Assembly (NCBI GenBank): GCA_012646185.1
Contig: GCA_012646185.1_4706.1
Length of the DNA stretch: 64,000 nucleotides
Source of the DNA: a phage
Direction: 5' to 3' (one strand)
Part shown: positions 1 through 64,000 of the stretch, piece by piece
Layout of the letters: each line of letters opens with the position of its first letter
Position numbering within the stretch: the stretch's first letter is position 1
Program-made: the position numbers and the translations under genes
Notes under the pieces: generated by a model
What the model was told of the DNA's origin: nothing
Databases searched by the model: none
Seen by the model: the letters and a program-made list of their open reading frames with translations, nothing else

Positions 1-1857
1 ACCACCGTAAGCTTCCAGAAGCTGGTTGACTGTTAGCTTATTAGTGTTGATTGAACCATTGACACCATCGATACCGATGCCTGCACCTGTGATGGATGTC
101 GCCGAAAGATCGATTGGTCCGGTTAACTTACCCCCGTTGATCGGTAACGCACCAACTTGCTCTGCGGTGTGTGTATGGTCAGCTAACGCCGCAAACGCCG
201 TGATAGACTTATATGTCGAATACGGCGTCATATACGCTGATTGGTTGGTGTTGTCAGCCGCTTCAGTATCGGTAGCGACATTAAAGTTCTGCACGTTGCT
301 GAGACCGACCTGCACCTTCGTTACTTCATGCGGGTTGTTCTTATTGACAACGTGTGCTGCAAAACCGTCACCGGCTAAAGCAGTGATTGCCGCTTTTGTC
401 GCAGCCGGTGTCATATAGCGGTTGGTTGCTTCACCCGTTTGCGCCTCTTCGTCGGAAGCAACAGGATAGTTCTCAACGCTCCCCAACCCAACCTGAGATT
501 TTGTTACTTGGTGTGGGTTTTCGGTATTCGCAATATGACTACTGAACCCTTGACCCGCCAGTTGCTCGATTGCGTAACGAACAAGTATTGGCGTCATGTA
601 CTTGTTGTTAACCTGACCATCGATAGCTTCTTGGGTGGTGGCAACCCCGAAGTTTTGCACGCTCCCCAACCCAACTTGCGCTTTCGTAACAGCGTGAGGG
701 TTATTGGTGTTACCGATGTGATCGGTAACCGTTGGGGTGATTAATCCTGCGATAGCGGCTGCCGTGGTCGCAGGGGTCATGTATTTATCGTTAGCAACAC
801 CCGCAGCAGCTTCTACGTTAGATGCTACACCGTAGTTCAATACATTTCCTAACCCAACTTGAGCCTTGGTTACCCCGTGGGGGTTGTTCCTGTCTCCGGT
901 ATGGGTTGTCAACGTAGCGTTGACATGATCGATACGCGTACTTAAGCCGTCGGTGATTGCTTTGATTGCGGCTCGTACACCCGCTGGTGTTGTGTACAGA
1001 TTGGTGGCCGTACCGGTAATGGTTGCATTACTATCGGCTGTACCGTAGTTCTCAACGTTTCCGAGTCCCACCTGGGCTTTCGTTACCTTGTGTGGGTTGT
1101 TATAGTTGCTGATGTGTGCAGCAGCACTATCACCACTCAGGTTAGCGATCATCTTACGCGTCATCGCCAACGTCATGTACAGATTTTCACCGATGGTTTC
1201 CAGATCGCTCTCGGTCGCCGTTGTGAAGTTCTGAACATTCCCCAAACCAACTTGTGCCTTGGTTACGCCATGTGGGTTATCGCGACGATTCTCGTGCTGC
1301 AGCAATGCGGTCATTGCTTTATTGAACCCTTCTTCAAGCGGTTCTTTCAATGATTCGATTGCAGCCACCACATCGTCCCACGTCATTGTGTCGGTTTCGA
1401 CATTATGTTGGTGGTTGATTGGCGGGAATACGGAAGGAACGTCAGCAACCTTTTCCCAGAACGTAACGCGGGGATCGTAAAGGTTGTTGGCTAAAACGTT
1501 AAGAATTTGTTGTTGATCAAGTGTAAACTCACCCCCCAGTGAATAGTAGTTCAGTTGCAACTGTCCACTGAATGCGGTGTCCAACAGCATGATGGAACCG
1601 TATAATTCCAGGCCGGTCAGCGCAGCCATGGCACGGAAGGGGTGAGTGCATAAAAAGTCAACGCCTTCTTCCAGATACGCGTTTGTTTCAGGGTTGTAGA
1701 TCTTTAACCCATTACGAAAATAGGGTGCGTATTTAGGAACGAGAAAGTTAAATCCGGTCCCCGTGGAAGGACGGACAGTGACGAGTTCTTCTGGAACCCA
1801 TGCGCCATCCAAATTCCCCTGCGGGTTATACGGAAGGCGTTTAATTTCATCTGTCAT
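1..1857 (-). CDS. tail fibre-like protein, partial (N-terminal ~619 aa; gene continues past window start)
   Basis: Hand translation of reverse strand from ATG at 1855-1857 gives MTDEIKRLPYNPQGNLDGAWVPEE...; frame checked open over several stretches toward position 1. Absent from ORF track because it runs off the edge. Six repeats of NNPHxVTKAQVGLGNVxN...YMTPA resemble the phage tail fibre repeat; HTHTAEQVG motif near the window edge. Confidence 0.75.
   Translation of the reverse strand, partial: MTDEIKRLPYNPQGNLDGAWVPEELVTVRPSTGTGFNFLVPKYAPYFRNGLKIYNPETNAYLEEGVDFLCTHPFRAMAALTGLELYGSIMLLDTAFSGQLQLNYYSLGGEFTLDQQQILNVLANNLYDPRVTFWEKVADVPSVFPPINHQHNVETDTMTWDDVVAAIESLKEPLEEGFNKAMTALLQHENRRDNPHGVTKAQVGLGNVQNFTTATESDLETIGENLYMTLAMTRKMIANLSGDSAAAHISNYNNPHKVTKAQVGLGNVENYGTADSNATITGTATNLYTTPAGVRAAIKAITDGLSTRIDHVNATLTTHTGDRNNPHGVTKAQVGLGNVLNYGVASNVEAAAGVANDKYMTPATTAAAIAGLITPTVTDHIGNTNNPHAVTKAQVGLGSVQNFGVATTQEAIDGQVNNKYMTPILVRYAIEQLAGQGFSSHIANTENPHQVTKSQVGLGSVENYPVASDEEAQTGEATNRYMTPAATKAAITALAGDGFAAHVVNKNNPHEVTKVQVGLSNVQNFNVATDTEAADNTNQSAYMTPYSTYKSITAFAALADHTHTAEQVGALPINGGKLTGPIDLSATSITGAGIGIDGVNGSINTNKLTVNQLLEAYGG
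286..1330 (-). repeat. six tandem in-frame repeats, period ~183 bp (213 bp for one unit), inside tail fibre gene
   Basis: Conserved cores start near 286, 469, 652, 835, 1048 and 1228 on the plus strand (gttctSMacg...ccMaacYtg...gttac...tgggtt). Confidence 0.8.
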
Positions 1858-1889
1858 GATGCGCCCTTTACAAGTTGTTAGTAAGTATG

Positions 1890-1907
1890 GGATACCCTGG
1901 GGTATCC
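1890..1907. promoter_or_regulatory. perfect inverted repeat GGATACCC-tg-GGGTATCC in divergent intergenic region
   Basis: Lies between the tail fibre start (1857) and the 1962 gene start; an ATATTAC motif sits about 30 nt upstream of the 1962 ATG. Regulatory role is inferred. Confidence 0.3.
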
Positions 1908-1961
1908 TGTGTTAACAGCGGTAAAATATTACTGTAACTATAAAATAAGGGGGCCTCTCCC

Positions 1962-3242
1962 ATGTATACATTGGTAAAAACTTACGGGTTACCCGTAGGT
2001 TCTGGCACGGCCTGGACAGCGCTTGAGGCGGGTGAAAGTGTCCTGAGTACGTTGTTCTCAACGTATCAAAAACTCAAGATCCAGGTCCATGAAAGCTATG
2101 CTGACCAGCAACAAGTTATTGATCTGTACGCGTTCCAATCCGAGCTTCAAAACAGTAGAGATACGCTTAATGCGTGGCTGAAGGCGAAATCGGATGCGCA
2201 TACCAACCTTCGAGGACAGCCTGGTGAACTGTCGATTAAAACCCACAAGCTTTATTGTCATGACGTTGTTACTGTAGGCTTTCTCCCTAAAGTCGGTAAT
2301 AGCGGTTATCATCCGAGCAACGCGATCCCTGAGTCGGAACGCACCGATATCCTGTTGACGAAAGCGAATACGAATTACGAAAATATCGGCAAACACTGCC
2401 TGTTCACCGTAGGTGGTTATGTTCATCCTCACGTCTACGGTAAAGACGTTGGTGTCTATATCCAGGGCGGGTTCAAGACGGCACAGCGTAGCCAAGAAAA
2501 CGATATCGGCATGATTGATTTTAGCCGTATCGGGAGTTTGGAAATCCATGCTATCACAGAAGAGATGATTGCTGATTCCACGAAGCTCTTGCCGTATAAG
2601 GACGAGATGTACTTGCGGTTACCGCGCAAGGTCGCCGAAGATGAAACCGTCGCGCTGGTGTTCGGGGGATATTTACATCTTCTTGACGATTGTTACACGA
2701 TCGTTAGTGACACGACAGCGAAAATAAACTGCATTAACATGTTTCTTTATGAAAGATACTTCCGTTCCCGCAAATACCTTGATCTAACATCTCTTGGTAT
2801 TCTGTTGAACGAAGAAGACCCACAGTCTGACATTGTTGCCAATCGTTTATTGTCGGATAAAGCATTAAAAGCGTGGGTGACGCATCCTTGCAGTTTCTGG
2901 GTGTATATCAAAGCAACATCGATTCAGGTTACGCAAGAACCCTTACCACGAAGTGGTGTACCAGGACAATATTTCTTAGGTAAGAAACCGGAAGGATTGA
3001 TTCGAGCTGATCTCGGCGAGTTACCGGCTTACGTGCAGACCTATGAAAAACCGTTATGGGTACTTCACTCGCGCTGGGGACTTCGTAAGAATATGTTGTT
3101 TGAAAATACGTTGTACAAACATACCCGCGTTAAGCGACTTAACGATACGCCTTATCTTCACCAGGTTTGGTTGGAAACGCATGCAACGTTGCAGACAGTA
3201 CACAAGCTCGAATTGATCGATTCCAGTCAGAAAAACAAATAA
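1962..3242 (+). CDS. hypothetical protein (426 aa)
   Basis: ATG start with GGGGG ribosome-binding site ~9 nt upstream; ends just before terminator hairpin. Confidence 0.85.
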   Translation: MYTLVKTYGLPVGSGTAWTALEAGESVLSTLFSTYQKLKIQVHESYADQQQVIDLYAFQSELQNSRDTLNAWLKAKSDAHTNLRGQPGELSIKTHKLYCHDVVTVGFLPKVGNSGYHPSNAIPESERTDILLTKANTNYENIGKHCLFTVGGYVHPHVYGKDVGVYIQGGFKTAQRSQENDIGMIDFSRIGSLEIHAITEEMIADSTKLLPYKDEMYLRLPRKVAEDETVALVFGGYLHLLDDCYTIVSDTTAKINCINMFLYERYFRSRKYLDLTSLGILLNEEDPQSDIVANRLLSDKALKAWVTHPCSFWVYIKATSIQVTQEPLPRSGVPGQYFLGKKPEGLIRADLGELPAYVQTYEKPLWVLHSRWGLRKNMLFENTLYKHTRVKRLNDTPYLHQVWLETHATLQTVHKLELIDSSQKNK

Positions 3243-3252
3243 CCAAACATAA

Positions 3253-3284
3253 CCCTCCTCCTTCCCTTACGGGTTGGAGGAGGG
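3253..3284. terminator. conserved terminator hairpin between convergent genes
   Basis: CCCTCCTCC-TT-CCC-TTAC-GGG-TT-GGAGGAGGG; U-rich tract follows on the minus-strand transcript. Confidence 0.7.
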
Positions 3285-3293
3285 CATATGCTG

Positions 3294-4199
3294 TTATGCT
3301 ACATATAACGTTAGATAACCATCGATGAGCGTATTCATCACACTGAGTTGGAGTACGACAGCTTTACTAACATCCGTACGTACACCGAACGGTAGTGTTT
3401 TGAATTGCTCTGGATCGGCTATTACTCTCGCGTTCTGCAAGTTGAGTGGTCCAGGCATTGACGACAATACCCAGCGATCGTTGACCATAAGGCCGTCGAT
3501 CTCTTCAGAGAGACCCAATTGCAGTGTGTTCATTTCTGCGATTAGTGCCTCCGATTGCGTATCGCCTGAGGTTAATGTGTACCCATCGGTAAGTGATGCC
3601 AGAACACCAGCAGATACGAACCAGTTGTACGAAACAATAGCGCCTGGGAGTTTACTGCTATCTCGATCGATGATATAATTCAACCCAGCCAACATATTGT
3701 TGCGAACGAGGTTGTTGAGGTCGTTATGTCCTGAGGTTAACTCAACAAGTAACTGACCAACCCATACTTGGTTACCAGGTTTAGGTGTTATCACAACCTG
3801 TATCGGTGACTTGGACTTATCCAGATCCGCGTCGACAATCTCGGTTTTGTTGAGAAGGATACCGTACGTCGATGCTAAGACAGGTAGGATCTCAGAGACC
3901 TTGGTTAATGCATCTAAGGTTTCGATCTCGATGGGCCAGTGGTGCTGTCCGCCAGGCCAAGTACCCAGTTTACCAAGATCGATGCGGTTATAATAGATGT
4001 CGACAGAGTTCACCAGCCCTGAACCCGGTTGGGGATGCACGGTTAACTTGCTGTTACGCTTGTACCCTGTGCTTTCAGAAGCCTCACCGATAACCAGTTT
4101 ATCCAGCGTTACGCCTCGAGCATCGAAATCGCTATGCTTTCGAATCAGCCGAAAGAGGATTTCTTTCGATTCTAACCCCAGGATTTCACTGTACTCCAT
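3294..4199 (-). CDS. hypothetical protein, paralog family A (301 aa)
   Basis: ATG at 4197-4199; shares IYYNRID, STYGILL and DRWVL motifs with the 5116 and 5978 genes. Confidence 0.85.
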   Translation of the reverse strand: MEYSEILGLESKEILFRLIRKHSDFDARGVTLDKLVIGEASESTGYKRNSKLTVHPQPGSGLVNSVDIYYNRIDLGKLGTWPGGQHHWPIEIETLDALTKVSEILPVLASTYGILLNKTEIVDADLDKSKSPIQVVITPKPGNQVWVGQLLVELTSGHNDLNNLVRNNMLAGLNYIIDRDSSKLPGAIVSYNWFVSAGVLASLTDGYTLTSGDTQSEALIAEMNTLQLGLSEEIDGLMVNDRWVLSSMPGPLNLQNARVIADPEQFKTLPFGVRTDVSKAVVLQLSVMNTLIDGYLTLYVA

Positions 4200-4214
4200 T
4201 TAACACCCCTTAGG

Positions 4215-5099
4215 TTACGGTAGGATTTCTGCGCCCGTCGGGCCTGCCTTACGAGCTTCCAACGCACCAAGGTCGTATTTCAGCGTCAGCGTATCGTTGG
4301 TGGTATAAAGGTTGTGGTAAGTCGAAATCAGATCGGTAACCTGCGCGCCGACGATTTCGTTCATGTCGAAGGCTGAACCTTGACCATCATCAGCACGAAC
4401 GATTTTATCGCCAGCAGAGACCATCCCAATTTCAGAAATAACCGCGTACTCTTCACCACCTTCGGTGAGTTTAGCTACATTGAGATATTCGTTAATATCC
4501 CACGGCGTCCAAACCAAAGAGACTTTACAGCTGTAGTCGTAGTACTCTCCGGTTGCTACCAGAATTCCGGTTGTTGGGATATCCGGTCGGGCAGGGTTGA
4601 GGTTCGCGTCGGTTGGGTGCCATTCGATGGTCTGAGCGACGCCGTCGACGTATTTGGTATAACGCATGGAGCGGACAACGTTATCGAAATCGATCCGGCG
4701 ACCGTAATAACAGATATACTTTTTACCGCTTTCCAGTGTCTCAATACGACGTAACCCAAATTTAGCGCGTTCGTCTGTGGTCAAATCGTTACCAACTTCA
4801 CGCATTACGAAAGGCTTGATTTTCCACGGTGAAAGATCGCTTGCTTCGTGAGCGATCGGCATCGAGGAAGGGATACCGTTAGCGTTGCGGATGAATTCAT
4901 GACCTTGGTTGCCGATACAGAAGTAACGTACAGCAGGATTACCCTCGGGGTAAACCTTTGATTGAATCTGAAGTTTTTCATTCAAGGTGCTGTGTTCTTC
5001 CCATGCATGAGGAAGACCGAGCGTAAGGTTAGTTTGTACTTGACCGCCGATAATCGTACGGACGATACGATCGGTAGCACGGATTTGTGTAGAAGCCAT
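4215..5099 (-). CDS. hypothetical protein (294 aa), possible distant member of paralog family A
   Basis: ATG at 5097-5099; contains YYGRRIDFD resembling the family YYxRI motif. Confidence 0.8.
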   Translation of the reverse strand: MASTQIRATDRIVRTIIGGQVQTNLTLGLPHAWEEHSTLNEKLQIQSKVYPEGNPAVRYFCIGNQGHEFIRNANGIPSSMPIAHEASDLSPWKIKPFVMREVGNDLTTDERAKFGLRRIETLESGKKYICYYGRRIDFDNVVRSMRYTKYVDGVAQTIEWHPTDANLNPARPDIPTTGILVATGEYYDYSCKVSLVWTPWDINEYLNVAKLTEGGEEYAVISEIGMVSAGDKIVRADDGQGSAFDMNEIVGAQVTDLISTYHNLYTTNDTLTLKYDLGALEARKAGPTGAEILP

Positions 5100-5115
5100 G
5101 TCTTTTCCTATTTAA

Positions 5116-5967
5116 TCAGTTATATTGCATCAACAGGATACCGCCGTAGTTCGTGCAGTAATCTTGGCTAAGCGTAACGATAACAGCGTTAGCGAACGCA
5201 GGGTTAACCGGATAACCCTGTGCGATAAGTTCTGTTGTTTTACCGGTTGCAAGCACGGTGGCTCCGTAAAGGTTGTTTTCGTCTTCACGGCCGTTATAAA
5301 CCCATGGGGTTGGCGCAACGTTGTTGAATAAGCTAACCATTGCGCTTAAATTACCGCCAACTTTTAACCCGGCGAGATCGGAACGGATAGCCGTACAGTC
5401 TATAGCGTAACTGTAGACCAGTGCCTGGATACGATTTGCGGTGTAGTACGGGAAATTGAGGCCGGTCATCACCGTGGACTTCATCATCCCCGCAACATCG
5501 TGGGCACTATCGAGGAGATAGAACGTAACACTTCCCGTCCAAGCCAATCCGGTTGTTTTCAACTCTACGGTGTGAGGGAACGGATATTCATCACCTCGTA
5601 CAATCGGAGAATCGACGCAGCTATCCTGATCGATAACGATTCCGTACGTTGATTGAATCAGAGGGATAAGATCGTGCGTCGTTTTAACCCCAGCATCGAT
5701 AGCAAGCTTCGGTTCCATTCCCAAGAAGAAGTCTTGGATAGGGATACGATCGTACCACACGTAGCTGCTTTCACGGTATTGTGCTGGTGTTACTGTTGCC
5801 GAAGGTGATACCTTAGCGCGTGTGTTCCGTTTATACGCGTGGTTTCCGTTTTCAGCAACATCCGTGATATCAAGTGCATCGAAGTTAAAGTCGAAGTCAG
5901 GATTGGCTGCCTGAATAAGTTCAGCGACCAGTACTTTAGGACTTTTGTTTAACAATTTCTGACTCAT
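5116..5967 (-). CDS. hypothetical protein, paralog family A (283 aa)
   Basis: ATG at 5965-5967 with AAGGAA ribosome-binding site; motifs VWYDRIP, STYGIVID, LAWTGSV, DYCTNYGGILLMQYN. Confidence 0.85.
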   Translation of the reverse strand: MSQKLLNKSPKVLVAELIQAANPDFDFNFDALDITDVAENGNHAYKRNTRAKVSPSATVTPAQYRESSYVWYDRIPIQDFFLGMEPKLAIDAGVKTTHDLIPLIQSTYGIVIDQDSCVDSPIVRGDEYPFPHTVELKTTGLAWTGSVTFYLLDSAHDVAGMMKSTVMTGLNFPYYTANRIQALVYSYAIDCTAIRSDLAGLKVGGNLSAMVSLFNNVAPTPWVYNGREDENNLYGATVLATGKTTELIAQGYPVNPAFANAVIVTLSQDYCTNYGGILLMQYN

Positions 5968-5977
5968 TGTTTATTCC

Positions 5978-6913
5978 TTAGCCTTGTTCTTCTGGAGAAC
6001 GACCCTGGAGGCTTGCGGTATGTCCGTCGACGTTGTAATAGAAAATCAATGGACCGCCGACGGCAGTACAGTAGTTTTCATCCAGACCGATCTCGATACC
6101 GTATTGGTAACCTGCTCGTGCTGGAATACGTCCGCCTAACTCGCCGTTGAAAGCCACTTTAGCGTTATACAGGTTATACGGTGCGATGTTGTCGTCTAAC
6201 ACCCAACGATCGGCGGTCATTTCAGCCAGAAGATCGGCGACCACCACATCGCTAATGACCGTACCTGTTACCAGCGAAGCTAGCAACTCACCGTAATCAG
6301 AAGTATCACGACTGTAACTGTAGATCTCACCGCTAGCGCGTACGCCCTGTCCGAAGAACTTAAGACCATCAAGCTCTTTGATCGCGATAATATCATCAAG
6401 ATTCGGTACACGCGACTTCATCAAGATACGAACACTTCCCGTCCAAGCCAGGCAGTTAGATGCGACACGAAGCAATTGTCCGTTAACGGTATCCCAGTTA
6501 AGTTCGTCGTTGACGATTTCCTCCGCGGTAAGGCCAAGACCGAAACGTTCTTTGATGATAGGCCAGATATCACGCATCTTGGTGGCGTCTGGCGCATCGA
6601 TAAGAATAGGCGCTACGTTACGCAGATACGCACCGATATTGATACGATCGTAATACAGCGTCGTCGAACCTTCGTAATCGTCTAACTCAGTAAGCTTAGC
6701 GGTTGCTGTCGCCGTAATCTGGGTGTCGCGCTCATAGGCGCTTTGGTTGGTGGTTGGTGTTCCTAAAACCAATAATTCAGGGGTTAGGATATGCTCTCCG
6801 TTCTGAGGTGGGTTATCGTGGTTGATAAGACCATACACGAGATCGGATGAGGGTAAAGAGACGTCGACCGGGTAAAGTTCGGTGTCGTCAATAGTTGTTA
6901 CCGTATCACTCAC
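5978..6913 (-). CDS. hypothetical protein, paralog family A (311 aa), GTG start
   Basis: GTG at 6911-6913 preceded by GAGGAGG with 5-nt spacer; motifs LYYDRIN, LAWTGSV, ADRWVL, ENYCTAVGGPLIFYYN. Confidence 0.85.
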   Translation of the reverse strand: MSDTVTTIDDTELYPVDVSLPSSDLVYGLINHDNPPQNGEHILTPELLVLGTPTTNQSAYERDTQITATATAKLTELDDYEGSTTLYYDRINIGAYLRNVAPILIDAPDATKMRDIWPIIKERFGLGLTAEEIVNDELNWDTVNGQLLRVASNCLAWTGSVRILMKSRVPNLDDIIAIKELDGLKFFGQGVRASGEIYSYSRDTSDYGELLASLVTGTVISDVVVADLLAEMTADRWVLDDNIAPYNLYNAKVAFNGELGGRIPARAGYQYGIEIGLDENYCTAVGGPLIFYYNVDGHTASLQGRSPEEQG

Positions 6914-6972
6914 GGTGACCTCCTCGCCGGGAATTAGATAAAAAAGACTTTACGATTTGCTGCGCTATCACG

Positions 6973-9384
6973 TTAAACGTCCTCGATAGGCAAAGGTTTA
7001 ACAATCAAACGATTGAGCGGATTCGATAGACGCATACTGATAGGCTTATACGCAGCATGATTCGTCTCACTTAGAGCCACTGATCTGAAACGACCGTTCA
7101 ACTGTTTGTAAATCGGTTCTATCCAGAGACCTCGAAGATCACGTTTACGGAAACGTTGTTCGAACGGTTTGATTGGGGTTACGGTTAACCCACGCAACGA
7201 CTCTGACGGCAGACGCTCACGAAGGTCGCGTGGTGCCCGACCTGGGAACGGTGCAAGCCACAACCCGTCAAGCGGATTTTTACGGAAACGTAACGAGACA
7301 GGATCACTAATGACTTGTGCCCAATATTGCGTACTGAATCGAACGGTTTGGGTATTCTCGTAACCGCTACAGTCACACCAGGTTGGTTTCGGAGGTGCTT
7401 CCAAACTTTCAACCGCTGATTCACGCCAGTTCGTCATCGGGTTGTTATCATGTACGAATTTGATAACTTCCGTAGCCTGGTTATCCGTATCATGAACGTT
7501 TGCCTGTGCCCAGTCTTCCCACAGTTCTTCACTACCACTTACTAAACTCGAACCAAGACGAACGGCGATTTTGTTTAGTGGTTTGATTGGATCACTGTTG
7601 ATTGTCTGGATAAAATGGATGGTGTAACTGCTCAATGTCTTAAGCAGCTGCAGCATTCCGTATTGAATATCCTTAAGACTGGTGACATCTTCCAAATCTT
7701 GACCGGTGGCCTTTGTGAAGATATCGAGAGCCAGAATTCCCGCCTCTTCTTGACTGATTGCGTCAAGCTCCCAATCCATCGCTAAGAACCATTCCTTGTA
7801 AAGCTGCCCAATACCGAAGTCGACACCAACATCCATGTAAAAGTTTTCAACGATTGCTTCAGCCATACCTCGAGCTTGATAATGCTCTTGGAGCTGGTAC
7901 ATGAACTGATGACGACGCCAGCCCTGGTAGATCTCGGTAACGGCGGTCAGAAACTCTTCAGTACTGACGACCGGACGCAATGTTACTTGCTTATCCAAAC
8001 ACCACCAGATCAGTTTATCGGGAATGATAGCAGGATCGGTAATGCTACGGAGATGGTCGAATGTCGGTAGCGTTAACACCCTGACGTGGTTAGCATGGAT
8101 CTTAGGTACTTCAATCAGCGTCATGCCCATCGAATAGTTCAGCAAATACAAGAACAGCTTGTAGGCATCTTTCATCGACATCGTCATGGTATCACCCGTC
8201 ACCGGGTTGGTTGTCGTTAACCGTGACTGATACATGCCTATCGCGCTAAGATGAATCCATTCGTTCAGCAGGAAATCATACTTAGGATACAGTTCACTGT
8301 CTGTAAGGTCTTCGGCTTCACTTTCCAACACCTTGGTCGTTAAGGTATTGTTGTCGTGCATCGACATCTTCTCTATCGTGCGGTTAAGCTCGGTATAATA
8401 CTCCGCTTCGTTATCCCGCGCTAGAGGGAACTGTTGTTGCATCACGGTAGTGACCTTACGTCTTACCGTGCCATTACCGACGATCTCTTGAAGGTTAAGC
8501 GGTTTACGCTCCATGTAAACAGCAGGTTTTAACGTCTGGGGTATCTCGGAAGCGTCTTGTTTGATCGAGAACGCACCGATTGGAATCCCACGATCGGTTA
8601 ATACCTTTTGAATGAGCTTATCGTAGTTTTCCGTTCTGCCCATGTTTCTTTCAACGTAAGCGATGTTACGATAGAACCAGAGCATTTGGGATTCGGTCAT
8701 GTATCGCTTGAATCGATCAAGACCTTGATGACTTGCCAGATAACTCCAGATATGGAAGCTATGGGCATAATGGGTATGACAGTTTTCCCAACGAATACCT
8801 TTTATCATCTCAGGTATTTGTGTGAATAGGATGGCGTATAGCGCAGGCCAATGAAGCATATCGACGCTCTCGTATGCCGGATGTTCCCAGCGTCTGAAGT
8901 AATCGTCGATTTCTTGCTGTAAACGTGGAATAAGATTGGCCTCGCGCGACTCAACCTCTTGTGTATCGTACCAGAGAATCTCATGATTGCGTGCCGCAAT
9001 TGCTTTCTCGATATCGATGGGGTTAAGGATACCCAAGATCAACATACGTTGTTCCGGGTACCGCGCAATTAAACGATTGAAATAATCTCCACCATACGCG
9101 TATTCCCTTGCCGTCATGCGATGCCGTAACATGTTTTCCTTAGTGAACTCGATCTCTTCGAGCGTATCCAGGGAATTTACGGTCATCATTGTCTGACAAG
9201 GATGATACTCGCCAGCGAGATTCATGTAGTATAACCACGTGCGTGGGTCGTCCCCGACGGCCATCTGGTAGACTTCGGAAACCTTGAGGTTTAACCGTTC
9301 TGCCGTGATGTCGCTTTTAATAATCAGGGTGTCCGTTAGACGCTGCACGCTTTCCGAATAAAGCTGATAGTCAGTGTTGGACAC
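6973..9384 (-). CDS. hypothetical large protein (~803 aa), start moved to GTG at 9382-9384
   Basis: Track start is TTG at 9453; the in-frame GTG at 9384 has a GGAGGA ribosome-binding site 7 nt upstream and avoids overlap with the divergent 9412 gene. C-terminus carries three short RFRKxxLxGLWxxP repeats. Confidence 0.75.
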   Translation of the reverse strand: MSNTDYQLYSESVQRLTDTLIIKSDITAERLNLKVSEVYQMAVGDDPRTWLYYMNLAGEYHPCQTMMTVNSLDTLEEIEFTKENMLRHRMTAREYAYGGDYFNRLIARYPEQRMLILGILNPIDIEKAIAARNHEILWYDTQEVESREANLIPRLQQEIDDYFRRWEHPAYESVDMLHWPALYAILFTQIPEMIKGIRWENCHTHYAHSFHIWSYLASHQGLDRFKRYMTESQMLWFYRNIAYVERNMGRTENYDKLIQKVLTDRGIPIGAFSIKQDASEIPQTLKPAVYMERKPLNLQEIVGNGTVRRKVTTVMQQQFPLARDNEAEYYTELNRTIEKMSMHDNNTLTTKVLESEAEDLTDSELYPKYDFLLNEWIHLSAIGMYQSRLTTTNPVTGDTMTMSMKDAYKLFLYLLNYSMGMTLIEVPKIHANHVRVLTLPTFDHLRSITDPAIIPDKLIWWCLDKQVTLRPVVSTEEFLTAVTEIYQGWRRHQFMYQLQEHYQARGMAEAIVENFYMDVGVDFGIGQLYKEWFLAMDWELDAISQEEAGILALDIFTKATGQDLEDVTSLKDIQYGMLQLLKTLSSYTIHFIQTINSDPIKPLNKIAVRLGSSLVSGSEELWEDWAQANVHDTDNQATEVIKFVHDNNPMTNWRESAVESLEAPPKPTWCDCSGYENTQTVRFSTQYWAQVISDPVSLRFRKNPLDGLWLAPFPGRAPRDLRERLPSESLRGLTVTPIKPFEQRFRKRDLRGLWIEPIYKQLNGRFRSVALSETNHAAYKPISMRLSNPLNRLIVKPLPIEDV

Positions 9385-9411
9385 GATCGGTCCTCCAAGG
9401 AGCCAGTGTAA

Positions 9412-12321
9412 ATGAACGATATAAATAAAGGGCGCGTCGCCCTCGAACGTCAAATGAGCAATAATGACGTTGCGAAGGCACTCATGAACAAATTTGTCGC
9501 TCCTGCTCCGCAGTCACGTCTTTATAATACACGTGATGCGGAAGGAGCGAACGGTCGTTTCGGGTTAGTTGTTCCCGACCAAATGACGATGAACACGGTT
9601 ACGCGTGCGACCGCGACAAACATCGAGGATAATAAAAACATCCTCGAGTTGTTCCCTGAACTTAAACGCGTGATGCAGATCTATGTTGCCGCGTTGACGA
9701 ACCCTAACGATCTTAAGACGGTCGAGATGTTTATCGACAGCGAAGATTTCCCCGGCAGAGTCGCAGAAATCGTTCAGCCGATGATCGATACCATCGACAC
9801 GCATTTTAAGAATATCTATAAAATAAAGACGCTTATCCCTCGTATCATCGAAGACGTCTTCTTTATCAAGGGCAGTTATAACTTCGTTGTTCTGCCAGAA
9901 AGCACGCTCGACCGCGCGATTAATGGTAACGGTCAACTGAAACTTGAAGAATACGGATTTAAAGACAACCATTTTGCAAGTTGGGGGCTTCTAGGTAACG
10001 ACAGTCGCAAACGCCACGAAAATCAATTACCCGCGACGGTTTCGATGGAAGATTATTTCTCGGGTGTTAATGAAACCATACCGTACGATCCTGTTGTTCG
10101 CATAGACAGCATTAAGTTTACCAATACCCTGCTTCGCGATAAGGACGGTAAATTCATTGAAGCGAAGATCGATATTCCGGATATGGTTACGGTTGTCGAT
10201 AACCCAGACATCCTCCGCATGCCCATTCTGCATCAACGTCGAGCAGCGACAGCAGTGCAGCGTGCGTTACGCGCAAACACGTTAGGAGGTAGTGGTTTGG
10301 TAACGCTGTCAGGCGATCCGACCCTAACCGCTAACCGACGCGAGCTAACGCAAGAACAGGTTAACGAGATCTGGAATAAGCTCAACATCCAACGTCACAC
10401 TAAGGTATCTCCCGTTTACGCGTTGGCGACTCCAGATACGCTTGATCGTCAAAGCGTCGGTCATCCTGGTGTGATGCACGTACCACCTGAGGCATTAGAA
10501 CCCGTACATGCGCCCGGTGATCCTGAGAACCATATCGGGTATTTGGTTCAGTTGGATGAGTTTGGTTATCCGGTGCGTTTGGTTGAAGATGCTGCATATT
10601 ACAAGCAGTTGGAAGGTCGGTTGTCGAAGATCACTGCAGATATCGCAGGCACGTCAAGCAACGGCATGGCGAGCGAGATGATTGGTGCGGCCAAGAACAT
10701 GATCCAAGGTACGTCATGTAATCAGGTAGACATGTCGGCCTTCGTATCGTCGTACGAATCGCTGATGCAACGTTACATCGTTGAACGTATTGTCAACGGT
10801 TATCTTGGCAGTGCGGTGGAGATCGGTGCGACATCATCGTTTTACCTATCGATGCTTGCCCGTAGCCTCGCTCACAAGCAGACCCGTGTTTTGTTTATTC
10901 CTCGAGAGATGGTGACTTACATCGCCTATGAATACAACAAATACGGTATCGGTCGTTCGCTGCTTGAAAGTACGAAGATGATCTCGTCGCAACGAGCCAT
11001 GCTCATGGTTCAAGAACTAATGGCGAAAATCAAAAGTTCGTTGAACTATACGACGTTAAGCGTAATGCTTGAAGACACCGACAGAAACCCGGTCGATACC
11101 GTCGAACAAGCACTGCATAGTTTCGCTCGTGTCTACCAGTCTGGTTTCCCGTTGGGTGAAACTAACCCGATGGATATCATCAACGCGTACGAACGAAGCT
11201 CGATTCGATTGAAGGTTGAGGGGAATAACCCACGCTTCCCGAAATTGAATACAGACGTCAGCGTTGAGCAGCGTAACTATCAGTCTCCTGATAATGAGCT
11301 GATGGATCGTTACCGTCGTGACCATTTCATGGGCTTGGGTGTGTCTCCGGAGATTATCGATACTTCCTACCAATCTGAATTCGCAGCTTCTGTGATTACA
11401 GCTAACGCGATGCAAGAGAAACAGTTCACGGTTTGTCGTGAGGTGATCACGAATGGATTATCGGACCACATCAAGAAATATACGGCATACAGTCCCGTGT
11501 TGTTGACGTCGTTACGAAACACGGTTCGTGCGAACATGTCTAAGCTCTCCCAGGCACAATTGAAGCAGCTTTTTGGTAGCGATTTCGAAAACGGTGTTAT
11601 CCGTAACGTTAACGCCTATCAGGAGATTGACGACCAATCAGCAACAATGGATCTGGATTACACTAAACCAGAAGTCCAGGAAGTTATTGCCGATGCTTAT
11701 GTGTCCATGTTCTTAAACAGCCTGCGTGTGCGTTTACCAGATAGCAATGCTCGTCGCCTTGAAGATCAGGTACGTGAATATAATCAGTACAAGGAAGCGA
11801 TTACTGCGCAACTTGATGATTATTTAACGCCTGATTACGTCATGGGTCTGGGTGGGGTTGATGAAACAACGCTGCAGATGATCCGCGCATGCATTATTGG
11901 TACCGCGATGCGTACGTGGGCAAAAGAGAACAACTTCAATCAGGAGCTGGCTGATCTCTTCAGTCTTGACGATAAGAAGAATGCCGTGCAAGATTGGAAA
12001 CGTATGTCCATGGAACATATTGAAGTCATGGGTAAATGCATGGGTGATTTTGCATTGTATATTCAGAATCTGACGAAGAAGATTGAAGAGAAGATGGGAG
12101 CTCAAGCACAGGACGGCAGCGTTTCATCTGACGGTTCGTGGTCATCCGATTCAAGTAGCGATACCGGTTCTTCTGATGACTTCGGTGGCGGTGACGATTT
12201 CGGAGATACTGATTTCGATACCGAAACGATGGAGGAAACCTCAACAGAAGAAACAACCACATCTGAGGATACGACGACCGACACAACGTCAGAAGACGAT
12301 ACTTCAGGTGGCGTTGTCTAA
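9412..12321 (+). CDS. large virion-type protein (969 aa) with acidic S/T/D-rich C-terminal tail; possibly portal (weak guess)
   Basis: ATG with AAGGAG ribosome-binding site 9 nt upstream; C-terminal ~70 aa low-complexity acidic tail; A-run and terminator hairpin downstream. Confidence 0.8.
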   Translation: MNDINKGRVALERQMSNNDVAKALMNKFVAPAPQSRLYNTRDAEGANGRFGLVVPDQMTMNTVTRATATNIEDNKNILELFPELKRVMQIYVAALTNPNDLKTVEMFIDSEDFPGRVAEIVQPMIDTIDTHFKNIYKIKTLIPRIIEDVFFIKGSYNFVVLPESTLDRAINGNGQLKLEEYGFKDNHFASWGLLGNDSRKRHENQLPATVSMEDYFSGVNETIPYDPVVRIDSIKFTNTLLRDKDGKFIEAKIDIPDMVTVVDNPDILRMPILHQRRAATAVQRALRANTLGGSGLVTLSGDPTLTANRRELTQEQVNEIWNKLNIQRHTKVSPVYALATPDTLDRQSVGHPGVMHVPPEALEPVHAPGDPENHIGYLVQLDEFGYPVRLVEDAAYYKQLEGRLSKITADIAGTSSNGMASEMIGAAKNMIQGTSCNQVDMSAFVSSYESLMQRYIVERIVNGYLGSAVEIGATSSFYLSMLARSLAHKQTRVLFIPREMVTYIAYEYNKYGIGRSLLESTKMISSQRAMLMVQELMAKIKSSLNYTTLSVMLEDTDRNPVDTVEQALHSFARVYQSGFPLGETNPMDIINAYERSSIRLKVEGNNPRFPKLNTDVSVEQRNYQSPDNELMDRYRRDHFMGLGVSPEIIDTSYQSEFAASVITANAMQEKQFTVCREVITNGLSDHIKKYTAYSPVLLTSLRNTVRANMSKLSQAQLKQLFGSDFENGVIRNVNAYQEIDDQSATMDLDYTKPEVQEVIADAYVSMFLNSLRVRLPDSNARRLEDQVREYNQYKEAITAQLDDYLTPDYVMGLGGVDETTLQMIRACIIGTAMRTWAKENNFNQELADLFSLDDKKNAVQDWKRMSMEHIEVMGKCMGDFALYIQNLTKKIEEKMGAQAQDGSVSSDGSWSSDSSSDTGSSDDFGGGDDFGDTDFDTETMEETSTEETTTSEDTTTDTTSEDDTSGGVV

Positions 12322-12355
12322 ACGGACGTAAAAAAAAAAAATAACACATAGTTAA

Positions 12356-12389
12356 CCTTCTCCCCTTCCCTTACGGGTTGGGGAGAAGG
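12356..12389. terminator. conserved terminator hairpin
   Basis: CCTTCTCCCC-TT-CCC-TTAC-GGG-TT-GGGGAGAAGG; A12 run at ~12330-12341 gives a U-run after the hairpin on minus-strand transcripts. Confidence 0.75.
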
Positions 12390-12406
12390 GCTATGCGCTA
12401 TTTAAC

Positions 12407-12682
12407 TTATCTCGAGGTTAACCACGATTCAATTGTGGTGAGGTTGCTTCGCAATACGCGCCAACTAGGGTGTGGTGGGATCACAGCACCTTGGTCGATT
12501 ACGGTTAGCTGAGCCTGGTACTTCTGTTTCATACGGGCTACCGTAGCGTTTACCGAAAGGAAAAGCTGGTAACGTTCGTACGCCGTCAGTACAGCATCCA
12601 TTTGGATTGCTTCGGTTGCTAAAACGATTTCGCGTAAGTCCTTTGCGTCCATCGGGACAGTAATGAGTTTATAATGACTCAT
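12407..12682 (-). CDS. hypothetical small protein (91 aa)
   Basis: ATG at 12680-12682 with AAGGAA ribosome-binding site; terminator immediately downstream. Confidence 0.7.
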   Translation of the reverse strand: MSHYKLITVPMDAKDLREIVLATEAIQMDAVLTAYERYQLFLSVNATVARMKQKYQAQLTVIDQGAVIPPHPSWRVLRSNLTTIESWLTSR

Positions 12683-12731
12683 AGGGTTTCCTTATCAACC
12701 AGGGTATCGCGTTAACAATACCCATCGTCAA

Positions 12732-15269
12732 TTACTGCTCTTCACGTTCCAGCAGATACTCGGAAGCGGTAATACCGTTTACCGTACGTACTGCTTTCAG
12801 ACGAGTATCATCGCTCAGAATTACAGTAACAGATTGCAGACCTTTTACTTTGGTTTCGAAGGTCTTGAACACCTGATCCAGCATACGAGCAATGCTTGGG
12901 TTGGTTGCAGCAGATGCGTGAGTGTAACCGCTCTGGTTCAGCTTCAGAATCTTGGCGTTGGTCGGTACGCGAACAACAACATGCGGACGCATCGCGAACA
13001 CGCTGTGATTGAACCAGTAAGCATCGTTGCTATCTTCGTCGGTAACGATGTCTGGATTAACACGCATATCCTCGATAGCCGCATCCGCCAAACGACGTTC
13101 GATTTCGTCAGCATCCAGAGAACCATCTTTCTCCAGTTCTGCACGATACTCACTCATGGCAACCAGATGACGTTCACGATTCGCTGCGGATTTTTCGTGA
13201 GCGGCTTTCAGGTAGTCATGCATGTTGTACAGTTCTGCCATGGAAAGACGAATGTTCCACTGACCTTCGCCGTCACGATTGCAGTAGAGACACTTCAGCA
13301 TGTTGACCCAGGTATAGTAGCAATTGGAGAATTCATCTTCAATGAACTTCTGGTCCATTTTAAGATCGTGAATCAGCCAACCGGACAGTTCTCCGATATC
13401 ATCAACGAAGCTAGAGATGGTGGTTTCAGAGAAGTTCTTCGGTACGATACGTTTGATCAGCTTGTTAACGTCTTTGGTCATGCTATCATTCAGGAAATGC
13501 CAGATACGCAGAGGAATGACATCTCGATACTGTTGCATGATCTGACGATAAGCTTTGATATCGTCGCTACGACCTTTATCAATAGACAACGCATCCAGGA
13601 ATTCATGGATTGCATCCAGCTCTTTGTCGGTATAGGTTCCCAGATAGGAATTGACGGTGGCCAGGAATGCTAATGCGTCGTTTTGGTTGACGTCGGTGTT
13701 GGTCTGCTGAATGATCGCTACTGAAGCTTTGGTTTCAGCATCCTCAACGCTTGACGCTGCGATCGCGTCGGTGACGGTAAACAGTTTCATTTCGCGCTGC
13801 TCACCGACAACGATTGGCTCACGCTGAACCGGCTTGTTAAGACTAACACGAACAACTTCTGCTTGCGCGATACGATCCAGTTTTGCCATTTCCTGCTCTG
13901 CCATACGACGAGCGGTTGGATCTGATTCAAGTTCGATGTATTCCACTTCTTCCTCCGTGAGGGATGTAATGTCAACAATGGTTTCATGAAGAATTCCGTT
14001 TTCGTCGATACGTGCTCGACGAGCGAAGTGCCTGAAGTCATACAACGTCGGCCAACGACTATTAGGTGCAAAGTCTTTGGCTTTCAGACGCATCTGCATA
14101 AATTCTTCATGTTGAACAACACGACCGTAACGCTTAGCATCTTCGGTCGCATCAATTGGATTAACGGTCTTTGTTGCCGTAGCGGAACGAGCCGTACGAA
14201 CCGGTTCAGGTTGAACGGGTTTCTGCTGCCCAGCCTTAACATGCCATTCTGGCTCTTCGTACTGCTCAGCAAATTGCTCAGCGGCTGCAAAGATATCGTT
14301 GATACCACCAATATCTCCTTCAGGATTTGTCGAGTAAATCCGTGGTTGTGGTGCCTCGTAACGCGGCGCTGTAGCAGCAGGTGCGTCATCAACGATAGGA
14401 TCGTCATCACCAACATCATACAAACGGTTGAACGCACAATCCTTCGAATCAATGTACGATGGCGTTTGTGGTTGGACAACCGTCGGCCGAGGTTGTGTGC
14501 CGTATCCTGGTGTTGTTGGAGCCATACCACGCATAACTGCTGGGTTAGGTTGGTATTGTGGTTGCGGGTAGGTTCCACCATACATGGCGTACGCAGGCTG
14601 TTGCGGTTGACCATACCCGTTGCTAACCATCGCACTTGCTTGCGGACCACGATAAGTCATCCCCATCTGCATCACCTGCTGCTTCAAACCACGTGACTTC
14701 TGAGCGATTTGCGCTAGGCTTCCGCTTTTATTCAGCTGCGTGTACTTGTTCGCGGCTTCCGGGTTAATGCGTGATAATTCAATCGCGCGATAATATTCCG
14801 GGTACTGATTCGGTTCAAAGAGCCACGTTACAAGATGATACAGCGCAACTGTGCTCACAGCAGCAGAGACGATCTGGTCGTCGGACGCGTTCTGTGGCAT
14901 CGGGTTGATGTAAGAGAACACGTTCCAACAACAGTCTTCAACAAGCGATTCCATCATCATATCGTTATTGGTATAACGTGCGACGAACTCGGTTTGTATT
15001 TTGTCTTGCTGAGCGAAGTCTTTCAGGACATTAAAGATGGCTTGACGGATTTTGACGATCGTCGCTTCTTGGGTGATGAAGTTATAGTTCTGCTGATATG
15101 AGGGTTGTTGGTATTGTGGTGGTTGATAGGCGTTATTCGGGTATGCGCCGTACGGCGATTGCTGATACTGTTGCTGACGAACCCGTTCAGCCGCATAATT
15201 AACCGTGCTCGTATAGGGGTTTTCGCTATAGCCCATTTGTTGATACATGTTGTTACTGCCATTATACAT
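12732..15269 (-). CDS. hypothetical protein (845 aa) with two Q/Y/P-rich low-complexity regions
   Basis: ATG at 15267-15269 with AAAGGA ribosome-binding site; N-terminal ~65 aa and residues ~190-270 are Q/Y/P/G-rich. Confidence 0.85.
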   Translation of the reverse strand: MYNGSNNMYQQMGYSENPYTSTVNYAAERVRQQQYQQSPYGAYPNNAYQPPQYQQPSYQQNYNFITQEATIVKIRQAIFNVLKDFAQQDKIQTEFVARYTNNDMMMESLVEDCCWNVFSYINPMPQNASDDQIVSAAVSTVALYHLVTWLFEPNQYPEYYRAIELSRINPEAANKYTQLNKSGSLAQIAQKSRGLKQQVMQMGMTYRGPQASAMVSNGYGQPQQPAYAMYGGTYPQPQYQPNPAVMRGMAPTTPGYGTQPRPTVVQPQTPSYIDSKDCAFNRLYDVGDDDPIVDDAPAATAPRYEAPQPRIYSTNPEGDIGGINDIFAAAEQFAEQYEEPEWHVKAGQQKPVQPEPVRTARSATATKTVNPIDATEDAKRYGRVVQHEEFMQMRLKAKDFAPNSRWPTLYDFRHFARRARIDENGILHETIVDITSLTEEEVEYIELESDPTARRMAEQEMAKLDRIAQAEVVRVSLNKPVQREPIVVGEQREMKLFTVTDAIAASSVEDAETKASVAIIQQTNTDVNQNDALAFLATVNSYLGTYTDKELDAIHEFLDALSIDKGRSDDIKAYRQIMQQYRDVIPLRIWHFLNDSMTKDVNKLIKRIVPKNFSETTISSFVDDIGELSGWLIHDLKMDQKFIEDEFSNCYYTWVNMLKCLYCNRDGEGQWNIRLSMAELYNMHDYLKAAHEKSAANRERHLVAMSEYRAELEKDGSLDADEIERRLADAAIEDMRVNPDIVTDEDSNDAYWFNHSVFAMRPHVVVRVPTNAKILKLNQSGYTHASAATNPSIARMLDQVFKTFETKVKGLQSVTVILSDDTRLKAVRTVNGITASEYLLEREEQ

Positions 15270-15303
15270 TTCTTACGATCCTTTTTATTTATTCGGTTAT
15301 GTG

Positions 15304-17100
15304 TCAATCGATTATGTCGTGATCGTTAATTTCTACAATTTCTTCATCGAATCGACCGACGTCTTTCTTCAAGCCTGCATTGGTTGCTGCAACGTCATTT
15401 GCAATTTGTGGGGTAATGATTAACCGACCGCGCTCATCGATAGGTGCGTACATACTGAACTTCTGACGTCCGGTTGGTTCGGAGTGTGGAAGATTCAGAT
15501 AGCTTGCACAGAACGGGATGGAACCACTAACCAAACGACTCTCGTCAGCCAATGCAGCACCGCCTGCGTTTTGGCTCTGGAGAACAACATGCGTGCTCAC
15601 TTTGAACAGCATGCAATCACCAGGTGACTGAATCGATGTTGCCACTTTCTCACGTTTATCACGATTGCTCTGGATATTGAGAATCGCTTCCGTTGCAACT
15701 TGATTTCGCAACGCCTTCTGTACATCGCGATTGGTCATCTCTTTACGGTTGTTCTGTCGTTTACCACGTTCTGTGGTTTTAAGATGGAACCCCAGTTTAA
15801 AGATGCTCTTACGCACATCCTCCATGACATATTCCAACACCATCAATTCCTTACCGAACATCGTCGTGGTGTCAACACGACTCATTTCGATAGTGACATT
15901 GTCAATCAGATACGCCATAAATTCATAGAAGTCGTCGCAAGGAATATTTTCCTGTTTGAACTTCTTCTGCTGAATTTCGTCAACGTAAAGATCGAGACTG
16001 TCGATGTGGTGGTTTACATCACGCAACAAACGCGCATCCGCATTGTTGTTATTAAAGATAATCAAACCGAGTAATGTACGCCAATGGTCTGGCGCATTCG
16101 CGAACTCTTCAACCGGATAGTCTTCCGGAAAACGATCGTAATAACGGTCGATGAGATACAAGAATGCACCGACAAGGCCAAGAACAATACGTTCCGTGCC
16201 TCCACGTCTTACAGCAATTTGAATATCAGGATGTTTGTAACGTACAGCGCTAGCGCTACGGCTTTTACCGCTTTTGCTGATACTAAAGCCTTTAGGAATA
16301 ACCCCCATGGTGCGATAGATTACCCATTGGTCACGCGGAAAATCACGTTCAGCAAGGTTCCGTCCGGTTACGGCTTCGACACCTGCAAAACGTCGGAAAC
16401 ACTCACCCACCCCGTACTTCGCAAAGAGATAGTGACCCAGTGTGGTTACGCTGGTGTGGTTGATGTTGTCACCGTTCACTTTACTTTGTTTAGTAAGATG
16501 ATAGATTTGCGACCAGGGTAATGACAGGTAATGACGATAATCGATACCGGTCGGTGTATCGTTGCTCAGGAACTGATACGGTGTACGTTTAACCGTGATT
16601 TTGTCACGCGGAAGCATGATGAACGCCATGTCTTTCGTGTAACTGATTACGGGGTCAGCGAGTACCGCACTGAGAATGAAGTTCGCACCACGTAGACGCA
16701 TTTTACCACCCTGACCTACCGCGGGTAATAGGAGAGGATGTCGGATAATGCAGTAGTCCTTTCCGGGTTCACGACGGTCACCTGATTCCATCGCGCCGTA
16801 CCAGCGGAATTCTAGCATCACCATAAACACATCGGAAGGCGCAAGGTCGAAGGTCAGCTTACCGCTATCCTTCCCTTTGGTTTTCTTTCCTCCGCTTAAG
16901 TAGTGGAACTGTTCGCGGGCCATACAGCGACGCAGGCCATGATACACCAGATCCTTAGGTAAACTATCTTTGCTGTTCCGCCAAAGACGATCAACATAGG
17001 ACTCAACATCTTGCATCTTATCGACGACGATGTTGCGTGCTATCTTCTCGTTCATCTTCGGTGCAAGCTCAGCGACAGCTTTGCAGAATCTAGGATCCAT
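15304..17100 (-). CDS. hypothetical protein (~598 aa), start moved to ATG at 17098-17100
   Basis: Track start GTG at 17103; adjacent ATG has AAAGGAG ribosome-binding site 6 nt upstream. Confidence 0.8.
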   Translation of the reverse strand: MDPRFCKAVAELAPKMNEKIARNIVVDKMQDVESYVDRLWRNSKDSLPKDLVYHGLRRCMAREQFHYLSGGKKTKGKDSGKLTFDLAPSDVFMVMLEFRWYGAMESGDRREPGKDYCIIRHPLLLPAVGQGGKMRLRGANFILSAVLADPVISYTKDMAFIMLPRDKITVKRTPYQFLSNDTPTGIDYRHYLSLPWSQIYHLTKQSKVNGDNINHTSVTTLGHYLFAKYGVGECFRRFAGVEAVTGRNLAERDFPRDQWVIYRTMGVIPKGFSISKSGKSRSASAVRYKHPDIQIAVRRGGTERIVLGLVGAFLYLIDRYYDRFPEDYPVEEFANAPDHWRTLLGLIIFNNNNADARLLRDVNHHIDSLDLYVDEIQQKKFKQENIPCDDFYEFMAYLIDNVTIEMSRVDTTTMFGKELMVLEYVMEDVRKSIFKLGFHLKTTERGKRQNNRKEMTNRDVQKALRNQVATEAILNIQSNRDKREKVATSIQSPGDCMLFKVSTHVVLQSQNAGGAALADESRLVSGSIPFCASYLNLPHSEPTGRQKFSMYAPIDERGRLIITPQIANDVAATNAGLKKDVGRFDEEIVEINDHDIID

Positions 17101-17139
17101 CACACACTCCTTTCAGAAAGTTGCTTAAGCAGATTAAAG

Positions 17140-18576
17140 TTACTTTTTCGATGACGCCTTTTCAAGAATCTTGAAAAAGGTCATACCTATACCGACAACG
17201 GCCGCGGTTATGCTCGCAGCGGCTTTCCAAACATCGACGTTACGTTGACGTCGCGCTTCTTCCGCTTCACGTTGTCTTTTTGCCTCTTCATCACGTCGAC
17301 GTATCTCAGCAGCAAACTCGTCGTGCTTACGTTTGGCTTCTTCGTCTCGACGACGAAGTTCAGCGACGAATTCTTCATGTTTGCGTTTAGCCTCGTCATC
17401 ACGACGTTTTAAATCAGCTTGATAATCTTCGTGTATTTGTTTACGTAGATCATCTTGACGCTTCATTTCGGCTTGGTGTTGTTCCATCCTACGTTTTTGT
17501 TCGTCTTTAAGCTGATCGAGTTCGGCTTTATGTTGTTCATCGCGCAGCTTTGCGTCGGCGCGATGCGCCTCATGCATCTGTGCGATAACTGCCTTGTGTT
17601 CATCCGCCATACGCCGCATTTCAGCCATCACCCCTTTAAGGGTTTCTTCTGATGCCTTACGTTCGTAGCTACGCTGGTCGAAATCATTTTTGTAGGCTTC
17701 TTTTTGGATGGGGTCGCGCCAATGCAATGCCGATTCACGTGTCGGAAAAACATTGTACTTCCACATCTCTTTTTCCAAATCTTCGACCGGTACGAAGATG
17801 GAGTCATTATTCCCGAAGGTAACCAACATACCTGGCGCGCCTGCTCCATTCGTTGGTTTTATTTCGAACGCTTTCCCCAGCACGTTAACCCATAAGCTAT
17901 ACGGATTATGAAAGTCGGGTGGCGTCCAATGGATAGTGAGTTGCGTTCCGAGAATCCGGAAACCCTCTGTTTTTCCCGTCAAGCTCCGCGCGCACGTTGC
18001 GATGTAGGGGTGATCAATCCCTTTCGTAACGTGGTCTGCGCTTTTGTATTCTCCTTTAACTTTTACGATTGCCACGTTGATTTGCGCGACATAAGCAGGT
18101 TGATTAAAGTTCAGCGTGTTGAGGTCAATTTGACATATTTCATCCAGCGTATCGTACCAGTCTTGCTGGTCTAATAGACGCGGCATTTTCTCAGCGTTAA
18201 CAATACGACGGATATGCGGTTTCCTTATCGCGTAACCTGTGCCGTTTTTAACACGGAGTATATCCCGACGTCTACCCGCGTAGACGAAGTTTCTGAATGC
18301 ACCATTCGCATTAGATACGTCATGGCTGTCAACTATTACAGGACTACGAAATTTTGAACGTCGTACGATCCTGAATGTATTGCCGTCCTCAACCCTACCA
18401 GGAATGTACTGGAACATATTGTCGGAGGTGATAACCAACACGGTATGGCCAGATTCATTAATACATGCCCATCCTAATTCCAGGTCATATAACGGTTCAG
18501 CATAACCGTCAATGCGATAAGCGTGCGTACCATCCCACGGTTCGAACGCGGTATCACATATTGGCATGGAGGGCAT
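17140..18576 (-). CDS. hypothetical protein (~478 aa): globular N-domain, E/R/K-rich repeat helix, C-terminal transmembrane anchor
   Basis: Start moved to ATG at 18574-18576 (GGAGG, 6-nt spacer); three 19-aa repeats LRRRDEEAKRKHEEFVAE; hydrophobic AAASITAAVVGIGMTFF followed by KILEKASSKK at the C-terminus. Confidence 0.8.
   Translation of the reverse strand: MPSMPICDTAFEPWDGTHAYRIDGYAEPLYDLELGWACINESGHTVLVITSDNMFQYIPGRVEDGNTFRIVRRSKFRSPVIVDSHDVSNANGAFRNFVYAGRRRDILRVKNGTGYAIRKPHIRRIVNAEKMPRLLDQQDWYDTLDEICQIDLNTLNFNQPAYVAQINVAIVKVKGEYKSADHVTKGIDHPYIATCARSLTGKTEGFRILGTQLTIHWTPPDFHNPYSLWVNVLGKAFEIKPTNGAGAPGMLVTFGNNDSIFVPVEDLEKEMWKYNVFPTRESALHWRDPIQKEAYKNDFDQRSYERKASEETLKGVMAEMRRMADEHKAVIAQMHEAHRADAKLRDEQHKAELDQLKDEQKRRMEQHQAEMKRQDDLRKQIHEDYQADLKRRDDEAKRKHEEFVAELRRRDEEAKRKHDEFAAEIRRRDEEAKRQREAEEARRQRNVDVWKAAASITAAVVGIGMTFFKILEKASSKK
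17255..17425 (-). repeat. tandem ~57-bp in-frame repeats encoding the E/R/K-rich helix
   Basis: Repeated cgacg...gcgac...ttcttc...tttgcgttt units visible on the plus strand; bounds approximate. Confidence 0.5.
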
Positions 18577-18726
18577 CGTCAACCTCCATCTGATTGAAAA
18601 CTATCACGCATAATGCATTTCCCTTTTCTTGTTCTTATCGAGCCGACAGCCGACGGTTTCAGCATCGTTCCTAGCGCGAGAACGACCTTACGTGTTGTCT
18701 ATGCCTTATTCATCGCAGGCGTCTGT

Positions 18727-18746
18727 CACCTAGGTAATGTAAGCGT
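18727..18746 (-). promoter_or_regulatory. conserved motif CACCTAGGTAATGTA (plus strand), candidate promoter element
   Basis: Same core as elements at 25205-25267 and 63861-63924; lies after a terminator and ~150 nt upstream of the 18576 start. Confidence 0.3.
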
Positions 18747-18784
18747 CAAATTTTTTCTATTCGCAACAATAAACGGCATAGAAA

Positions 18785-18814
18785 CCTCCCCCAACCCTTA
18801 CGGGCTGAGGGAGG
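18785..18814 (-). terminator. terminator hairpin downstream of major capsid gene
   Basis: CCTCCC...CCC-TTAC-GGG...GGGAGG; U-rich run follows on minus-strand RNA (plus 18750-18765). Confidence 0.65.
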
Positions 18815-18913
18815 CTGACTTATGTATCACGGTGCCGGATGAATGTCCGGTGCAATGAAACCATCCGCAACGTTGTCGTCAAGAATATCGTCCAACGAAG
18901 CAGCTACGGTAGT

Positions 18914-21136
18914 TCAGTTAGTCTGAACCGGCAGCTTGATGTTTTCAGTGTAGACCTTACGCAGGTTCACAACGTTAATCAGACCCAGCAGCGGGCAGTT
19001 GTTAACGAAGCGGCAGCGCGGCTGAACCATGGTTTCTTTAGAAACCTGACCGTTACGGGTAACCTGAGCAACAGATACCAGTTCCGGTACATACAGGAAC
19101 ATACCGAAGGTCAGCGGATCCGGAGAACCCTGGATACCACGAGACAGGGTCACGAAGATCTTATCGCGCAGCATGACGTTCGGGTTATCTACAACCACGA
19201 AGTTGAAGCTTACACCAACGGTACGGAAATCGCCATCGGTCTGCAGGAACTGCGGGATGTAGTTGTCAGTTGCTACTACGCAACGCGGTTTCTCATCAGC
19301 GTTGGAAGACAGCAGCTGCAGAGCTGGCTGATAACCAGACTCGGAGTACATGCGGTATGCCATCTCACGAATCACGTTCATGATCGCAGCAGACACTTCA
19401 GCACGACGTTCTGCAGTGGTGGTACCCTGAACAGATTTCTCCAGGTCCAGATTGATTTCTTCGAACCACGGACGGATCAGGTAACGACCGAAACCTTCGA
19501 TCTGGATGTCGCCGAACTGACGGAAGCGAGAGGTCGCAACCGCTTTCAGTGCGTCTTTGTAGCTGAACAGTTTCTCAACCATCAGGTTGTCGAAACGTGC
19601 GTTAGCAGCTTGGATCAGAACGTCCAGGTCAGCAGCGTTTTCTTCCCAATCCAGCGGACGAGGAATGGAGAACGGAGCCAGCAGGCCGATTGCGTAACGT
19701 TCTTGCTTCATGTTGAAGTCAAGGTGCTTACCGCGCTCACGACGGTTGCTGTTGTTACGGCGGATACGCAGTTCGTAACCAACCAGTTTGAAGCTCAGGT
19801 CTTCAGCCAGCTGTTTGAACTCTTCGCCCTTACGCGGTTGTTCGATGTTGTCACGATCGACCAGACGATACAGTTCAGCGTTAGCGCCGTTAACACGCAG
19901 ACCGGCTTTCTCTACGTTGGAAGAACCGTAAACTTCGATTGCCAGCTGAGCAGCGGATTTCGAATCGATGATGTCCTGCAGCGCTTCAGCTCGTGCACCT
20001 TTAACGTCAACGGTGTTCTCATCAACGAAGATGGAGTGGGTGTCGAACGCCAGGGTCATTTTGCGGAAGTCGCCTTCCAGGGATTTCTGGAAACCGTTGG
20101 TGATCAGACCAGATACGTCGAACGGTACGTAAGAGGTTTTGCTGTGCTTGGTAGATTTGATTTCCACCAGGATTTTGGTCAGCGTGATCTGGGCGTCCAG
20201 CGCGTCGGTGTTGTCGCTGTAACCGTTAGCCAGGATGCTATCGTCTTCAGCGATACCGATCATGTCGATCAGTTTATCAACAGCCAGGTAAGACGTTTTA
20301 TAAGTTACGCCTTTAATTTCGATGTCGCGCGGAGCAACGATAGCTTTGTCAACGAAGTACTGTGCGTTAGCATCGTCAGCACGATAGATCGGATGCAGAT
20401 CGGTCACGTCGTTGGACAGAACGTCGTTGTACATGAACGCATCCAGCAGCGGACGACGTACCCAATCAGCCGGAGTACCGTCAGCGTTACGACGCAGGTG
20501 GTTGAACACCAGCGGACGACGGAAAGATACGTCGTAACCGATCTGGTTCGGAGCCAGAACGATGGTGTTGTACAGTTCGTTACCCATGCGGCTCAGACGA
20601 GAAGCCTTCACGTTGAACACAACGGAGTACGGCATCATGTCACGCAGTTCTTTCTGGTCGTAGGACAGCTGAACCAGTTCTTCAGATTCGCAACCGCAGG
20701 AATCAGCAGCCATCATGACGAAGTTAGAGCTGTCAACTTCACGGCCAGACGGAGTGGTGCTGATGTTCATGGAACGTGCTTGTTTAGCATATTCCACCGG
20801 GTTACCATGAGCCAGCATGATCAGTGCTGCTGCACGAGCCTGCTGTGCGTTCATGGTGAACAGCTGTTCTTCAATACGCTGCTTCTCTTCCGGAGTGGTG
20901 GTTTCGAAGCCCAGCATGGACAGAACCGGTTCTTCGGCTTTACGGATGTCGCTGCTGAAGCTCTTAACATCCATTTCGTTAACCAGTTTGTCCATGGATT
21001 TGAAATCAACCTTAGAAGCAGATTCCATAGACAGGAAGGTGTTCTCCAGACCTTTGTCTGCTGGTTTGCTACCATTAGCGGTCAGGAACTGGCGAGTGGC
21101 CGCGACCTGTTGGCTAAGAAGGGTTTTATCATTCAT
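18914..21136 (-). CDS. putative major capsid protein (740 aa)
   Basis: ATG at 21134-21136 with AAAGGA ribosome-binding site; length close to the ~750-aa capsid proteins of phiKZ-like phages (recollection, not verified); strong host-like codon bias; own terminator. Confidence 0.55.
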   Translation of the reverse strand: MNDKTLLSQQVAATRQFLTANGSKPADKGLENTFLSMESASKVDFKSMDKLVNEMDVKSFSSDIRKAEEPVLSMLGFETTTPEEKQRIEEQLFTMNAQQARAAALIMLAHGNPVEYAKQARSMNISTTPSGREVDSSNFVMMAADSCGCESEELVQLSYDQKELRDMMPYSVVFNVKASRLSRMGNELYNTIVLAPNQIGYDVSFRRPLVFNHLRRNADGTPADWVRRPLLDAFMYNDVLSNDVTDLHPIYRADDANAQYFVDKAIVAPRDIEIKGVTYKTSYLAVDKLIDMIGIAEDDSILANGYSDNTDALDAQITLTKILVEIKSTKHSKTSYVPFDVSGLITNGFQKSLEGDFRKMTLAFDTHSIFVDENTVDVKGARAEALQDIIDSKSAAQLAIEVYGSSNVEKAGLRVNGANAELYRLVDRDNIEQPRKGEEFKQLAEDLSFKLVGYELRIRRNNSNRRERGKHLDFNMKQERYAIGLLAPFSIPRPLDWEENAADLDVLIQAANARFDNLMVEKLFSYKDALKAVATSRFRQFGDIQIEGFGRYLIRPWFEEINLDLEKSVQGTTTAERRAEVSAAIMNVIREMAYRMYSESGYQPALQLLSSNADEKPRCVVATDNYIPQFLQTDGDFRTVGVSFNFVVVDNPNVMLRDKIFVTLSRGIQGSPDPLTFGMFLYVPELVSVAQVTRNGQVSKETMVQPRCRFVNNCPLLGLINVVNLRKVYTENIKLPVQTN

Positions 21137-21285
21137 TGAAAGTATCCTTTACAGAATTAACTTATATAAGTCGGTCGATAGACCATAGCGTACACGCGTG
21201 CATGCGCCACTATAGTATCAGTAAACACTTACCGTTATTGAGGTCGTGATACAACACTAAAAATGCCGCATAACTTTTCCCTACG

Positions 21286-21906
21286 TCACAAACGACGCAG
21301 GCGATAATGGATGGAACGATTGGTGCAATATGAACGGAACAGCGGCAATTGCGCAACTTCCGCAAGACTCATATTAATTCGCAGGTGTTCAATAACGGCG
21401 CTGTAGTTATCAGCAATACGATCGCTCAATAACTCTTCTGCCAATAAAGGAAGACAATCGACAACAATCGCGATCACATCCTCATTAACATAACGCACCC
21501 GAACACTCAGCGGACGTTTGTCTGGGCTGTAAGTTGGATCCGCCAAACGACGTTCAATATCACGCGGATAGCTCGTCAGTAAATGGTAATAACCATTGTC
21601 ATAACGATTGATGTACTCACACAGCACATCAACATTCTTCTCTGGCGGCAAACCTGTTTCGTCATAGTGATACGCAAACATACCACCAAGCAGGTTGTTA
21701 AGATGAACCGCAGGGTTCGCTTGTTCGTGTTCTTTCGTGATGAAGAAAGGCACGTTCTGGGCTGCGAAATAAAAACCTACATCATTGGGCGATAGTATGC
21801 CGAAAAGACTTTTAGGGTCTAATAACACCTGTAAGTCATCACGCGCATTTCGAATAATCGCGTGTTCTACCCAATTCGGAACGACGAGATATCGGAGTTC
21901 CTTCAT
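21286..21906 (-). CDS. hypothetical protein (206 aa)
   Basis: ATG at 21904-21906 with AAGAGG ribosome-binding site. Confidence 0.8.
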   Translation of the reverse strand: MKELRYLVVPNWVEHAIIRNARDDLQVLLDPKSLFGILSPNDVGFYFAAQNVPFFITKEHEQANPAVHLNNLLGGMFAYHYDETGLPPEKNVDVLCEYINRYDNGYYHLLTSYPRDIERRLADPTYSPDKRPLSVRVRYVNEDVIAIVVDCLPLLAEELLSDRIADNYSAVIEHLRINMSLAEVAQLPLFRSYCTNRSIHYRLRRL

Positions 21907-21945
21907 TATGATTACCTCTTTGCAAGTATCGAAAGGATTGAGTCG

Positions 21946-23556
21946 ATGGACCCAAAACAGATAGCCATTAAGATTATTACGTTACTGTTTCGTAATGCAC
22001 AATTGAACCATCCCGATCCCAGTACGATCGAACATGTTAAATCCGTCTTAGATAAAGTCGAACCCCCGAAAAACCATCTCGCTACAGACGTAGATAGAGA
22101 GGTTTTCAACAACCTGATGAATACCATTCATTGGATGTTGGAACAACCATTATCGGAACCTTTCGATAAACAACAGTTGTTACAAAGGATACGTTTGGAT
22201 TGCCTTGAACAAAGCAATCTTTACGAGATTCTTGCCGACGGACTGTACGATATCGAAGACGACGCTCATATCAGTAAGGTCTGTTCGCTCTATTACAATG
22301 AATTACGTAATCTGATTACCCGGCGTCGTGTTTTCGAAACCTTTAAAAACACGTACATGGATATCAGTAACGGGCGACTTGGGGATAAAGAATTTTTCGA
22401 TGCGATGGCGAATCTGAAATTATCGCTAGACAGTATCGAAATGGATACCGAAAATCCCGAAGAGATGTCGTGTATGATTGACGGCTTTATCGCTGACAGC
22501 GAAGACGATATCGAGAAAGTTGAACGTATGTTCGTCAAAGCGATGGAACGTAACAGTCCTGAAGGTGGATTTGTAACCGGCTGGCAAGGCTTTAATAAAA
22601 TGTTGGGGTCGGTCGGCGTTTTACGTCGCGGTACCTTAGGACTGATTGGTGCAATGCAGCACCGGAACAAGTCAGGCGTGTTGTTAAAACTGTTCACACA
22701 TCTGGCATTGTACAACAAACCCCATTTCTTTTTCCCAGAGCGAGCAAAGAAAGCATTACTGATTCATTTGTCGACAGAAAACGAAGTGGAAGAAAACACG
22801 CTTCAGATATACAAGAACATGCGAGAACAGGAAACGGGCGAATATGTCGATATTCGTAAGATTGACCCTCGCGAGGCATCACGTTATGTGTTGAAGGTGT
22901 TCAACGATGCGGGTTTCTCTGTTTGTATGCGTCGTGTTGATGGGATGAGTTATAAACAACTCGCTAATCTCATCGACCATTTCGAACGCATGGGTTATGA
23001 AGTCATGGCGTTGTTCATTGACTATCTGAAAATGTTCTCATCGGAAGGGTTGGATAGAAATGGACCGACCGGCGCATGGCTCCAAGAACTCTTCAACAAA
23101 GTCCGTAACCTCTGCAGCGTTAAACGTATTTTAGGTATGACGGTACACCAGCTGTCATCCGATGCGAAGATGCGTGCGCGTGATGGTAACGATGAAGAGT
23201 TTGTTGACCAGGTCGCAGGTTTAAGTTACTGGGATGGTTGTAAAGGGATCGACCGTGAGATTGACCTTGAGGTGATTGTTGATATCGTTAAGGAGCCGGG
23301 CAAACGTCAAAGTTGGCAGGTCTTTGCGTTAGGGAAAGACCGTCAACCGGATAACGGTTCAACGAAACCTGAAGACAAACATTTCGCGATGCCATTCCAA
23401 ACCATCGGGATGCTTCCTGATGATTACGGTAAGAAAGCAGTATACTGCCGCAAGGTTGGCGGACAACCTGTCTCCGAGGGAGGTAAAGGTCCGTGGAACA
23501 AGTTCGATGAAAACGCAGCACCGAGTAATGAATTACAATTTGATTTAGAATTTTAA
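21946..23556 (+). CDS. putative DnaB-like helicase (~536 aa) with atypical P-loop
   Basis: Start moved from GTG 21862 to ATG 21946 (AAAGGA, 8-nt spacer). GWQGFNKMLGSVGVLRRGTLGLIGAMQHRNKSG parallels the DnaB Walker A region; ALFIDYL resembles DnaB Walker B IDYLQL; QLSSD follows. Confidence 0.5.
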   Translation: MDPKQIAIKIITLLFRNAQLNHPDPSTIEHVKSVLDKVEPPKNHLATDVDREVFNNLMNTIHWMLEQPLSEPFDKQQLLQRIRLDCLEQSNLYEILADGLYDIEDDAHISKVCSLYYNELRNLITRRRVFETFKNTYMDISNGRLGDKEFFDAMANLKLSLDSIEMDTENPEEMSCMIDGFIADSEDDIEKVERMFVKAMERNSPEGGFVTGWQGFNKMLGSVGVLRRGTLGLIGAMQHRNKSGVLLKLFTHLALYNKPHFFFPERAKKALLIHLSTENEVEENTLQIYKNMREQETGEYVDIRKIDPREASRYVLKVFNDAGFSVCMRRVDGMSYKQLANLIDHFERMGYEVMALFIDYLKMFSSEGLDRNGPTGAWLQELFNKVRNLCSVKRILGMTVHQLSSDAKMRARDGNDEEFVDQVAGLSYWDGCKGIDREIDLEVIVDIVKEPGKRQSWQVFALGKDRQPDNGSTKPEDKHFAMPFQTIGMLPDDYGKKAVYCRKVGGQPVSEGGKGPWNKFDENAAPSNELQFDLEF

Positions 23557-23582
23557 ACGCAAAAAAAAAAGATTGTGCGGTT

Positions 23583-23614
23583 CCCTCCTCCAACCCGTAA
23601 GGGAAGGAGGAGGG
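23583..23614. terminator. conserved terminator hairpin between convergent genes
   Basis: CCCTCCTCC-AA-CCC-GTAA-GGG-AA-GGAGGAGGG preceded by A10 (U10 after hairpin on minus strand). Confidence 0.8.
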
Positions 23615-23630
23615 GTTATGACCGCTTTGA

Positions 23631-23957
23631 TTAACTTATTGTCATGAATTCATTAGGTGAAAATTTCCAGCCGTTCTCAGTGAGAAGCGTGTTGAGTTTC
23701 GCTGCAACGATAAGCCATGCATGCATGGCTGTTACATCGTATTGGCGATTCACTCGACGTTGGTTTTCGATATTGATTTGCTCCTGTTCAGTGATGTTTG
23801 GATAAAGTGCGATAGCGCTAGGTTTACCCAGCGCGCTAGTCATCACCGCCGTACATTCACTGATAATGTTGTTTAAGTGGTAGTTATACACCGTTCCACG
23901 CATGACGCGATGACGGCATTCGATAATAGCGTCGTAAATGATTTCTCGAGTAATCAT
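23631..23957 (-). CDS. hypothetical small protein (108 aa)
   Basis: ATG at 23955-23957; terminator downstream. Confidence 0.75.
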   Translation of the reverse strand: MITREIIYDAIIECRHRVMRGTVYNYHLNNIISECTAVMTSALGKPSAIALYPNITEQEQINIENQRRVNRQYDVTAMHAWLIVAAKLNTLLTENGWKFSPNEFMTIS

Positions 23958-23963
23958 GATAAT

Positions 23964-24365
23964 TTAAAACATACGGTCGTTTTTAGCACGGGCGTCCATT
24001 ACCAGATCGTAGATGCCTGCGGTTCGTAAGCACTCTTCGTAGTAACGATGTGTGCCTTCCTCAGCCATCCACGATAACCCACGGCTATCCGCAACAATAA
24101 CCAGTTTGTTATTGTTGAACGCACACACCACACGGTAGGTCGCGTTGTTATTCGGATCGCGAGTGATAAGTTCGTAAACGCCGTTAACAGGTTTACTGAA
24201 TTCACCGTTTAACGGAACGAGTTCGGTAGTACCTTCAGCAAACGTTACGTTGATCGGTGATGGGTCTTTAGCGATAACAGTATATTCCACATTGTGTTCT
24301 TTACTGGTCATAATACCGAAGTAAGAACTCACAGGGGAACGTGGTACACTAAGAATATTAAACAT
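23964..24365 (-). CDS. hypothetical protein (133 aa)
   Basis: ATG at 24363-24365 with AAGAGGA ribosome-binding site. Confidence 0.8.
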   Translation of the reverse strand: MFNILSVPRSPVSSYFGIMTSKEHNVEYTVIAKDPSPINVTFAEGTTELVPLNGEFSKPVNGVYELITRDPNNNATYRVVCAFNNNKLVIVADSRGLSWMAEEGTHRYYEECLRTAGIYDLVMDARAKNDRMF

Positions 24366-24435
24366 AGATGTTGTCCTCTTAATTGGATTTAGATTGTTGG
24401 GTGTGTTATTGGGAAATGAAAACGTTGTTTCGGTT

Positions 24436-25005
24436 TTAGACGATGAGTGACCAGGTGGTAAGCACCCCGCTTGCGAATTCGAGCTTAAGACGTTTACCGA
24501 TAAGTTGTTGTTGGATCATCTTCTCGGTGATACGTCGATCATGCTGAACCGCTTTATCAAACGCTTCTTTCGCTTCAGCTTGGTAGAAGTTCGTTTCTTC
24601 GTTTTCGTCGATCTCTTCGAGAGCATCGTCGTCGATGTCAGCAAGTTTCACTCGACCGTTTTCATCAGGTTGTTCTGCAGGTTCATTGTCATACGGCGTG
24701 TCTTTTGTTGGTGCGACACGATGTTGCAACTCGACCTGCGTTAACATGATCTCCATCTCACCATCGATAGGAATGATTTCATCGGCGCTGCCGTTTTCGG
24801 TCAGCTCTCGACTTTCCAGTAATGTCGTCGTAACAGAGAACACCTCTTCAACAGGAACCTCATCATCGTCGATGGTGTTAACCGTATTGCTGGTAACTTC
24901 GGCAACAACCATCAAATCAAATGCGTGAGGGTCACCTGGCATTTTGATTCCTGGAAGTTTGTTGAGGTACCAAGGATCAAGAATCATGATTTCTGGATTA
25001 AACAT
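24436..25005 (-). CDS. hypothetical acidic protein (189 aa)
   Basis: ATG at 25003-25005 with GAAAGG ribosome-binding site; ~200-nt leader after the conserved element. Confidence 0.8.
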   Translation of the reverse strand: MFNPEIMILDPWYLNKLPGIKMPGDPHAFDLMVVAEVTSNTVNTIDDDEVPVEEVFSVTTTLLESRELTENGSADEIIPIDGEMEIMLTQVELQHRVAPTKDTPYDNEPAEQPDENGRVKLADIDDDALEEIDENEETNFYQAEAKEAFDKAVQHDRRITEKMIQQQLIGKRLKLEFASGVLTTWSLIV

Positions 25006-25204
25006 CGTATTTTACCTTTCTATGTTAGGTGGATTGCGGATAGAAGAATCAATGCATAGATTGATAGTTCTTTGTTAGAAATTATTGCCGAACCGGTTAT
25101 GGTTATAACGCGTGTTTTCGTATTCTGACGGGTCGCGTATTAATAAGGCCATGACTGTATCCTCGATTATTAAGAGAAATTTACAACGATAACAGTAACC
25201 GCTG

Positions 25205-25267
25205 TTATCACCTAGGTAATGTAGTCGCGAAATAAACTGGAGTAATGCGAAATAAGACAGCATAGAA
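25205..25267 (-). promoter_or_regulatory. conserved ~60-nt element, candidate phage promoter
   Basis: About 85% identical to 63861-63924; plus strand reads CACCTAGGTAATGTAGTCGCGAAATAAACTG...CGAAATAAGACAGCATAGAA. Confidence 0.35.
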
Positions 25268-25299
25268 CCCTCTCCCAACCCATCAGGGAAGGGAGAGGG
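25268..25299 (-). terminator. conserved terminator hairpin
   Basis: CCCTCTCCC-AA-CCC-ATCA-GGG-AA-GGGAGAGGG directly after the stop of the 25304 gene. Confidence 0.7.
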
Positions 25300-25303
25300 A
25301 ATA

Positions 25304-26671
25304 TTAAACGGTTGGGCGAACGGTGTTGTCTTTTTCTGGTGCAAGCCATAACGTGACCGTACCATGGCATGTCCACTGTGGTTCACGTACAGAAGAACCT
25401 GCCATCGTAACAGCACAATCGGTACGCATGATAACCCCGTATGCTTCGCAGAGATTGTTATCCTGCATCCACACAACTTTAGCAGGCATGCCAGGATACA
25501 ACAAATCCATGTTTGCGTATTCCCACACCAACTGCATTGTTCTGCCGCGTAATCCAGCAGTATTACTTAATTCACGCCATCGGTTATCGGTTACGCGCCC
25601 CATCCCTTTCGCCACCTTCACGTTATCGCTACGTTCTTCAGTTACGTACTCGCTAACGTTTACGGTACGACTGATTATCGTATCACCCCCTTTTGATAAT
25701 GTCATTCCCTGACTCATCTGACTTGCCGAAACAAAACGCCCGCCCGCATTACCTAACAACGAAGCCGCGTTATTGATGTCGCTTACCGACGCCCCTCTCG
25801 TACATGCAATTTCCACGTATTTGTCACGATTGATCCAGGTCTTGTCCATGCCCGGAAACATATCGGCAGGATAGTTGTAAAAGATAGCCGTACGGCGGCC
25901 ATCAGAGAAACGGGTTTCGTCATAGAGAGGATAAATATACAGATACGGGGATTGATAATAACAACCGACATCCGCTGAATAAATACCGACCTGGTTCTGG
26001 ATTTTGTCTACGAGATCCATTGCGTTGGTACCGTGTGGAAGAATAAGCAACTTGAACAGGTTGTCGTTATTCGGTGCAACAATATCCACACCCTGCATTT
26101 TGAACCCGGTATCGGCTTCAACCGCAGAAAGTATCTTGCTGAATTCGAGCCGTAACACATCCAGCACTTTCGACCCGGTATAGTTTTCACCGGTTTCTGA
26201 TTGCATGAAGCTTTCAAGAACAGGATCGAACAGTTGAAATTGAAGATCGACCATTTGTTCGTAGTCTTTCTTCGAAGAATCGGTTGCGGTACGTTCGTCG
26301 TTAGCAGACATACGACTGTCTACGGTTGTTAAACAAACCGCCCGGTAGACGTAAGCTTGCGCAGCATCGTCTACGGTTTGGCGTTGTCCGCGCATCAGGC
26401 TGTACGCCTGCACGATGATGCGCATTTTAAGTTGTTGTTGGTATGGTAGAATGTATTTTCCGTAACTGCCCGGTGGGAACTTTACAGAAATATAAAGTTC
26501 ATCCCCTGCGTTACGTTCATAGTCTCGATACGTGTGGACTTGAGTCACTAAAGGAACAGACACCGTCATTGACGGCGTGATTAATTCCGCGGTGACTTTA
26601 TACGCAACAGCAACTGCTTCCTGCGCAAATGTACCGATATACCGTCCTAACGGCGTCTGTTTGTAATCCAT
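25304..26671 (-). CDS. hypothetical protein (455 aa)
   Basis: ATG at 26669-26671; long ORF; upstream gene stops 2 nt before its start. Confidence 0.85.
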   Translation of the reverse strand: MDYKQTPLGRYIGTFAQEAVAVAYKVTAELITPSMTVSVPLVTQVHTYRDYERNAGDELYISVKFPPGSYGKYILPYQQQLKMRIIVQAYSLMRGQRQTVDDAAQAYVYRAVCLTTVDSRMSANDERTATDSSKKDYEQMVDLQFQLFDPVLESFMQSETGENYTGSKVLDVLRLEFSKILSAVEADTGFKMQGVDIVAPNNDNLFKLLILPHGTNAMDLVDKIQNQVGIYSADVGCYYQSPYLYIYPLYDETRFSDGRRTAIFYNYPADMFPGMDKTWINRDKYVEIACTRGASVSDINNAASLLGNAGGRFVSASQMSQGMTLSKGGDTIISRTVNVSEYVTEERSDNVKVAKGMGRVTDNRWRELSNTAGLRGRTMQLVWEYANMDLLYPGMPAKVVWMQDNNLCEAYGVIMRTDCAVTMAGSSVREPQWTCHGTVTLWLAPEKDNTVRPTV

Positions 26672-26673
26672 GT

Positions 26674-27279
26674 TTAACGACCCCGTTGCTGTTGTTGAAT
26701 GATGAATTCTTCGATCTTCGTACCACGGAATTCGCTGTGACGAACCGCTTGCAGTTGCTCTTCAACGGTTGGGCCTGCGTTGAGACCGCCACGACGTGCG
26801 CGGTTGATGCCGATTTTACGACGCTGACCGATTTCACGTAAACGTGAAGATAATCCGCTCATTTCGGTTGGGTCTTTAATACGACCGCGTGCAACGTTCC
26901 ACAGACCACCCATGAACTCTTCGAGGATACGGCTGGCTTCGAGAGACGGTACGCGTGCGTTGGGATCGTTTTCGAGATTGTATTTAACGTATTCCGTGTG
27001 TTCCAGAAGAAGCATGAACATCTTCATGGCGTTCACGTCAGGATTTGCAATACGCATAGGGACACCACGAGAATGTTTTTCAGCAGCCTGCGGTACAGTG
27101 AGCTGTGCGGGCACCTCTTCGTTCATGGCCATATCGTCGATTTCTGCAACCCCTGAAGAGTAGACACCGCTGACTTCGTTGGTGTAGTTATCCACCATGA
27201 ATTTACGGGGAATCCAGAATTCGAATTTACGTTCAAATAGACGTTTGGTTGGGGTATCTTTAACGTGTTGTAGACTCAT
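26674..27279 (-). CDS. hypothetical protein (201 aa)
   Basis: ATG at 27277-27279 overlapping the upstream TGA (ATGA coupling). Confidence 0.8.
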   Translation of the reverse strand: MSLQHVKDTPTKRLFERKFEFWIPRKFMVDNYTNEVSGVYSSGVAEIDDMAMNEEVPAQLTVPQAAEKHSRGVPMRIANPDVNAMKMFMLLLEHTEYVKYNLENDPNARVPSLEASRILEEFMGGLWNVARGRIKDPTEMSGLSSRLREIGQRRKIGINRARRGGLNAGPTVEEQLQAVRHSEFRGTKIEEFIIQQQQRGR

Positions 27280-28592
27280 GGTTCAATAGCTCCTGCTCGT
27301 AACAGCATAATAACGAACGGTGTGAAATAATAACGATCTAGCGGAGAAAGCAACGGTATTGCGTCAACCATCTGTTTCAGTGCCGGATGGCTGATCGCTT
27401 TCTCATCGACCATATCACGTACCATACTCTCAATAATCGTCATTGGGGCTTGATTGCGGTAGAAAGCCTCTGTGAAAACATAGTACGGATCGTCCGCTAC
27501 CGATGGAAACAACGGAACGCCGTCATACTCCATCGATGTAAGGTTGGTCACCAACGGATTTGTCGGTGGTGTGTTTTCAGGTACAGCCAACTCTTTACCT
27601 ACGTCTTCACCGAGCGACGTGGTCGCAGGCCACATACAGAACCGCGCACCACTAAAACGAATCCCACCTGCAGCCGGGTACTGATAGAAACGCTTTGTTG
27701 ACAACAGTGTGAATTTCACCGTCAACCGTGCTTCGTCTTCCCGACGTCCGTCCATGACCCATTCAAAGACAGAAATCGCGTTCGCTTCCTGGCTGTCGTC
27801 TACGTTAAGGCGTCCGAAGTTCCATGAAGGTTTTCCTTCAAGCGACGACCATAATTTCGTAAACGCGTTAACGCACCAGGGATCGTAGGTTGCAGCATCT
27901 TGACCAGGAACAAGCAATGTGTTTAATTCACGGCTGTAGAATTCATGGTAGTACGCGTGACAAAGTCCCAGTGCACGACGGAGATAATCGTACTTACGAT
28001 TGTATTTCTCCGTTGCCATTACGGGATGTTTTCCGTGCTTTAACTGGTCTTGGTCGTACAGCGTATCCTCAACGATTTTCGCTTCCAGTTCGATAAGCTG
28101 TTTTTCGTCAAGAATACGTTGGAAGGAAATATCACATTCGTAAGCCGGTGCTAAGCTGATGTTCTTCGGCGTGATTCGGGTGATCGTGTACACCGCGATA
28201 CGATGATCGAGACCGGAGATTAACAGCATGTTACCTAAAAGAGGAACCGATACCGCCGGAAGTATACACGTACCCTCGGATTGAAAACGTGCGGTCCCGT
28301 TGTCGTACGACGGCGTCAATGACGACATTAACTTGATAGGGTAATGTCTGATGCGACGGTACTGCTGCTCGGCAATATCACGGTTAGCTTGAAAACTGCT
28401 TTGTTCATCATCACGACCGAGAATCTGTTCGTAATAATCACATTCTACGGAATAACCGGATGCGTAATTCACTAACCCGATTTGACTATTGTATTGCTCA
28501 TCCACCACTGCAGAACGATAAACATCGTCGCGAGCCTTCGCGGGTTGTTGGGGGTTGATGATGGGTTTCGCGGGCTTCTTAGCGAGCGCCAT
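27276..28592 (-). CDS. hypothetical protein (438 aa)
   Basis: ATG at 28590-28592; overlaps end of upstream gene. Confidence 0.85.
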   Translation of the reverse strand: MALAKKPAKPIINPQQPAKARDDVYRSAVVDEQYNSQIGLVNYASGYSVECDYYEQILGRDDEQSSFQANRDIAEQQYRRIRHYPIKLMSSLTPSYDNGTARFQSEGTCILPAVSVPLLGNMLLISGLDHRIAVYTITRITPKNISLAPAYECDISFQRILDEKQLIELEAKIVEDTLYDQDQLKHGKHPVMATEKYNRKYDYLRRALGLCHAYYHEFYSRELNTLLVPGQDAATYDPWCVNAFTKLWSSLEGKPSWNFGRLNVDDSQEANAISVFEWVMDGRREDEARLTVKFTLLSTKRFYQYPAAGGIRFSGARFCMWPATTSLGEDVGKELAVPENTPPTNPLVTNLTSMEYDGVPLFPSVADDPYYVFTEAFYRNQAPMTIIESMVRDMVDEKAISHPALKQMVDAIPLLSPLDRYYFTPFVIMLLRAGAIEP

Positions 28593-30144
28593 AGCGTTTC
28601 ACTCCTACGATGGTACCGACAAGAATTCTCGGTACGAATAAACTACGATGTTTGAACCATGAAGCGGTTGTTGGGATACGTTTGATGGCTTCGATAAGCC
28701 CGATTAGCGTATAGCATCCCCGACTGTTCTTCCTAGGCCAGTACTTTTTATCTAGACCTAATACTGCAAACAGTTCATCCACCAGATTGGGATAACAACA
28801 CAACGCTTCAAGTGTTTCAACCTGTAACTGACTTAAATCTAACAGTATCGCTAGACGAACGTGGTAATCACTCCGTAAGTCTAACGGATCTTTCGCTTCA
28901 AGATCACCAACGTCGGTTAATGTCCACGCGTCTCTTGCGTAGCGGTATTTGCCCTTCCAAACCTCAAGGAAAAAAGGAGATTGGTAGTGGCATTTTGACC
29001 ATTCTGGGTACTCACGGAACCACCGAACAAGATCGGGATGGAATTCACCTTCTTCGGCTAACGAGTCCAACGTCACCAATAGGTTAGGTTGTTCAGGATC
29101 GATGGCAAGCAGCGCGGTGAAAAGCGTGCTTGATGGAAGTTCGGTTTCCACGCTCGATGGCGGTAGCCATTCATCCAAATCAGGATACCGATACGCTTGA
29201 ATCGATGCGCCCTGTTCAGGCAAGAACGAATCACGAAGAATGTCCTGATACTGCACCACCATACCACCACGACGCGCACGGGATTTATCACGCACCGAAA
29301 GGCTCGGTTTGTAAAGGTACTCTTCGGGGAGTATCTGTTGGTGTACTTGAACCGGATACCGTGCTACGATGTGTGTTGGCGTGTCGTACGTGTAACGGTA
29401 AGAGAAGGTTGCGTTGTACGAAGAACTGTTCTCATTCTTCTCGGGTTTCGGAGCGTCGGTGAAATCAAATTGACCAGAGATCTCTTCTTGCATTTCCCTG
29501 ATAACCAATTTAACGCTCTTACCGTCACCGGCAACTGTCGTCATGGTGGTTGCACGGTTGTCGAACCCATCCCTAAGGTATTCGCTGAACTTATCCCCGT
29601 AACCCGCTATTGCTTCTCGGTGTGTATGAATAACTTTTAACAACATGAGAAACTGTGTTGGGATCGCATAGCTGTATTCGGCGCTAAGAAAGGCGGCAAC
29701 ATGCTGACTTGTGAGCAACCGTTTCATGTCGTACCACCAACGTTCGGCAGTGACCTGATCTTCGAACCGTTTGGTGATCTGCATGGTTGCAACCATCGTA
29801 CTGTAAACAGGTACCAGCGATACACCAAGGTTACGGTCTTCAAATACGGGAAGACTGTTTCGTTTGTAAACAGTATCGTACATAGAGGCCTGTTCTTCAG
29901 GGACAATGTTAAGCTCAATTTGGATAAACCCGTCAGCAGGCCCCTTTACATCCTGATCAACAACTTGCGGCGGTTGCTCGTTCGCAGCACTCATTTTAGC
30001 GTGAAGCGCTTCCCCTCGAAAAAGAATGTTCTCCCGACTATAATCCCACCCGCAAAGCTCGCTGATCTGCCGTAACACCGCGATTGCAACCGGACGTGTT
30101 ACCGTCGCGTATACGTCATTGATTTTTCGATCAAGTTTAGGCAT
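28579..30144 (-). CDS. hypothetical protein (~521 aa), start moved to ATG at 30142-30144
   Basis: Track start GTG at 30171; ATG at 30144 has GAGGA ribosome-binding site 8 nt upstream and lies 2 nt after the upstream stop. Confidence 0.8.
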   Translation of the reverse strand: MPKLDRKINDVYATVTRPVAIAVLRQISELCGWDYSRENILFRGEALHAKMSAANEQPPQVVDQDVKGPADGFIQIELNIVPEEQASMYDTVYKRNSLPVFEDRNLGVSLVPVYSTMVATMQITKRFEDQVTAERWWYDMKRLLTSQHVAAFLSAEYSYAIPTQFLMLLKVIHTHREAIAGYGDKFSEYLRDGFDNRATTMTTVAGDGKSVKLVIREMQEEISGQFDFTDAPKPEKNENSSSYNATFSYRYTYDTPTHIVARYPVQVHQQILPEEYLYKPSLSVRDKSRARRGGMVVQYQDILRDSFLPEQGASIQAYRYPDLDEWLPPSSVETELPSSTLFTALLAIDPEQPNLLVTLDSLAEEGEFHPDLVRWFREYPEWSKCHYQSPFFLEVWKGKYRYARDAWTLTDVGDLEAKDPLDLRSDYHVRLAILLDLSQLQVETLEALCCYPNLVDELFAVLGLDKKYWPRKNSRGCYTLIGLIEAIKRIPTTASWFKHRSLFVPRILVGTIVGVKRYGAR

Positions 30145-30520
30145 CGATGTCGTCCTCGCTAATTTCCTCACCTCCTTGTTGTCGATATCCGGTATAATGA
30201 ATCAGACTGCTCTGTAGAAGCTCTTTAACGAGCCCTAGACGCGTTTTATCTGTTTCATTGGACGTTTCCATTAATGTTTCTATTTCGTTGTTTAAAACAG
30301 CGTATAGCGCTTCTAACGGCAATCCTTGGATGATTGGTTTGATGGTACCTTCCGGTAGTGCCGCAACAGGAATCTGCACGACGGTTTCATGTGAGGTATG
30401 TGGGTTAATACGGCAAATATACATACCGGGTACTGAATGTCGCGGGCACGCCGCTACCAAGCATGTCTGTTGCTGCGCACCGTTAAGTGCGAGTGAGAGA
30501 AATTTTGCTTCACGTGTCAT
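30137..30520 (-). CDS. hypothetical protein (127 aa)
   Basis: ATG at 30518-30520. Confidence 0.75.
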   Translation of the reverse strand: MTREAKFLSLALNGAQQQTCLVAACPRHSVPGMYICRINPHTSHETVVQIPVAALPEGTIKPIIQGLPLEALYAVLNNEIETLMETSNETDKTRLGLVKELLQSSLIHYTGYRQQGGEEISEDDIDA

Positions 30521-30571
30521 CGCAGATTCCTGTTTGAAAGATAAGATATCACATGATGGTCGACAGCATAA

Positions 30572-30593
30572 AGCCCACCCCGAAGGGCGGGCT
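30572..30593 (-). terminator. hairpin AGCCCACCC-CGAA-GGGCGGGCT with GCATAAA/TTTATGC flanks
   Basis: Sits between the stop of the 1128-aa gene and the next start. Confidence 0.5.
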
Positions 30594-30608
30594 GTTTATG
30601 CGTACGGA

Positions 30609-33600
30609 TTACTTGTAGGCACCGCAATGGGCTTTGATGAGGAAAAGCACCGCTTGCATCGGTTTATTGAACTGTTGCCATAACGTCAATGCCGGATGGA
30701 ACAACCAATCTTCCAGACCAAGAACGATACCGTAGTTAACGACATTATTAACATCGTTCTCAACGTTGAGTTCGCTATCCAGGAATTTATCGATTGAACG
30801 CAGGGTCTGCATGGCGTTGTCAGCAATAAGCCAAGCTTCATGTGCTTCACGAGCCGCACGCAGCACTGCCTCCAGTTCGCTGATAGTAGCTACCGGTAAT
30901 TCCTCACTGGTGAGGTCGTCAGAAACCGTAAACTGGCGATTGATACCGGTGTAGATCCACTGCATCAGTTTCGCTGCTTCCTCGTTCGGGTTGTTACGCG
31001 TTGTCGCATAAGTCGCGCTCACCTTCACGATATGCGTTTCACCAAGATACGCTTTGGAACCAACACCTTTACGATCGCTGTCTTTCCACGGTTGTACGGT
31101 AGCGACCATGAGCTTATCCCATTTCTGAATAGGAATACGCTTCAGACCAACAACCGATCCAGCGGATGTTTCGGACTGGTTGCTCTTCCGCACGTCGCTG
31201 AGCTCACGATCGATAGCAACGATTAATTCACGCGTCATGTTACCAAGCATTTTGATTTCACCCAACGCAGCGATGAGCTTCTTCACGTCAGTAACAGGTT
31301 CACCACCGATGGTAAGATGACGGATGAAACGTTTCAGAATAATCCGTTCTGCTGCTGGGTTACCACGACGCGCTTTAGCCAACGCTTGCTGTGTTTCGGC
31401 GAACAGCTTATCCCATGGAGCCGTAGCGGCGGTATAGTAACGATGGTTGGTTTCGATCCAGTTACCGATACGGTTGACCGCGCTCTTAACGGTATCCATG
31501 AATCCTTCCATCGCAATTTCGGTAGCTTCGACGTTACCCTGGAAGTTATCAGGACCGATTTCGCGTGCCGCTACCAGAATACCTTCCACCGCACTCACCG
31601 CATGACGACCGATAGCCAGATTTCGCTGTGCTTCTTCAGCACGCTCAACGAATTCCACTACCGCAGGATCGTCAACGATTTCCGCCTCGGCAACAGCACG
31701 CGTACCCGCATCACCTTCCAGCGTTTCGATAGTGACAACCGGATCGTTTTCACCGGCAACATCCTGATACTCTTCCTGTTTGAGATCGCCGTTATCAGCC
31801 GCTGCGACAGCGGTGAGTATACGGACGGTAACATCACCGAGTTCTTTTGCAGCGAATCCGTAAACGGTGCATGCTGTTTTTGCAAAGTTCATTAGAATGC
31901 GTGTACGTTTAACGATGTAACCAACGCCGTAGTCACTACCGCTATTATCGATGTCACGGATTAACTGCTCAGCCGTTTCTTGAAGGATAGATACTGACTT
32001 CAAGAGATCGTCTTCAAACAGTTTCTTCGACACCTCAACCAACATATCAGCATTGATGTTGGGTGGGGTTTTGTCGCCCTGTTGTTTCATCTCGCTTAAT
32101 TCATCGCGGAACTTACTGATTCCATCCAAAGCGGCACTGGCGGTATGTCCGAACGCGGCAACTCCTGGCATTGTTGTTGCTGACAACATATCCGAATCGG
32201 CGTTTGGACTTTCGCCTTCTTTAAGATCCTTCAGCTGGTCGAAGAACTTGCGAGATGCTTCAGCGATACGTTTGCTGTCTTTCACCGCGTTTACGATTTT
32301 ATCGACGGATTTAGCGTCGTTTGCAAGCAGCGTATCGAGTTTGTTCCATTCGACACCGACTTTCGTCGCATCCTTAGTATCGCTTGGCGGAGGAAGCAGT
32401 TTTGTCACCGGAGTCGTGCGTTGTTCTTTGGTCAGCTTGTTGGCCTTCTCTTCGATTTTTTTCTTGTTAACACCAAAGAGATTTTTCAAACGCGCCACGA
32501 GGGCTTTTAAGAACTTCGCGACCGCTTCGTAAACCGATTTCAGAATCTGTTTAAAGCGACCCGGCTGCTTTTCCCCGTCTTCCAGATTGAGATCGCTGTT
32601 CAGTGCGACATCAAGCTGTTTGTACGATTCCATGATGTATTCGTCTTTGATTTCAGGACGAATCTCGAAGCTTTCCATCGGACCTTCAGCCGGACGGAAT
32701 TCCATTTTCAGTTCGCCTTGCAGGGTAGGGTCGACAATAGCGATAGCTTCACCCTGACCATCAGCGTTAAAGCGTTCAGCGTAACGAGTACGGCGAACAA
32801 TAACGCTCTTATCCCCATCAAGACGACGCACCACCATGGTGCCAGGAATGTACGGTTGTTCTGTTTCAATGACGGTTACATCTGTTTCACCCTCACCGAG
32901 AATAACAGATGCACGCTGTTCGACAACAGGAACATCTAATACACCACGGGCTTCCAGCTCTTGATGGATTTCGAACGACTCTTGTTTCAGATCTTCATCT
33001 TCTTCGTTTTCGTCGTCTTCATCATCGTCACCTTTGGTGTTTTCATCATCCTTGGTGGTTGTGTCGTCGGTGGCACCAGCGTCAGCGTCGGTGTTAGCAG
33101 GTTCTTCGGACGCAGGTTCGGTGGTGTTGTCCTCCGTGGACGACCCGTCAGTGTTATCGACATCAACATCACCTTGCAGTTCTGTTTCCTGAGCAACTGC
33201 TTCGGCTTTCTGCTCGCCGGTATTACCATCATTAGCGTCGACAACAGGTTGTTCGTCAGCGACGGTATCTTCAACCTTTTCTACTTTCTCCACGACACGT
33301 TTAATCACGGTGACTTTGATGGGTTCTTCCGTTGTTTTGGTTTCTGACGTCACCTCGGCTGCCGCAGCCGCTGTTTCAGCAACAGGTTCTGCTTTTTCCG
33401 GTTCGACGACATTACCTTTAACACCTTCGGTGGTTTCTGCAGGTTGCGCTGCCTGTTCGATTTGCGCCGGATTGGTTGGATCGATGGCGTTAGCCGCATC
33501 CTGAATCTTGTTCTTCAGGTTGTCGCGGTCAGCGTTAACGGTCGGGTCGTTGGTCACTTTCGGTGCCGGTGTTTCGGTCGGTGCGTTTGCCGGATACGGG

Positions 33601-33995
33601 TTCTTCGGCTCTTCGCCAGGTGCGGTCGGTACCGCGATCAGAACGAACGGTTGAACATCGTTACCGTCTTCCATGGTTACGCCACCGTTGCTCGGTGTGA
33701 AACGAATTCGTAAACTACCATCAATAGGACGGGTCACAATAACAGCACGTACGACATCCTCACCGTTCTCATCCGTGCTACGAATCACACGAACAGCGTC
33801 ATCAACGGTAGCCCCTTCCTCGAGCGTATCTGATTCGATCGTCGCTTCGATGCTGTCTGGCCGTGCCGCTGTAGGTAATGCGATCACTTGCTCTTCTTTA
33901 TCAGTAGAAAGCGTTGCTTTGACTTCGATAGGTGTATCGCCGCTTTCCAGGTTAAGATGCGACTTACGCATCAGATCAGCTAACGATTTTTTCAT
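30609..33995 (-). CDS. large protein (1128 aa) with acidic low-complexity region; shares a motif with the tandem paralog family 34011-40592
   Basis: ATG at 33993-33995 with AAGAGGAA ribosome-binding site; D/E/T-rich stretch (…KDDENTKGDDDEDDENEEDEDL…). Confidence 0.85.
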   Translation of the reverse strand: MKKSLADLMRKSHLNLESGDTPIEVKATLSTDKEEQVIALPTAARPDSIEATIESDTLEEGATVDDAVRVIRSTDENGEDVVRAVIVTRPIDGSLRIRFTPSNGGVTMEDGNDVQPFVLIAVPTAPGEEPKNPYPANAPTETPAPKVTNDPTVNADRDNLKNKIQDAANAIDPTNPAQIEQAAQPAETTEGVKGNVVEPEKAEPVAETAAAAAEVTSETKTTEEPIKVTVIKRVVEKVEKVEDTVADEQPVVDANDGNTGEQKAEAVAQETELQGDVDVDNTDGSSTEDNTTEPASEEPANTDADAGATDDTTTKDDENTKGDDDEDDENEEDEDLKQESFEIHQELEARGVLDVPVVEQRASVILGEGETDVTVIETEQPYIPGTMVVRRLDGDKSVIVRRTRYAERFNADGQGEAIAIVDPTLQGELKMEFRPAEGPMESFEIRPEIKDEYIMESYKQLDVALNSDLNLEDGEKQPGRFKQILKSVYEAVAKFLKALVARLKNLFGVNKKKIEEKANKLTKEQRTTPVTKLLPPPSDTKDATKVGVEWNKLDTLLANDAKSVDKIVNAVKDSKRIAEASRKFFDQLKDLKEGESPNADSDMLSATTMPGVAAFGHTASAALDGISKFRDELSEMKQQGDKTPPNINADMLVEVSKKLFEDDLLKSVSILQETAEQLIRDIDNSGSDYGVGYIVKRTRILMNFAKTACTVYGFAAKELGDVTVRILTAVAAADNGDLKQEEYQDVAGENDPVVTIETLEGDAGTRAVAEAEIVDDPAVVEFVERAEEAQRNLAIGRHAVSAVEGILVAAREIGPDNFQGNVEATEIAMEGFMDTVKSAVNRIGNWIETNHRYYTAATAPWDKLFAETQQALAKARRGNPAAERIILKRFIRHLTIGGEPVTDVKKLIAALGEIKMLGNMTRELIVAIDRELSDVRKSNQSETSAGSVVGLKRIPIQKWDKLMVATVQPWKDSDRKGVGSKAYLGETHIVKVSATYATTRNNPNEEAAKLMQWIYTGINRQFTVSDDLTSEELPVATISELEAVLRAAREAHEAWLIADNAMQTLRSIDKFLDSELNVENDVNNVVNYGIVLGLEDWLFHPALTLWQQFNKPMQAVLFLIKAHCGAYK

Positions 33996-34010
33996 AAAGC
34001 GTTATTCCTC

Positions 34011-35117
34011 TTAAAAGTAATATTTCAGCGCCTCGCGAGAGACATCAAGCATAGCCGCTGTTGAATTCGTAAAGAACTCGGCATAGCCCACAAGCGGCAC
34101 CTTGATCCACGCGGTATACGCTGTAAGGTATCGAGAAAGGGCTACCATAGCATCATCAGAAGCAGTAGTAACTGACAACTGACCTTGTTGACGATAAACG
34201 TCGTTAAGTTTTGCTTGTAGATTCCCTGCGATTTCGAGTAACTCGTTGGCGTACTTTTTGCGATGGTAACTAACCAGTAAATCAACACCCGTATTTACCG
34301 ACTCGAGTAGCACACCAACTTGTTCTAATGTTGGCATTGTAACCACCATATCCCGTTCAACGGACGGTACATCCTGGACTTCAAACCGTGCGGATTGAAT
34401 GGCGAGGGACTGTTGAATTGAACCAGAACCTGAGGCGGTAACCTGATCGAGTCGTAGCGTACGGTTACCCAGTAACGTTACGTTGACGAGTCTCGATTCG
34501 TTCAGCGTACTGTAGACTTTGTGCAATAACGTATACGCGTCACGGTTAATCACATCGATTAATGCGGTATCCGTCTGTTTTAAGATAATGTCGAGCGCTC
34601 TATCTAACGTATTAGCGAACTGCTTGAAATCATCACGGAACGACGAAGACAAGAGATATTCAGCGATTGCCAAATTCTGTTTGTATAACGTATTCCCAGT
34701 TGTGAAGTCGAATCCAAAACTGTTCCCATACCGTAGGTGCGGTGCCAGCGTTGACGAAGCTTCGAAGCTTTGCGCGATGGGTTTACGACCAACGGCTTTT
34801 GTGTAGTGACGGCGGATGTTGCTGAGTTCGAGCTGTAGTGCACGACTACGATCGATAAACCGGGCGATAAAAGCAGTGATGTTCCGCAACGTTGTCCAGA
34901 TCGCATCGATGATGGCTTTGATGATTTTCATCGCAAGCTGATTGTACGATTCCATCGTGAGGAGATCAGCACTTTCTGTGGTATAACCGGTTGCCGGAAT
35001 ACCGCCTGCTTGCTGATAAATAAGCTGGTGAATTTGTCGTTGCGTTGCTGTCTCTGGCACAGGTAATGTTTTTAACAAGCTTAACGCTTGAATCTGTCCG
35101 TCATAGGTCTGCAGCAT
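34011..35117 (-). CDS. hypothetical protein, paralog family B (possible head internal protein); start uncertain (35117 or 35159)
   Basis: ATG at 35115-35117 has GAGGAAA ribosome-binding site; the track ATG at 35159 lacks one and overlaps the upstream gene by 59 nt. Confidence 0.7.
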   Translation of the reverse strand: MLQTYDGQIQALSLLKTLPVPETATQRQIHQLIYQQAGGIPATGYTTESADLLTMESYNQLAMKIIKAIIDAIWTTLRNITAFIARFIDRSRALQLELSNIRRHYTKAVGRKPIAQSFEASSTLAPHLRYGNSFGFDFTTGNTLYKQNLAIAEYLLSSSFRDDFKQFANTLDRALDIILKQTDTALIDVINRDAYTLLHKVYSTLNESRLVNVTLLGNRTLRLDQVTASGSGSIQQSLAIQSARFEVQDVPSVERDMVVTMPTLEQVGVLLESVNTGVDLLVSYHRKKYANELLEIAGNLQAKLNDVYRQQGQLSVTTASDDAMVALSRYLTAYTAWIKVPLVGYAEFFTNSTAAMLDVSREALKYYF

Positions 35118-36402
35118 TGCTGGTTTCCTCAAGTTCGAGATGCGCGTCAAGATAATCATTAAGACCGTCGATGACGTCGCAGACAGTTAACAGGAATCGG
35201 GCAAAAGCAACCGCTTGGAAACCGACGACGTTACGCGCGATACCCACACGTTGAACGATAGCGGATGCGGTGGTATCGTCGTTGTCCATCTGTTGTAGCA
35301 AACGCTCGTAAGGTTGAATCCATTCGTCCTGGTCGGCAAGGCTTGCTTCAAGACAACGTTTAAATTCCAACTGGCGTAGCGTAGACCATAACGTACTTAA
35401 TGCGTTGATGATCGCGTTGGTTCCGTCGATAACGTCGTTTAACGGTAAGAAACGGAATCCGTCTTTTGCTGATTGGAAAGATACGGCTTCCCACACAACG
35501 CTGAATTGCGTTCCTGTTGCGTCTTCGATGTTGTGTACTTTAAGATAGGAAGCACCAACAGGTACGTCAACGACCAGATCGTCTGTTCCGGTAGGCGTTA
35601 ACGGCTTCTCGCATAACGCCTCGTTAATGACCTCGAGGATATTCTCCCAACAGGCTTCGTTTTCTGCAGCGATACCTTCTTTGTTATCCGCAGATGGTGC
35701 TTTTAGTAGCTGCATTAATAACGGATCGAGTTGACGATGCCATGCTGCGAGGATTCCTGTGTTCGTCACGATGTTTTCTGCGGTTTGTCGTAAATCAGCA
35801 ATACTGCTTACGGCACCACCTTTCGGATGAAGATATCGCCAGTTGTAGGGAAAGTTCTCCCAGAATGCGTTATCTTCATTAACATCGTATTCGGAAATAG
35901 TTTTCAACGCAGCCGCTTTCTTTAATAACGGCTTCACCTGACGAACGAATCGACGATAACAACGATTGCAGATATCGATCGCGTAGCGGTATAACTCGTT
36001 CATGTAAAGCCATAACGCTCGGGTTGCTTCTTTTGCGGTCTTGTCAAAACTTTCCATGTTCAAGCTCATCCCGCTGGAAGTTTCCTCTTCCAGACCATCG
36101 ATGATGTGGTTTGGGTCCATTCCCATTCCGGCTGCTGCGGTTGTTGCGATATGTTTGATGGTGCTGATATCGCGTTCCTCGACTGCAGCCATGTTTGGGA
36201 CAATATCCAGCCTGAGTTTATTTAATGTTTGAAGGTGTTGTTCACCTTCTTTCATCATCGTGTTTGTTTCGTCGATTGAGTGAAACTGATTCTCAATATT
36301 ACTGGCATCGAGAATGTTGCCAGCGATACCGAACGATTCTACAGGTTCATCATCAATCCCTTGAAACAACGATGTCATGGGTTGTTGTAACACGTTTTCC
36401 AT
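35101..36402 (-). CDS. hypothetical protein, paralog family B (433 aa)
   Basis: ATG at 36400-36402 with GGAG ribosome-binding site. Confidence 0.85.
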   Translation of the reverse strand: MENVLQQPMTSLFQGIDDEPVESFGIAGNILDASNIENQFHSIDETNTMMKEGEQHLQTLNKLRLDIVPNMAAVEERDISTIKHIATTAAAGMGMDPNHIIDGLEEETSSGMSLNMESFDKTAKEATRALWLYMNELYRYAIDICNRCYRRFVRQVKPLLKKAAALKTISEYDVNEDNAFWENFPYNWRYLHPKGGAVSSIADLRQTAENIVTNTGILAAWHRQLDPLLMQLLKAPSADNKEGIAAENEACWENILEVINEALCEKPLTPTGTDDLVVDVPVGASYLKVHNIEDATGTQFSVVWEAVSFQSAKDGFRFLPLNDVIDGTNAIINALSTLWSTLRQLEFKRCLEASLADQDEWIQPYERLLQQMDNDDTTASAIVQRVGIARNVVGFQAVAFARFLLTVCDVIDGLNDYLDAHLELEETSNAADL

Positions 36403-36509
36403 TTGGGACTCCTACGTAGGAAAATCTTGGCGGGTGATCATGTCCGCCATTTACCTTCTGAACCGTTGATTCAGAAGTCAAAAGATAACCGGATACCAAC
36501 GTCATAAAA

Positions 36510-36541
36510 CCTTCCTCCAACCCAACAGGGAAGGAGGAAGG
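36510..36541 (-). terminator. conserved terminator hairpin
   Basis: CCTTCCTCC-AA-CCC-AACA-GGG-AA-GGAGGAAGG. Confidence 0.7.
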
Positions 36542-36551
36542 GATATAGTGG

Positions 36552-37841
36552 TTATGCTTTTTCGGTTACAGCGTCGAAGTATTTCGCTGCAGCAAATACA
36601 GCATCTGCATATTGACGGTTAGCAACACGGAGGATCTTAGCTGCTAATACCGCGCTCAAGCGCGCCATTTCAGAAATGGCGCTTATATAAGGACGAACGG
36701 TTTCACGATCTGCTTCCGGTAGATTGTCGAGCATACCGTCCCATTTAGTTTTAATTTTCATGCCGTTGAGTTTAGCAGTACGTTCGACAGTACTTGTTAA
36801 ACTTTCTGTCTGGTGAAAATACACGGGGTCAACAACACGAAACGCGTTAAGATACGAAGTCAGTGCGGCTTTCAATTCGTCGTCGTTATTGAAAATGTTC
36901 GCGTTTTCAATACTACCGGTCGCGGTTTCTTCAACTTCGATCTGAATATTCTTCACGAGCGCGCAGGCCTTAATGGTATCTTTCTCAGCCATAAGAGCGT
37001 CAAGACCTTTAACAACATATCGTTTCCCACCACTTTCTGGTATTTTGAGTCCTTTTAACGCAGGCTTGATGGCGTAAATATAATCGTCCAGAATATCGGC
37101 AAGTGTCGTCAAATCGGTTAGTTTATTAACTTTCTTGTTAATGTCGTCAGTTTGGAGTAGTAAAAAAGTGGATGCTTGTGTGGATGCCGCTAACTGCTCA
37201 ATATGTTTACGAATCTCCAACGCGTTAACCGTTTTTGCGTTAGGGAACATGCTAATCATATTCCCGGTCGGTTTATTTAGTTGTTTGATGTGACGCTCGC
37301 CTTTATTTACAGCGGTTGCAACATCGGTAATTTTTTTATACGCTACCGCAAGGTTTTTGAAAAGCAGCTGAATCAGCTTACATAACTGTTCAGCCATGTT
37401 CGCAATGATTACCCAGACTGCGTATAACGCTTGTGCTGCGCGTTCTTTAAAGCCTTCCAGTACAATAGCTTGCCCTTCCACCAAACGATCGTCGGCTTGG
37501 AACATGTCTTCATCAGACATCCCCAGGTTAGCCGCTGACGTCGAAGCAATCTGACGGATAAGGGCGACGTCACTAGCACGTGCTTCCGTGATCGTTGGTG
37601 CGATCATGTACGCGGTATCTTCCAGCGTTGCTGAGGTACGCACCGCGATTTCAGCCAGTTCGCTGGATTCATCGATTGTCTCGTCGGTACGTCGAATCAC
37701 CAACTCAACTTCGTCCTCTTCGATTTCCGCGTTAGGATCATTTTGCTCCGTCGGAATTGCCGCAAGAAGATCTTCGGCGCTGAGCAATGCGAGTTCGAAT
37801 GCGTTTTTATTGACGTTATCAAAAAGAGAGATGCGGGCCAT
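36552..37841 (-). CDS. hypothetical protein, paralog family B (429 aa)
   Basis: ATG at 37839-37841; N-terminus MARISLFDN resembles the other paralogs. Confidence 0.85.
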   Translation of the reverse strand: MARISLFDNVNKNAFELALLSAEDLLAAIPTEQNDPNAEIEEDEVELVIRRTDETIDESSELAEIAVRTSATLEDTAYMIAPTITEARASDVALIRQIASTSAANLGMSDEDMFQADDRLVEGQAIVLEGFKERAAQALYAVWVIIANMAEQLCKLIQLLFKNLAVAYKKITDVATAVNKGERHIKQLNKPTGNMISMFPNAKTVNALEIRKHIEQLAASTQASTFLLLQTDDINKKVNKLTDLTTLADILDDYIYAIKPALKGLKIPESGGKRYVVKGLDALMAEKDTIKACALVKNIQIEVEETATGSIENANIFNNDDELKAALTSYLNAFRVVDPVYFHQTESLTSTVERTAKLNGMKIKTKWDGMLDNLPEADRETVRPYISAISEMARLSAVLAAKILRVANRQYADAVFAAAKYFDAVTEKA

Positions 37842-37850
37842 GTTAGTTCC

Positions 37851-39167
37851 TTAACCTTTTGTATAAGCTTTAACGAGAGTGTTGATAAATGAGGTCAATG
37901 CACGAAGATATTGGTAAGCGAATTGGTTTTCAATACGGTTCTCTTTACCGCAAAGCAGAATCGCACGCTTAACGAGCTTAGGATAGATCTCAACGTACGG
38001 TTGGTAGCTCGCATCAAAATTCTGCTCGTTGAAGCGTTTCATGGTGATTTCCTGGATGCGCTCCATGGTGCGAATTTTATTACGAGAGAAGATCTCAGAG
38101 AAAGCGCGTCCGCGTTTTGTTACCATCAACAGATCTTTCGCGAACGTCAGTTGTCGAACGCTACGCAAATCGTCAGGTGTCGGCAGGACGTACGTTTCCG
38201 GATCACTATCCCATTCAACATCTTCAACGACAATATCCAAGTCGAGGTAACGTTTAACCGCATCGATGATATTGTCTTTTGACGCATCGAATTCTTTCAA
38301 GAAGACTGCGCCGTTGATGTAACGAATGCGTTTTCCGGAAACCGTTGGGGTGATAACGTCAGTACCTTCCACGGAACCGCGATTTTCCAGCGTCGATTTG
38401 ACAGCGTTCAAGAAAGTCAGATAATCAACGGGAAGTTTTTCAACCTTATCTAAATGGAAGTCGATGATGTTTAACCCCAACCCATCAATAACTGAATAAC
38501 CGTCCGATTTAAGGAACATCTGATTGAAGGTATCGATGTTGCTTTTCAGCGCGTCTACACCACCAACGTTGTTACGGTTAGGGAAAAGTGTCCGCCACTC
38601 CGCTTTAAATGCAACTTCTTTATTTTCCTCGTATTTGCCTTTAGGCATTTGTTCGAGGGCTGCAACGGCTTTCTGAAAATTGCGCGTCTCGTCGTAAACA
38701 AGACGGGTAAGCTTCTCGAAGGCTGCTGCCAGGGTCAGGGCAATATCAACAATGATATCCCAGATCTTTTTCATGGCTTTTACAACGGTGTCCTTAAACC
38801 CTTCAACAACCAAAGCTTCTCCAACCTCAACACGATCGGTTGGCGTCAGCAATGCTTCGGAGGGTAGACCCAGAGCAATCGATGCGGATTCTTGCACGTT
38901 ACGAACCAACGCAACATCACTGTAGTTAGCCGATTCGATAGTCGGAGCAACATCAAAACTGATTTCCCGTAATGCAGCAACAGCAGGGAAAGCACGATCA
39001 AGTGCATCTTCATGTTCGTCGATTGTCGCCAAACGTAATTCAACGCCATCGGCATCGATGACATCGGCTGTAGGCTCCACAGCAAGCGCCTCAGCAACAA
39101 TAGGATCTTTTTCAAACGCCTCAAGGCTGATATCGCCTTGGGTCGCAAATAGCGGTATGTGTACCAT
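37851..39167 (-). CDS. hypothetical protein, paralog family B (~438 aa), start moved to ATG at 39165-39167
   Basis: Track start TTG at 39191; ATG at 39167 has GGAG ribosome-binding site 7 nt upstream; N-terminus MVHIPLFATQ fits the family M-x-x-I-x-LF pattern. Confidence 0.8.
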   Translation of the reverse strand: MVHIPLFATQGDISLEAFEKDPIVAEALAVEPTADVIDADGVELRLATIDEHEDALDRAFPAVAALREISFDVAPTIESANYSDVALVRNVQESASIALGLPSEALLTPTDRVEVGEALVVEGFKDTVVKAMKKIWDIIVDIALTLAAAFEKLTRLVYDETRNFQKAVAALEQMPKGKYEENKEVAFKAEWRTLFPNRNNVGGVDALKSNIDTFNQMFLKSDGYSVIDGLGLNIIDFHLDKVEKLPVDYLTFLNAVKSTLENRGSVEGTDVITPTVSGKRIRYINGAVFLKEFDASKDNIIDAVKRYLDLDIVVEDVEWDSDPETYVLPTPDDLRSVRQLTFAKDLLMVTKRGRAFSEIFSRNKIRTMERIQEITMKRFNEQNFDASYQPYVEIYPKLVKRAILLCGKENRIENQFAYQYLRALTSFINTLVKAYTKG

Positions 39168-39215
39168 GTGTTGTCTCCAGTAATGATTCAAAAGATAAAC
39201 CTGAGCGGCATAGAA

Positions 39216-39247
39216 CCCTCTCCCAACCCGTTAGGGAAGGGAGAGGG
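39216..39247 (-). terminator. conserved terminator hairpin
   Basis: CCCTCTCCC-AA-CCC-GTTA-GGG-AA-GGGAGAGGG. Confidence 0.7.
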
Positions 39248-39269
39248 GATATGTCAGTTTATTAACTGA

Positions 39270-40592
39270 TTACTGCTGTGCTGCGTCAGCCGGTTTCTCA
39301 GCCGCCTGGCCGCCGTACTCTTTCAGCATTTTAGCAACGCCATCCAGGACAGCGTTACCTGCCTGAACACCGTATTTCATCAGACCGGTCTGCGGGTTCA
39401 CATAGCAGGAACGTGCGTCTTTCAGCGCAGACAGTACAGCTTGAACACGCTGTTTTTCCTGAGCGGAAACTTCGCCTTTCTTAGACAGATCGGCTTCCAT
39501 ATCGTCACCGAATTTAACAGCGTCTTTGAAGCCCTGGGATTTCTTACCGATGTTGCCTTTCAGCGCCAGCAGTTTGTCAGCCAGTGCTTCAACACCGCTA
39601 ACCGCAGCAGCCAGCTGGTTCAGGGACAGGACGGTAGCTTCAACTTCTTTTGCTTCGCCGGAGCGTTCCCAGGTTACTTTACCATCATTGGCTTTGAAAC
39701 CCCAACCTGCCGGGCCAGCAACGTCAGCAATCGCCGGAGCGTTCAGTTTATCAGCGTACTCGGTGTGAGACTTAGCAATAACGGTACCAACGAATTTATC
39801 AGCACGATCGTCAGCAGCCTTCATTGCTTTCTCGAAGGTGTCGGCGATTTTGGTCGCGCTGGTAACCAGATCGTCGCCACCGGTGTAGCCTGAAACACCG
39901 CTACCCAGTTTAACTTTGGTATTTTTAGCAGTGCCTTTACGCTTGGCGATCATTTCTTTCAGTTTAGCAGCACGCGCTTTCAGTTTGGTCGCGCCGTCGA
40001 AGATGCGATCCATGAACTTCACGAAGGTTTCCCAGGAAGTCTTCAGGAAGTTCTTGATGGTTGCCCACAGTTTCTGCCACCATTTTTGTTCTTCCAGGAA
40101 GATCATGTTGGTTGCATCGTAGCGGGAAGCGGAACCACCGAAGCTTTCGAAGGACGGCATGGTTTCCGGCATTTTGAAACCGATAGTACCACACAGACGT
40201 TTCAGATTACGCATGTGTTCCTGAGCGGTCTGTGCAGACATACCACCGTCTTTCAGGTAGCTTTCGGTTGCAACAACGGTTTCCGTCAGTTCATCCATGG
40301 CATCATCCATGGCTTCTGCGGTTTCGTCGTCTTTTGCAATTTCGATAACAACAGAATCAACCTGCTCGATATCACCACGAACTTCGATAGCCAGTTCGGT
40401 TTCAGCTGCGGTATCTTCAGCGATTTCAGCACGTTCGGTCAGTTCAGCCACAACGTTTTCATCCGCTGCTGCAGCATCAGCTGCCGGTTCTGCTTCAACG
40501 GTTGCCGCTGCATCCGGATCGATCTCAGCAGCCAGTTGAACCAGCTGTGCGTTAGATGGATTTGCGACAAGACGATCAAAAATAGAAGGCAT
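39270..40592 (-). CDS. hypothetical protein, paralog family B (440 aa), Ala-rich, strong codon bias
   Basis: ATG at 40590-40592 with AAAGGAAA ribosome-binding site; codon usage resembles highly expressed host genes. Confidence 0.85.
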   Translation of the reverse strand: MPSIFDRLVANPSNAQLVQLAAEIDPDAAATVEAEPAADAAAADENVVAELTERAEIAEDTAAETELAIEVRGDIEQVDSVVIEIAKDDETAEAMDDAMDELTETVVATESYLKDGGMSAQTAQEHMRNLKRLCGTIGFKMPETMPSFESFGGSASRYDATNMIFLEEQKWWQKLWATIKNFLKTSWETFVKFMDRIFDGATKLKARAAKLKEMIAKRKGTAKNTKVKLGSGVSGYTGGDDLVTSATKIADTFEKAMKAADDRADKFVGTVIAKSHTEYADKLNAPAIADVAGPAGWGFKANDGKVTWERSGEAKEVEATVLSLNQLAAAVSGVEALADKLLALKGNIGKKSQGFKDAVKFGDDMEADLSKKGEVSAQEKQRVQAVLSALKDARSCYVNPQTGLMKYGVQAGNAVLDGVAKMLKEYGGQAAEKPADAAQQ

Positions 40593-40656
40593 AATTTGTT
40601 TCCTTTACAATAAATTGCACATTAGCTAATGTGGCTTAAGTGAACCGTCAGCTCAC

Positions 40657-41187
40657 TTAAAAGCCCTTAAAACCCGGTGCCATAGGTTGCCCAAACACCG
40701 CATTCAAAGTACATATGATGTCCTGGATGCCATTGTCCCAATGGAGCCAAGTACGCACCATCTCTTCGTCTGACAACGTGATATAACTCATAAGTTTACC
40801 GCTGCTTTCCAGACGTTGGTGTGAACTTAACGACTGACGATCTGACCAGTTATCAATCAATTGTCCAGCAATCTGTACGTTCGTGTCTCGTCTACCCGTA
40901 TGAATAAACCGTAGCGTATCACGGATAAACTCCAGACTGGTGAAGTTCAGATTTGGGTTATGGCTGTTCATTTCCACCCAATCGGTGATGGGGTACATCA
41001 AACGATAAAGGGTAGAAAGAACCTGACGTTCATATTTCCAGTCATCGAGAGGAGTACCATCGACCAGACGCTGATACAAACTAACAACGTCGCGATCGTA
41101 GTTCTCCTGGCGTTTTACACCGTTAACCGGAAATCCGAAGAACCCGGTACCGTATAACGTTAAAGGGACGTCACGAAGTGCATTCAT
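40657..41187 (-). CDS. hypothetical protein (176 aa)
   Basis: ATG at 41185-41187 overlapping the upstream TGA. Confidence 0.8.
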   Translation of the reverse strand: MNALRDVPLTLYGTGFFGFPVNGVKRQENYDRDVVSLYQRLVDGTPLDDWKYERQVLSTLYRLMYPITDWVEMNSHNPNLNFTSLEFIRDTLRFIHTGRRDTNVQIAGQLIDNWSDRQSLSSHQRLESSGKLMSYITLSDEEMVRTWLHWDNGIQDIICTLNAVFGQPMAPGFKGF

Positions 41188-42086
41188 ACAGCTGCCTCTT
41201 CTTTTCGTTTAATATCATAACGAAGTTTCTTCAGTCGCTCTTCGTGATATTCGATCTGCTGCTGGATTTTTGGATCGTTGCCCGCATTCTGCTGTTTTTG
41301 CTTCAGTGACAAAATCCAATACTCCAGCGCTTGGGCTTCTTCTTTGGCTGCTTGCAATGACGCTTCTTCACGTTCGCTGCGCCAGATGCGATAACGGTAA
41401 ATAAGCGTGTTGGTCATTTGAGTGTCGGACCATGAGCCCATACGCATCGGGTCAGTATTACCTGCGTTGTACAATCCATTACCAACACCGTCTTCATCAG
41501 AAACCACAACATCCGGGATTTTATCCAACCCAGCAAGGATCTGTTGTTTCTGTCCACATAGCACCTCGGTGGCGATGGCGAAACCGTACATGTTGGCGGT
41601 CAGGTAAGCAATCTCGTTTTTGGTGAAGAACTCACCAAGTGCCTTATCACCACCCGGCATGCTTTCGCAGATGACCGTTGCACGAAGCAGCGTACGGGCG
41701 TAGCTAACGTAGAAGCCCAGGGATTCAACAAGACGTACCAGAGCGGCTTCTTTGAAACTTAGACCGTCAGCAGCAACATCGATTTCCAGGTTTTTGTTAA
41801 CACGTTTAACGATTTCTGGAATCAGGTCGACAGCGTTGCGTAGCGCTAAGTGAACGTTTTCTACCCAGCTTCCAGAGCGAACGCGGGTTAAACGCTGGTG
41901 CAGATCCTTGTCAGCGAGTTTCCATAAGGCGCTTTCCCCTTTTTGGAGAAGCGAAGCGGATGTCTCGTAGTAAGGAATCGCGGTGTTGTTGATTTCGTCA
42001 CGGATCGATTCAAGTGCGTCAGCAACACCGGTGCGTTTAAAAAGCGGCTTCAAACCGCGAATGAATTCTTTAAAATCAATTGCCAT
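41184..42086 (-). CDS. hypothetical protein (300 aa)
   Basis: ATG at 42084-42086. Confidence 0.8.
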   Translation of the reverse strand: MAIDFKEFIRGLKPLFKRTGVADALESIRDEINNTAIPYYETSASLLQKGESALWKLADKDLHQRLTRVRSGSWVENVHLALRNAVDLIPEIVKRVNKNLEIDVAADGLSFKEAALVRLVESLGFYVSYARTLLRATVICESMPGGDKALGEFFTKNEIAYLTANMYGFAIATEVLCGQKQQILAGLDKIPDVVVSDEDGVGNGLYNAGNTDPMRMGSWSDTQMTNTLIYRYRIWRSEREEASLQAAKEEAQALEYWILSLKQKQQNAGNDPKIQQQIEYHEERLKKLRYDIKRKEEAAV

Positions 42087-42125
42087 GAGTGAGCACCTAT
42101 GCTATTTCGAAACAGGTTACGTGTA

Positions 42126-43232
42126 TTAACGAATCTGTGGGACGTTTCCGGTACGGAGCGCCTGGAGGATCGTCAGAAGATCGGAACCCGAGGTTGACGA
42201 ACTGTTGGATTTTTCCAGTTGCTTGAAGCTTACGGTGGTCCCTTGATCCAAGCTGTGGAAATAGAAGGTCACCATCTCTTCAGCTTCGTCGATGATGATC
42301 AACTGCATTGCGAGGGCTTCAGCCATGACTTTCTGACGTGTGGTATAGTCAGATAAACGACGTCCGATCTTACGCTCGATGGCTTCCTGGTTAGCCTTAG
42401 AGATGATATAGGTGGAGGCGATTGCTCCAGAAGAAGGGATCTTTGTGCTCGCTGCAGCTTTTGCGGCATTGATGCGCGCAGCGTTAACAGCCTTACGGAT
42501 ACCCTCTTTATCCATGCGTGAGATTCGTTTATGCTCACGAACCAGATCGCTAAGCAGGATCATATCGCTCCAGAAAGATAGCTCACCGGCCATCATGCGA
42601 TGCCAACGTGCTCGCCAGGTGTTCTGTGGACCGCCAATCGCTAAAATCGACGCAAGCACTTCCGCTGGCGAACTCGCGATACGCATGCTGATGTTCAACG
42701 GCATTTTCATCGTTGCCTGACCATCGGTCAGCGTCACGGTTAAGAACTTGCCGGTGACCGCGTTCGCATCTTTGTTCAGCAATTCGATCGCTGCGTCGCT
42801 GGCTCCAACATCGAGGCTATTTTTTTGTTTCCCTTGCAGGTTGAATCCTTTGTCATCAAGGAAAACAAGGCTTTTGCTATCCGCACTTTCCAGCGCTAAT
42901 TTAATAGCCTTATCCGTCAGGTTAGCGTTACGATTTGGGTTAACACGACCCAGCGTTTTATCGACACTGATGTTACCCACCTGCATGATGGTATTCAACG
43001 CCAGTAAATAGAACCCGGTATACATGTTTTCAGCGGTGCGCATGCAGTTGCCTAACGCATTGCGTGCGTCGCTATAATACAACTCACGTTCAAAGATCAA
43101 CGGCGCGATAACGCGTGAAGGTTGTGAGAGTTCAACCAACGAACCTGGCTGGATAAGTTTATTAACTTCGTAGACTTTAGCGATACCGGACGCAACAACG
43201 TTAACAGCGTCGGCAATTTCTGATGCTACCAT
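42126..43232 (-). CDS. hypothetical protein (368 aa)
   Basis: ATG at 43230-43232; divergent from the 43267 gene. Confidence 0.8.
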   Translation of the reverse strand: MVASEIADAVNVVASGIAKVYEVNKLIQPGSLVELSQPSRVIAPLIFERELYYSDARNALGNCMRTAENMYTGFYLLALNTIMQVGNISVDKTLGRVNPNRNANLTDKAIKLALESADSKSLVFLDDKGFNLQGKQKNSLDVGASDAAIELLNKDANAVTGKFLTVTLTDGQATMKMPLNISMRIASSPAEVLASILAIGGPQNTWRARWHRMMAGELSFWSDMILLSDLVREHKRISRMDKEGIRKAVNAARINAAKAAASTKIPSSGAIASTYIISKANQEAIERKIGRRLSDYTTRQKVMAEALAMQLIIIDEAEEMVTFYFHSLDQGTTVSFKQLEKSNSSSTSGSDLLTILQALRTGNVPQIR

Positions 43233-43266
43233 ATTGAAATCCTTATTTACAAATAAAGGAAAGAAA

Positions 43267-44472
43267 ATGTCTAATTACTACGACCAAGCTATTCAAACCA
43301 TTCAGGAGAATAATGCGTCGTTAACACCCGAAGCTGTGGAGGCAGCGGGCAATGCGGTGTTATTCACTGATTCGGATTGGGCAATAGCGCGGAAGAATAT
43401 TCGTACCAGTGTCGGTCAAGGGACATACGAGGACAGTATCGCCAGACGGTATCGGAATGTGTCACCTATTCCGGGTAACAGTCCGATTCCGATTAACCGC
43501 GATCATGCCGGTATTACCTTCTTCACACGACCTAATTTACATCTTACCGACGCGAACTTAAAACGAGATCGACGTTTGTGGTCGTTACGTACGGATAACC
43601 CTAACAGTATTCAGGCTGTTGTCCGTGACTACTTGGACCCTGTGGGTGCCAGAAAGCGGAACCATCGAGGACGTGCCATCGTCGATGAGCGCAATCCATT
43701 CATAAGTATACTGACGGACAACCTGACGGATATCAGCGGTTTCAATGACATGGAAATGCAGGTCTATCAGGGCAAACCGGGATTACGCCAAGAAACCGTT
43801 GTGATGGCTGACGGTTCGGTGGATATGTTCCAGCCTTATAACCTGAACGCGACATTCAAGAACATCATGGGTAACCCCATCATGTTCCTTCATTATATTT
43901 GGTTGATTTACATCGCTGGTGTGCATAATGGCGAACTGACGCCAAGCCCTCAGGCCATCATTGATAATGAAATGGATTACTGGACAAGATGTTATCGTAT
44001 CATCCTGGATCCGACTGGGATGTATGTTCGTTATATCTTCGCACCGACCGCGATGTTTCCTGTCGGACTACCGATTGGTAATATGGCTAACTACAGCATC
44101 GATAAACCCTTCACGCAAGATAACGAACGTATCACTATCCCATACCAAGCGGTTGGTAACAACGCATTCGATGAAATTCTGAAGGATGAATTCAATCGCC
44201 TTGTCCTGATGTTCTATTACGGTGAGAACGATACCCGTACGTTCCTTGAAGATGAGGAGTTGGTACCTATCTCACCCTACGAGCGTCGAATCATGTCGTA
44301 TCGTGTCGATATGTATCCATTTATTCATCCGTTGACCTCAGAGCTTCTTTGGTTCGTACCCGCCGATGATTACAACGAATTCTATCTGGATCTTGAGCCG
44401 TCGGCGTTACCACCGGATACGTTCAGTCGCGATCTTGTCCGTACCACCATTCCGCAAAATTACGAGGGATAA
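43267..44472 (+). CDS. hypothetical protein (~401 aa), start moved from TTG 43234 to ATG 43267
   Basis: ATG at 43267 has AAAGGAAAG ribosome-binding site; the track TTG start would overlap the divergent gene. Confidence 0.8.
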   Translation: MSNYYDQAIQTIQENNASLTPEAVEAAGNAVLFTDSDWAIARKNIRTSVGQGTYEDSIARRYRNVSPIPGNSPIPINRDHAGITFFTRPNLHLTDANLKRDRRLWSLRTDNPNSIQAVVRDYLDPVGARKRNHRGRAIVDERNPFISILTDNLTDISGFNDMEMQVYQGKPGLRQETVVMADGSVDMFQPYNLNATFKNIMGNPIMFLHYIWLIYIAGVHNGELTPSPQAIIDNEMDYWTRCYRIILDPTGMYVRYIFAPTAMFPVGLPIGNMANYSIDKPFTQDNERITIPYQAVGNNAFDEILKDEFNRLVLMFYYGENDTRTFLEDEELVPISPYERRIMSYRVDMYPFIHPLTSELLWFVPADDYNEFYLDLEPSALPPDTFSRDLVRTTIPQNYEG

Positions 44473-44475
44473 TAA

Positions 44476-47469
44476 ATGAGCGTAACCAACAAAGATCTTG
44501 CTGAACAGCTCAATCGTTATATGCTTTCACCTATTGAAATGCAGGCTGTTGCAAGCGATATGATCCGTTTGGCCTCTGATGGTGAATTAACCCTGGTTGA
44601 TCCCAGCTGTCCGTTTGTTTATCTGCTGGAGGTTGCAACGGCAACGGCTGCGAACCAGAACGCGCGGGATGAGTCCCGTGTTCGCGAACTGTATCCAAAA
44701 CTTGCAACCAACTGGAACCAGCTCTATCGTTGGATGTATGATGAGTCGTACGTCGGACGTTTCGCGATGCCGGGTAAAACGGAAATCATTTATTCGTTAG
44801 GGTATCAGGAAATCCTCGATCGGGCTGTAGAGATTCCCAACACCATTGCCTCCGATGATTTAAGCCGTTCTTACAGCCGTAAGTTAGTGATACCACGTAC
44901 GACGGCGTTTACGGTGGCCGGAATGGATTTCGGGTTACATTATCCCATCGAAATCCAAGTACAAGCGCATGATCAGATCCGCGTCGTTTATAACACCGAT
45001 AACATCAGCCCATTGCAAACCTTGGAGAGTAACCAAGTTGAGTACGGGGTTGTTCGTGTAAAAGCGGGTAAAGTGTTGGTGATGCGTATCCCGCTGTTCC
45101 AGTTTAAAACACTGGTAAAAGATGTGCCGTTTAACAGCGTTCACGGGATGAACAGCAGCATTACCTTCGAAGATCAGTTTTACCATTGTCGTGCGTACAT
45201 GTCGTCGGATAACGATACCTGGACGGAGATAGCGACAACGCACAGTCAACAGATCTACGATCCGTTAACACCAACCATCGCGTTACAAGTAGAAGGGAAC
45301 AAACTTAACTGGCGTGTTCCTGAAATCTATTTGTCTCAAGGTACGATGGATAAAAGCACCATTCGACTTGAGGTGTTGACGACGAAAGGGAAAATCAGCG
45401 TCGACCCGTCTGATTACGATGTGACCGACTGGAAAGATAATTACATCGATTTGTCGCCAAAAGCCGAACAGAAATACAGTGCGCCGCTAAGTGCATTCAA
45501 CATTAAAGGGATTTATAGCGAAGGGGCGTTGTCGGGCGGACGATCTGCGTTAACGTTCGAGGAACAACGTGAACGTGTTATGGCAGGTGTGAACAAAACC
45601 AAGGTGCCGATCACAGGAACGCAGGTCGAGCTGGTGCTTCAAGATGCGGGTTACGGGATGGTGACCACCATCGACAACGTAACTAATCGTTCGTTCCTGG
45701 CAACCCGAGATTTACCGCAATTGAGCGACAGCGTACCTCAAGCCGGTTCGTTGATGGGGTCTTTCTATACGTCAGCTGCAGCATTGGTGAAAAGTAAGTT
45801 TGTCGCCGATAACGGCGATCGTATTACGATTAAACCTGATTGCTTGTATCGTGACAGTAACGGAAGTATCGCACTGTTGTCAGACGATGAAATTGACCGT
45901 ATTAATGCAGGCAACTCTGATGCGAAGTTGAACGCGGTAAACAACGCCATGTTGTTCTACAGTCCGTTTCATTACGTATTAGATGCAACAAGCGATTTCG
46001 ACATCCATGCTTATTACCTGGATGCCCCTAAGATCGGCACGCAAGCATTCCTCGACGCGAACGAGACAATCCCGTTAACCGCTATGGTGACCGGATACCG
46101 TCTGGATCGTATCGCTGAAGGATATCGTCTAAGCCTCATTGTAGAAGGTAACGACGCGTGGAAGGCGCTCGACGATAAAAACGTGCACATCCAGCTGGGG
46201 TTCAATCCGCGGGGTGAGGGTGATTATGCGACGATGTTAGCATCGCCTACAACCGATGAACAAGGTCGTCGTTTGTTCACCTTCGATATCACCACGAATT
46301 ACGATTTTACACGAATCCTGGCTGATGATTCCACGGCGTATGAACCGTATATCGCATTGACCTCTTTCTCGATGTATGAATCGACACCGCGGGCTTACTG
46401 GGCATCACTGCAGCAGTATTTGGAAATCTTCCATGTGGTGACGGATTACGCGCCGGAAGATGTCGACGGTATTTTACACAGCGCTTCCGATAATTACCTG
46501 GTTAAGAAACTCACGCTTCAAAATGGGTATTGTTTCTACCGTGAACGTCTCACCGCAACCTTTGGTTATGATCTGGACGGTCTTTGGATGCGCTCACGTA
46601 CGGTGGCCTCGGAGATTACGTATAAACGTTACACCGAGAACATTCCGTGGGTGTATGACGAAGATATTCCAGCGACGGATGAGACCGGTTCGGTTATCAT
46701 TGAGCAAGGCGATGATGGTACGTTGTCGGTTAAATATCTGCATCGTAAAGGTGACCCGAAATTAAACAGTGATGGAAGCCAAGCCTATCGTTATCTGAAA
46801 GGCGACATCATGAAAGATAATTACGGTAATCCGATCCCTGTCGATGAACGTGAGGTTCTGCGTAACCTGGACATGTTCTTTATCGATGCGTCGTATCTGC
46901 TCGCGAACGATACGGACGTGATTGACTATCGTAACACGATTCCTACACAGCTTATTGAGTGGATTCAGAACGATATCAGCACGTTCAGGAATTTCTGTTA
47001 TGAGGAAACAGAGATTTCATTGTATCCTAAGCAATCGCTGGGGTATGTGGATGTGATTGTGGAAAACGGATTGGAAACAACGCTTCCTGCTGCCTTATCG
47101 TTCAACGTGACGCTTTACTTACCGGCTAAGCAATACGCTGACCTGGATTTACGTCAAGTTCTTCAAGCGATGGTATCGAAAGTCATCAACGAATGCTTAA
47201 CATCCCGTACGGTGGCTAAAGCAGAAATGATCGCGATGATTCGTGAGGAGGGCGGTGACGACATCCTTAACGTTGAAATCGATGATTTTGGGCCAGGTAA
47301 GAACCTCAGTGTTTATACCGCGAAGAACGACGGCGTTCGTTGTGCGGTGAAGAAAGAGCTTTATGTTAAAGCGGATGGTATCTTGTCCGTACGTGAAGCG
47401 ATCGATGTGAGTTTTGTGAAACACGCACAAAGCAACAGTTCAGCGCTAGCGCAAGGCCTTCGTGTCTAA
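44476..47469 (+). CDS. large hypothetical protein (997 aa)
   Basis: ATG at 44476 with GAGGGA ribosome-binding site; starts 3 nt after the upstream stop. Confidence 0.85.
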   Translation: MSVTNKDLAEQLNRYMLSPIEMQAVASDMIRLASDGELTLVDPSCPFVYLLEVATATAANQNARDESRVRELYPKLATNWNQLYRWMYDESYVGRFAMPGKTEIIYSLGYQEILDRAVEIPNTIASDDLSRSYSRKLVIPRTTAFTVAGMDFGLHYPIEIQVQAHDQIRVVYNTDNISPLQTLESNQVEYGVVRVKAGKVLVMRIPLFQFKTLVKDVPFNSVHGMNSSITFEDQFYHCRAYMSSDNDTWTEIATTHSQQIYDPLTPTIALQVEGNKLNWRVPEIYLSQGTMDKSTIRLEVLTTKGKISVDPSDYDVTDWKDNYIDLSPKAEQKYSAPLSAFNIKGIYSEGALSGGRSALTFEEQRERVMAGVNKTKVPITGTQVELVLQDAGYGMVTTIDNVTNRSFLATRDLPQLSDSVPQAGSLMGSFYTSAAALVKSKFVADNGDRITIKPDCLYRDSNGSIALLSDDEIDRINAGNSDAKLNAVNNAMLFYSPFHYVLDATSDFDIHAYYLDAPKIGTQAFLDANETIPLTAMVTGYRLDRIAEGYRLSLIVEGNDAWKALDDKNVHIQLGFNPRGEGDYATMLASPTTDEQGRRLFTFDITTNYDFTRILADDSTAYEPYIALTSFSMYESTPRAYWASLQQYLEIFHVVTDYAPEDVDGILHSASDNYLVKKLTLQNGYCFYRERLTATFGYDLDGLWMRSRTVASEITYKRYTENIPWVYDEDIPATDETGSVIIEQGDDGTLSVKYLHRKGDPKLNSDGSQAYRYLKGDIMKDNYGNPIPVDEREVLRNLDMFFIDASYLLANDTDVIDYRNTIPTQLIEWIQNDISTFRNFCYEETEISLYPKQSLGYVDVIVENGLETTLPAALSFNVTLYLPAKQYADLDLRQVLQAMVSKVINECLTSRTVAKAEMIAMIREEGGDDILNVEIDDFGPGKNLSVYTAKNDGVRCAVKKELYVKADGILSVREAIDVSFVKHAQSNSSALAQGLRV

Positions 47470-47490
47470 AACAAAATAGCATGAGCATAA

Positions 47491-47522
47491 CCCTCCTCCA
47501 ACCCGTCAGGGAAGGAGGAGGG
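47491..47522. terminator. conserved terminator hairpin between convergent genes
   Basis: CCCTCCTCC-AA-CCC-GTCA-GGG-AA-GGAGGAGGG. Confidence 0.75.
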
Positions 47523-47531
47523 AATATGCTG

Positions 47532-50500
47532 TTATCTTACGTTATTGCTGTTCTGCTGTTCGCTGAACCAACCGTACACCTTGAGATCGGTACCGTATTT
47601 CAATGCGATATACGCATTCAGTGCGGCACAGAACAAAGACGCGAATGCCCATATCAGCGAAGGATCAACATCTTCCGTTACCACCGGGAGAGTATTATCC
47701 GGTTCCCATGATGGAGAACTGTCCATGAACGTCGTGACCATTACTCGCCGTTGTTCTTCGGTGGTAAAGTCGCTATGAGGTTCCAACGCTTCTTTTGCCA
47801 GACGTCGATATTCGAACATATGCGTTGCTAAAGCCGATGAGTTACCAGATTCGCCTTCATAGTTCGGATCCACCGCATAACAGAGTTCTGTTGAATCTAA
47901 CAAAGCAACCGCCTGTGTGATGCTGTCGGCAGTGCCTGCACCATAGAGTTCGATAGACCGCGAAAGCTTCTCACAGAACGCATCCAACGCGGCAGGATTG
48001 GACACCTGAAGGTCAAGGCCTAATGTCCACGGATAGTTACTGAATACACCCGTAAACCGCGGCATAACACCCAACAGATGTTGTCCGATTACAGCACGGT
48101 TATAAACAGCCCGGTTATAGACTTGAAACGCAGCCTCCAAAGCTTGGTTATAATGACGACGAAGTTCGTCACGAGAGTTGCGGAACCTGTTTGCCGCAAG
48201 ACTCGTGGCTGCGACGCTACAAACATCGTAATTGGTGGACGAGAGCACAGTTTCGTTAAGATCGAACGCTTCCTGTTTCAACGATCCGCTAACCGCTGCT
48301 GCTTCGCTGTTTGCTTTATCGACAACAGTACTCAAAGCGTTGATGTAACGTTTAGCTCGGACTTCCAGCCATTGTGCGATGCCGAGAACATCCACAGCGG
48401 CTTTAGCAAGGTCACGCGCGTTCACGATTTCGTTCTTCAAGGCACCCAACCCTTTATTCTCAGGCGAAGAGGCTTGTTGACGAATCATGCTGTTTAACAT
48501 GGTAAGCAGATTATCCAACTCGTGCCCACTGACCTTGTTACGCGCATCGGTAATCGGCCCTTGCAGGAATTTACGGCAACCATCGTTGTATCGAATCAGT
48601 TTATCCACATCGATAGATTCGTTCGTGGATTCCTTGAACTGATCCTTCAATTCTTCACGGTAGTCATGGATTTCACTTGCGAGATTATCGATAGTGATAC
48701 CATCATGTCCAAGAAGAACTTTATTGAAGTTACCTTTCTCGAATGCCAGAGCAAGACCTTCACGAATCTTAGCGAGTTTATCCTGATCAAGTTCACGACC
48801 GTTCGATAGCTCTTTCACTTCCGAGCTGATTAATGCCGAAACGTTACCCAGATTGTCGGTAACCCCTTTGAACGCTCCCGACCAGATCGTTCCTGCTTCA
48901 GCGTATTTCGCAATGGTCTGAATACCGACGGTGTGCAGCGACGCTAAACGTTTCTTCGTGCCTTCGGTAAGCAGAGCGTCTTTAGCTCGCGTAAGCTGGC
49001 TGTTATTAGCTTCCGCCTGCTGAATCGCTGCTTTCGCACTTCCATTACGCCAGCTCTTAACCAGCCAATCAACCAAACGTTTTAGGATGTTGACGGTATA
49101 TTCCATCGTCCGCCGTAACGTTTCCCACGCGCTTTCTGCGGTATAGATGCCGTACCCTTCCATCTTCAACGCTTTCAAGCTTGTTTGACGTGCCAGCCAT
49201 TCTACCGTTGCGGAACAAACGTTTACAAAGGCTTCCAGGTAGGTGTAATAGACGTCTGTTGCCGACGTTTCGTTGAACTTTGAATGCAGATAGAACTGAT
49301 CGTAAAGTTCGTCGTCATCGCCGAAGGCATCATAGTTCCACAGTTCTGTATCACAACCTGTACCGCAGAAGACGTCAGCTGTCGTAAACTCTTTAAGCGC
49401 TTTAGCTGCATCATTCGTCAGGAATTTACCCGTTTCGACTACATCGTCGACATTAAGCTTGGGGAGTTCGTCGGTGACTGGCTCTTCCAACATCAGCATA
49501 TTGAAGAATGTGCTGTACTTGTATCCGAGCCATTTTGGATAACTGCTTTCAGGGATCGTAGACAACGGCTTGATTTTCTTGGCTTCAGCCAATGTGTCTT
49601 TTGCGACCTGATATTGGTTTTCCCCAGCCTTGACGCGACGTAATGCTTTTTCTTCCAACTGCTTAAGCTTGGCATGGCGTGCTTGTGCTGGAGCTTCAAC
49701 AAGTTTTTGTACTGACCGCATTGCAGAAATCGCTTCTTTTAATACGATCATCGGCATACGAACTTTGCCGTCGTCGAAACTAAGAGCGCGAGCGACACGT
49801 TTACTTACGACAGGCTTATCATGGATATTTCGTTCCACCCATGATTTGTTTGCGTAAGTTTGAGCGATCTGCTGTTGGATATTTTCAAGGTATTTCCAGC
49901 CGTTGGAAGCTTTGTTATCCAGAAGCGGATTCGGTCCCTTCTTATCGAAAAGTTTCAGAATCGGACCAAAGAAACCTTCCTGTACGAGTTCGATACGCGT
50001 GTATCCGTCAGCCGCTTCGATTTCTTCTTGGGTTTTGTCCCAGAGCTGTTCACTACGGACAGCAGTAGCTGTTTCAGATACCGACATAACAAGCTCGGCA
50101 ACAACTTCAGCACAGGTCAGTACGGTACGCACGCATTGCACTAGCATACGCTGGTAAACGATACGTGCGTTTTGTAGACGTGCGATAACCGCTAAATAAC
50201 CGATATTGTCAAGACGTTCGTCGGCTTGAGCAGAGTCGACACGTTCTATCAGTTGTTTAACCAGCGCGGCTGTTTCCGGATAATCGTTCACGACGTCACG
50301 CATAATTCGTGATGCGAAAACCGCGGTACCTAAAACGTTAAGAAGTGTTTTACCGTCCCATTCTTTTGGTGTCGCTACCGATTCGGTAGGGATGAGATTT
50401 CCCGCTTGATCGAAGTATGGCATAAGGACATTGATATCCGTAGACGGTACTGCGGTGATTGCGTTGTACTCTTCATCCGCACCATCGTTGCCAGACGGCT

Positions 50501-51137
50501 GTAATGCAAGTGCTTGTTCAAGGATTTTGCGGTCAACAGCATAAAGCGCCGACAGAGCCTGTGTTACCGCAACCAGATCAACGATCGGCGACCAGAGCTG
50601 TGCGAGCTTACCTTCGTATTTCTGTACAGCGATAGCAAGGTCTTCTTTTACGTCAGGATGATTGATTAAACCACCCAGCGCTTCATGGATTGCAGAAAAA
50701 CGTTCAGAATGTGCTTGAGTTAATGCAACAAAATCGTCAACGTACGATGCATTTTCTTCAAGGCGTGCAAGTTCCTGCTCCAGAAGATCTTTTACTTGCG
50801 TGGCGGATGCGTTTCTCAGCTGTTCCCCGATAATCGCGATGGCTTTATCGACAACACGACAAGCTTCATTGAAGCCTGTCGTTGAAGGTAACTCGGTCCA
50901 TAATGCCAGCGGCTTACCTTCCATTGCGTCAGGAAGGGAATATGACAACATTGCTAGTTGTTGACGTGATACCTGTTTGTCACGATGTAACGTTTCTTTC
51001 AACGCCAGAAGCTCATCAAGACCCACACTGCTAGGGATCGTGGGATGTGATACGGCGTTGATATTTTCTGTCAATGACTCAAGAACCAATAAACCATTTT
51101 CAGCGGAAGATAACCCTGCTTTAAGGTATTTGTTCAT
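47532..51137 (-). CDS. giant protein (1201 aa); shares ELVQEGF-type motif with the 930-aa and family B proteins
   Basis: ATG at 51135-51137 with ACGGAG ribosome-binding site. Confidence 0.85.
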   Translation of the reverse strand: MNKYLKAGLSSAENGLLVLESLTENINAVSHPTIPSSVGLDELLALKETLHRDKQVSRQQLAMLSYSLPDAMEGKPLALWTELPSTTGFNEACRVVDKAIAIIGEQLRNASATQVKDLLEQELARLEENASYVDDFVALTQAHSERFSAIHEALGGLINHPDVKEDLAIAVQKYEGKLAQLWSPIVDLVAVTQALSALYAVDRKILEQALALQPSGNDGADEEYNAITAVPSTDINVLMPYFDQAGNLIPTESVATPKEWDGKTLLNVLGTAVFASRIMRDVVNDYPETAALVKQLIERVDSAQADERLDNIGYLAVIARLQNARIVYQRMLVQCVRTVLTCAEVVAELVMSVSETATAVRSEQLWDKTQEEIEAADGYTRIELVQEGFFGPILKLFDKKGPNPLLDNKASNGWKYLENIQQQIAQTYANKSWVERNIHDKPVVSKRVARALSFDDGKVRMPMIVLKEAISAMRSVQKLVEAPAQARHAKLKQLEEKALRRVKAGENQYQVAKDTLAEAKKIKPLSTIPESSYPKWLGYKYSTFFNMLMLEEPVTDELPKLNVDDVVETGKFLTNDAAKALKEFTTADVFCGTGCDTELWNYDAFGDDDELYDQFYLHSKFNETSATDVYYTYLEAFVNVCSATVEWLARQTSLKALKMEGYGIYTAESAWETLRRTMEYTVNILKRLVDWLVKSWRNGSAKAAIQQAEANNSQLTRAKDALLTEGTKKRLASLHTVGIQTIAKYAEAGTIWSGAFKGVTDNLGNVSALISSEVKELSNGRELDQDKLAKIREGLALAFEKGNFNKVLLGHDGITIDNLASEIHDYREELKDQFKESTNESIDVDKLIRYNDGCRKFLQGPITDARNKVSGHELDNLLTMLNSMIRQQASSPENKGLGALKNEIVNARDLAKAAVDVLGIAQWLEVRAKRYINALSTVVDKANSEAAAVSGSLKQEAFDLNETVLSSTNYDVCSVAATSLAANRFRNSRDELRRHYNQALEAAFQVYNRAVYNRAVIGQHLLGVMPRFTGVFSNYPWTLGLDLQVSNPAALDAFCEKLSRSIELYGAGTADSITQAVALLDSTELCYAVDPNYEGESGNSSALATHMFEYRRLAKEALEPHSDFTTEEQRRVMVTTFMDSSPSWEPDNTLPVVTEDVDPSLIWAFASLFCAALNAYIALKYGTDLKVYGWFSEQQNSNNVR

Positions 51138-51152
51138 AAAACACTCCGTTGA

Positions 51153-51183
51153 CCTAGGTGGAGGCCAATAACCTCCACCTAGG
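51153..51183 (-). terminator. distinct near-perfect hairpin CCTAGGTGGAGG-ccaataa-CCTCCACCTAGG
   Basis: 12-bp stem between the stop of the 930-aa gene and the start of the 1201-aa gene; terminator, attenuator or processing site. Confidence 0.5.
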
Positions 51184-51218
51184 GTTGAACAACGCGTACG
51201 GTTATACGGTACGCACGA

Positions 51219-54011
51219 TTACGCTAATTTACCGAAACCGGCCTTCTGTAGTTTCTCGTTGATCAGTTTTGCTTCAGCGAAAACATAATCACGATACGCA
51301 GTGACTAATCCGTCCACCCGTGAACGCAAGGCTTCTTCGAAGCTATACCACGCAGCGATTTCACGAATCTGTGCGTTGATATAATCAACGGTTGAGCGAA
51401 GCTCGGTTGCGTTTTCTTGCGGAATGGCTTTCACCTGGCGAGCAACGTCATTTAAACGACGGAACTGTGTTTCGATTTCTTTAAACTTACTGTCAGCAAG
51501 TTTGCTGAATTCGTCACCGGAACGGGTAAATAACAGATAGCTGTTGCCGTCAAGTGCGGTCGCTAACTGCTGAAGTACGTTGGTGTCCGGATACACAGGA
51601 GTACCGCTTTGCAATACTTTCTCACCGAATTCCGCGAAGTCCTTCGGCGGTAAGTGTGCAGACGTTGTCAATTCGTTGAAACGGAAAGTCAGCGAACTAT
51701 CATACAACATCCGGTACGCTTCCATACCCTGTTTCATGGTACCGGCCAGGTTAGCCAGACGCGGAGCAATCTCGCCTTCTTTAGCGCGTTTCTGGTCTTC
51801 TAACGCCCCTTCGAGTTCTTTACACTGGTCGTTCAGATACACGATACGATCGGGACGCAGACGACGCATCTCACGAAGAATGGTATCCAGCTTACCTTCC
51901 TGGAAATAACCTAACGTTAAAGACGTACACGCTTGCTGAAGACGATCGAAGACCGGTAAGGTTACCATCTCCTTACGGATACCATCAACAATCGCAGAAA
52001 CAGCCGAAAGTTTCTGTTCTGTAGTCAATGGAACATCAGAGGCCGACTTGCTGGGCGCACCAACAACGTTACGCATTGCGTCGGTATCCTCGGTTTTATC
52101 AACCTCTTTACGAACATGCTCATCAGGAACATAAACGTTAGCATTACGTTTCGCCTGCTTGATAGCATCGCTGGCCGCTTTTTCGGTGGCCGCTACGCTA
52201 TCGGCACGTTTCTTCAAGAGTTCAATAATCCAGAGCACCAGACGACGAATCGCAGTGTAGGCTGTCGTGATGATGACGCCGATAACAGCCATCTTCATGA
52301 TACCGAACGATTCCATGGTCGGCTCTAACGCTTGGTCTGGCATATACCGTTCACGCAGTTCCAGATAGATCTGCTCATCTGGTTTGCTGACCTCACCACG
52401 ATGCGAAGTACGATAGATGGCTTCGTCAATCTCAACAAGATCTTTGCGGGCCTGGCGATCGGATTCTGTTAAGTAAGCACAACCGGATACATCATCTTCG
52501 AAGCTTAAGAATTTGAAAAAGTCACTGACGTCGATCTTGATCTTCTTCGCTTCATTGTCAACGTTAATGAAATCCGTTTTACGAGACTGCTGTTGAATCT
52601 TAATATCCTTTATCGGTTTAAGCGCTTTGTCTTTTAATGCCTGCATGATCTGTTTCCAGCTGGCATCGCGTTCAAGAACAAGGAAATAGTTCTTGAGTTC
52701 GAATGCGCGATAGCGGACAACAAGTTGTTCTACCTGGACATGAGCGAGTTGTACGTCCATCAGCCAACGCGACAGCGCAGAAACCAAACGGCTATACGCA
52801 AGCAGCGTCTGGTACGTCAGCTTCATGTGTTTCTCGTAGAGCTCAATGTCTCCGCCCTGGATGTCGGCTGTCGGGTTCATTTCCTTCGTTGCTTTGAAGA
52901 CTTGTTCGGCTTCATTCAGCATTTGCTCAAACTTGACTTCATTGAACGCGTTGAATGGTTCGGCCAGTTCGTTCATCCGATCGTGTAGTTCGCGAACCCA
53001 AGCTTCTTTGTGATTACGAATGACCGCATCAGCGTGGAGTTCGGTTTGATGTTTCTGTACCCATTCTTCAATGATATCCGCAGCTGCAACAACACCTGTG
53101 TTGTCAGAAATCAATGGGATGACGTTAGAGAGCGTACCCGCACATGCTGGCGTTTTCCAATGATCATTAAGTGTGTTGCGGAACGTAATGATGTCCGTCA
53201 TTGACGTAGTGATATCGAGGAACGTGTTACCGTTACGACTCATGCTTGTGATGTTTGTGGCAAACGTCTTTTGTTGTTCTACAACGAATGGAATCAACGC
53301 CATCAACCAATCAGCAATACACTGTGCTTTTTCTTTCAGGTTTTTGTCGGCGATTTCTTTGAGATTAATTGCGCCGCCGTACCCCGCAAGTTCGTTATAC
53401 ACATCGTTCAAGGTCATCTGCGCATCAAGCATTTCTTTGAAACGCGGATAATCTTCCCCTAACGCATCGATGATATCCTGGATAACGTCGTCGGTTGTAG
53501 CGATAAATTTCTTCGTGTCGACTTTAGATTTCCAGATTATTTTCACCGCTTCTTTCATAACGGTGAACATGATCTGCCAAATACGCTTAATAAGTTCCCA
53601 GACTTTCTTCGCACCATCGACAAACAGTTTAGAGATCTTGGCAACGAATCCTTCCTGCACTAACTCAACGCCGTTACGTGATGGGATTTCCGTGAAGAAA
53701 GCATCCGGCAGTTGTTTCGGGAATGCGTCACCAAGACGCATACGCAGTTCCGGTACATCAGCACGAGAAATACCGCGTGTTACTAATTGTTCGTGAAGAC
53801 GAACGTTTTCTTCACCAGCAGCCACGAATTCATTAACGTCGAAGGAGACCATTGCTTCCTGATCTTCGGTGGTAACAACGCTTGAACCGTCGCTGGTTTG
53901 GATGTCTTCGTCAGGGAACGCCATGAGCATACCGTGACGCATTTCAACCACTCCGTAATCGGTTGCTAAACCGAATTCGTTGTGGTCGGGAGTAATAACT
54001 GGGATACTCAT
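51219..54011 (-). CDS. large protein (930 aa)
   Basis: ATG at 54009-54011 overlapping the upstream TGA; contains VELVQEGFVAKISKLF. Confidence 0.85.
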   Translation of the reverse strand: MSIPVITPDHNEFGLATDYGVVEMRHGMLMAFPDEDIQTSDGSSVVTTEDQEAMVSFDVNEFVAAGEENVRLHEQLVTRGISRADVPELRMRLGDAFPKQLPDAFFTEIPSRNGVELVQEGFVAKISKLFVDGAKKVWELIKRIWQIMFTVMKEAVKIIWKSKVDTKKFIATTDDVIQDIIDALGEDYPRFKEMLDAQMTLNDVYNELAGYGGAINLKEIADKNLKEKAQCIADWLMALIPFVVEQQKTFATNITSMSRNGNTFLDITTSMTDIITFRNTLNDHWKTPACAGTLSNVIPLISDNTGVVAAADIIEEWVQKHQTELHADAVIRNHKEAWVRELHDRMNELAEPFNAFNEVKFEQMLNEAEQVFKATKEMNPTADIQGGDIELYEKHMKLTYQTLLAYSRLVSALSRWLMDVQLAHVQVEQLVVRYRAFELKNYFLVLERDASWKQIMQALKDKALKPIKDIKIQQQSRKTDFINVDNEAKKIKIDVSDFFKFLSFEDDVSGCAYLTESDRQARKDLVEIDEAIYRTSHRGEVSKPDEQIYLELRERYMPDQALEPTMESFGIMKMAVIGVIITTAYTAIRRLVLWIIELLKKRADSVAATEKAASDAIKQAKRNANVYVPDEHVRKEVDKTEDTDAMRNVVGAPSKSASDVPLTTEQKLSAVSAIVDGIRKEMVTLPVFDRLQQACTSLTLGYFQEGKLDTILREMRRLRPDRIVYLNDQCKELEGALEDQKRAKEGEIAPRLANLAGTMKQGMEAYRMLYDSSLTFRFNELTTSAHLPPKDFAEFGEKVLQSGTPVYPDTNVLQQLATALDGNSYLLFTRSGDEFSKLADSKFKEIETQFRRLNDVARQVKAIPQENATELRSTVDYINAQIREIAAWYSFEEALRSRVDGLVTAYRDYVFAEAKLINEKLQKAGFGKLA

Positions 54012-54448
54012 GCATTCTCTCCTTGCAGTGCGTTAGCGAAAGCCGTTGCAAGTTGTGCAACCAGTTTCGGATCAACGCCTTCGATAACGTCAGGCAGCCC
54101 TGCGGTTTCTTGGTCACGAACAGCGGAGGCTAATAACAGCATGGTTTCAGGTGCGGTTGGCTCATGCACCATGCGGTAACGCAGGCACCAGAAGTAGCGA
54201 GCAACGTCTAACGCATCAGCCAGCCCAATAACCAGCACCTTGTTCAGCTTATCCAACCCTTCACGGATTTTAGGGAGATGTTCACGAACGAAAATGCTAT
54301 CTGCGGTCAGATCTTCTTTTTCAGCGAATACGGGCATGCTGTAACCAGCGATATAACCTGCGGCAATACTTAGCGCACGGGTCTGTTGTTCGGCTGGGAA
54401 ATCACGTACCAGGTCTTTCAGCTGAACGGCGAAATCAGAAATATTCAT
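54008..54448 (-). CDS. hypothetical protein (146 aa)
   Basis: ATG at 54446-54448. Confidence 0.8.
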   Translation of the reverse strand: MNISDFAVQLKDLVRDFPAEQQTRALSIAAGYIAGYSMPVFAEKEDLTADSIFVREHLPKIREGLDKLNKVLVIGLADALDVARYFWCLRYRMVHEPTAPETMLLLASAVRDQETAGLPDVIEGVDPKLVAQLATAFANALQGENA

Positions 54449-54481
54449 GTTAAATTCCTTTATAGTAGAAGGTGAATTAGG

Positions 54482-55792
54482 TTACGCGACGACAGAGTCG
54501 AGTTTCGCTGACACTTTGAACAGATCGTTGTTCATTGTGGAAGAAAGGACTTGTTGAATTTCTTCCTGTTTAACGGCTTTACGAACCCCAGGACGAAGGA
54601 TAAGCGTAACCATCTGTGAAAAGGTACGATTATTGTTCATCGCACTCAGCGTTTCATCGATTGTTTTGATGGTATCCAGCGTCATGGAACGAACATCGCT
54701 TGGGATATCACGATCTTTCAAGCGTATAATTAAATCTTGTTTGATTTTACGGAATCGTTCCATGTCGTTATCGTAAATGCTGTATGTTGGATCTAACCAA
54801 ACAGAAAGCGCGGTTACGGCCACAACAACCAACACACCGATAGCGCCAACAGAAGCTAAACCTATCGCCATCATAGAGGCTATAGTAGCATCCATGATGA
54901 AGGAGAGCCAGAACATCGTTTTGGACTTCATGGAGTTGGTGCCATAAAGCCGATACATTTTAGCAAGCCCGCTAACGAGATACTCCCCACTACCGTGACG
55001 CGTAGCGAACTGATCAGCCATGAATTCGGAAGCAACGTCAGTGTATCGACCAGCATTGTTTACATTTCGTAACTGCATTGCTCTGTTAGACACGTAAACC
55101 GTGTACCAGACACTACCATCGTCTGAATCACTGATTTTGTCTACGTCAACGTTGGTATCCAACGTTTTGTTTAACGCTTTCGCCAGTTCGATACGTTTTA
55201 CCTTATCGGTTGTTCCCAACAGTTCACGCTGTACGGTCATGATCGAGGCTTCGACACGAACCGTTTCTGATAATGTTTCAAGGAAAGTAAATGCGTGCCC
55301 GATTTCATGCAGCATTATGGCTGCTTTTTCTTCCGGAAGAAAGGGTTCTGTCGCTGTTAGCAGTTCATACGTGATGGCAGAACGAATCTTCAACTCCTCA
55401 AAGATACCGTAAACACGACCTTTTTCTAAATCGACGTAACCGACAGGTGCATCTTTAATCTTCTTAAGGAGTGCGACACCATCAGCACCACGCATCCATA
55501 ACCGATGATAGTCCGCCAGGATCGTGTTGTTTGTCGAAATATCCGGTGGGTACACGTAGGCGTTCATCTGGCCCATTTTCATGTCGACCGAGAATTCGAT
55601 GTTCAACCCCGTATAGCGTTTAACCATCTCGGTTAAACGACCGTCCTTGAAAACGTTTAAAACCTCTTTTTTATCCAGTCCCTGTTTGCTTCTGAAGAAC
55701 TCGGTCATTTCCTTGAACAAGGAACCATCTTGAAACTTGATGGCTTCCATCGTTAATTCGTCATGACCATACACGCGTTGTAGTAATGACAT
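54482..55792 (-). CDS. putative zinc metallopeptidase (HExxH) with hydrophobic membrane segment (436 aa)
   Basis: MLHEIGHAF motif with Glu residues downstream; ~40-aa hydrophobic stretch FWLSFIMDATIASMMAIGLASVGAIGVLVVVAVTALSVWL. Confidence 0.8.
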   Translation of the reverse strand: MSLLQRVYGHDELTMEAIKFQDGSLFKEMTEFFRSKQGLDKKEVLNVFKDGRLTEMVKRYTGLNIEFSVDMKMGQMNAYVYPPDISTNNTILADYHRLWMRGADGVALLKKIKDAPVGYVDLEKGRVYGIFEELKIRSAITYELLTATEPFLPEEKAAIMLHEIGHAFTFLETLSETVRVEASIMTVQRELLGTTDKVKRIELAKALNKTLDTNVDVDKISDSDDGSVWYTVYVSNRAMQLRNVNNAGRYTDVASEFMADQFATRHGSGEYLVSGLAKMYRLYGTNSMKSKTMFWLSFIMDATIASMMAIGLASVGAIGVLVVVAVTALSVWLDPTYSIYDNDMERFRKIKQDLIIRLKDRDIPSDVRSMTLDTIKTIDETLSAMNNNRTFSQMVTLILRPGVRKAVKQEEIQQVLSSTMNNDLFKVSAKLDSVVA

Positions 55793-55803
55793 TGTACACT
55801 CTC

Positions 55804-55821
55804 TAAATTTACGTAAATTTA
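55804..55821. promoter_or_regulatory. perfect 18-bp palindrome TAAATTTACGTAAATTTA in divergent intergenic region
   Basis: 12 nt upstream of the metallopeptidase start codon, inside the 220-nt gap before the polymerase gene; operator or leader hairpin. Confidence 0.35.
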
Positions 55822-56013
55822 AGGGCTAATGGATCGGCTGGCCGCACCAATCACAATGTGTCCGCTGCTATGCAACGGCATTCATAGAAATACCTTTTGA
55901 CGGTAACATCACCCATCACACCCCAAGCAATAAGAGTGGTCGGTTAAAAACAACAGAACGTGGGGATGATATAGAAAATCACCTTTTAACACTTATTACG
56001 AGTTTATCAAGCC

Positions 56014-57513
56014 ATGAGCGAACAAGAACGAAAACCTAAGAAGAAACTGCTCGGTATTCAATGTCGACACATCAGCTATAACGAAGCGAACGACGGCAGC
56101 AAGAACGACCTCATGATCGCAAAAGAGATCATGTTCTTTGATGACAATACGCAAGCGACGAACCTTCGCTTCTTTGAGAATTACAAACGTCCGTTTTGGG
56201 TGACGGTAGAGAGTAAACGTAAGAACAAATATAAAAAGGAAAGCGAGAAGCTCTCGCATGTGCGTCGCTATGATGTCCGCCAAAGTGAACTGGTTGAAAA
56301 GATCAGTTCGGTGCTTTATAAAAGACGTGCTGACGATAACACCCGTTTACAGCAGCTTGCACGGAGTCCATACCTCTACGGCACGGACGTTAGCGCCAGC
56401 TGTTATTTAAAAACCCAGTACAACACAAAATGGCCGGAATACGTCGATAAATTACCCGCTTCCATTGCCTGTTTCGATATCGAAACCGACGTTGTCCATG
56501 GACATGGTAAGATCGTTTGTATGTCTATTACAATGGGATACAATGCGATACTTTGCTATACCAAGGACTTCGTTGGTCATATTCCGAATGCGATTGAGAA
56601 AACCCATGAGAAGATTCGATATTACCTGGCCGAACGTCTGAATACCAAAGAAGATCCTCATGCGTTCGAAAAATATCAGTACGATGTGCGAATCGTAGAA
56701 AGTCCGGCACAAGCAGTCATCCAATGCATGCAGAAGGTTCACGAATGGCAGCCGGATTATCTCCTTGGCTGGAATATCGCGTTCGATATTCCGCGCATGC
56801 TCCAGGCACTGAACGAGGAAGGGTATCGTCCCGAGGATGTTTTCTCCGATCCTCGTGTACCCCCTAAGTATCGTATTGCTCGCTGGGTACCACCGAAGAC
56901 CGACAAGGTATCTGCTTCAGGCCGTAAAACCAACCTTACCCTCGAGCAGACCTGGCCGATGTTTTATACGATGGCTACGTATCAGGTTATGGATGCGATG
57001 TGTGGTTATAAGTTCGTTCGTTTAGGAAGACCGGATGAGGGACGCTATTCACTCGATGCGGTGTTAGAGCGTAATAAATGCCATACGAAATTAAAAGCGA
57101 TTCCTGGTACAGAAGGGTTCACGGAGCTCGCCTGGCACGAAGAGATGCAAACGAACCATCAAATCGACTACGGCGTATATAACCTTTGGGATAACCAAGG
57201 TATTGAGGCGTTGGACCAGAAAACAAAAGACTATTCGATGACCATCCCGATTCGTTTAGCGGCGTCGGATTTGAAAGATTTCAGTTCCAACCCTAAACGT
57301 ATCTGCGATAAACTTTTCTTCGTGTATCTTAACCGTGGGGAAGTCATGGGATGCACCGCCGACGACATGACCCAGGAAGAAGATAAGTGGGTTATCTCAC
57401 GAACCGGACATATCGTCACATTACCATGCGATCTCATGGCGGACAACGGCATTCATCTCTTCTGGGATATGCCTAATTTAAGGAGCTATATTCGATTATT
57501 TGTTGCGGATTAA
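56014..57513 (+). CDS. family-B DNA polymerase, N-terminal/3'-5' exonuclease part (5' exon plus read-through to in-intron stop)
   Basis: Exo I FDIETD, Exo II GWNIAFDIP, Exo III YNLWD in T4-like order and spacing; no polymerase motifs A/B/C; ORF ends at the start of the intron region. Confidence 0.75.
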   Translation: MSEQERKPKKKLLGIQCRHISYNEANDGSKNDLMIAKEIMFFDDNTQATNLRFFENYKRPFWVTVESKRKNKYKKESEKLSHVRRYDVRQSELVEKISSVLYKRRADDNTRLQQLARSPYLYGTDVSASCYLKTQYNTKWPEYVDKLPASIACFDIETDVVHGHGKIVCMSITMGYNAILCYTKDFVGHIPNAIEKTHEKIRYYLAERLNTKEDPHAFEKYQYDVRIVESPAQAVIQCMQKVHEWQPDYLLGWNIAFDIPRMLQALNEEGYRPEDVFSDPRVPPKYRIARWVPPKTDKVSASGRKTNLTLEQTWPMFYTMATYQVMDAMCGYKFVRLGRPDEGRYSLDAVLERNKCHTKLKAIPGTEGFTELAWHEEMQTNHQIDYGVYNLWDNQGIEALDQKTKDYSMTIPIRLAASDLKDFSSNPKRICDKLFFVYLNRGEVMGCTADDMTQEEDKWVISRTGHIVTLPCDLMADNGIHLFWDMPNLRSYIRLFVAD

Positions 57514-57606
57514 CCTTCGTTCTGTAAAAACTTACCGATATATAGAAATTACTGTGAGATACCAAAGGTACTCGTAAGTTTAGTAATTTCTGAGCGGTAG
57601 GTAAAT

Positions 57607-58743
57607 ATGTTGGAACATCTTGAACATTTAGACAATGAATACTTAAATTTCACCAATCGTCGTTATCGTATCTTCGAAGACGGTACACTTTACGATTACA
57701 AAGAGAATTGTAAAGTACCTGTTATAATAGAAGATAACAACTCTTACGTTATTATCGATTGGTATCGTGGGGTTGGTAAATACGAATTGGGGATGATCAT
57801 GCTTACAGCATTTGATCGCATCCACATTCCTAACTATCTTTACGATGAAATTGAATCGTTGTTTATTGATAACGACCCGACGAACTTTTCGTATAGTAAC
57901 CACATCTATCGTTTCCGTAATGGACCGCTGGCTGTGGAAGGGTATCCGGGATATTACTACATCCCGTTTGCCACGTACTATGCGCTAAATGAACAAGGTG
58001 AATGTTTAAGTCTTTTGTCTGGGGAAGGTATAACGTGGACAATGACGCAGCAAAACGGTACGCGGCGTCCCGGCTATCGATACAGAAAGGTAACACCTGA
58101 TAGCGGTTTTACGGCTCAGCTGTATCGTCATCGAGCGATGATGTTGACGTTTCGTCGTTACGACGCAAGCGTTGTGGAAATGACCGTTAATCACAAGAAC
58201 GGTATTAAAGGCGATGATTGGCTGGATAACCTGGAATGGGCAACCTACAAGGAAAACAACAATCATGCGCGTATAAACGGTTTATGTGACGGCAAAGCGA
58301 AACCTATCAAGATCTTTGATTATAATCGTCATACCGAACGTCATTTCAAGAGCATCGCTGAGGCGGAACGTGCGTATCCACACGTAGCAAAAGGACGTTT
58401 CAAATGGTGGGTTGAAAATCCACCGAAACGTATACCTGAATGTAACCTCTACATCAAACATGCGTTCGATAATACTCCGTGGCCTGAATGGAAACTGGGT
58501 GATGAACGACGTATTGAAGATGTAGCGGGTATTCCGATTATCGCCCTTAACATGGTTACAGGCGAGAAACGAGTGTATTCATCGGTTACAGCTGCGGGTA
58601 AGGATACGAAAACAAGTTGGATAACAGTACGACGTCACTGTGATAAGCGTGTCGTTCCTGTTAAACAAGCATGGTGTTTCCGTTATGCTGACGACGTCAA
58701 AAACATGCCTGAGTTAACTTCCCTACCAACAATCGAACAGTAA
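57607..58743 (+). CDS. HNH homing endonuclease (378 aa)
   Basis: ATG start; motif VNHKNGIKGDDWLDNLEWATYKENNNHA (His-Asn-His); located inside the intron. Confidence 0.8.
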   Translation: MLEHLEHLDNEYLNFTNRRYRIFEDGTLYDYKENCKVPVIIEDNNSYVIIDWYRGVGKYELGMIMLTAFDRIHIPNYLYDEIESLFIDNDPTNFSYSNHIYRFRNGPLAVEGYPGYYYIPFATYYALNEQGECLSLLSGEGITWTMTQQNGTRRPGYRYRKVTPDSGFTAQLYRHRAMMLTFRRYDASVVEMTVNHKNGIKGDDWLDNLEWATYKENNNHARINGLCDGKAKPIKIFDYNRHTERHFKSIAEAERAYPHVAKGRFKWWVENPPKRIPECNLYIKHAFDNTPWPEWKLGDERRIEDVAGIPIIALNMVTGEKRVYSSVTAAGKDTKTSWITVRRHCDKRVVPVKQAWCFRYADDVKNMPELTSLPTIEQ

Positions 58744-59254
58744 CGATAACAGGTCCCCCTACTTGTAATGAGTGGGTGAACTCTCTTTAATTGCTGGAAA
58801 CCTTTAATGCCCCTCCACACCACAACGCAATCCGAAAGGGTAAACGTGATGGTTGTCGAAAGACAGAAAAAAGTTGGAGGGGATTACCTAAGCTGAAATA
58901 AAAGCCGTTACTTTCTGGATATGGAAAGAGTCTAACGGTGCTAAGGGTCCTGCTAGAAATAAGGTAACCGTAGCAGCGAAGACCCTACGGACTGTCGTGA
59001 CCGACTCGATGAGTTGGCGTGGTTAACACGGACAGGCTACGGGTAACGTTCAACGACCATCCGGTTGCGCGGAGTAGGAGAATTAGGATGTTCTCCGAAA
59101 AGGGAGAAGTCGGTCGAGGTGTTGTAGAAACACCGTTGCTTTGCTTCGCAAACATAAGACAGGCTAAGATATGGTCTATATTAAATGTAATACTATGATG
59201 TATAGAATTTAATGGCTCGATATTAGCAGTTCATATCCAAATGGGCAGATCCTG
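58744..59254 (+). ncRNA. group I intron catalytic core (3' portion)
   Basis: Region aligns by eye to T4 td intron: CTTGTAAT...GGGTGAACTCTCT...AATTGCTGG then R and S elements; no protein-coding capacity. Confidence 0.55.
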
Positions 59255-59470
59255 TTGAATCTATCCAGAGCATGTGTTTTTCGTGAGCTCTCACGCATTG
59301 AGGGCGTCTCTGACTACCAATTCAGGAAGCTAGGTATCAACTTTATTACCGGAGGTAAAACGAACGCTGTAGACTTCTGTAGAATCGTTTATAAAGCACC
59401 ATCGATGTTTGAGCTCTTAGAACATTTCGATGCGACGCGTCCAAAAGAGGAAGCGCGGACCATCGAATGA
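59255..59470 (+). CDS. possible 3' exon of the polymerase-exonuclease gene (frame open from 59213), or small independent ORF
   Basis: ORF follows directly after the intron core; track start is TTG; terminator hairpin downstream. Confidence 0.3.
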   Translation: MNLSRACVFRELSRIEGVSDYQFRKLGINFITGGKTNAVDFCRIVYKAPSMFELLEHFDATRPKEEARTIE

Positions 59471-59519
59471 TTCAAGTAGGTTGATCCTCGTTTAACAAAA
59501 AAGAAAACACATGCGAAGC

Positions 59520-59549
59520 TCCTCCCCCTGGCGGAAGCCGGAGGGAGGG
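59520..59549. terminator. hairpin with GGAA loop, terminator between convergent genes
   Basis: CTCCTCCCCCTGGC-GGAA-GCCGGAGGGAGGG with one mismatch; U-rich on the minus side. Confidence 0.6.
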
Positions 59550-59556
59550 GTGAGGT

Positions 59557-60042
59557 TTATGCGCGTTCGTTACCAACCGTTACTTTGTAGTCAGCGTCGG
59601 TTAAGAATATAGACAGGAATCCATGTTCTTTGCAAATCTGACTAAGGATGTCAGCAATGATTTCGTTGATCATCGGCTTGTTTGCAAGGGCATAGATGTA
59701 CCCGGGTGTAAAAGAAAGTGCGTGATTGATCATAGGCTCATGAGAAGCCAAGATAAGGATCACGTGATGCTTCCCATCGTCGGTAACGACCGCTTGCGTA
59801 GACACGAAGAAATCAGTGAAGCAGCAGCGATCACAGGCTTTAGGTATATACAAGTCACCCAGAGCTTCGTTACGTGCTTTTACGTGTGTTTCAGGGGTGA
59901 TGCTGCTAAGTTGATCTTCAGCGAGATCCAAGACATCCTCAATCGTTTTAAGAATAGCGTTGCGGAAATCCTCACGGTAGAATGGGATGATATCACGATC
60001 GTTCATGTAATCGCCGGATTCGATAGTAAAGTTGATGTTCAT
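59557..60042 (-). CDS. hypothetical protein (161 aa)
   Basis: ATG at 60040-60042. Confidence 0.8.
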   Translation of the reverse strand: MNINFTIESGDYMNDRDIIPFYREDFRNAILKTIEDVLDLAEDQLSSITPETHVKARNEALGDLYIPKACDRCCFTDFFVSTQAVVTDDGKHHVILILASHEPMINHALSFTPGYIYALANKPMINEIIADILSQICKEHGFLSIFLTDADYKVTVGNERA

Positions 60043-60152
60043 TGAATGCTCCTAGTGGTTATGTCGATTGATTGATGTATTGATTTATGTTTGATGGGGT
60101 ATACTTGAAACTACAAATAAGGCTCTTGGCGTTGCTGTTATGGTTCAGTTCT

Positions 60153-60605
60153 TTATCCCTTGTTGGATTCGTCAATATACTTGGTGTCGTAAGACAAATG
60201 CTGAATTAATTTTCTAGGTCTGATGAATATACGACATGTGATAAACACATCAGGATTGTATTGTTCCACGCAACGTCCGAAGGCTCGTTTTGCGGCGTGA
60301 CGCATCAACACTAATTCCCGATCGTTCATCTCATCATCAAATTCGATGTGTATCGTGATTTTATCGGGAAATAAATAGATAGAGTAATCGCCACCAATAC
60401 CGCCGTCGTCAAAACGATAATCGTTGTGGTAATGGTGAAGTTTACCTTCGTGTATCGTCTGGTACCACCCGACGTTACTATCAAGGCCCATACCCAGGCG
60501 TCCGAATGCCTGATTAATAATATCTTCGACGACGGATGCGGGTGTGGGGCCATTGAACAATCTATCCAGACGTTTTTTCATCGATTTGTCGTTTTTCATG
60601 TTCAT
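60153..60605 (-). CDS. hypothetical protein (150 aa)
   Basis: ATG at 60603-60605 with CAGGAAAAG ribosome-binding site. Confidence 0.8.
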   Translation of the reverse strand: MNMKNDKSMKKRLDRLFNGPTPASVVEDIINQAFGRLGMGLDSNVGWYQTIHEGKLHHYHNDYRFDDGGIGGDYSIYLFPDKITIHIEFDDEMNDRELVLMRHAAKRAFGRCVEQYNPDVFITCRIFIRPRKLIQHLSYDTKYIDESNKG

Positions 60606-60633
60606 TGTTTCTTTTCCTGTGTAGTCGGTATAC

Positions 60634-60669
60634 AGCCCTTCCCCGGCCTTGGTGGCTAGGGAAGGGGCT
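60634..60669 (-). terminator. hairpin AGCCCTTCCCC...GGGAAGGGGCT
   Basis: Between the stop of the 60681 gene and the start of the 60153 gene; one bulge. Confidence 0.5.
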
Positions 60670-60680
60670 ATGCTACGTTG

Positions 60681-61079
60681 TTATGCTTCGCAATCAGCTG
60701 AAGGCGTCGCGCCTTTCTTACCGGCGATACGCCAAATCCGACACGCTGGGTAATGGTTAACCTCTAGAGAGCAAGGAATGTTATATTTCTCTTCCAGCGC
60801 ATAAAGACATTTCGTTAGCTGCTCCAGCGCGTTCTCGTCGTGTCGTAACGCGTGGTGGCCTAATCGATGTTGGTCGTTCTTTATATACGCCTCGAAGAGA
60901 ACATGTTGGCGATGTACGCTGACGTTTACAGCCTCGAGTATAGCTTGGTCGAGCATACGACTAAAGCACATCAACGAGTCAGATACGTTTTCTCGCTTAA
61001 CCAGATCGATCATGGCGGGAATATACGAATGGTCGATGTTATCGATGACCGCTTTAGCGACGGAATCAGCAACGTTCAT
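60681..61079 (-). CDS. hypothetical protein, small paralog pair C (132 aa)
   Basis: ATG at 61077-61079; shares KAVxDNIDH, MIDxxKxE, EEKYNIPxSLEVN with the 61115 gene. Confidence 0.8.
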   Translation of the reverse strand: MNVADSVAKAVIDNIDHSYIPAMIDLVKRENVSDSLMCFSRMLDQAILEAVNVSVHRQHVLFEAYIKNDQHRLGHHALRHDENALEQLTKCLYALEEKYNIPCSLEVNHYPACRIWRIAGKKGATPSADCEA

Positions 61080-61114
61080 CTTTTAATCCCTAGTTTGTTA
61101 TTGATCACGTATAT

Positions 61115-61510
61115 TTACTCTTTGACGTCAGTTGTCGTTTCGACATGCTTCTCACTACTGACGTACCAGAGCAGGTACGCTGGGAAAAGATTGACCTCTA
61201 AGCTAAATGGGATATTGTATTTCTCTTCCATTTTACAGAGATGTTCTTTAAGTAAATTTCTCGCGTCTCTGTCACCACGAACAGAGTGCCAGTCTAGTTC
61301 TTTGTTCTCCTTTACCAGGACCTCTACGATGATACGTTGCTCGTGAACCTCGGTTTTCACAGTGAAAAGTAAATCGCTGCTATCAAAACGGGTAAAACGA
61401 ATGTATGAACCAGGTGTTTTTTCTTGTTTAATAATATCGATCATGGTAGAAATGCGCGGATGATCGATGTTGTCGTTAACAGCTTTAACGATGGATTCTA
61501 CAATGCTCAT
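61115..61510 (-). CDS. hypothetical protein, small paralog pair C (131 aa)
   Basis: ATG at 61508-61510 with AAGGA ribosome-binding site. Confidence 0.8.
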   Translation of the reverse strand: MSIVESIVKAVNDNIDHPRISTMIDIIKQEKTPGSYIRFTRFDSSDLLFTVKTEVHEQRIIVEVLVKENKELDWHSVRGDRDARNLLKEHLCKMEEKYNIPFSLEVNLFPAYLLWYVSSEKHVETTTDVKE

Positions 61511-61605
61511 TTTTTATCCTTAATGTTATCGATATTGACGAGTTCATCAATACGGCACTGTTGGTTGAATTCGATTAATCGTTGAACTTTATCTTTGATA
61601 GACAT
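61507..61605 (-). CDS. possible 32-aa ORF (MSIKDKVQRLIEFNQQCRIDELVNIDNIKDKK), translationally coupled
   Basis: ATG 2 nt after the upstream stop; its TGA overlaps the ATG of the 61115 gene; GAAGGAG upstream. Below the ORF-track size cut-off. Confidence 0.3.
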   Translation of the reverse strand: MSIKDKVQRLIEFNQQCRIDELVNIDNIKDKK

Positions 61606-61607
61606 GA

Positions 61608-62066
61608 TTACCCATTAGCTCCTTCTTCGTCTGGAGAGTACTCCATTGTGTAGAATTCATAACCATCGGAAAACTTGAGTGTTAATGTAATAGGGAAATC
61701 GCACGGCGTAGCTGATTTCGTAAATGCGTTATTAGCAACATCTGCCAACCGACGTATAGCATCAGTCCCGCTGACGCTGAATGGTAGTTGTATGTTGATA
61801 AGGATACGATGCTTGTAAACATAGAAAACAACGGTACTGTCAAGATAGACGCTATGGAACGGTATTGTTGGGATGCGTTCCACGATGGTAAAATACGTCC
61901 CGTCATTATCGCTATGTCCCACCGACCAAATATCGGATTTGCGTAGATTTTGTTTGAGAGATTCGATGCTTCGAGTGACGGTATCAGCAACAGGCGTGAC
62001 GTAAGCGTCTTTATGCGAGTCGAAAAGTTCGTTGACGTTAGATTCGAATGAAAACGTTGTTGCCAT
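61608..62066 (-). CDS. hypothetical protein, small paralog pair D (152 aa)
   Basis: ATG at 62064-62066; C-terminal region resembles the 62132 gene (PITLTLKFSDGYEFY vs PVILTINGHDGSGLFEF). Confidence 0.8.
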   Translation of the reverse strand: MATTFSFESNVNELFDSHKDAYVTPVADTVTRSIESLKQNLRKSDIWSVGHSDNDGTYFTIVERIPTIPFHSVYLDSTVVFYVYKHRILINIQLPFSVSGTDAIRRLADVANNAFTKSATPCDFPITLTLKFSDGYEFYTMEYSPDEEGANG

Positions 62067-62091
62067 TTTCTACCTCAATGGTTTAACCGAT

Positions 62092-62118
62092 ACGTGCCCC
62101 ACCTAACAAGGGACACGT
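62092..62118 (-). terminator. hairpin ACGTGCCCC-acctaacaa-GGGACACGT
   Basis: One mismatch; sits between two minus-strand genes. Confidence 0.35.
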
Positions 62119-62131
62119 TATCGTTGATTAA

Positions 62132-62626
62132 TTACTCTTCTGTGTTTTCATTGTCGGGATCGTAGTGGAATTCGAACAGCCCTGAACCGTCGTGCCCGTT
62201 GATTGTTAGTATAACGGGCATATCGAATCCTCGGACACGCGAATGAAAACACTGTGCTAATTTGAGTTTGGCGTATGCCGCTATTTCATTGACAGCAATA
62301 CACGATTCACCTGTTATACTCAGTATAACGTCGATACTAACAATGTTGTCGTGCAACGCAAAACGCCAGCGATCGATACGATTATTATCTTTATCGGTTG
62401 TCTCGTTTACGAGATAGACTTTATCGTCAACCGACAAAGCGGGACTCCAGCAACGATCGTTTATTAAATTCGCCTGGAGTTTTAGTATCGTCTGATCGAT
62501 AATATCCCAACACGTAACCAGCGTGGTGTCAGGCACTGAGTAGAGAAGGGCGTGCACTTTATCCTTTATTTTAAGTGCTTCCGCAGGACGTCCGCAAATA
62601 CCATGCATTTCAACTTTCTTATTCAT
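62132..62626 (-). CDS. hypothetical protein, small paralog pair D (~164 aa), start moved to ATG at 62624-62626
   Basis: Track start GTG at 62632; ATG two codons later follows a purine-rich AGAAAGAAG. Confidence 0.75.
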   Translation of the reverse strand: MNKKVEMHGICGRPAEALKIKDKVHALLYSVPDTTLVTCWDIIDQTILKLQANLINDRCWSPALSVDDKVYLVNETTDKDNNRIDRWRFALHDNIVSIDVILSITGESCIAVNEIAAYAKLKLAQCFHSRVRGFDMPVILTINGHDGSGLFEFHYDPDNENTEE

Positions 62627-62669
62627 ATTCACTTCTTTCTTAATCTAAATGTTAGTTGGGGTGGAATGC

Positions 62670-63272
62670 TTACATGCTTTCTAACATATCGATGATCATG
62701 GAACCCATACCGAAACTCGGTCTTTCACCGATGTACTCAGCAAGCTGGCGATGGACGTCTTTTGGATTTCCTTCTTCACCATCGGCATCGATGTAGACCG
62801 AAAAAGAAAATGAATCGGAATCCACGCTGATAACCAGACGACGTTCATTGCGTTCCTTGAGCGTGTCGACGATAGCTGCTTTCAGTACTGCGATCGCGTT
62901 CATCGCGTGCAAGATATCTCCATCGGGTTTCGGCAGATCGATCTTTTCTTTCAGGTCGATATTGATGTTGGTTACAATTGGGTTGAGGTCGACCTTGACG
63001 TAATCGTTAGGGTACATGCGAATAATCGCACGATCGATATCTGAACCGTAAAAGTCAACACGTGGCTTTAACACTTCTTTGTTTGGATCCATGTTTTCAT
63101 CCATACCCGCCTGCAAGAAACGTTCTACGTTATCCAGTTCACGATAAACTGACGCTTCGATTTCTTTCAGATAGTTGGCTGCGGTTTCATGTTCTTTACG
63201 CAGCTCGTCTTTAAGGAGCTGTACGGTGACTTCACTGGAACGAATGCTGTTCGCGAATTGGGTAATTGACAT
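62670..63272 (-). CDS. hypothetical protein (~200 aa), start moved to ATG at 63270-63272
   Basis: Track start TTG at 63302; ATG at 63272 has AAGGAA ribosome-binding site 6 nt upstream. Confidence 0.75.
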   Translation of the reverse strand: MSITQFANSIRSSEVTVQLLKDELRKEHETAANYLKEIEASVYRELDNVERFLQAGMDENMDPNKEVLKPRVDFYGSDIDRAIIRMYPNDYVKVDLNPIVTNINIDLKEKIDLPKPDGDILHAMNAIAVLKAAIVDTLKERNERRLVISVDSDSFSFSVYIDADGEEGNPKDVHRQLAEYIGERPSFGMGSMIIDMLESM

Positions 63273-63327
63273 ATCGAATTCCTTAAATTCTCTTGAGTTC
63301 AATTAATGATGAAAAGCTGTAAAAAAA

Positions 63328-63345
63328 GGTGGGGCGAACCCCACC
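63328..63345 (-). terminator. intrinsic terminator GGTGGGG-CGAA-CCCCACC with U7 tract on minus strand
   Basis: A7 on plus strand immediately 5' of the hairpin; downstream of the 63371 gene. Confidence 0.8.
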
Positions 63346-63370
63346 AAAACGTCAGACACACGCAGGAAAA

Positions 63371-63796
63371 TTAATTCAGTGACGCATATAACGCATAACG
63401 ACTGTAGATCTCAACCGCCGGTCCGTTATGCGTTAACAGACCATCCCGGTTGTAATACTGGAAAAATGAATAACGTTTGTCGAAGTGATAAACAAAAGCA
63501 ATGTCTTTGCTGCCAAGACCTGTGATGCGTGGTCTGTTTTTATCTAACAGCGCTTTGACTTTTAACAGTGTTGCCGCACGTGCTTTAACGTTAGGGATTA
63601 ATCCATCACAATCGATATAAACTGTGTAACCTGTTTCAGATGTTGCGACGGTCGTATTGCGATTGACGCGGAAGATTTTTGTTTCGTATGTACTATCTTC
63701 AAGAATTGGGTTTTGTTTTTCGTATTTTCGTTTACGCAGAAATTCTACAACGGTGATATAGTTAGCGGTAATATGCCCGGTTATAGCTTGTAACAT
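63371..63796 (-). CDS. hypothetical protein (141 aa)
   Basis: ATG at 63794-63796 with AAAGGA ribosome-binding site; conserved upstream element. Confidence 0.8.
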   Translation of the reverse strand: MLQAITGHITANYITVVEFLRKRKYEKQNPILEDSTYETKIFRVNRNTTVATSETGYTVYIDCDGLIPNVKARAATLLKVKALLDKNRPRITGLGSKDIAFVYHFDKRYSFFQYYNRDGLLTHNGPAVEIYSRYALYASLN

Positions 63797-63860
63797 CTTG
63801 ACATCCTTTTATATTGGATTGGTTGCAATTGTCTTAAATAGATGATAAGATATTTTGCTC

Positions 63861-63924
63861 TTATCACTAAGGTAATGTAGTCGTGAAATAAACTGCGTTA
63901 ACACGAAATAAAAACAGCATAGAA
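63861..63924 (-). promoter_or_regulatory. conserved ~60-nt element, candidate phage promoter
   Basis: About 85% identical to 25205-25267; about 70 nt upstream of the 63796 start. Confidence 0.35.
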
Positions 63925-63964
63925 CCCTCCTCCCACATCCTTCAAGAGGACGGTGGGAAGAGGG
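63925..63964 (-). terminator. conserved-type hairpin CCCTCCTCCCAC...GTGGGAAGAGGG
   Basis: One mismatch; the gene it terminates lies beyond the window end. Confidence 0.5.
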
Positions 63965-64000
63965 AGAGATTAAATGTCGTGGACGGCAATGCCGTTTAAC

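Follow-up and report, generated by a model that had tools for sequence, protein, structure and literature searches.

Each of the three related minus-strand elements in the window (the whole 64,000-nt stretch analysed, from a Goslar-like nucleus-forming jumbo phage with 96.8% identity to Escherichia phage Goslar) is very probably a composite regulatory cassette of a Goslar-like chimallivirus, in which a phiKZ-type terminator is followed by an early promoter. In the proposed sequence of events, a C-rich/G-rich hairpin with a YTATGCYGT tail would halt transcripts arriving from the upstream late structural gene. An early promoter about 35 nt beyond the terminator, composed of an A/T tract, the block tTTcACG.C and the AT-rich core TAYATTACYT, would then be used by the injected virion RNA polymerase, which would melt the core and initiate at TG(A) five bases past it. 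Because the phiKZ core is centred near -10, the start sites of elements 3, 1 and 2 are predicted at 18727, 25209 and 63865 (each +/-1), respectively. Cassettes of this kind would allow early units in the same orientation to reside within the late structural cluster and yet escape being read as late genes. Of the three units, one carries a non-virion RNA polymerase subunit and the other two carry lineage-specific small genes (Table 1).

Table 1. Coordinates of the three cassettes and of the units behind them (promoter scores: full matrix/independent matrix)
Feature	Position	Strand	Details
Element 1, phage-type terminator	25256..25299	-	hairpin 25268-25299 + tail TTCTATGCTGT; CTATG at 25265-25261; z -5.4
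Element 1, early-type promoter	25205..25245	-	ttactccagtttatttcgcgac-TACATTACCT-agg-TGA; 46.5/35.4 bits
Element 1, hairpin at predicted transcript 5' end	25188..25209	-	GATAACAG-cgguua-CUGUUAUC; -9.3 kcal/mol, z -2.4
Element 1, candidate transcription unit	23631..25152	-	ends at two-way terminator 23581-23619
Element 1 unit, 25-aa ORF	25075-25152	-	GAGGA ribosome-binding site
Element 1 unit, further genes	24436-25005, 23964-24365, 23631-23957	-	
Element 2, phage-type terminator	63913..63964	-	hairpin 63925-63964 + tail TTCTATGCTGT; CTATG at 63922-63918; z -4.8
Element 2, early-type promoter	63861..63901	-	ttaacgcagtttatttcacgac-TACATTACCT-tag-TGA; 50.4/44.0 bits
Element 2, hairpin at predicted transcript 5' end	63843..63866	-	UGAUAAGA-gcaaaaua-UCUUAUCA; -10.1 kcal/mol, z -3.7; 0/200 shuffles as stable
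Element 2, candidate single-gene unit	63321..63796	-	141-aa gene 63371-63796, function not assigned
Element 2 unit, canonical closing terminator	63328-63345	-	hairpin + T-run
Element 3, phage-type terminator behind major capsid gene	18770..18816	-	hairpin 18783-18816 + tail TTCTATGCCGT; CTATG at 18781-18777; z -6.6
Element 3, early-type promoter	18723..18763	-	aatagaaaaaatttgacgct-TACATTACCT-agg-TGA; 44.9/38.0 bits
Element 3, candidate transcription unit	12407..18576	-	four genes
Element 3 unit, first gene	17140-18576	-	function not assigned
Element 3 unit, non-virion RNA polymerase beta-like subunit	15304-17103	-	PHIKZ123 homologue
Element 3 unit, third gene	12732-15269	-	weak PHIKZ124 similarity (E = 4e-4)
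Element 3 unit, last gene	12407-12682	-	
Element 3 unit, two-way closing terminator	12340..12395	both	hairpin + CTATG; 12351 (-), 12391 (+); -26 to -28 kcal/mol

The likeness among the elements was reproduced. Alignment of 25205-25267 with 63861-63924 gave 54 identities in 64 columns (84.4%), in agreement with the ~85% over ~60 nt reported in an earlier note on this DNA; the local alignment score was 43 against a random-window mean of 6.9, and a repeat search returned the pair as a family with 84% identity over 55 nt (D11). The core that the note had extended to element 3 was recovered as the 15-mer TACATTACCTAGGTG, exact on the minus strand at 18727-18741 and 25209-25223 and with 2 mismatches at 63865-63879 in element 2. 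The count of this 15-mer was not significant by itself (3 matches versus 1.05 expected, with 13 of 100 shuffles reaching 3). As had been claimed, the proteins encoded downstream were without significant mutual similarity, and a terminator hairpin preceded each element, folding at -26.6, -29.1 and -31.3 kcal/mol for elements 1, 2 and 3 (z from -4.8 to -6.6). Minus-strand start codons lay 204, 69 and 151 nt downstream, respectively, where a distance of 70-200 nt had been given. The description of the whole 60-nt element as a candidate promoter held for its larger part, which comprises the promoter and the transcript start, while the ~11 nt at its 5' end (TTCTATGCYGT) make up the terminator tail.

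The genome-wide motif count that had been suggested as a check revealed 14 sites in Goslar, each ahead of a gene on the minus strand. These sites, all on the minus strand themselves, scored 30-52 bits with a weight matrix, and the next best match scored 11 bits. Comparison by hand with the Goslar gene tables placed all 14 in intergenic regions, at distances of 25-205 nt from the minus-strand start codons that they precede; the genes behind them include chmA gp189, the gene just after chmC, and gp165. The last of these is annotated in Goslar as RNA-polymerase-beta-like. The family consensus was tAAT.cAaaa..tTTcACG.C-TAYATTACYT-a.g-TGA, with the A/T-rich tract tAAT.cAaaa..tTT standing 5' of the core, and TAYATTACYT stood in all three window sites and in 13 Goslar sites, the fourteenth reading TACATAAC. 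For an independent 41-column matrix, the Goslar region equivalent to the window was left aside and the other 11 sites alone were used. With this matrix the three elements scored 35-44 bits, the rest of the window scored below 3 bits, and the maximum among shuffled controls (n = 200) was 13.5 bits. Because the independent matrix separates them in this way, the three window sites are real members of the family.

The AT-rich phiKZ core that the earlier note had mentioned was confirmed on phiKZ DNA: TATATTAC occurred 7 times on the coding strand of the first 50 kb, all in the context aaaaaaatttRagatyTATATTACnnnnnTGA, with one site upstream of PHIKZ054/chmA. Another phiKZ site lies behind the capsid gene. 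Published work describes an early motif that is AT-rich, ~10 nt long, centred near -10 and variable from phage to phage (PMC7598289), and papers citing Ceyssens 2014 give 28-32 early promoters with an AT-rich consensus for phiKZ (PMC8244752, PMC7598289). The chmA promoters of Goslar and phiKZ were alike over 38 nt, and in a cross-phage scan each phage's sites were detected by the matrix built in its counterpart. Published work lists chmA and the genes of the non-virion polymerase as templates of the virion polymerase (PMC12908238), and candidate early sites in Goslar precede both chmA gp189 and the operon with the PHIKZ123 homologue. The core, the A/T tract, the TG spacing, the cross-phage matrices and the genes served all support the assignment of the elements to the phiKZ early type.

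Several features of the family depart from phiKZ or bear on the predicted starts. The cores of the three window sites are TACATTAC, with C at position 3, a base found there in 0 of 8 inspected phiKZ sites. C and T interchange at this position among close relatives. The candidate leaders of 151 and 204 nt exceed those of phiKZ, which are typically 31-40 nt; the phiKZ promoter tract is T-rich upstream of -19. The Extended Data Fig. 4 legend of 10.1101/2023.09.20.558163 places the first base of the displayed chmA-start sequences 91 nt ahead of the start codon; were this the true chmA start, it would fall inside the motif ~25 nt upstream of the predicted start. The legend repeats the value '91' for another gene, which points to a display convention. 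Fourteen promoters would need long read-through to cover the 175 genes that were reported on at the 5-min point.

The predicted terminators are also of phiKZ type. The phiKZ terminator motif is BCCYCCCCHWWDGGGRRGGBYTTATKYYGT (PMC10914365), and the window contained 15 oriented copies of terminators of this kind, several of them two-way. Like the conserved intrinsic terminators of phiKZ and 201phi2-1 (PMC10914365; PMC11512511), they have C-rich/G-rich arms, a short loop and a YTATG-YYGT sequence in place of a U-run; they differ from the phiKZ motif in their longer stems, which reach 15-17 pairs and include an inner helix, and in a tail that is often CTATG rather than TTATG. In all three elements the hairpin is followed by TTCTATGCYGT, matching the definition of a C-rich/G-rich hairpin with YTAT(G)YYGT, and the element 3 terminator, one of the 15 oriented hairpin+YTATG sites, matches the phiKZ motif. 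The element 3 locus is conserved in gene order as well. The product of 15304-17103 matched PHIKZ123 (PDB 7OGP chain E, E = 5.8e-41) and phrog_2943 'polymerase' (E = 7e-120), and its homologues in 218 phage records are annotated as RNA polymerase beta subunit. The order of capsid gene, terminator, promoter, gene and polymerase subunit was also found in phiKZ, Klebsiella phage FBKp24, Ralstonia RSF1 and Vibrio phiKT1019.

The close likeness of elements 1 and 2 has about an even chance of reflecting shared ancestry and not promoter constraint, with whole terminator-promoter cassettes copied or exchanged between loci by recombination and acting as junctions for gene insertion; this complements the promoter assignment and does not exclude it. 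Exchange is proposed for the 84% likeness because a related phage, IMGVR_UViG_3300011560_000001, has extra genes exactly at the cassettes. At its element 2 locus (L020 3828-4440), an element-1-type terminator and an extra ~150-aa gene were found, and what is left of the original promoter, now truncated, lies downstream of the newer promoter. At its element 1 locus, another extra gene (~650 bp inserted) lies just upstream of a terminator that resembles the window's copy at 39208. Elements 1 and 2 also share a spacer that none of the other 12 family members has and that resembles a decayed partial second promoter copy (TTATTTCGC..ATTAC). Among 50,697 phage records, the 189-aa protein of the element 1 unit and the 141-aa protein behind element 2 had homologues in Goslar only, and Pfam and PHROG searches of the element 1 unit returned no matches. 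However, the two insertion examples come from a single relative, the crossover is putative, and an old duplication inherited by common descent, with no continuing exchange, would look much the same.

Arbiol et al. reportedly described the promoter-early stem-loop (PeSL) as a T4-type mobile regulatory cassette in 2010. In T4-like phages, PeSL units consist of sigma-70 early promoters and hairpins that flank small genes of unassigned function at insertion junctions. The cassettes described here resemble PeSL in being repeated units of early promoter and hairpin, associated with small genes and with insertion junctions between related genomes. Unlike PeSL, the unit here contains a terminator and a putative phage-polymerase promoter, and the evidence for its mobility comes from two junctions in one relative.

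The TATG of the terminator tail could double as a late promoter read by the non-virion polymerase, making the conserved 5' part of the element a late start and giving the downstream units late as well as early expression, although we consider this unlikely. The phiKZ late consensus is T-3 A T G+1, with TATG overlapping the start site (PMC7598289; PMC7618050), and TATG lies directly 3' of the hairpin in all three elements (G at 18777, 25261 and 63918). Moreover, hairpin+YTATG was the only sequence conserved upstream of the late structural genes 30137-30520, 35101-36402 and 37851-39167. Yet TATG is only four bases and holds almost no information, and the YTATKYYGT tail is already accounted for by the terminator motif (PMC10914365). 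The phiKZ late promoter p119L is without an upstream hairpin, and upstream conservation was not reported in published late-promoter analyses (PMC7598289).

It is improbable that the conserved sequence works mainly as RNA, through a 5' leader hairpin serving stability, export or a phage RNA-binding protein, and not as a promoter. The 40 nt past the core did show excess folding across the 14 Goslar sites (mean z -2.15, P ~0.003 versus random 40-mers), and elements 1 and 2 and two related-phage sites place different stems at the same position. Against this reading, sequence conservation falls upstream of the 5' hairpins, whose stems vary in sequence, element 3 has no significant 5' hairpin (z -0.9), the phiKZ early sites have no folding excess (mean z -0.77, P 0.76), and the likeness to phiKZ promoters is at the level of DNA. 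An Rfam search of the whole window at gathering thresholds gave 0 matches. A combined scheme is similarly doubtful: terminator, early promoter and 5' hairpin would together form a mobile cassette that plants lineage-specific early genes in the late structural cluster, the hairpin, particular to the Goslar lineage, acting on the RNA as a mark that confers stability or directs export out of the early infection vesicle, and the TATG of the tail being a restart site for the late polymerase. Finally, host sigma-70 or phiKZ-type middle promoters are highly improbable despite the TTGACG within element 3 and the AT-richness of the elements, since no -35/-10 hexamer pair spaced by 16-18 nt overlaps any element, sigma-70-like sites are rarer than in shuffles (7 versus 12.5; 1 versus 4.2), phiKZ development runs independently of host polymerase (PMC7598289), and the phiKZ middle promoter, with TACT centred at -22 after an A-rich repeat, differs from the motif here.

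The early-promoter assignment yields a concrete consensus and a 14-site early-promoter map for the Goslar lineage. Promoters of this kind are already known from phiKZ-like phages, and the mapping for the Goslar lineage is what is new; it introduces no new principle. In the literature searched, no paper gave an early-promoter consensus for this lineage. As nucleus-forming phages are studied in E. coli with Goslar as the model, the map should aid the reading of the published RNA-seq time course, the prediction of early units and the design of early-expression cassettes, which have already been built for phiKZ. The core, the terminator type and the position of the capsid-to-polymerase-subunit cassette are kept across Pseudomonas, Klebsiella, Vibrio and E. 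coli phages, which argues that promoter recognition by the virion polymerase is ancient within the family.

Compared with phiKZ, the Goslar lineage shares the core (TATATTAC versus TAYATTAC), the upstream A/T tract and the TG five bases past the core. In both, a genome holds at least a dozen copies that point the same way as the operons they serve, and both have a promoter upstream of chmA and another behind the capsid gene before a PHIKZ123-type subunit, element 3 occupying the position of the phiKZ promoter between PHIKZ120 and PHIKZ121-123. In phiKZ the promoter stands directly behind a terminator tail at 5 of 8 inspected sites. The Goslar lineage differs in an added G+C-containing block (tTTcACG.C) that separates the tract from the core, in allowing C at core position 3, in preferring CYT-a-g-g past the core, and in the number of sites (14, versus about 30 in phiKZ). 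The same arrangement is annotated in Klebsiella phage vB_KpM_FBKp24 (NC_061421.1), which belongs to a different genus and whose polymerase subunit is 28% identical: a terminator and a promoter (...GGGACTgggTCTATGTTTG...cgaattttcttgaaaccTATATTACCTtatTGA) follow the major head gene in the same position and order as here, and the Goslar matrix placed its top match within that 9.7-kb locus there, at 20.7 bits.

Three minus-strand elements in the window, element 1 (25205-25267), element 2 (63861-63924) and element 3 (core at 18727-18746), were found to share one order: stop codon, strong hairpin, TTCTATGCYGT, spacer, TACATTACCT(A/T)(G/A)GTGA and gene. Elements 1 and 2, also paired as repeat family D11, were identical at 54 of 64 aligned positions, and an exact 15-mer was present in element 3 too. 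A 3-kb piece around element 2 was 96.8% identical to Escherichia phage vB_EcoM_Goslar, a nucleus-forming jumbo phage of 237 kb in the phiKZ-like family. The whole Goslar genome served for comparison, together with partial sequences from phiKZ and from three further members of the family. Elsewhere in the window, a 65-nt unit was repeated six times at a spacing of about 183 nt (275-1281) within a long ORF running off the window start; the array probably reflects a domain that recurs along a fibre-like protein.

Because the count of the 15-mer in the window was by itself within chance and not significant, the elements were tested as a family by weight matrix. A search of Goslar for the core with up to 3 mismatches returned 14 matches, every one on the minus strand; 13 had a common extended context and were kept for a 41-column matrix. 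When the motif was counted genome-wide on Goslar with this matrix, as the earlier note had proposed, 14 sites scored 30-52 bits and the next match 11 bits. An independent matrix, built from only the 11 Goslar sites outside the window-equivalent region, gave the three window sites 35-44 bits, with the rest of the 64 kb below 3 bits and shuffled sequences reaching at most 13.5 bits. These data confirm that the elements are real and far beyond chance, and the repeats and their placement between terminator and gene stand as the earlier note had described them.

The Goslar family sites had the consensus tAAT.cAaaa..tTTcACG.C TAYATTACYT a.g TGA. By hand comparison with gene tables, the 14 sites were intergenic and lay 25-205 nt upstream of a same-strand start codon, with one exception within Goslar_00047. 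This annotated ORF (62 aa; window equivalent 25075-25263) takes its start codon from the terminator-tail ATG and reads through the promoter, and is therefore probably mis-called; within that interval, the one reading frame that looks plausible encodes 25 aa, lies at 25075-25152 on the minus strand and has a GAGGA ribosome-binding site. Genes served by the Goslar sites included chmA (gp189), the gene just after chmC (gp176), and gp165, annotated as RNA-polymerase-beta-like. No copies were found on the Goslar plus strand, which carries mainly structural genes. A pattern scan of viral contigs gave matches in Goslar and in two close relatives, plus two coding matches attributed to chance and none beyond these; the exact motif was absent from distant relatives. 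The palindrome ACCTAGGT in the core was dropped as a candidate operator because it was not general across the family. Separately, CCTAGGTGGAGGccaataaCCTCCACCTAGG at 51153-51183, between two genes of the minus strand, forms a hairpin from a perfect 12-bp palindrome; it is without a YTATG tail and contains the octamer CCTAGGTG, also present in the 3' part of the promoter.

The first ~11 nt of the element (TTCTATGCYGT) agreed with the tail portion of the phiKZ terminator motif, a conserved sequence that reads 5'-BCCYCCCCHWWDGGGRRGGBYTTATKYYGT-3' (PMC10914365). As judged from this match, the 60-nt element is a composite of a predicted terminator tail and a putative promoter. The hairpins upstream of the elements were very stable on folding. 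Oriented hairpin+YTATG sites numbered 15 in the window; 10 were on the minus strand, and a promoter followed only 3 of these 10. Several of the terminators were two-way, between convergent genes. They are missed by a U-run terminator scan. The giant-phage small RNA of PMC11512511, located upstream of a tail gene, was found to be unrelated. On the plus strand, a hairpin+TTATG closes a stretch of about 810 nt (58744-59556) in which no ORF is convincing; it comes after the genes for a DNA-polymerase-exonuclease (56014-57513) and a NUMOD/HNH endonuclease (57607-58743), and Rfam detected no intron in it.

Folding of the first 40 nt past the core was better than chance at the 14 Goslar sites (mean z -2.15, P about 0.003), and stems differed between paralogous and orthologous sites while their position was unchanged. 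No folding excess was present at the eight phiKZ sites, and 5' hairpins were not supported there as a family-wide trait.

The spacer common to elements 1 and 2 was absent from other family members and resembles part of a promoter copy that has decayed. In a relative about 96-97% identical, IMGVR_UViG_3300011560_000001, the element-2 locus (L020 3828-4440) carried an element-1-type terminator, an extra gene of ~150 aa and a shortened vestige of the earlier promoter; the element-1 locus (L014 1622-2274) carried a further extra gene, with ~650 bp inserted before the terminator. Both extra genes sat exactly at the two cassettes, and the terminator type was swapped at one locus. Among 50,697 phage records, only Goslar had the genes that elements 1 and 2 serve. 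Cassette exchange between loci, proposed from one relative, is the best explanation for the likeness of elements 1 and 2 beyond the consensus.

Most likely, the terminator would end late transcripts arriving from the upstream structural gene, and the promoter would let the injected polymerase begin an early unit in unchanged orientation. From phiKZ geometry, the start is expected at the conserved TG(A), five bases past the core; we infer this position, as well as which polymerase acts and that it acts early. The predicted units are listed in the table.

Predicted transcription features of the window
Feature	Coordinates	Strand	Remarks
C-rich/G-rich hairpin+YTATG family	3252-63922, e.g. 12351/12391, 23616, 30571/30596, 36507, 39213, 47490, 59557, 60668		15 oriented sites
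Hairpins at predicted early-transcript 5' ends	25188-25209, 63843-63866		also at Goslar sites (L002-L006)
Unit behind element 3	12407-18576	minus	closed by two-way terminator ~12351-12391
Unit behind element 1	23631-25152	minus	closed at 23581-23619
Unit behind element 2, single gene	63371-63796	minus	canonical terminator 63328-63345

In the stretches upstream of late structural genes (30521-30608, 36403-36551 and 39168-39269), the hairpin+YTATG was the sole conserved feature, which raises the idea that the tail TATG doubles as a late-polymerase start (T-3ATG+1). The tail may have such a late-promoter role, but this reading rests on four bases. Identification of the elements as sigma-70 promoters, phiKZ-type middle promoters or known RNA families was not supported, sigma-70 promoters, the phiKZ middle-promoter motif and Rfam families each being ruled out. 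Sigma-70-like matches were below the shuffled-sequence counts (7 vs 12.5 in 18000-26000; 1 vs 4.2 in 62000-64000), a deficit that fits a phage without use of host polymerase.

The early-promoter reading was also examined through the genes around element 3. Downstream, 15304-17103 encodes a homologue of PHIKZ123 (PDB 7OGP chain E, E = 5.8e-41; phrog "polymerase" match), which in phiKZ is a non-virion RNA polymerase subunit (PMC12676376), and the major capsid gene upstream matched PHIKZ120 (E = 1e-56). Similarity between gp40 and PHIKZ122 was not detectable. As at element 3, the phiKZ gap between PHIKZ120 and PHIKZ121-123 contains a terminator and then a promoter (GCCCTCCCttcgGGGAGGGCTTTATGTTGT, then aaaaaaagtttaagatcTATATTAC). 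The same order occurs in Klebsiella phage FBKp24, where terminator and promoter are annotated (TCTATGTTTG...gaaaccTATATTACCTtatTGA); in Ralstonia RSF1 and Vibrio phiKT1019 the arrangement is present but the motifs have diverged. In the phiKZ and Klebsiella loci, the Goslar matrix scored highest in the intergenic space following the capsid gene; in the Vibrio locus, its best match was in the space immediately before the polymerase-subunit operon.

The earlier note had named an AT-rich core for phiKZ-type early promoters, and this was borne out by a motif derived directly from phiKZ DNA. The initial 50 kb of phiKZ contained seven coding-strand copies of TATATTAC, all in the context aaaaaaatttRagatyTATATTACnnnnnTGA, with one copy upstream of PHIKZ054/chmA; the chmA promoter reads ATTGAAAAAAATTTCAGGGTTATATTACCTAGGTGAAT in Goslar and AATGAAAAAAATTTGAGATTTATATTACTAAATTGAAT in phiKZ. 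The Goslar matrix recovered phiKZ sites at up to 27 bits, and the 7-site phiKZ matrix recovered Goslar sites (top five 21-32 bits; shuffled maximum 18.5). Literature on TATATTAC yielded nothing relevant, and no paper reporting the Goslar consensus was found in the literature searched. Early promoters of phiKZ are AT-rich, ~10 nt long, centred near -10, phage-specific and used by the virion polymerase that the phage injects (PMC7598289; PMC8244752), whose targets include chmA and the non-virion polymerase genes (PMC12908238; PMC13282480). On sequence grounds, the earlier note's interpretation is correct: the elements represent, in the Goslar lineage, the known class of phiKZ-type early promoters, and each is joined to a terminator of the known phiKZ type. 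The finding is useful and not surprising.

Follow-up and report, generated by a model that had tools for sequence, protein, structure and literature searches.

A Goslar-type jumbo phage window carries a phiKZ-type major capsid protein gene near-identical to Goslar gp41

The closest described counterpart of the locus studied here is gp41 (YP_009820726 / QBO63834) of Escherichia phage vB_EcoM_Goslar. The Goslar cryo-EM study identifies gp41 as the major capsid protein (MCP), with a canonical HK97 fold plus an insertion (I) domain, and describes a capsid about 147 nm across with T=27 symmetry and 1,615 MCP copies. In the same study, 576-583 of the 740 MCP residues were built in the virion models, density for residues 1-157 is missing in the virion, the deposited mature chain begins at S158, and the model stops at residue 740, with a tight six-stranded barrel in the centre of the hexon built from the C-terminal arms; GFP-gp41 was also seen at capsids. 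The capsid of phiKZ is described in similar terms, with an HK97 fold and an I domain in its MCP, T=27 and removal of an N-terminal propeptide of ~160 residues, and one account places the cut in phiKZ gp120 at E163|N164, made by the gp175 protease (PMC11297242). Jumbo-phage MCPs of this kind have the N-arm, P domain and A domain in common with HK97 gp5, the prototype of the fold, but are about twice as long, with the E-loop replaced by an insertion domain and the A domain enlarged. The passages on capsid stabilisation in the Goslar and phiKZ accounts attribute it to latch/decoration proteins together with a vertex-binding complex, and make no mention of covalent chain-mail crosslinks.

The window analysed here is the whole stretch of phage DNA, 64 kb in length. 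ORF calling across the window placed a 740-aa ORF on the minus strand at exactly 18914..21136, where the preliminary description had proposed a 740-aa phiKZ-type MCP gene and had given no strand. We conclude that this ORF is almost certainly the MCP gene of a Goslar-type, nucleus-forming Escherichia coli jumbo phage (Chimalliviridae, genus Goslarvirus), and that its product is a near-identical allele of Goslar gp41, a protein already known and structurally solved. The gene, the two parts of its product and its neighbours are as follows.

18914..21136, minus strand: major capsid protein (MCP) gene, 740 codons plus TGA, ortholog of Goslar gp41 and phiKZ gp120
20666..21136, minus strand: N-terminal propeptide, residues 1-157, whose removal by a prohead protease would follow from the Goslar and phiKZ cases
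18917..20665, minus strand: mature HK97-fold capsid domain, residues 158-740, with N-arm, P, A and I domains and C-terminal arm
21286..21906, minus strand: gp42 homolog, 100% identical to Goslar gp42, upstream of the capsid gene
21862..23556, opposite strand to the capsid gene: divergent DnaB-like helicase (divDNAB; PF20307, 1.6e-120)
15304..17103, minus strand: beta-like subunit of the non-virion RNA polymerase (nvRNAP), homolog of phiKZ gp123, two genes downstream of the capsid gene

The longest ORF at the capsid locus lies on the plus strand (18839..21139, 766 aa), and since it covers the same bases, the strand of the capsid gene needed settling first. The chance that this longer frame is the real gene and the 740-aa frame is not can be treated as negligible. 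It runs exactly in register with the minus-strand capsid codons, its product would be a V/Q/F/T/R-rich mirror sequence, and homology, solved structures and the third-position substitution pattern all fit the minus-strand frame. The capsid gene contains zero TTA, CTA and TCA codons, of which the neighbouring genes have 9-28, and the antisense frame stays open only because these codons, whose reverse complements are stop codons, are missing. The 766-aa ORF is not a gene but a side effect of the extreme codon optimisation.

To describe this optimisation, we calculated the codon adaptation index (CAI) on the 46 Goslar genes mapped to the window, using the E. coli relative-adaptiveness table of Sharp & Li (1987). 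The capsid gene ranked first with a CAI of 0.745 (mean 0.33, sd 0.10) and had the lowest ENC of the 46 genes (30.1), so that the earlier statement that its codon usage is the most host-optimised in the window was confirmed. The sole comparable gene is the gp58 homolog (39270..40592; CAI 0.718, the second highest; ENC 30.2), which encodes a phiKZ_IP internal head protein (PF12699) estimated at ~2,150 copies per Goslar virion. Codon bias follows protein copy number in this window. In phiKZ the host is Pseudomonas, whereas the codons of the capsid gene in the window are tuned to E. coli.

Profile searches with the 740-aa ORF matched Pfam PF25620 (PhiKZ major capsid protein gp120) at E = 4.5e-216 and 719.3 bits, against a curated cut-off of 27 bits, with ORF residues 98-731 aligned to profile positions 2-635 of 635, and matched phrog_3231 'major head protein' at E = 1.1e-162. 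When PDB sequences were searched with phmmer, phiKZ gp120 (PDB 8y6v), the founding member of PF25620, was recovered at E = 3.4e-55 (query 56-731 on chain 63-735), and 8bfl, a 'Major head protein' of another jumbo phage, at E = 8.3e-62. The phiKZ protein is ~25% identical to the MCP of the window and of similar length (747 versus 740 aa), as the preliminary description had supposed. PDB chains named 'Major capsid protein' (11bt, 11fg, 11mk and 11ml) are 99% identical to the ORF product across all 740 residues, and the 583-residue chain of PDB 36za shows 99% identity with residues 158-740 in the same length and register; in this mature part, 578 of 583 residues are the same as in the solved chain 36za_A0 / 11bt. 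Given the Goslar chains at 99% identity, the protein has an HK97 fold with N-arm, P and A domains. The proposal was to fall if nothing resembled HK97-fold capsid proteins; such a resemblance is decisively present, the fold of Goslar gp41 being canonical HK97. Sequence similarity to HK97 gp5 itself was not detected in the searches made.

A tblastn search of 50,697 phage records found homologs in 226 of them, one copy each, most of them annotated as major head or capsid protein. Only two records reached 99% identity, and both are Escherichia phage vB_EcoM_Goslar, once in GenBank and once in RefSeq; every other record fell below 60%. Among these, the homolog of Xanthomonas phage RTH11 had 32% identity, the phiKZ-like phages of Erwinia, Klebsiella, Serratia and Pseudomonas had 25-31%, and the SPN3US-type Salmonella phages had ~26%. 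The comparison with phiKZ gp120 and SPN3US-type capsid proteins that had been recommended thus found homology to both, and together with the PF25620, phrog_3231 and 8y6v matches and the 99% identity to Goslar gp41, it bears out the claim of a phiKZ-type MCP.

HK97-fold proteins serve other purposes elsewhere, and we therefore considered whether the ORF might encode a capsid-like paralog with another role (scaffold, decoration or encapsulin-like), or belong to a prophage or cryptic element. This is highly improbable, considering that the protein is 99% identical over its full length to the one modelled as the Goslar hexon and penton lattice, that tblastn found one MCP copy per genome in every phage record, that the window aligns collinearly with the 237-kb genome of a lytic phage, and that the protein is found again on contigs as long as a complete Goslar-type genome (235-249 kb). 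We found no evidence that contradicts the MCP identity of the ORF; by analogy with the 99%-identical Goslar gp41, the variant in the window would likewise build the hexon and penton lattice.

The genomic context agrees with the capsid assignment. Megablast aligned window positions 8000..32000 with Goslar 32493..56493 at 97.5% identity, and local blastn showed the whole window to be collinear with Goslar ~24.5-86.8 kb, at 96.9% identity over the first 49 kb of the window and 89-94% beyond. Divergence from the Goslar genome amounts to ~3% around the capsid gene and ~10% in the right third of the window. Because the window is collinear at ~97% and yet diverged, it comes from a Goslar-type phage (genus Goslarvirus) other than Goslar. 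The earlier suggestion of a jumbo phage with an enterobacterial host is thereby upheld, the window being ~97% identical to an Escherichia phage. Phage Sharanji was also considered as the source and set aside; it is described as a non-nucleus-forming jumbo phage, behaviour unlike that of Goslar.

The window holds homologs of Goslar gp029/030 to gp075. Goslar gp42 is a vertex-binding-complex protein at the inner capsid surface and a homolog of phiKZ gp119, and phiKZ gp123 is a subunit of the non-virion RNA polymerase, one of the two that are beta-like (PMC8287921). The window shares with phiKZ both the gp119 homolog upstream of the capsid gene and the nvRNAP gp123 homolog downstream, and the gene order gp42-gp41-gp40-gp39 parallels phiKZ gp119-gp120...gp123 and matches the 'core block 5' described for the Chimalliviridae, with the MCP, a helicase and an RNAP beta subunit. 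The gp040 homolog downstream of the capsid gene had no family match. The collinear block, the MCP, divDNAB, the phiKZ gp123 homolog, gp42 and the phiKZ_IP protein together place the window in a Chimalliviridae/Goslarvirus context.

One statement of the preliminary description, that the window has no RNA polymerase beta or beta-prime motifs, proved wrong in substance. ORF 15304..17103 matched phrog_2943 'polymerase' at 7.4e-120 and chain E of PDB 7ogp (phiKZ gp123) at 5.8e-41; canonical RNAP motifs are invisible by eye in this ORF because such subunits are highly diverged. The five virion-RNAP subunits of Goslar (gp78, gp196, gp205, gp207 and gp210) are all encoded outside the gp029-gp075 span, the start of gp78 being projected ~1.2 kb past the window end. 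The reported lack of a tubulin or nuclear-shell gene was correct, since Goslar PhuZ (gp234) and chimallin (gp246) also lie outside this span; given the near-identity to Goslar, the phage of the window would be expected to encode chimallin. The 'T4-like polymerase fragment' mentioned earlier is the gp068 homolog (56014..57513), which matched phrog_3011 DNA polymerase at 2.3e-150. An HNH/NUMOD1 homing-endonuclease gene comes after the gp068 homolog.

Comparison with Goslar gp41 showed that 733 of 740 residues are the same (99.05%). The two genes differ at 31 nucleotides (98.6% identity), which change 20 codons synonymously and 7 nonsynonymously; the two loci share the 740-aa length, the neighbours, an identical 149-nt leader and the downstream hairpin. 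Two of the seven substitutions fall in the propeptide (T73S and L74M), and the other five are clustered within residues 376-437 (K376V, K382R, A392S, Q428R and S437G). From the numbering, these five probably lie in the I domain, because along the chain they are near the contact residues of the I domain, 403-421. The inter-hexon contacts Y403, S405, R414 and E421 and the loop 211-229 are the same as in Goslar gp41.

The exact 740-aa sequence was present on at least 23 contigs in ENA and Logan assemblies, including contigs of 153 kb and 236 kb, with neighbours always the same, and scans of IMG/VR and JGI added eight further loci, whose proteins are 98-99% identical and whose contigs reach 249 kb. 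Relatives intermediate between this clade at 98% identity or more and the next-nearest MCPs (~32%) were not found in the viral and metagenome contig scans or by tblastn. Across 13 distinct variants, third codon positions hold 150 of the 175 variable sites of the capsid gene, which, together with the 20 synonymous versus 7 nonsynonymous differences from Goslar, indicates strong purifying selection.

Regarding processing, a motif scan of the ORF product for the phiKZ-type protease motif (Ser/Ala/Gly-x-Glu) identified two candidate Gly/Ser-x-Glu cleavage sites, GCE150 and SEE153, which would be cut after E150 and E153 and sit 4-7 residues ahead of the first ordered residue, S158. By analogy with Goslar and phiKZ, we infer that the N-terminal propeptide is cleaved by a prohead protease at or near these residues in the phage of the window. 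A prohead protease gene is absent from the 64-kb window.

The sequences flanking the capsid gene contain the following features.

21137..21285, minus strand: 149-nt leader between the gp42 homolog and the capsid ATG, conserved across variants
21145..21149, minus strand: Shine-Dalgarno AAGGA, 8 nt ahead of the ATG, located by reading the sequence
21269..21272 and 21184..21187, minus strand: two TATG motifs in the leader, candidate nvRNAP late-promoter start sites
18827..18913, minus strand: in-frame open stretch past the capsid stop, 28 codons then TGA, probably just 3' UTR
18783..18816, minus strand: 15-bp GC-rich hairpin, probable capsid-gene terminator, 97 nt past the stop codon
18774..18783, minus strand: TTCTATGCCG motif, directly 3' of the hairpin

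The AAGGA element agrees with the earlier claim that the gene has its own ribosome-binding site. Goslar and three metagenome variants have the same leader as the window, and across the 13 variants only 6 of its 149 sites vary (4.0%), compared with 20.3% of capsid third codon positions (binomial P = 1e-8); its last ~100 nt are without change in 12 of the 13. Late promoters of the phiKZ non-virion RNAP have a TATG consensus that overlaps the start site (PMC7618050), and three consecutive promoters precede the MCP gene in phiKZ and 201phi2-1 (PMC11512511). Motif resemblance and conservation suggest that the two leader TATG motifs may be late promoters, TATG being too short to reach significance alone. 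A consensus promoter scan around the capsid gene returned one weak sigma-70-like site, which lies inside the gene, and shuffled sequences gave more.

Downstream of the gene, the hairpin has a folding energy of -31.3 kcal/mol (z = -4.3 to -5.3) and is kept in all 13 variants; the UUUCUAUGCCGUUUAUU that comes after it makes a weak U-tract. The stem substitutions, two in variant L007 and four in variant L014, all keep pairing, by changing G.U to G-C or A-U, or Watson-Crick pairs to G.U. Judging from motif resemblance and conservation, the hairpin is probably a transcription terminator. The terminator that the preliminary description had assigned to the gene is thus partly supported: a strong conserved hairpin is present, but the U-tract is weak and a consensus terminator scan around the capsid gene found no terminator. 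An inverted-repeat search returned just short palindromes and missed G.U-containing terminator hairpins, and an Rfam gathering search and ARAGORN found nothing in the whole window.

This hairpin and the motif next to it are part of a family: the window contains five copies of TTYTATGMYG where 1.35 would be expected. Each copy lies on the minus strand, within an intergenic spacer and immediately 3' of a strong hairpin whose 5' arm is pyrimidine-rich and 3' arm purine-rich (-25 to -31 kcal/mol). A sixth variant of the hairpin and motif lies upstream of the gp052 homolog, and two of the family hairpins coincide with Goslar spacers that carry depositor-annotated terminators. Conserved terminator sequence motifs are known from phiKZ and 201phi2-1 (PMC11512511). 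At the capsid gene, TTCTATGCCG could be the U-tract of the terminator, a TATG-type promoter for the downstream gp040 and gp039 homologs, or both. More speculatively, the hairpin and TTCTATGCYG units might be bifunctional terminator/TATG-promoter modules for the phage RNA polymerase.

Between the stop codon and the hairpin, the capsid frame remains open, and we considered whether leaky reading of the UGA might produce a minor MCP form whose C-terminus is lengthened by an acidic stretch of 28 residues, TTVAASLDDILDDNVADGFIAPDIHPAP, that serves a capsid function. Such a product would run beyond residue 740 into TTVAASLDDILDDNVADGF. In E. coli, a UGA stop with A as the next base is comparatively leaky. 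Past the stop, 13 of 13 variants keep the frame open over 28 codons and are free of indels, the changes found there in the five closest variants (3 of 3) are at synonymous third positions, and the stretch is less variable than neutral-like sites (0.119 versus 0.203, P = 0.03). This lead from the five closest variants weakened once more diverged variants were added: over all 13, nonsynonymous changes outnumber synonymous ones by ~7 to 4 and the phases are distributed 3/2/5, a pattern that cannot be told from neutral, and a 28-codon open frame would arise by chance in 26% of cases. In addition, the Goslar model ends at residue 740 with the C-terminal arms packed in the hexon barrel. RNA structure was rejected as the cause of the conservation, the first predicted 3' UTR hairpin being broken by observed substitutions. 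We consider a functional extended form quite unlikely, and its more specific version, a low programmed rate of UGA readthrough that would place an acidic tail on a few dozen of the 1,615 subunits in the manner of Q-beta A1, is equally a slim prospect. If true, this would give a dsDNA jumbo phage a minor form of its capsid protein. The post-stop stretch is probably plain 3' UTR.

By homology with Goslar and phiKZ, the capsid gene would be a late gene, read from the conserved leader by the non-virion RNA polymerase of the phage itself. The strong Shine-Dalgarno and the extreme E. coli-optimal codons would then make translation of its mRNA on host ribosomes very efficient. The resulting 740-aa precursor would assemble into the procapsid, and a prohead protease would take off its ~150-157 N-terminal residues. 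The remaining 583-residue HK97-fold core, with its insertion domain, would make up the hexons and pentons, 1,615 copies in all, of a ~147-nm shell with T=27 symmetry. The exact capsid allele is recurrent in public metagenome assemblies and has little value as a discovery. Its value is as an anchor: the capsid gene marks the whole 64-kb window as that of a Goslar-type chimallivirus, which can be read against the Goslar gene map.

Downstream of the capsid gene, which encodes the ortholog of phiKZ gp120, lies a 599-aa ORF:

15304..17103, minus strand, homolog of Goslar gp039 (phrog_2943)

A Pfam search of its product returned no family at E ≤ 0.001. The product matched PDB 7ogp_E (5.8e-41), and this similarity identifies it as a homolog of phiKZ gp123, one of the two beta-like subunits of phiKZ's multisubunit non-virion RNA polymerase (nvRNAP), contradicting the preliminary description, which had seen no RNA polymerase in the window.

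Six copies of a hairpin module, all on the minus strand and all intergenic, were found in the window:

18774..18816, minus strand, downstream of the capsid gene, hairpin then TTCTATGCYG
25258..25300, minus strand, hairpin then TTCTATGCYG
about 30560..30595, minus strand, hairpin then the variant motif TTTATGCTG
36500..36542, minus strand, hairpin then TTCTATGCYG
39206..39248, minus strand, hairpin then TTCTATGCYG
63915..63965, minus strand, hairpin then TTCTATGCYG

Each hairpin (-25 to -31 kcal/mol) is rich in pyrimidines on its 5' arm and in purines on its 3' arm, with TTCTATGCYG directly abutting the 3' side. Since the TATG of this motif resembles the late-promoter consensus of the phiKZ nvRNAP, these modules may be terminator-plus-promoter units. 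One hairpin-TTCTATG motif also encloses a start codon:

25261..25263, minus strand, ATG of the gp047 homolog (62 aa; Goslar CDS mapped at 95% identity)

This start has neither a spacer nor a Shine-Dalgarno sequence, which may mean either that this short CDS was wrongly annotated or that its mRNA has almost no leader.

The capsid gene is preceded by a leader of low variability and overlapped by a long antisense ORF:

21137..21285, minus strand, 149-nt capsid-gene leader
18839..21139, plus strand, antisense ORF of 766 aa, exceeding the actual gene in length

Across 13 distinct variants of the locus, the variability of the leader was one fifth that of synonymous sites (P = 1e-8), and its last ~100 nt were unchanged in 12 of them. 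The z-score of its minimum free energy fold was only -2.6. This low variability may reflect promoters, a structured 5' UTR or some binding site. The antisense ORF is in exact register with the capsid codons and is open only because the capsid gene contains no TTA, CTA or TCA codon. Gene callers that favor the longest ORF could be misled by it.

Codon bias ranked second in the window (CAI 0.718, ENC 30.2) for an internal head protein gene:

39270..40592, minus strand, gp58 homolog (phiKZ_IP, PF12699)

This agrees with the ~2,150 gp58 copies reported per Goslar virion.

Several regions depart from Goslar:

12407..12682, minus strand, gp037 homolog, 91 aa
47532..51137, minus strand, gp064 homolog, 1,201 aa
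56014..58743, plus strand, family-B DNA polymerase N-terminal fragment, then HNH/NUMOD1 homing-endonuclease gene
60681..61079, insertion ORF 1, 132 aa, N-terminus MNVADSVAKAVIDNIDH
61115..61510, insertion ORF 2, 131 aa, N-terminus MSIVESIVKAVNDNIDH

The gp037 homolog is only 80% identical to its Goslar counterpart, whereas flanking genes reach 98-99.9%, making this a local divergence hotspot. Goslar gp064 has 930 aa, and only 544 residues of the two proteins could be aligned, at 98% identity; the window product had no Pfam or PHROG match. Because 49167..50839 had no megablast match to Goslar, a domain must have been swapped or inserted. The 499-aa polymerase fragment shares 99.8% identity with Goslar gp068, whereas the endonuclease shares only 68% with gp069, a far greater divergence in the homing endonuclease than in its conserved host gene. 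Finally, a ~930-bp insertion relative to Goslar (60689..61622) carries two tandem paralogs with similar N-termini and sits among small genes, the gp070-gp075 homologs, whose products are 150-200 aa long; this region looks like a variable accessory-gene cluster.

Follow-up and report, generated by a model that had tools for sequence, protein, structure and literature searches.

A run of genes on the minus strand of the 64,000-nucleotide stretch of phage DNA analysed here (the window) raises the question of whether five tandem mid-sized proteins and three giant ones near them belong to one family carried inside the head, and how such proteins would be processed and delivered. The locus is a module of genes for cargo carried inside the head, and it belongs to a Goslar-type chimallivirus, one of the nucleus-forming jumbo phages. 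Escherichia phage Goslar is a close relative of the source phage at 96% nucleotide identity, and both the gene cluster and the family are already known, having been described earlier for Goslar and phiKZ. The outcome for this locus itself is mainly confirmatory; the new detail is a 273-aa cassette in one of the giants, which lies exactly between two sites of a motif shared across the locus.

Gene content of the locus

An earlier note on this DNA had listed eight genes, and all eight (8/8 ORFs) were found where it had placed them, on the minus strand. The array consists of the homologs of four minor PF12699 paralogs, gp54 (34011-35117), gp55 (35101-36402, 433 aa), gp56 (36552-37841, 429 aa) and gp57 (37851-39167), and of the major PF12699 internal head (ejection) protein gp58 (39270-40592, 440 aa, 97.5% identical to Goslar gp58); the array proteins are 95-98% identical to their Goslar counterparts. 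The ORFs of gp54 and gp57 extend to 35159 (382 aa) and 39191 (446 aa), respectively; the internal ATGs at 35117 (368 aa) and 39167 (438 aa, MVHIPLF...) are probably the true starts, as in the Goslar annotation, and have better ribosome-binding sites. The three giants are the homologs of gp53 (30609-33995, 1128 aa, 94.9% identical to Goslar gp53), which occupies the site of phiKZ gp97, of gp64 (47532-51137, 1201 aa), a three-module virion protein, and of gp65 (51219-54011, 930 aa), a vertex-binding-complex protein of the inner capsid surface.

Between the array on one side and baseplate genes on the other lie three co-oriented head genes on the same strand, the homologs of gp59, gp60 and gp61 (40657-43232). 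These are non-PF12699 proteins and match phiKZ gp91, gp90 and gp89 (phmmer E 7e-14, 5e-15 and 6e-36, respectively). In Goslar, packaging and injection apply to gp60 and gp61, whereas gp59 has been modelled in the vertex complex (bioRxiv 10.64898/2026.04.21.720040).

Paralogy of the five tandem genes

The five tandem genes are genuine, strongly diverged paralogs of the PF12699 (phiKZ_IP) family. Their paralogy, claimed in the earlier note, is only partly visible in pairwise comparison: BLASTP and phmmer link three of the five directly (BLASTP, 36552 with 37851, E 1e-17; 35101 with 37851, 2e-9; 35101 with 36552, 1e-6), whereas the remaining two join via profiles. Iterative HMMs seeded at either end of the family connect all five, gp56 being reached at E 1e-6 from a gp58 seed. 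Measured against the curated PF12699 gathering score of 27 bits, gp58 passes with 68.3 bits, gp57 and gp54 fall below it with 23.7 bits and 22.1 bits (profile positions 89-384), respectively, and the PF12699 HMM scan gives no match for gp55 or gp56; PHROGs returns weak "internal head protein" matches only. A non-circular reference for hhalign was built from 21 PF12699 proteins of phiKZ, PS119XW, SPN3US, PhiEaH1, RAY and Xoo-sp14. Against it, probabilities were 98.4% for gp58 (E 5e-15), 97.4% for gp54 (E 1e-11), 95.8% for gp55 (E 7e-9), 91.8% for gp56 (E 7e-7, 370 columns) and 69% for gp57 (E 4e-5), with neighbouring genes as controls staying below 1%. The low-copy paralogs persist as separate orthologs in a relative at only 25-45% identity, suggesting that the copies differ in role.

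Two short signatures had also been proposed for the array. The M-x-x-I-x-LF start is exact only in MARISLF and MVHIPLF and partial in two other proteins. The central LVEGF motif fared better, being shared and enriched, albeit with the true form x-x-E-[GS]-[FY]: the eight proteins hold 15 copies vs 2.5 expected, a number reached in 0 of 5000 shuffles, and the other 37 proteins of the window hold 10 vs 8.1 expected. In the form hydrophobic-x-E↓G/S-F/Y (the arrow marking the predicted cut), it often continues as xxΦxKLF. The motif is kept in the 25-45% identical relative and is invariant across the gp58 family.

The host-like codon bias noticed in the gene at 39270 is real. Its effective number of codons (ENC) is 30.2, with 30.1 in the major capsid gene and 41-59 in every other gene, and E. 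coli optimal codons make up a fraction of 0.81 in it vs a median of 0.52. Gp58 is the bulk species, with codon usage tuned to very high expression, and the other paralogs are low-copy variants. Its AF2 model shows disorder over residues 1-87, followed by a helical bundle with a small sheet. A Foldseek search of this model against the PDB gave nothing with E <0.1; the best weak matches, to TolC and to pore formers of the ClyA/AhlB/SmhB type (probability <=0.18), were kept as a lead only.

The shared motif as a predicted prohead-protease site

Prohead-protease cleavage sites have been mapped in SPN3US gp53 and gp54 and in phiKZ gp86 (PMC10052503, PMC5694885). In alignments, the motif column coincides with E125 of SPN3US gp53, E137/E124 of SPN3US gp54 and SQE-122 of phiKZ gp86, and because of this agreement with experimentally mapped sites xxE-[G/S]-[F/Y] is predicted to be, most likely, the maturation cleavage site of the prohead protease. 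The predicted sites, all on the minus strand and each checked by translation, lie at 34944-34952 in gp54, 36046-36054 in gp55, 37449-37457 in gp56, 38796-38804 in gp57 (E130-G-F), 40140-40148 and 40257-40265 in gp58, 31500-31508 in gp53, 49971-49979 and 49152-49160 in gp64, and 53646-53654 and 52305-52313 in gp65. Charge flips at the motif, from pI ~4.1 before it to 8.4-9.3 after it; in gp58, residues 1-110 have a net charge of -27 and residues 166-440 a pI of 9.3. The predicted mature part of gp55 is acidic, in which the other paralogs differ.

The three giant proteins

The relatedness of the giants to the array, also proposed earlier, holds for the C-terminal domain of gp53 and fails for gp64 and gp65 as far as family HMMs can tell. 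Gp53 is the sole demonstrable PF12699 family member among the three. Its N-terminal part is long and acidic and is followed by a middle part and, at the C-terminus, by a PF12699-like domain (30612-31532, minus strand; residues ~822-1128) that begins at the fourth motif, EIAME↓GFMDTV, and has a pI of 8.5 behind an acidic upstream part. Scanned alone, the C-terminal 671 aa score 22.2 bits against PF12699 (E 9e-5; cutoff 27), and hhalign gives the C-terminus 85-91% (E 1e-6 to 6e-6), the value against the 21 PF12699 members being 91% (E 1e-6). A BLASTP comparison of gp53 with itself found no internal repeats.

The 930-aa gp65 belongs to the vertex binding complex; it is homologous to phiKZ gp86, carries an additional domain and is only distantly related to the array. 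It matches the "gp65" of PDB entries 11fg and 11mk end to end (1759 bits, 84% identity), and Goslar gp65 has been assigned to the vertex binding complex (bioRxiv 10.64898/2026.04.21.720040). The gp65 chain of the cryoEM composite model 36za begins 14 residues past ELVQE↓GF, and the segment of gp65 that varies against Goslar opens right at this first motif.

Gp64 is built from an N-module (49977-51137, 48% identical to Goslar gp64), the in-frame 273-aa cassette (49158-49976) and a C-module (47535-49157, 98% identical to Goslar gp64), all on the minus strand. The cassette has ELVQE↓GFF at its upstream and KME↓GY at its downstream boundary and is absent from Goslar, whose gp64 has 930 aa, is present at ~110 copies per virion and has been placed in no virion substructure (bioRxiv 10.64898/2026.04.21.720040). 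Short gp64 alleles join as LVQE↓GFFDPTKME↓GY or, cleanly, as LVQE↓GYGIY; the indel junctions of gp64 and the start of the variable segment of gp65 coincide exactly with the motif. In Klebsiella phage Eowyn a homolog of the cassette stands alone as a protein of 306 aa, and another forms the C-terminal module of gp151 in pEa_SNUABM_54, behind a nucleoside-deoxyribosyltransferase-like domain, and in both the module is flanked by xxE↓[GS] sites. A homolog search with the cassette alone returned nothing, though long gp64 forms contain it. A PF12699 assignment of the cassette was rejected, as the profile match (18.8%) was unconvincing.

These boundaries allow a tentative generalization, which we regard as possible rather than probable: in Goslar-like phages, head-internal proteins may be assembled from cargo modules in series, each flanked by a prohead-protease site and exchangeable on its own. 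A module would be gained, lost or swapped in frame with its neighbours left intact and would be released in the capsid as a polypeptide of its own for delivery to the host, the gp64 cassette being one such plug-in cargo.

How gp64 and gp65 relate to the family can be read in a second way, to which we give about one chance in three: they may be head proteins unrelated to the family, having in common with it no more than a short linear signal made up of the protease site and the beginning of the next helix, a signal shared because one protease handles all head-internal proteins. Very lax thresholds did not bring either of them among the matches of the family HMM, the iterative HMMs and PF12699 scans of their segments miss both, and gp64 has no Pfam matches, whole or by segment. 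Their hhalign probabilities against the 21 PF12699 members are 8-11% (gp64 10.7%, gp65 7.6%), and a larger profile aligns the motif and first helix only (31-62 columns). A search of the gp64 C-module against 1.84 billion representative proteins found relatives only within the Goslar lineage, and the 1201-aa protein has no solved relative. A Foldseek search of the gp64 AF2 model against BFVD matched genes of other chimalliviruses at the gp86 position and in the internal-protein array with probability ~1.0, the output leaving the aligned portion of gp64 unindicated. As the model is of low confidence (pLDDT 48), these matches are suggestive only, and at the level of a predicted fold they suggest a weak similarity of gp64 to the family.

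Virion content and proposed processing

The earlier note had likened the array to the internal-head or ejection proteins of phiKZ-like phages and named absence from virions as a finding that would speak against it. The likeness is borne out by the PF12699 membership of gp58 and by synteny with phiKZ gp92-gp97. All six proteins gp53 to gp58, described in Goslar as PF12699 members, are contained in purified Goslar virions, at ~2150 copies per virion for gp58, ~330 for gp53, ~70 for gp54, ~50 for gp55, ~60 for gp56 and ~50 for gp57, and Goslar gp58 enters the host by injection (bioRxiv 10.64898/2026.04.21.720040). The "inner body" half of the description did not hold for Goslar, in which no inner-body density was seen in micrographs, C1 maps or symmetry-expanded maps (bioRxiv 10.64898/2026.04.21.720040); "ejection protein" is therefore the better name.

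The same data bear on the idea that the array is chiefly structural, an inner-body spool organising the packed genome, with ejection incidental and the paralogs interchangeable filler. An inner body has been reported in phiKZ and attributed to these proteins, their total mass is high given the copy number of gp58, and the mature domains are basic; moreover, phiKZ gp93 is found in the pellet together with DNA, and several of the paralogs can be lost one at a time (PMC12676376). However, inner-body density is absent from recent phiKZ maps as well as from those of Goslar (bioRxiv 10.64898/2026.04.21.720040), injected paralogs co-localise with the early-infection vesicle and travel with the nucleus, and the low-copy paralogs are kept as distinct orthologs in the distant relative mentioned above. 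A mainly structural role is thus considered unlikely, at roughly one chance in four, and delivery to the host is the preferred reading.

Processing by a protease, likewise proposed earlier, is indirectly supported by the position of the motif on mapped sites and, for gp58 and gp65, by the available part of the Goslar peptide-area table, which is ordered alphabetically and covers peptides up to "ELK", semi-tryptic peptides starting with G or S lying outside its range. Within this part, gp58 peptides 55-72 and 115-128 have areas of ~5e3 and 1.7e4, the whole protein reaching 1.08e7, gp65 peptide 83-91 has an area of 451 against a total of 8.7e5, and the capsid-protein control shows the same depletion (~3e3 vs 5.7e5); peptides N-terminal to the motif are depleted 25- to 400-fold in the three proteins. 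Two Goslar gp53 peptides in the same part of the table, EIRPEIKDEYIMESYK (area ~2.8e4) and EIGPDNFQGNVEATEIAMEGFMDTVK (area 541), run uncut across two copies of the motif, and the N-terminal peptides of Goslar gp53 and gp64 listed there are at ordinary levels; some motif copies are accordingly not cut, or their fragments are retained. It is improbable, at about one chance in eight, that the motif is instead a structural element (e.g. a docking peptide) which opens the first long helix and stays uncut, with full-length chains in the capsid: the gp53 peptides, a propeptide peptide of Goslar gp55 listed in the same part of the table, and ELVQLSY at the start of the ordered capsid-protein model (residue 158; Leu, not Glu, before Ser) would fit such an element, but three cleavage sites mapped by experiment in homologs line up with the motif Glu, the upstream depletion in the listed peptides is strong, and the gp58 propeptide is predicted to be disordered and highly acidic.

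Proposed mechanism and significance

Taken as a whole, the scheme of PF12699 precursors, comprising the products of the five tandem genes and gp53 with its C-terminal domain, that are matured by a protease, packaged and ejected with the genome is held with high confidence. The precursors would be made late, each beginning with a short leader at the N-terminus and having a strongly acidic propeptide (~70-165 residues). The propeptide would carry the precursor into the procapsid, where it would probably dock on the inner capsid or the vertex complex. The prohead protease would then cut after Glu in hydrophobic-x-E↓(G/S)(F/Y), releasing a helical, mostly basic domain of ~300 aa that would stay with the packaged DNA and be ejected with the genome into the host, where phiKZ relatives associate with the early-infection vesicle. 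Gp64 and gp65 would use the same site motif, on which their module boundaries lie. Actual cleavage at these residues in this phage, anchoring by the propeptide and the function after ejection are the parts of this scheme that we infer.

The array proteins make up most of the material that enters the cell alongside the DNA of a nucleus-forming jumbo phage, and how they contribute to the building or operation of the early-infection vesicle is recognised in the field as an open question. The cut positions show which fragments to tag, express or delete. If exchangeable, protease-bounded modules are the rule, this would explain the variation in copy number and length of the family between phages and would open a way to load the heads of jumbo phages with foreign proteins.

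Comparison with known systems

The gene order of the locus is that of phiKZ gp84-gp98, with significant phmmer matches for gp84, gp87, gp88, gp89, gp90, gp91 and gp98, and is also found in PS119XW, SPN3US, PhiEaH1, RAY, Xoo-sp14 and the metagenomic relative L010. Like phiKZ gp92-gp97, the array lies between the homologs of gp91/gp90/gp89 and of gp98, and both sets comprise six genes of which the last is a giant (816 aa for phiKZ gp97, 1128 aa here); phmmer and BLASTP in pairwise use failed to link any of the eight proteins with its counterpart in phiKZ. Phage phiKZ gp92-gp97, gp162 and gp163 share with the proteins described here the PF12699 domain, an N-terminal leader and propeptide with protease sites (predicted here), and packaging and injection (here from the Goslar data). 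In phiKZ, the N-termini are wedged in the capsid and the head protease frees the C-termini, which are then injected (PMC12676376). The two systems differ in that one paralog dominates here (~2150 copies vs 50-330 in Goslar), whereas phiKZ has several at ~100-200, and in that G/S-F/Y follows the predicted cut and P3 is often V, T, N or I, unlike S-x-E↓D/E/A in phiKZ; the P3 residues reported for SPN3US and phiKZ are A, or S/A/G, a mismatch that counts against the proposed scheme. A connection to Avs5 was dropped, as the Avs5 paper names another phage trigger.

SPN3US gp53 and gp54, the paralog family A ejection proteins, are likewise PF12699 proteins and very abundant, and propeptides of ~125-137 aa are removed from them by the prohead protease gp245 at AQE↓GW and ARE↓SL (PMC10052503, PMC5694885). 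Both sites align exactly with the motif described here. Unlike the present locus, SPN3US has two paralogs only, in roughly equal amounts, and no giant in the array.

Gp65 resembles phiKZ gp86, SPN3US gp47 and Goslar gp65, which are vertex-binding-complex or essential head proteins, in its position beside the baseplate genes, and the SQE-122 cut of phiKZ gp86 shares an alignment column with ELVQE↓GF of gp65. It is ~2x as long as phiKZ gp86, its second domain being preceded by a second motif copy. Gp64, next to gp65, is without a counterpart in phiKZ, although a pair of genes is likewise present here in RAY and PhiEaH1.

The internal proteins IPI-III and Alt of T4 carry a capsid-targeting leader that is cut after Glu by gp21, and the cargo is ejected with the DNA. 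The resemblance to the proteins of this locus is one of analogy, not homology: in both cases an N-terminal leader takes cargo into the prohead and is removed after Glu (by prediction in the present phage), whereas sequence and fold are unrelated, and the propeptides here are far longer and acidic, with some chains built from multiple modules.

Phage identity and gene models

Over the five-gene array (34011-40592), the DNA matches that of Escherichia phage vB_EcoM_Goslar, a jumbo phage that forms a nucleus, at 96.3% identity, and gene order makes the window collinear with Goslar gp38-gp73. All eight open reading frames lie where the earlier note had placed them: five tandem genes at 34011, 35101, 36552, 37851 and 39270, named here after their Goslar homologs gp54-gp58, and three giants, gp53 (1128 aa, 30609-33995), gp64 (1201 aa, 47532-51137) and gp65 (930 aa, 51219-54011). 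Protein identity to Goslar is 95-98% for gp53-gp58 and 84% for gp65, and is mosaic along gp64. Two of the five tandem genes probably start at internal ATGs (35117 and 39167), as an RBS precedes each and Goslar is annotated likewise. Dozens of ~230-247 kb contigs deposited with isolate assemblies of Escherichia coli, Salmonella enterica and Shigella flexneri also carry genes of this set, which suggests that phages of the Goslar type often travel along in the enterobacterial cultures that get sequenced. At 56014-58743 (+), Goslar annotation gives a 499-aa DNA polymerase B exonuclease-domain fragment directly followed by a 378-aa NUMOD1/HNH homing-endonuclease gene, which looks like a split polymerase beside a mobile endonuclease.

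The strong host-like codon bias noticed earlier in the 39270 gene was borne out, with an effective codon number of 30.2 compared to 30.1 for the major capsid gene and 41-59 for every other window gene. E. coli-preferred codons make up 81% of this gene and 84% of the major capsid gene, the median being 52%. A 766-aa open frame antisense to the entire major capsid gene (18839-21139, +) is most likely a by-product of the extreme codon bias of that gene, not a gene.

Virion presence and paralogy

The head location proposed in the earlier note agrees with mass spectrometry of near-identical Goslar, in whose virions all of gp53-gp58 were detected, at ~330 (gp53), ~70 (gp54), ~50 (gp55), ~60 (gp56), ~50 (gp57) and ~2150 (gp58) copies; gp64 is present at ~110 copies, gp65 belongs to the vertex complex, gp58 is injected according to earlier work cited there, and no inner body was seen in Goslar (bioRxiv 10.64898/2026.04.21.720040).

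Pairwise BLASTP connects only three of the five tandem genes (35101, 36552 and 37851), with E values of 1e-6 to 1e-17 and matches confined to 90-220 residues at the N-terminus. In Pfam, the 39270 gene matches PF12699, the phiKZ-like phage internal head proteins, at 68.3 bits (cutoff 27), and the 37851 and 34011 genes match below threshold. Iterative HMMs seeded with gp58, gp55 or gp57 were run on an ORF database from syntenic regions of phiKZ, PS119XW, SPN3US, PhiEaH1, RAY and Xoo-sp14, and each recovered the other window paralogs together with the known internal head proteins. In a non-circular profile-profile comparison with 21 members from other phages only, probabilities were 98.4 (gp58), 97.4 (gp54), 95.8 (gp55), 91.8 (gp56) and 69% (gp57), with control neighbours gp60, gp61 and gp63 below 1%. 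Since both approaches link them, the five tandem genes are, as judged by these profiles, true and very diverged paralogs, as had been claimed. A distant Goslar-lineage relative (ENA ERZ926030, a 179.7 kb metagenome contig; gp58 45% identical) has just four small paralogs, alongside a giant of 1380 aa and a gp64-like protein of 976 aa, with motif sites kept.

The gp58 model, searched against the PDB with Foldseek, best matches TolC and the alpha-pore-forming toxins ClyA/AhlB/SmhB, all non-significantly, the likeness consisting of long helical bundles and a small beta tongue. The destination of these proteins, a lipid vesicle, raises the idea of a membrane-active role, but the evidence at hand falls short of supporting it.

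Relationship of the giant proteins

The giants had been proposed as relatives of the array, which stands for gp53 and is graded for the others: one clear relative, one probable distant relative and one uncertain. When scanned alone, the C-terminal 671 residues of gp53 give a sub-threshold PF12699 match over residues ~810-1062, and hhalign gives 85-91% probability (E ~1e-6) over residues ~822-1128; gp53 thus belongs to the PF12699 family and is extended far at its N-terminus, like phiKZ gp97, which occupies the same genomic position. For gp64, no Pfam match, solved relative or sequence relative beyond its own lineage was found. Its AF2 model is poor (pLDDT 48), and the best Foldseek matches of this poor model (probability near 1) are ~400-aa virion proteins of other chimalliviruses, among them the products of the gp86-position genes of PS119XW and RAY, as well as one giant protein encoded in the internal-protein array of PS119XW; hhalign of the gp64 C-module against the gp86 family and PF12699 reaches only 11-15%, over 255-262 columns from the cleavage-site column. 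In PhiEaH1 (locus L005, 20979-23384) and RAY (locus L006, 20951-23683), the interval from the gp87 homolog to the gp85 homolog holds two genes, of which the second is a paralog of the gp86-like one (hhalign 89%), an arrangement that parallels the gp64/gp65 pair.

The shared motif as a putative prohead-protease site

The LVEGF/ELVQEGF signal widens to x-x-E-[GS]-[FY], with 15 occurrences across the eight proteins (2.5 expected; 0 of 5000 shuffles reach 15) and 10 across the other 37 window proteins (8.1 expected). When the family is aligned, the Glu of the gp54-gp57 motif shares a column with SPN3US gp53 E125 (AAQE/GW, the slash marking the mapped or putative cut), SPN3US gp54 E137 (VARE/SL) and phiKZ gp86 ISQE/A, and the upstream gp58 site, SFE/SFGG, aligns with SPN3US gp54 E124; all four SPN3US and phiKZ sites are experimentally mapped prohead-protease cuts (PMC10052503, PMC5694885). 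The motif is conserved in a metagenomic relative just 25-45% identical, and S147, E149, S150, F151 and G152 are invariant in gp58 homologs down to 28% identity. The sequence ahead of the motif is highly acidic (net charge -16 to -27, pI ~4.1); the domains that follow it tend to be basic (pI 8.4-9.3), except in gp55. The N-terminal leaders (MARISLF.., MVHIPLF..ISLE/A and MKKSLADLMRKSHLNLE/S) resemble that of phiKZ gp93, which is cut at SLE-13 (PMC5694885). The major capsid protein (18914-21136, -) has ELVQLSY at residues 153-159, close to the gp64/gp65 ELVQEGF and exactly at the start of the Goslar cryoEM model (S158), with a putative G-C-E/S site 8 residues upstream.

Goslar peptide areas, taken from peptides sorting alphabetically from A to 'ELK', indicate graded cleavage. 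In the capsid-protein control, the area is ~3e3 for a propeptide peptide and 5.7e5 for one from the mature part. Motif cleavage is likely in gp58, whose peptides 55-72 and 115-128 reach ~5e3 and ~1.7e4 vs a protein total of 1.08e7 (87 peptides), levels so low as to suggest E149 or E165 as the main cut, not E110. It is likewise likely in gp65, where peptide 83-91 has an area of 451 vs 8.7e5 over 44 peptides, and the composite-model chain starts 14 residues past the motif. For gp54-gp57, cleavage is plausible. Uniform cutting is opposed by gp53 peptides that cross two motif copies uncut, the first at ordinary intensity (~2.8e4), the second only as a trace (541), and by ordinary peptide levels from the N-terminal parts of gp53 and gp64; in these two giants, cleavage would be partial, or the fragments retained.

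Possible modular organization

Within gp64, the last 541 residues are 98% identical to Goslar and the first 387 (N-module, 49977-51137) only 48%. Between them lies an in-frame cassette of 273 aa (49158-49976), set between ELVQE/GFF and KME/GY and thus flanked on both sides by xxE/G[FY] sites; it holds a conserved GxGCDxxxW motif and is missing altogether from Goslar gp64, which reads LVQE/GFFDPTKME/GY. Long (1194-1205 aa) and short gp64 alleles are both present in public assemblies, one short type (928 aa) having a clean join, LVQE/GYGIY, and the N-module falls into three allele classes. Klebsiella phage Eowyn has a stand-alone cassette homolog (locus L009, 3950-4870) with the leader MSRIRLHTYVQSSVSME/GLVDTLKKLF and a C-terminal ..SVE/S site. 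In Erwinia phage pEa_SNUABM_54, the homolog is the last module of gp151 (locus L008, 2417-4834), whose N-terminal domain resembles nucleoside 2-deoxyribosyltransferases (PF15891, 35.9 bits) and precedes SVSQE/GLLSWLGKLF. This 805-aa protein joins the PF15891 domain through xxE/G sites to two cassette-like modules, and is a possible case of an enzyme shipped in the capsid. In gp65, the segment varying from Goslar (residues ~121-520, 52450-53651; 47-85% identical, background 95-99%) has its start precisely on the first motif. The edges of modules thus fall on putative protease sites, a pattern that fits, but does not prove, head-internal proteins being chains of separately released cargo modules. 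Both hypervariable segments (49977-51137 and 52450-53651) border the motif, which suggests that head-internal proteins are subject to recombination or diversifying selection.

Proposed mechanism and comparison with known systems

As the family, synteny, virion presence and paralogy are published for Goslar itself, the finding is already known for the near-identical phage of the window. Two modest additions, both still in need of confirmation, would be the interpretation of the motif as a cleavage site and the gp64 cassette with its flanking putative protease sites, for which the literature searchable here gave no description. In the proposed scheme, the leader and acidic propeptide would target precursors into the procapsid, the motif would be the point at which the prohead protease cuts them, and the DNA would be accompanied on ejection by the mature PF12699 domains. 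Events reported for phiKZ match this scheme of targeting, cutting and ejection; several of its paralogs are individually dispensable (PMC12676376), and the phiKZ paralogs co-localise with the early-infection vesicle (bioRxiv 10.1101/2024.03.24.586471).

Follow-up and report, generated by a model that had tools for sequence, protein, structure and literature searches.

The 64,000 nucleotides of phage DNA analysed here (the window) carry on their minus strand a gene (54482..55792) for a 436-residue M48-like zinc metallopeptidase, the orthologue of Goslar gp067, phiKZ gp84 and SPN3US gp45. The initial annotation had drawn the locus as 54482-55821; the reading frame is real, but 55821 is the far edge of a palindrome and the gene itself reaches no further than 55792. 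It is followed on the same strand by a gene for a 146-residue protein (54008..54448), recognised by Goslar synteny and identity as a homologue of Goslar gp66 and phiKZ gp85, and then by a gene for a 930-residue homologue of Goslar gp65 and phiKZ gp86 (51219..54011), which belong to the vertex-binding complex. In the published capsid maps gp66/gp85 is likewise a modelled part of that complex of the capsid, and PF25617 (PhiKZ_gp86) gave a weak match on the gene of the relative L018 that is syntenic with the gp86 homologue. The order of peptidase, gp85-like (~146 aa) and gp86-like genes is shared by the window, Goslar, SPN3US and Churi/phiKZ, and likewise by seven more phages and five metagenomic contigs; gp85 and gp86 homologues lie 3' of the peptidase gene in all relatives examined.

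On its other side the peptidase gene faces a divergent gene on the plus strand (56014..57513), an N-terminal fragment of a family-B DNA polymerase (PHROG 3011, E 2.3e-150) that also has a DNA_pol_B_exo1 match, though a weak one. The divergent spacer, put at about 220 nt when the sequence was first read, measures 221 nt up to the polymerase fragment. The same divergent pair is present in SPN3US, PhiEaH1, RSF1, Special G, Haymo, Phobos, sm033 and the relatives L017-L019, and the pairing is conserved across the peptidase family; in phiKZ, unlike the window and most relatives, the gene divergent from gp84 is not a DNA polymerase. No regulator gene is adjacent to the peptidase gene or the spacer.

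The window and Goslar share 92% nucleotide identity, and the protein, placed at gp067 by synteny, is 91.7% identical to its Goslar counterpart. It matches PHROG 2767 over residues 12-432 (E 5.9e-84), and full-length homology extends to SPN3US (E 3e-16), in which gp45 was pinned down via the start coordinate of gp47, and to the phiKZ type (E 9e-15), whose member in phiKZ is PHIKZ084. SPN3US gp45 and phiKZ gp84 are full-length homologues, yet only 23-27% identical to the window protein; what they and Goslar gp067 have in common with it is an invariant HExxH...ExxAD arrangement and a hydrophobic segment. Orthology is shown with a chimallivirus head protein variously called phiKZ gp84, SPN3US gp45 and Goslar gp067, of which the gene represents the Goslar type, and the window sequence is a new member of an already known family of virion proteins. 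A member was present in every chimallivirus examined. The family comprises 3,780 clusters at 50% identity in a representative library of public data, and the best 150 matches of a search of that library were all full-length family members, with no bridge to bona fide M48 enzymes among them. Among the 245 jumbo-phage records that match, many are labelled virion structural protein and a few peptidase or BepA-like. Literature searches yielded nothing on the function or injection of gp84 or gp45, and for no member did they turn up an experiment demonstrating that it binds zinc, cleaves proteins, enters membranes or is injected.

The reading of this protein as a zincin has held up. Its predicted zinc-binding and catalytic motif, HEIGH (55295..55309, minus strand; residues 162-166, with H162, E163 and H166), lies within MLHEIGHAF (residues 160-168) on the active-site helix, inside helix 153-193 of the structural model, and is invariant in 27 diverse homologues and nine named phages. 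Published proteomics detected the peptide AAIMLHEIGHAFTFLETLSETVR, at the HEIGH region, in Goslar virions. The glutamates directly after MLHEIGHAF, which had been singled out earlier, proved not to be conserved; the invariant candidate for the third zinc ligand is instead E256, in the ExxAD motif E256-F-M-A-D260 (55013..55027, minus strand), and the residues invariant across the 27 + 9 aligned homologues are H162, E163, G165, H166, E256 and D260. In M48 enzymes it is this downstream Glu that binds zinc. Against ZMPSTE24, the family profile hit the two motifs collinearly (E 0.003), aligning the E256 stretch to ZMPSTE24 residues 412-442, 'RRFEFQADAFA...'.

Searches with individual sequences were fainter: 15 of the 27 members match PF01435 weakly (best E 3.7e-4) and no other family recurs, while the window protein itself scored 10.7 bits (E 0.46) against Pfam M48, under the gathering threshold of 20.3. 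An AF2 model (pLDDT 75.8, pTM 0.77) has structural neighbours in BFVD named Peptidase M48, Zincin protease (from phage AR9) and BepA, and a Foldseek search of the PDB gave no significant match (E 0.9). The N-terminal two-thirds of the protein is predicted to adopt an M48-type zinc metalloprotease fold, in which a beta-sheet subdomain is combined with the helices that carry HExxH and ExxAD; of the M48, M78 and ImmA-like families put forward as candidates, M48 is the one that fits. The M48 enzymes of PF01435 (ZMPSTE24/Ste24p, BepA, HtpX) have, like the window protein, an HExxH helix and a later Glu in an ExxAD helix, and they are membrane-associated, with membrane or envelope proteins as substrates. 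In contrast to them, the window protein lacks transmembrane helices at its N-terminus; its one hydrophobic hairpin comes after the catalytic domain, and C-terminal to this is a helical bundle of ~100 residues that M48 enzymes are without. Capsid packaging and a cleavable targeting peptide further set the family apart. It was also rightly judged not to be the prohead protease, since Goslar annotates its head maturation protease separately (gp212), elsewhere in the genome; the protein has no match to the S80 prohead protease (phiKZ gp175, SPN3US gp245) in Pfam, PHROGs or NCBIfam.

The hydrophobic segment noted at the outset was confirmed as a membrane-type helical hairpin at residues ~287-333 (54794..54934, minus strand), modelled as helices 291-313 and 317-333, with a Kyte-Doolittle 19-residue maximum of 2.57 and 32 uncharged residues in a row. 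All 27 aligned members have an equivalent segment, a feature conserved in the family while the sequence itself is not. Its codons are the part of the gene most divergent from Goslar (67% nucleotide identity at 54750-54899), and, between flanks that keep 84-97% nucleotide identity, the peptidase core has been swapped for an allele that is 47% identical. At the level of sequence, the core swap and the variability of the hairpin hint that these parts may be host-facing.

The product of this gene, encoded beside the capsid vertex-complex genes, had not been recognised for what it is, a protein of the virion head that the prohead protease trims. The data on virions come from the 92%-identical Goslar protein and from SPN3US gp45: in Goslar virion proteomics (Table S4) gp067 is represented by 19 peptides covering 47% of its sequence, at ~48 copies per virion (range 32-76). 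A semi-tryptic peptide from Goslar virions, AIKFQDGSLFKEMTEFFR, begins at A17, and the mature N-terminus of the Goslar protein is thereby shown to be A17. The corresponding propeptide in the window is predicted to be codons 1-16 (55745..55792, minus strand), with a cut by the prohead protease after T-M-E16; in the model these 16 residues have pLDDT < 50. E16 is nearly invariant, most of the 27 members have [S/A/G]-x-E at the aligned site, and the site lines up with A-S-E20 of SPN3US gp45, a gp245 substrate that loses a CTS-like 20-residue propeptide (PMC5694885). At P3 of the site the window protein has Thr rather than Ser, Ala or Gly. The identity of the protein as a packaged M48-like peptidase is, in our estimation, very probable.

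A parallel exists with phage T4, to whose capsid-targeting sequence proteins SPN3US gp45 has been likened (PMC5694885). The T4 internal head proteins IPI-III and Alt likewise bear a short N-terminal peptide ending in Glu that the prohead protease removes, and have no sequence relationship to the gp84/gp45/gp067 family. They are enzymes or inhibitors that are injected along with the DNA. We know of no T4 internal protein with a membrane-type hairpin, and the family of the window protein is a metalloprotease with one.

Turning to the leader of the gene, a Shine-Dalgarno sequence, GAGAG (55799..55803, minus strand), stands 6 nt before the ATG and is invariant in 15 Goslar-like sequences. Farther upstream, TCTATG (55883..55888, minus strand) is a candidate late start of the phiKZ type (T-3 A T G+1), and a putative start at G55883, which corresponds to Goslar 79559, would give a leader of 91 nt; the assignment of TATG as a start draws on the phiKZ late consensus (PMC7598289). 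The block TCAAAAGGTATTTCTATGAATGCCGTTGC is invariant in 14 of the Goslar-like sequences, and the fifteenth, L004, has lost the first four bases of the block to a 44-nt deletion, whose end is 10 nt upstream of TCTATG. In the non-coding DNA of Goslar T[TC]TATG was observed 42 times against 14 expected, and TATG also precedes the orthologue in L017-L019, SPN3US, phiKZ/Churi and RSF1; it is absent from the annotated spacer in PhiEaH1, Haymo, Phobos and sm033. Close to where the putative peptidase mRNA would begin is a stem-loop, GCCGUUGC-AUA-GCAGCGGAC (55860..55879, minus strand), with a folding energy of -10.7 kcal/mol (z -3.1) that 2 of 200 shuffles match, and it is retained on the peptidase-sense strand in three variants (by U.G to U-A, and as a shifted 7-bp stem in L004). 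The spacer contains no sigma-70-like site and no terminator among host-type signals, and matched no Rfam family. Two further features were considered and set aside. The spacer's seemingly unusual conservation (99% vs 92%) is not specific to it, because it lies within a wider block of 94-100% identity that takes in the polymerase fragment as well as the peptidase gene's first 100 nt. In the leader fold, CAUUGUG would pair at long range with the AUG region, a pairing in which bases -3/-2 vary with no compensating change.

The palindrome TAAATTTACGTAAATTTA (55804..55821) is, as first described, a perfect one of 18 bp, but the distance to the ATG is 11 nt (55793-55803) rather than 12, and that gap contains GAGAG. 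It probably lies within the 91-nt leader that would start at the conserved TCTATG. The window holds a second perfect 18-bp palindrome, inside a coding region (23713-23730); Markov-1 simulations give 0.275 of them per window, with one or more in 25% of simulated windows, so that the palindrome by itself does not exceed chance. The place it occupies and its persistence in relatives add only modest support: it is retained in 15/15 Goslar-like sequences, in which two slippage indels at its edges are the sole changes, and is absent in 11 relatives outside this shallow clade. Absence in related phages, proposed earlier as the test, was thus found at a distance and not among close relatives; the distant ones have no equivalent, just unrelated short palindromes, TCTGTTCGAACAGA in sm033 and AAGGAATTCCTT in L018.

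Most likely the palindrome is simply carried along in the leader, where it forms a weak A.U stem next to the ribosome-binding site, rather than serving as an operator. We would give even odds to its being wholly functionless, an A/T-rich inverted repeat born of chance or slippage that persists as the Goslar-like clade is young. Consistent with this, only 13% of the spacer columns vary among 14 aligned sequences, so that 18 invariant columns have p ~0.08, the slippage indels fall in A/T runs, and no other site within 4 mismatches exists in the 237-kb Goslar genome. Against it, L004, which is 83% identical, has 31 consecutive identical bases over the palindrome and the Shine-Dalgarno sequence, whereas ~13 substitutions and indels have accumulated in the 40 nt on the upstream side of these.

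A rather improbable alternative is that the palindrome acts as RNA, as a hairpin of the late leader whose base is extended by pairing of GCCCUU with GAGAG and which tunes translation, perhaps with temperature. The candidate TCTATG start would place it within the leader; neither CCCTT nor GAGAG changes in any of 15 sequences, while the bases flanking them do; the minimum-free-energy folds of 3/3 natural variants pair CUU or C with part of GAGAG; and the 45 nt before Goslar start codons hold inverted repeats about twice as often as expected (22/241 genes, against 11.8 +/- 3.2 in shuffles). The translational hairpin suggested in the initial annotation nevertheless fares poorly, as the all-A.U stem is worth -1.5 to -3.3 kcal/mol (z -0.2 to -1.4), no better than shuffled sequences, the variant L029 has a 4-nt insert between CUU and the stem, and the element is missing outside the Goslar-like clade; covariation is not seen because the palindrome has no substitutions. 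The operator reading is not supported, given the single copy in the Goslar genome, the want of an adjacent regulator gene and the absence from the 11 relatives outside the clade. As a general phage promoter, with its half-site AAATTTAC akin to the A-rich/TAC motifs of phiKZ, the palindrome was likewise rejected, the half-site not being enriched in Goslar non-coding DNA (of 53 occurrences with at most one mismatch 8 are non-coding, the palindrome itself accounting for 4). De novo k-mer analysis gave a different motif, tttCACGGCTATATTACttaNgtga, as the Goslar early-promoter consensus, which has no occurrence in the spacer, and a shared ACGT-centred motif upstream of several genes was discarded on finding that TACGTA is not enriched in non-coding DNA. 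Whichever reading holds, the palindrome is of little importance.

The best explanation of the whole, to which we assign a probability of roughly 0.5, is that of a late-expressed, packaged and injected protease that acts on membranes. The gene would be transcribed late, from the phiKZ-type TATG start 91 nt upstream, and the 16-residue N-terminal peptide would act as a T4-like capsid-targeting sequence that brings the protein into the prohead, where the S80 prohead protease would then cut the peptide off at T-M-E16. The mature enzyme would be kept in the filled head, probably near the vertex-binding complex encoded by the following genes. At infection it would most likely exit with the DNA, its hairpin entering the inner membrane or the membrane of the early-infection (EPI) vesicle, and there it would cleave a membrane-proximal protein of host or phage. 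The steps of injection and membrane action are the more tentative part, which we hold at somewhat under an even chance. Injection has already been assayed for other Goslar proteins, gp60, gp61, gp208 and gp209.

The chief alternative, less probable but still to be taken seriously, is an enzyme or structural subunit that never leaves the capsid. Held by the inner vertex-binding complex, its hydrophobic hairpin packed into a protein interface, it would either act within the head or merely stabilise the vertex and would not be delivered to the cell. The peptidase gene is fixed beside those of gp85 and gp86 in all relatives examined, and the ~48 copies per virion are near the 55 expected for one per vertex-complex unit (Goslar gp65 and gp42, modelled at 55 copies, have proteomic estimates of 76-79); both copy number and neighbourhood suit a resident vertex protein as well as an injected one, and the Goslar capsid map has unassigned density beside gp65. 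On the other hand, the peptidase is not resolved in the high-resolution phiKZ and Goslar capsid maps in which its neighbours are, its short CTS-like propeptide is typical of internal and ejected proteins, and its core diverges much faster than the adjoining vertex-complex genes. The strict conservation of the catalytic residues points to an enzymatic role. Also against residence in the capsid, the published accounts of SPN3US consulted here assign each of the 14 cleavage sites mapped in its head proteins to gp245. The proposal first made for this locus, of a non-virion membrane-anchored protease for host takeover, lysis timing or anti-defence, with a repressor on the palindrome and a promoter region shared with the polymerase, is very improbable: the zincin fold, the hydrophobic segment and a palindrome in the divergent spacer kept by Goslar-like phages agree with it, but the protein is abundant in purified virions and cut by the head protease, the palindrome and its surroundings lack the copies, early-promoter and sigma-70-like signals, regulator gene and wider distribution that it calls for, and lysis timing finds no support. 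For a packaged head protein, any role in takeover or anti-defence would come from the packaged, possibly injected, enzyme.

Returning to the injected protease, its hairpin could enter the host inner membrane and its substrate there could be a membrane protein of host or phage whose cleavage is needed to form, seal or later open the EPI vesicle, a specific proposal that we consider unlikely as it stands. This lipid vesicle shelters chimallivirus DNA until the protein nucleus exists. Were the proposal true, the fast turnover of core and hairpin between near-identical phages would represent adaptation to host envelopes or membrane-bound defences. Its ubiquity, tens of copies per virion, intact metalloprotease site and membrane-type hairpin make the family a good candidate for testing how nucleus-forming jumbo phages build or leave the EPI vesicle; if the protein is merely a vertex-associated capsid protein, the result is an ordinary one. 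A further point in the family's favour as a candidate is that PHIKZ084 of phiKZ has zero disruptive Tn insertions; since orf85-86 could be deleted, however, polarity may account for this.

A further likeness is offered by the Bacillus phage AR9, which has two paralogues named zincin protease (A0A172JHV9 and A0A172JI27) whose predicted structures match most of the length of the window protein (Foldseek E 8.5e-7 and 7.8e-5) at 11-14% identity. AR9 is a jumbo phage too, with virion and non-virion RNA polymerases. It forms no phage nucleus (PMC7598289).

The ORF at 54482-55792 (-) encodes a 436-aa protein that was assigned to PHROG 2767 (E 5.9e-84), and it is a newly found close relative within an already known family of virion proteins. 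A tblastn search with the protein matched 245 phage records, and the matches listed were to ϕKZ-type jumbo phages only, with hosts in Pseudomonas, Erwinia, Salmonella, Serratia, Vibrio, Ralstonia and Klebsiella. The label “virion structural protein” is on most of these, and a few are labeled “membrane protein” or already as a peptidase (“peptidase”, “beta-barrel assembly-enhancing protease”). The ϕKZ member is PHIKZ084, and that of SPN3US is the gene adjoining its polymerase, which we identify as gp45, since PMC5694885 places the start of gp47 at 44899, where the block's third gene begins. The region 54000-56100 has 92.3% nucleotide identity to Escherichia phage vB_EcoM_Goslar, a nucleus-forming jumbo phage whose counterpart, gp067, is annotated “hypothetical protein”. 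In a representative library, the 27-member family profile matched 3,780 clusters (at 50% identity), 1,725 of them at E < 1e-30, and the best 150 of the 3,780 matches were nearly all full-length, at about 400-455 aa. In two library proteins, P0183 (1237 aa) and P0208 (839 aa), the whole peptidase module is C-terminal in a much longer protein (positions 811-1230 and 410-836, respectively); these long forms are natural fusions or else artefacts of gene calling. What this analysis adds, drawing on public data, is the M48-type assignment by several independent lines, a conserved hydrophobic hairpin and a mapped mature N-terminus in Goslar.

The initial annotation described a membrane-anchored metallopeptidase, and the features that it drew upon are both present: the motif MLHEIGHAF at residues 160-168 and a hydrophobic stretch at residues ~287-333. 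G129, H162, E163, G165, H166, E256, D260, G267, Y340 and R346 are invariant in the 27-member alignment, and six of them (H162, E163, G165, H166, E256 and D260) hold without exception in named phages as well, ϕKZ/Churi, SPN3US, PhiEaH1, RSF1, Special G, Phobos and sm033 among them. The family profile matched human ZMPSTE24 (E 0.003) over both the HExxH stretch and “RRFEFQADAFA”, with their order kept. An AlphaFold2 model was built on the alignment (pLDDT 75.8, pTM 0.77), and the neighbors in a viral structure library, beyond jumbo-phage “virion structural proteins”, were a “Peptidase M48 domain-containing protein”, a “Beta-barrel assembly-enhancing protease” and the “Zincin protease [Bacillus phage AR9]”. 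Weak matches to Pfam Peptidase_M48 came from 15 of the 27 members, among which no other family recurred. The window peptidase itself scored 10.7 bits against Peptidase_M48, under the threshold of 20.3, and a whole-chain Foldseek search of the PDB gave no significant match, so it is termed M48-like and not a certified M48 member. These comparisons indicate an M48-like zincin with intact predicted catalytic residues. The hydrophobic segment is a family-wide property, occurring at the equivalent relative position in all 27 members (Kyte-Doolittle maxima 1.7-2.9) with a sequence that is not conserved among them. In the model it forms a hairpin of two helices (291-313 and 317-333) that leads into a helical C-terminal domain, and its codons (54750-54899) are where the gene varies most relative to Goslar, with 67% nucleotide identity versus 83-100% in the surrounding 150-nt bins.

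Beyond what the initial annotation had drawn from the sequence, the peptidase is, judged by its orthologues, a head protein that is trimmed by the prohead protease. SPN3US gp45 is a head protein cleaved by the prohead protease gp245, losing a 20-residue N-terminal propeptide that was compared by the authors to T4 capsid-targeting sequences (PMC5694885, PMC10052503). In our alignment, A-S-E20 of SPN3US coincides with E16 of the window peptidase (L-T-M-E / A-I-K-F-Q), and most of the 27 members have [S/A/G]-x-E at the aligned site, the specificity known for prohead proteases of the gp245 kind. Residues 1-16 are the sole long disordered stretch of the AlphaFold2 model. Goslar gp067 (YP_009820752.1) was found in purified virions with 19 peptides (46.8% coverage) at an estimated 32-48-76 copies per virion, in a table in which vertex-complex proteins modeled at 55 copies were estimated at 76-79 (2026 Goslar structure preprint, Table S4). 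Its peptide list includes AAIMLHEIGHAFTFLETLSETVR, which spans the active site, and AIKFQDGSLFKEMTEFFR, which starts at A17, after a Glu, and so has a non-tryptic end. The latter peptide is direct evidence that the predicted cut is made, in a protein sharing 92% identity with the window peptidase. These data show that virions contain tens of copies of a protein of the peptidase family, with its N-terminus processed.

Downstream of the peptidase are two vertex-complex genes, homologues of Goslar gp66 (54008-54448; the counterpart of ϕKZ gp85) and gp65 (51219-54011; the counterpart of ϕKZ gp86), and this gene order was kept in all relatives examined. A 221-nt spacer separates the peptidase from a divergent DNA-polymerase fragment (start 56014), and in most relatives examined the peptidase is likewise divergent from the polymerase gene. 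In the Goslar capsid map, density without an assigned protein adjoins gp65.

Our preferred reading, to which we give a probability of roughly 0.4, is that the peptidase is injected. The short propeptide would target it to the prohead, the mature enzyme would lie inside the head, perhaps held close to the vertex complex, and it would be delivered with the DNA, the hairpin being used for membrane entry. Membranes are the typical workplace of M48 enzymes. Residence in the capsid, which we consider somewhat less likely, would fit the copy number and gene neighborhood as well as injection does. A host-facing role is favored over a purely structural one by the variability of the hairpin relative to Goslar and by the divergence of the peptidase core at a relative's locus (L005; contig carrying protein P0018). 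Relative to that locus, nucleotide identity is 97.5% from the polymerase fragment through the spacer into the peptidase gene (its first 102 nt) and 84% in the gp66- and gp65-homologue genes; peptidase residues ~35-385 (window 54637-55690) have 47% protein identity and almost no blastn match. The core is thus a divergent allele between phages that are otherwise nearly identical, and resembles the outcome of cassette replacement or of fast evolution. The peptidase is unlikely to act as a second maturation protease, as published accounts of SPN3US ascribe its mapped head-protein cleavages to gp245. Transposon sequencing of ϕKZ left PHIKZ084 without disruptive insertions, but orf85-86 were also without them and yet are deletable, so a polar effect may be behind the PHIKZ084 gap. 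The family merits experiment for its possible bearing on how the early-infection vesicle forms.

A k-mer analysis of the Goslar genome produced two real classes of transcription signal. The first, a strong early-promoter consensus obtained by de novo enrichment, tttCACGGCTATATTACttaNgtga, has sites at 2560, 113790, 142793, 166062, 172971, 201937 and 226688, with one copy upstream of the gene for chimallin (the nuclear shell); ATATTAC occurs in sense upstream of Goslar genes 10 times (0.8 expected), and the core TATATTAC presumably corresponds to the ϕKZ early motif. The second, T(T/C)TATG, is present 42 times in non-coding DNA (14 expected), usually directly 3' of a GC-rich terminator hairpin, and the most enriched non-coding motif is such a hairpin (GGGAGAGG-type arms) directly before T(T/C)TATG(C)(C/T)G. 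In the window this composite is at 63915-63923, 39206-39214, 30564-30572, 25258-25266 and 18774-18782, all (-). Both elements recall ϕKZ, with its late start T-3 A T G+1 and its terminator motif, and their arrangement suggests that termination is coupled with a ϕKZ-type TATG restart at the same site. TCTATG also occurs without the hairpin, on the peptidase strand at 55888-55883 (-), in a block invariant in 14 aligned Goslar-like sequences. In L004, an 83%-identical relative, a 44-nt deletion stops 10 nt upstream of it and spares both the motif and the downstream flank, and TATG also occurs upstream of the orthologue in the more distant L017-L019, SPN3US, ϕKZ/Churi and RSF1. A stem-loop follows the motif (-10.7 kcal/mol, z -3.1), and its natural variants keep the pairing on the peptidase-sense strand. 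By analogy with ϕKZ, and based on this invariance, the TATG of relatives and the stem-loop, the late transcript likely starts at G55883.

Such a start would place within a putative 91-nt leader the palindrome suggested in the initial annotation as an operator or translational hairpin. That annotation as a whole, a membrane protease under palindrome control, is only partly right. The palindrome TAAATTTACGTAAATTTA at 55804-55821 is perfect, 11 nt from the ATG with a GAGAG Shine-Dalgarno in between, and is a minor feature. The odds that it has no function are about even. A second perfect 18-bp palindrome, AGCCATGCATGCATGGCT, is at 23713-23730, inside the ORF 23631-23957 (-), and a quarter of Markov-1 simulated windows held at least one, so such palindromes are not rare. 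The palindrome near the ATG was seen in each of 15 Goslar-like sequences, with changes at its edges only (a one-T insertion and a TAAA duplication), and is absent from all 11 more distant relatives examined; with 13% of spacer columns variable in this shallow clade, 18 unchanged columns have p ~0.08. More telling are 31 consecutive identical bases over the palindrome and Shine-Dalgarno in L004, beside a heavily substituted stretch. It is improbable that the palindrome acts as a weak RNA element beside the ribosome-binding site: its all-A.U stem reaches -1.8 kcal/mol, flanking GCCCUU pairs with part of GAGAG in three natural variants (-1.5 to -3.3 kcal/mol), and the fold with flanks was no better than that of shuffled sequence; the spacer had no Rfam match or sigma-70-like site. 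An operator is very improbable, the palindrome being a single site in the complete Goslar genome, with no other within four mismatches, no enrichment of its half-site in non-coding DNA, and a place in neither signal class.

Elsewhere, a perfect 16-bp palindrome, CACATTAGCTAATGTG, lies at 40618-40633, and the gene 25 nt downstream of it is the homologue of gp058, the internal head protein of highest abundance. In Goslar more generally, 22 of 241 genes have inverted repeats with arms of 6 or more in the 45 nt that precede them (11.8 +/- 3.2 in shuffles). The near-palindrome CCTTATTTACAAATAAAGG is the 34-nt divergent spacer 43233-43266 (GC 0.21) between the gp061 and gp062 homologues and is made by two opposed Shine-Dalgarno sequences, i.e., short divergent spacers can yield palindromes without an operator. 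After the N-terminal DNA-polymerase fragment is an HNH/NUMOD1 homing endonuclease gene (57607-58743) with 55-76% identity to its Goslar counterpart, well below the 94-99% of the flanking polymerase sequence, and thus another allele of the endonuclease occupies this site. The ORF 47532-51137 (1201 aa) is a homologue of Goslar gp064 (930 aa), and the ~1.7 kb within it that have no nucleotide match in Goslar (49168-50838) are an insertion or replacement in this large protein.
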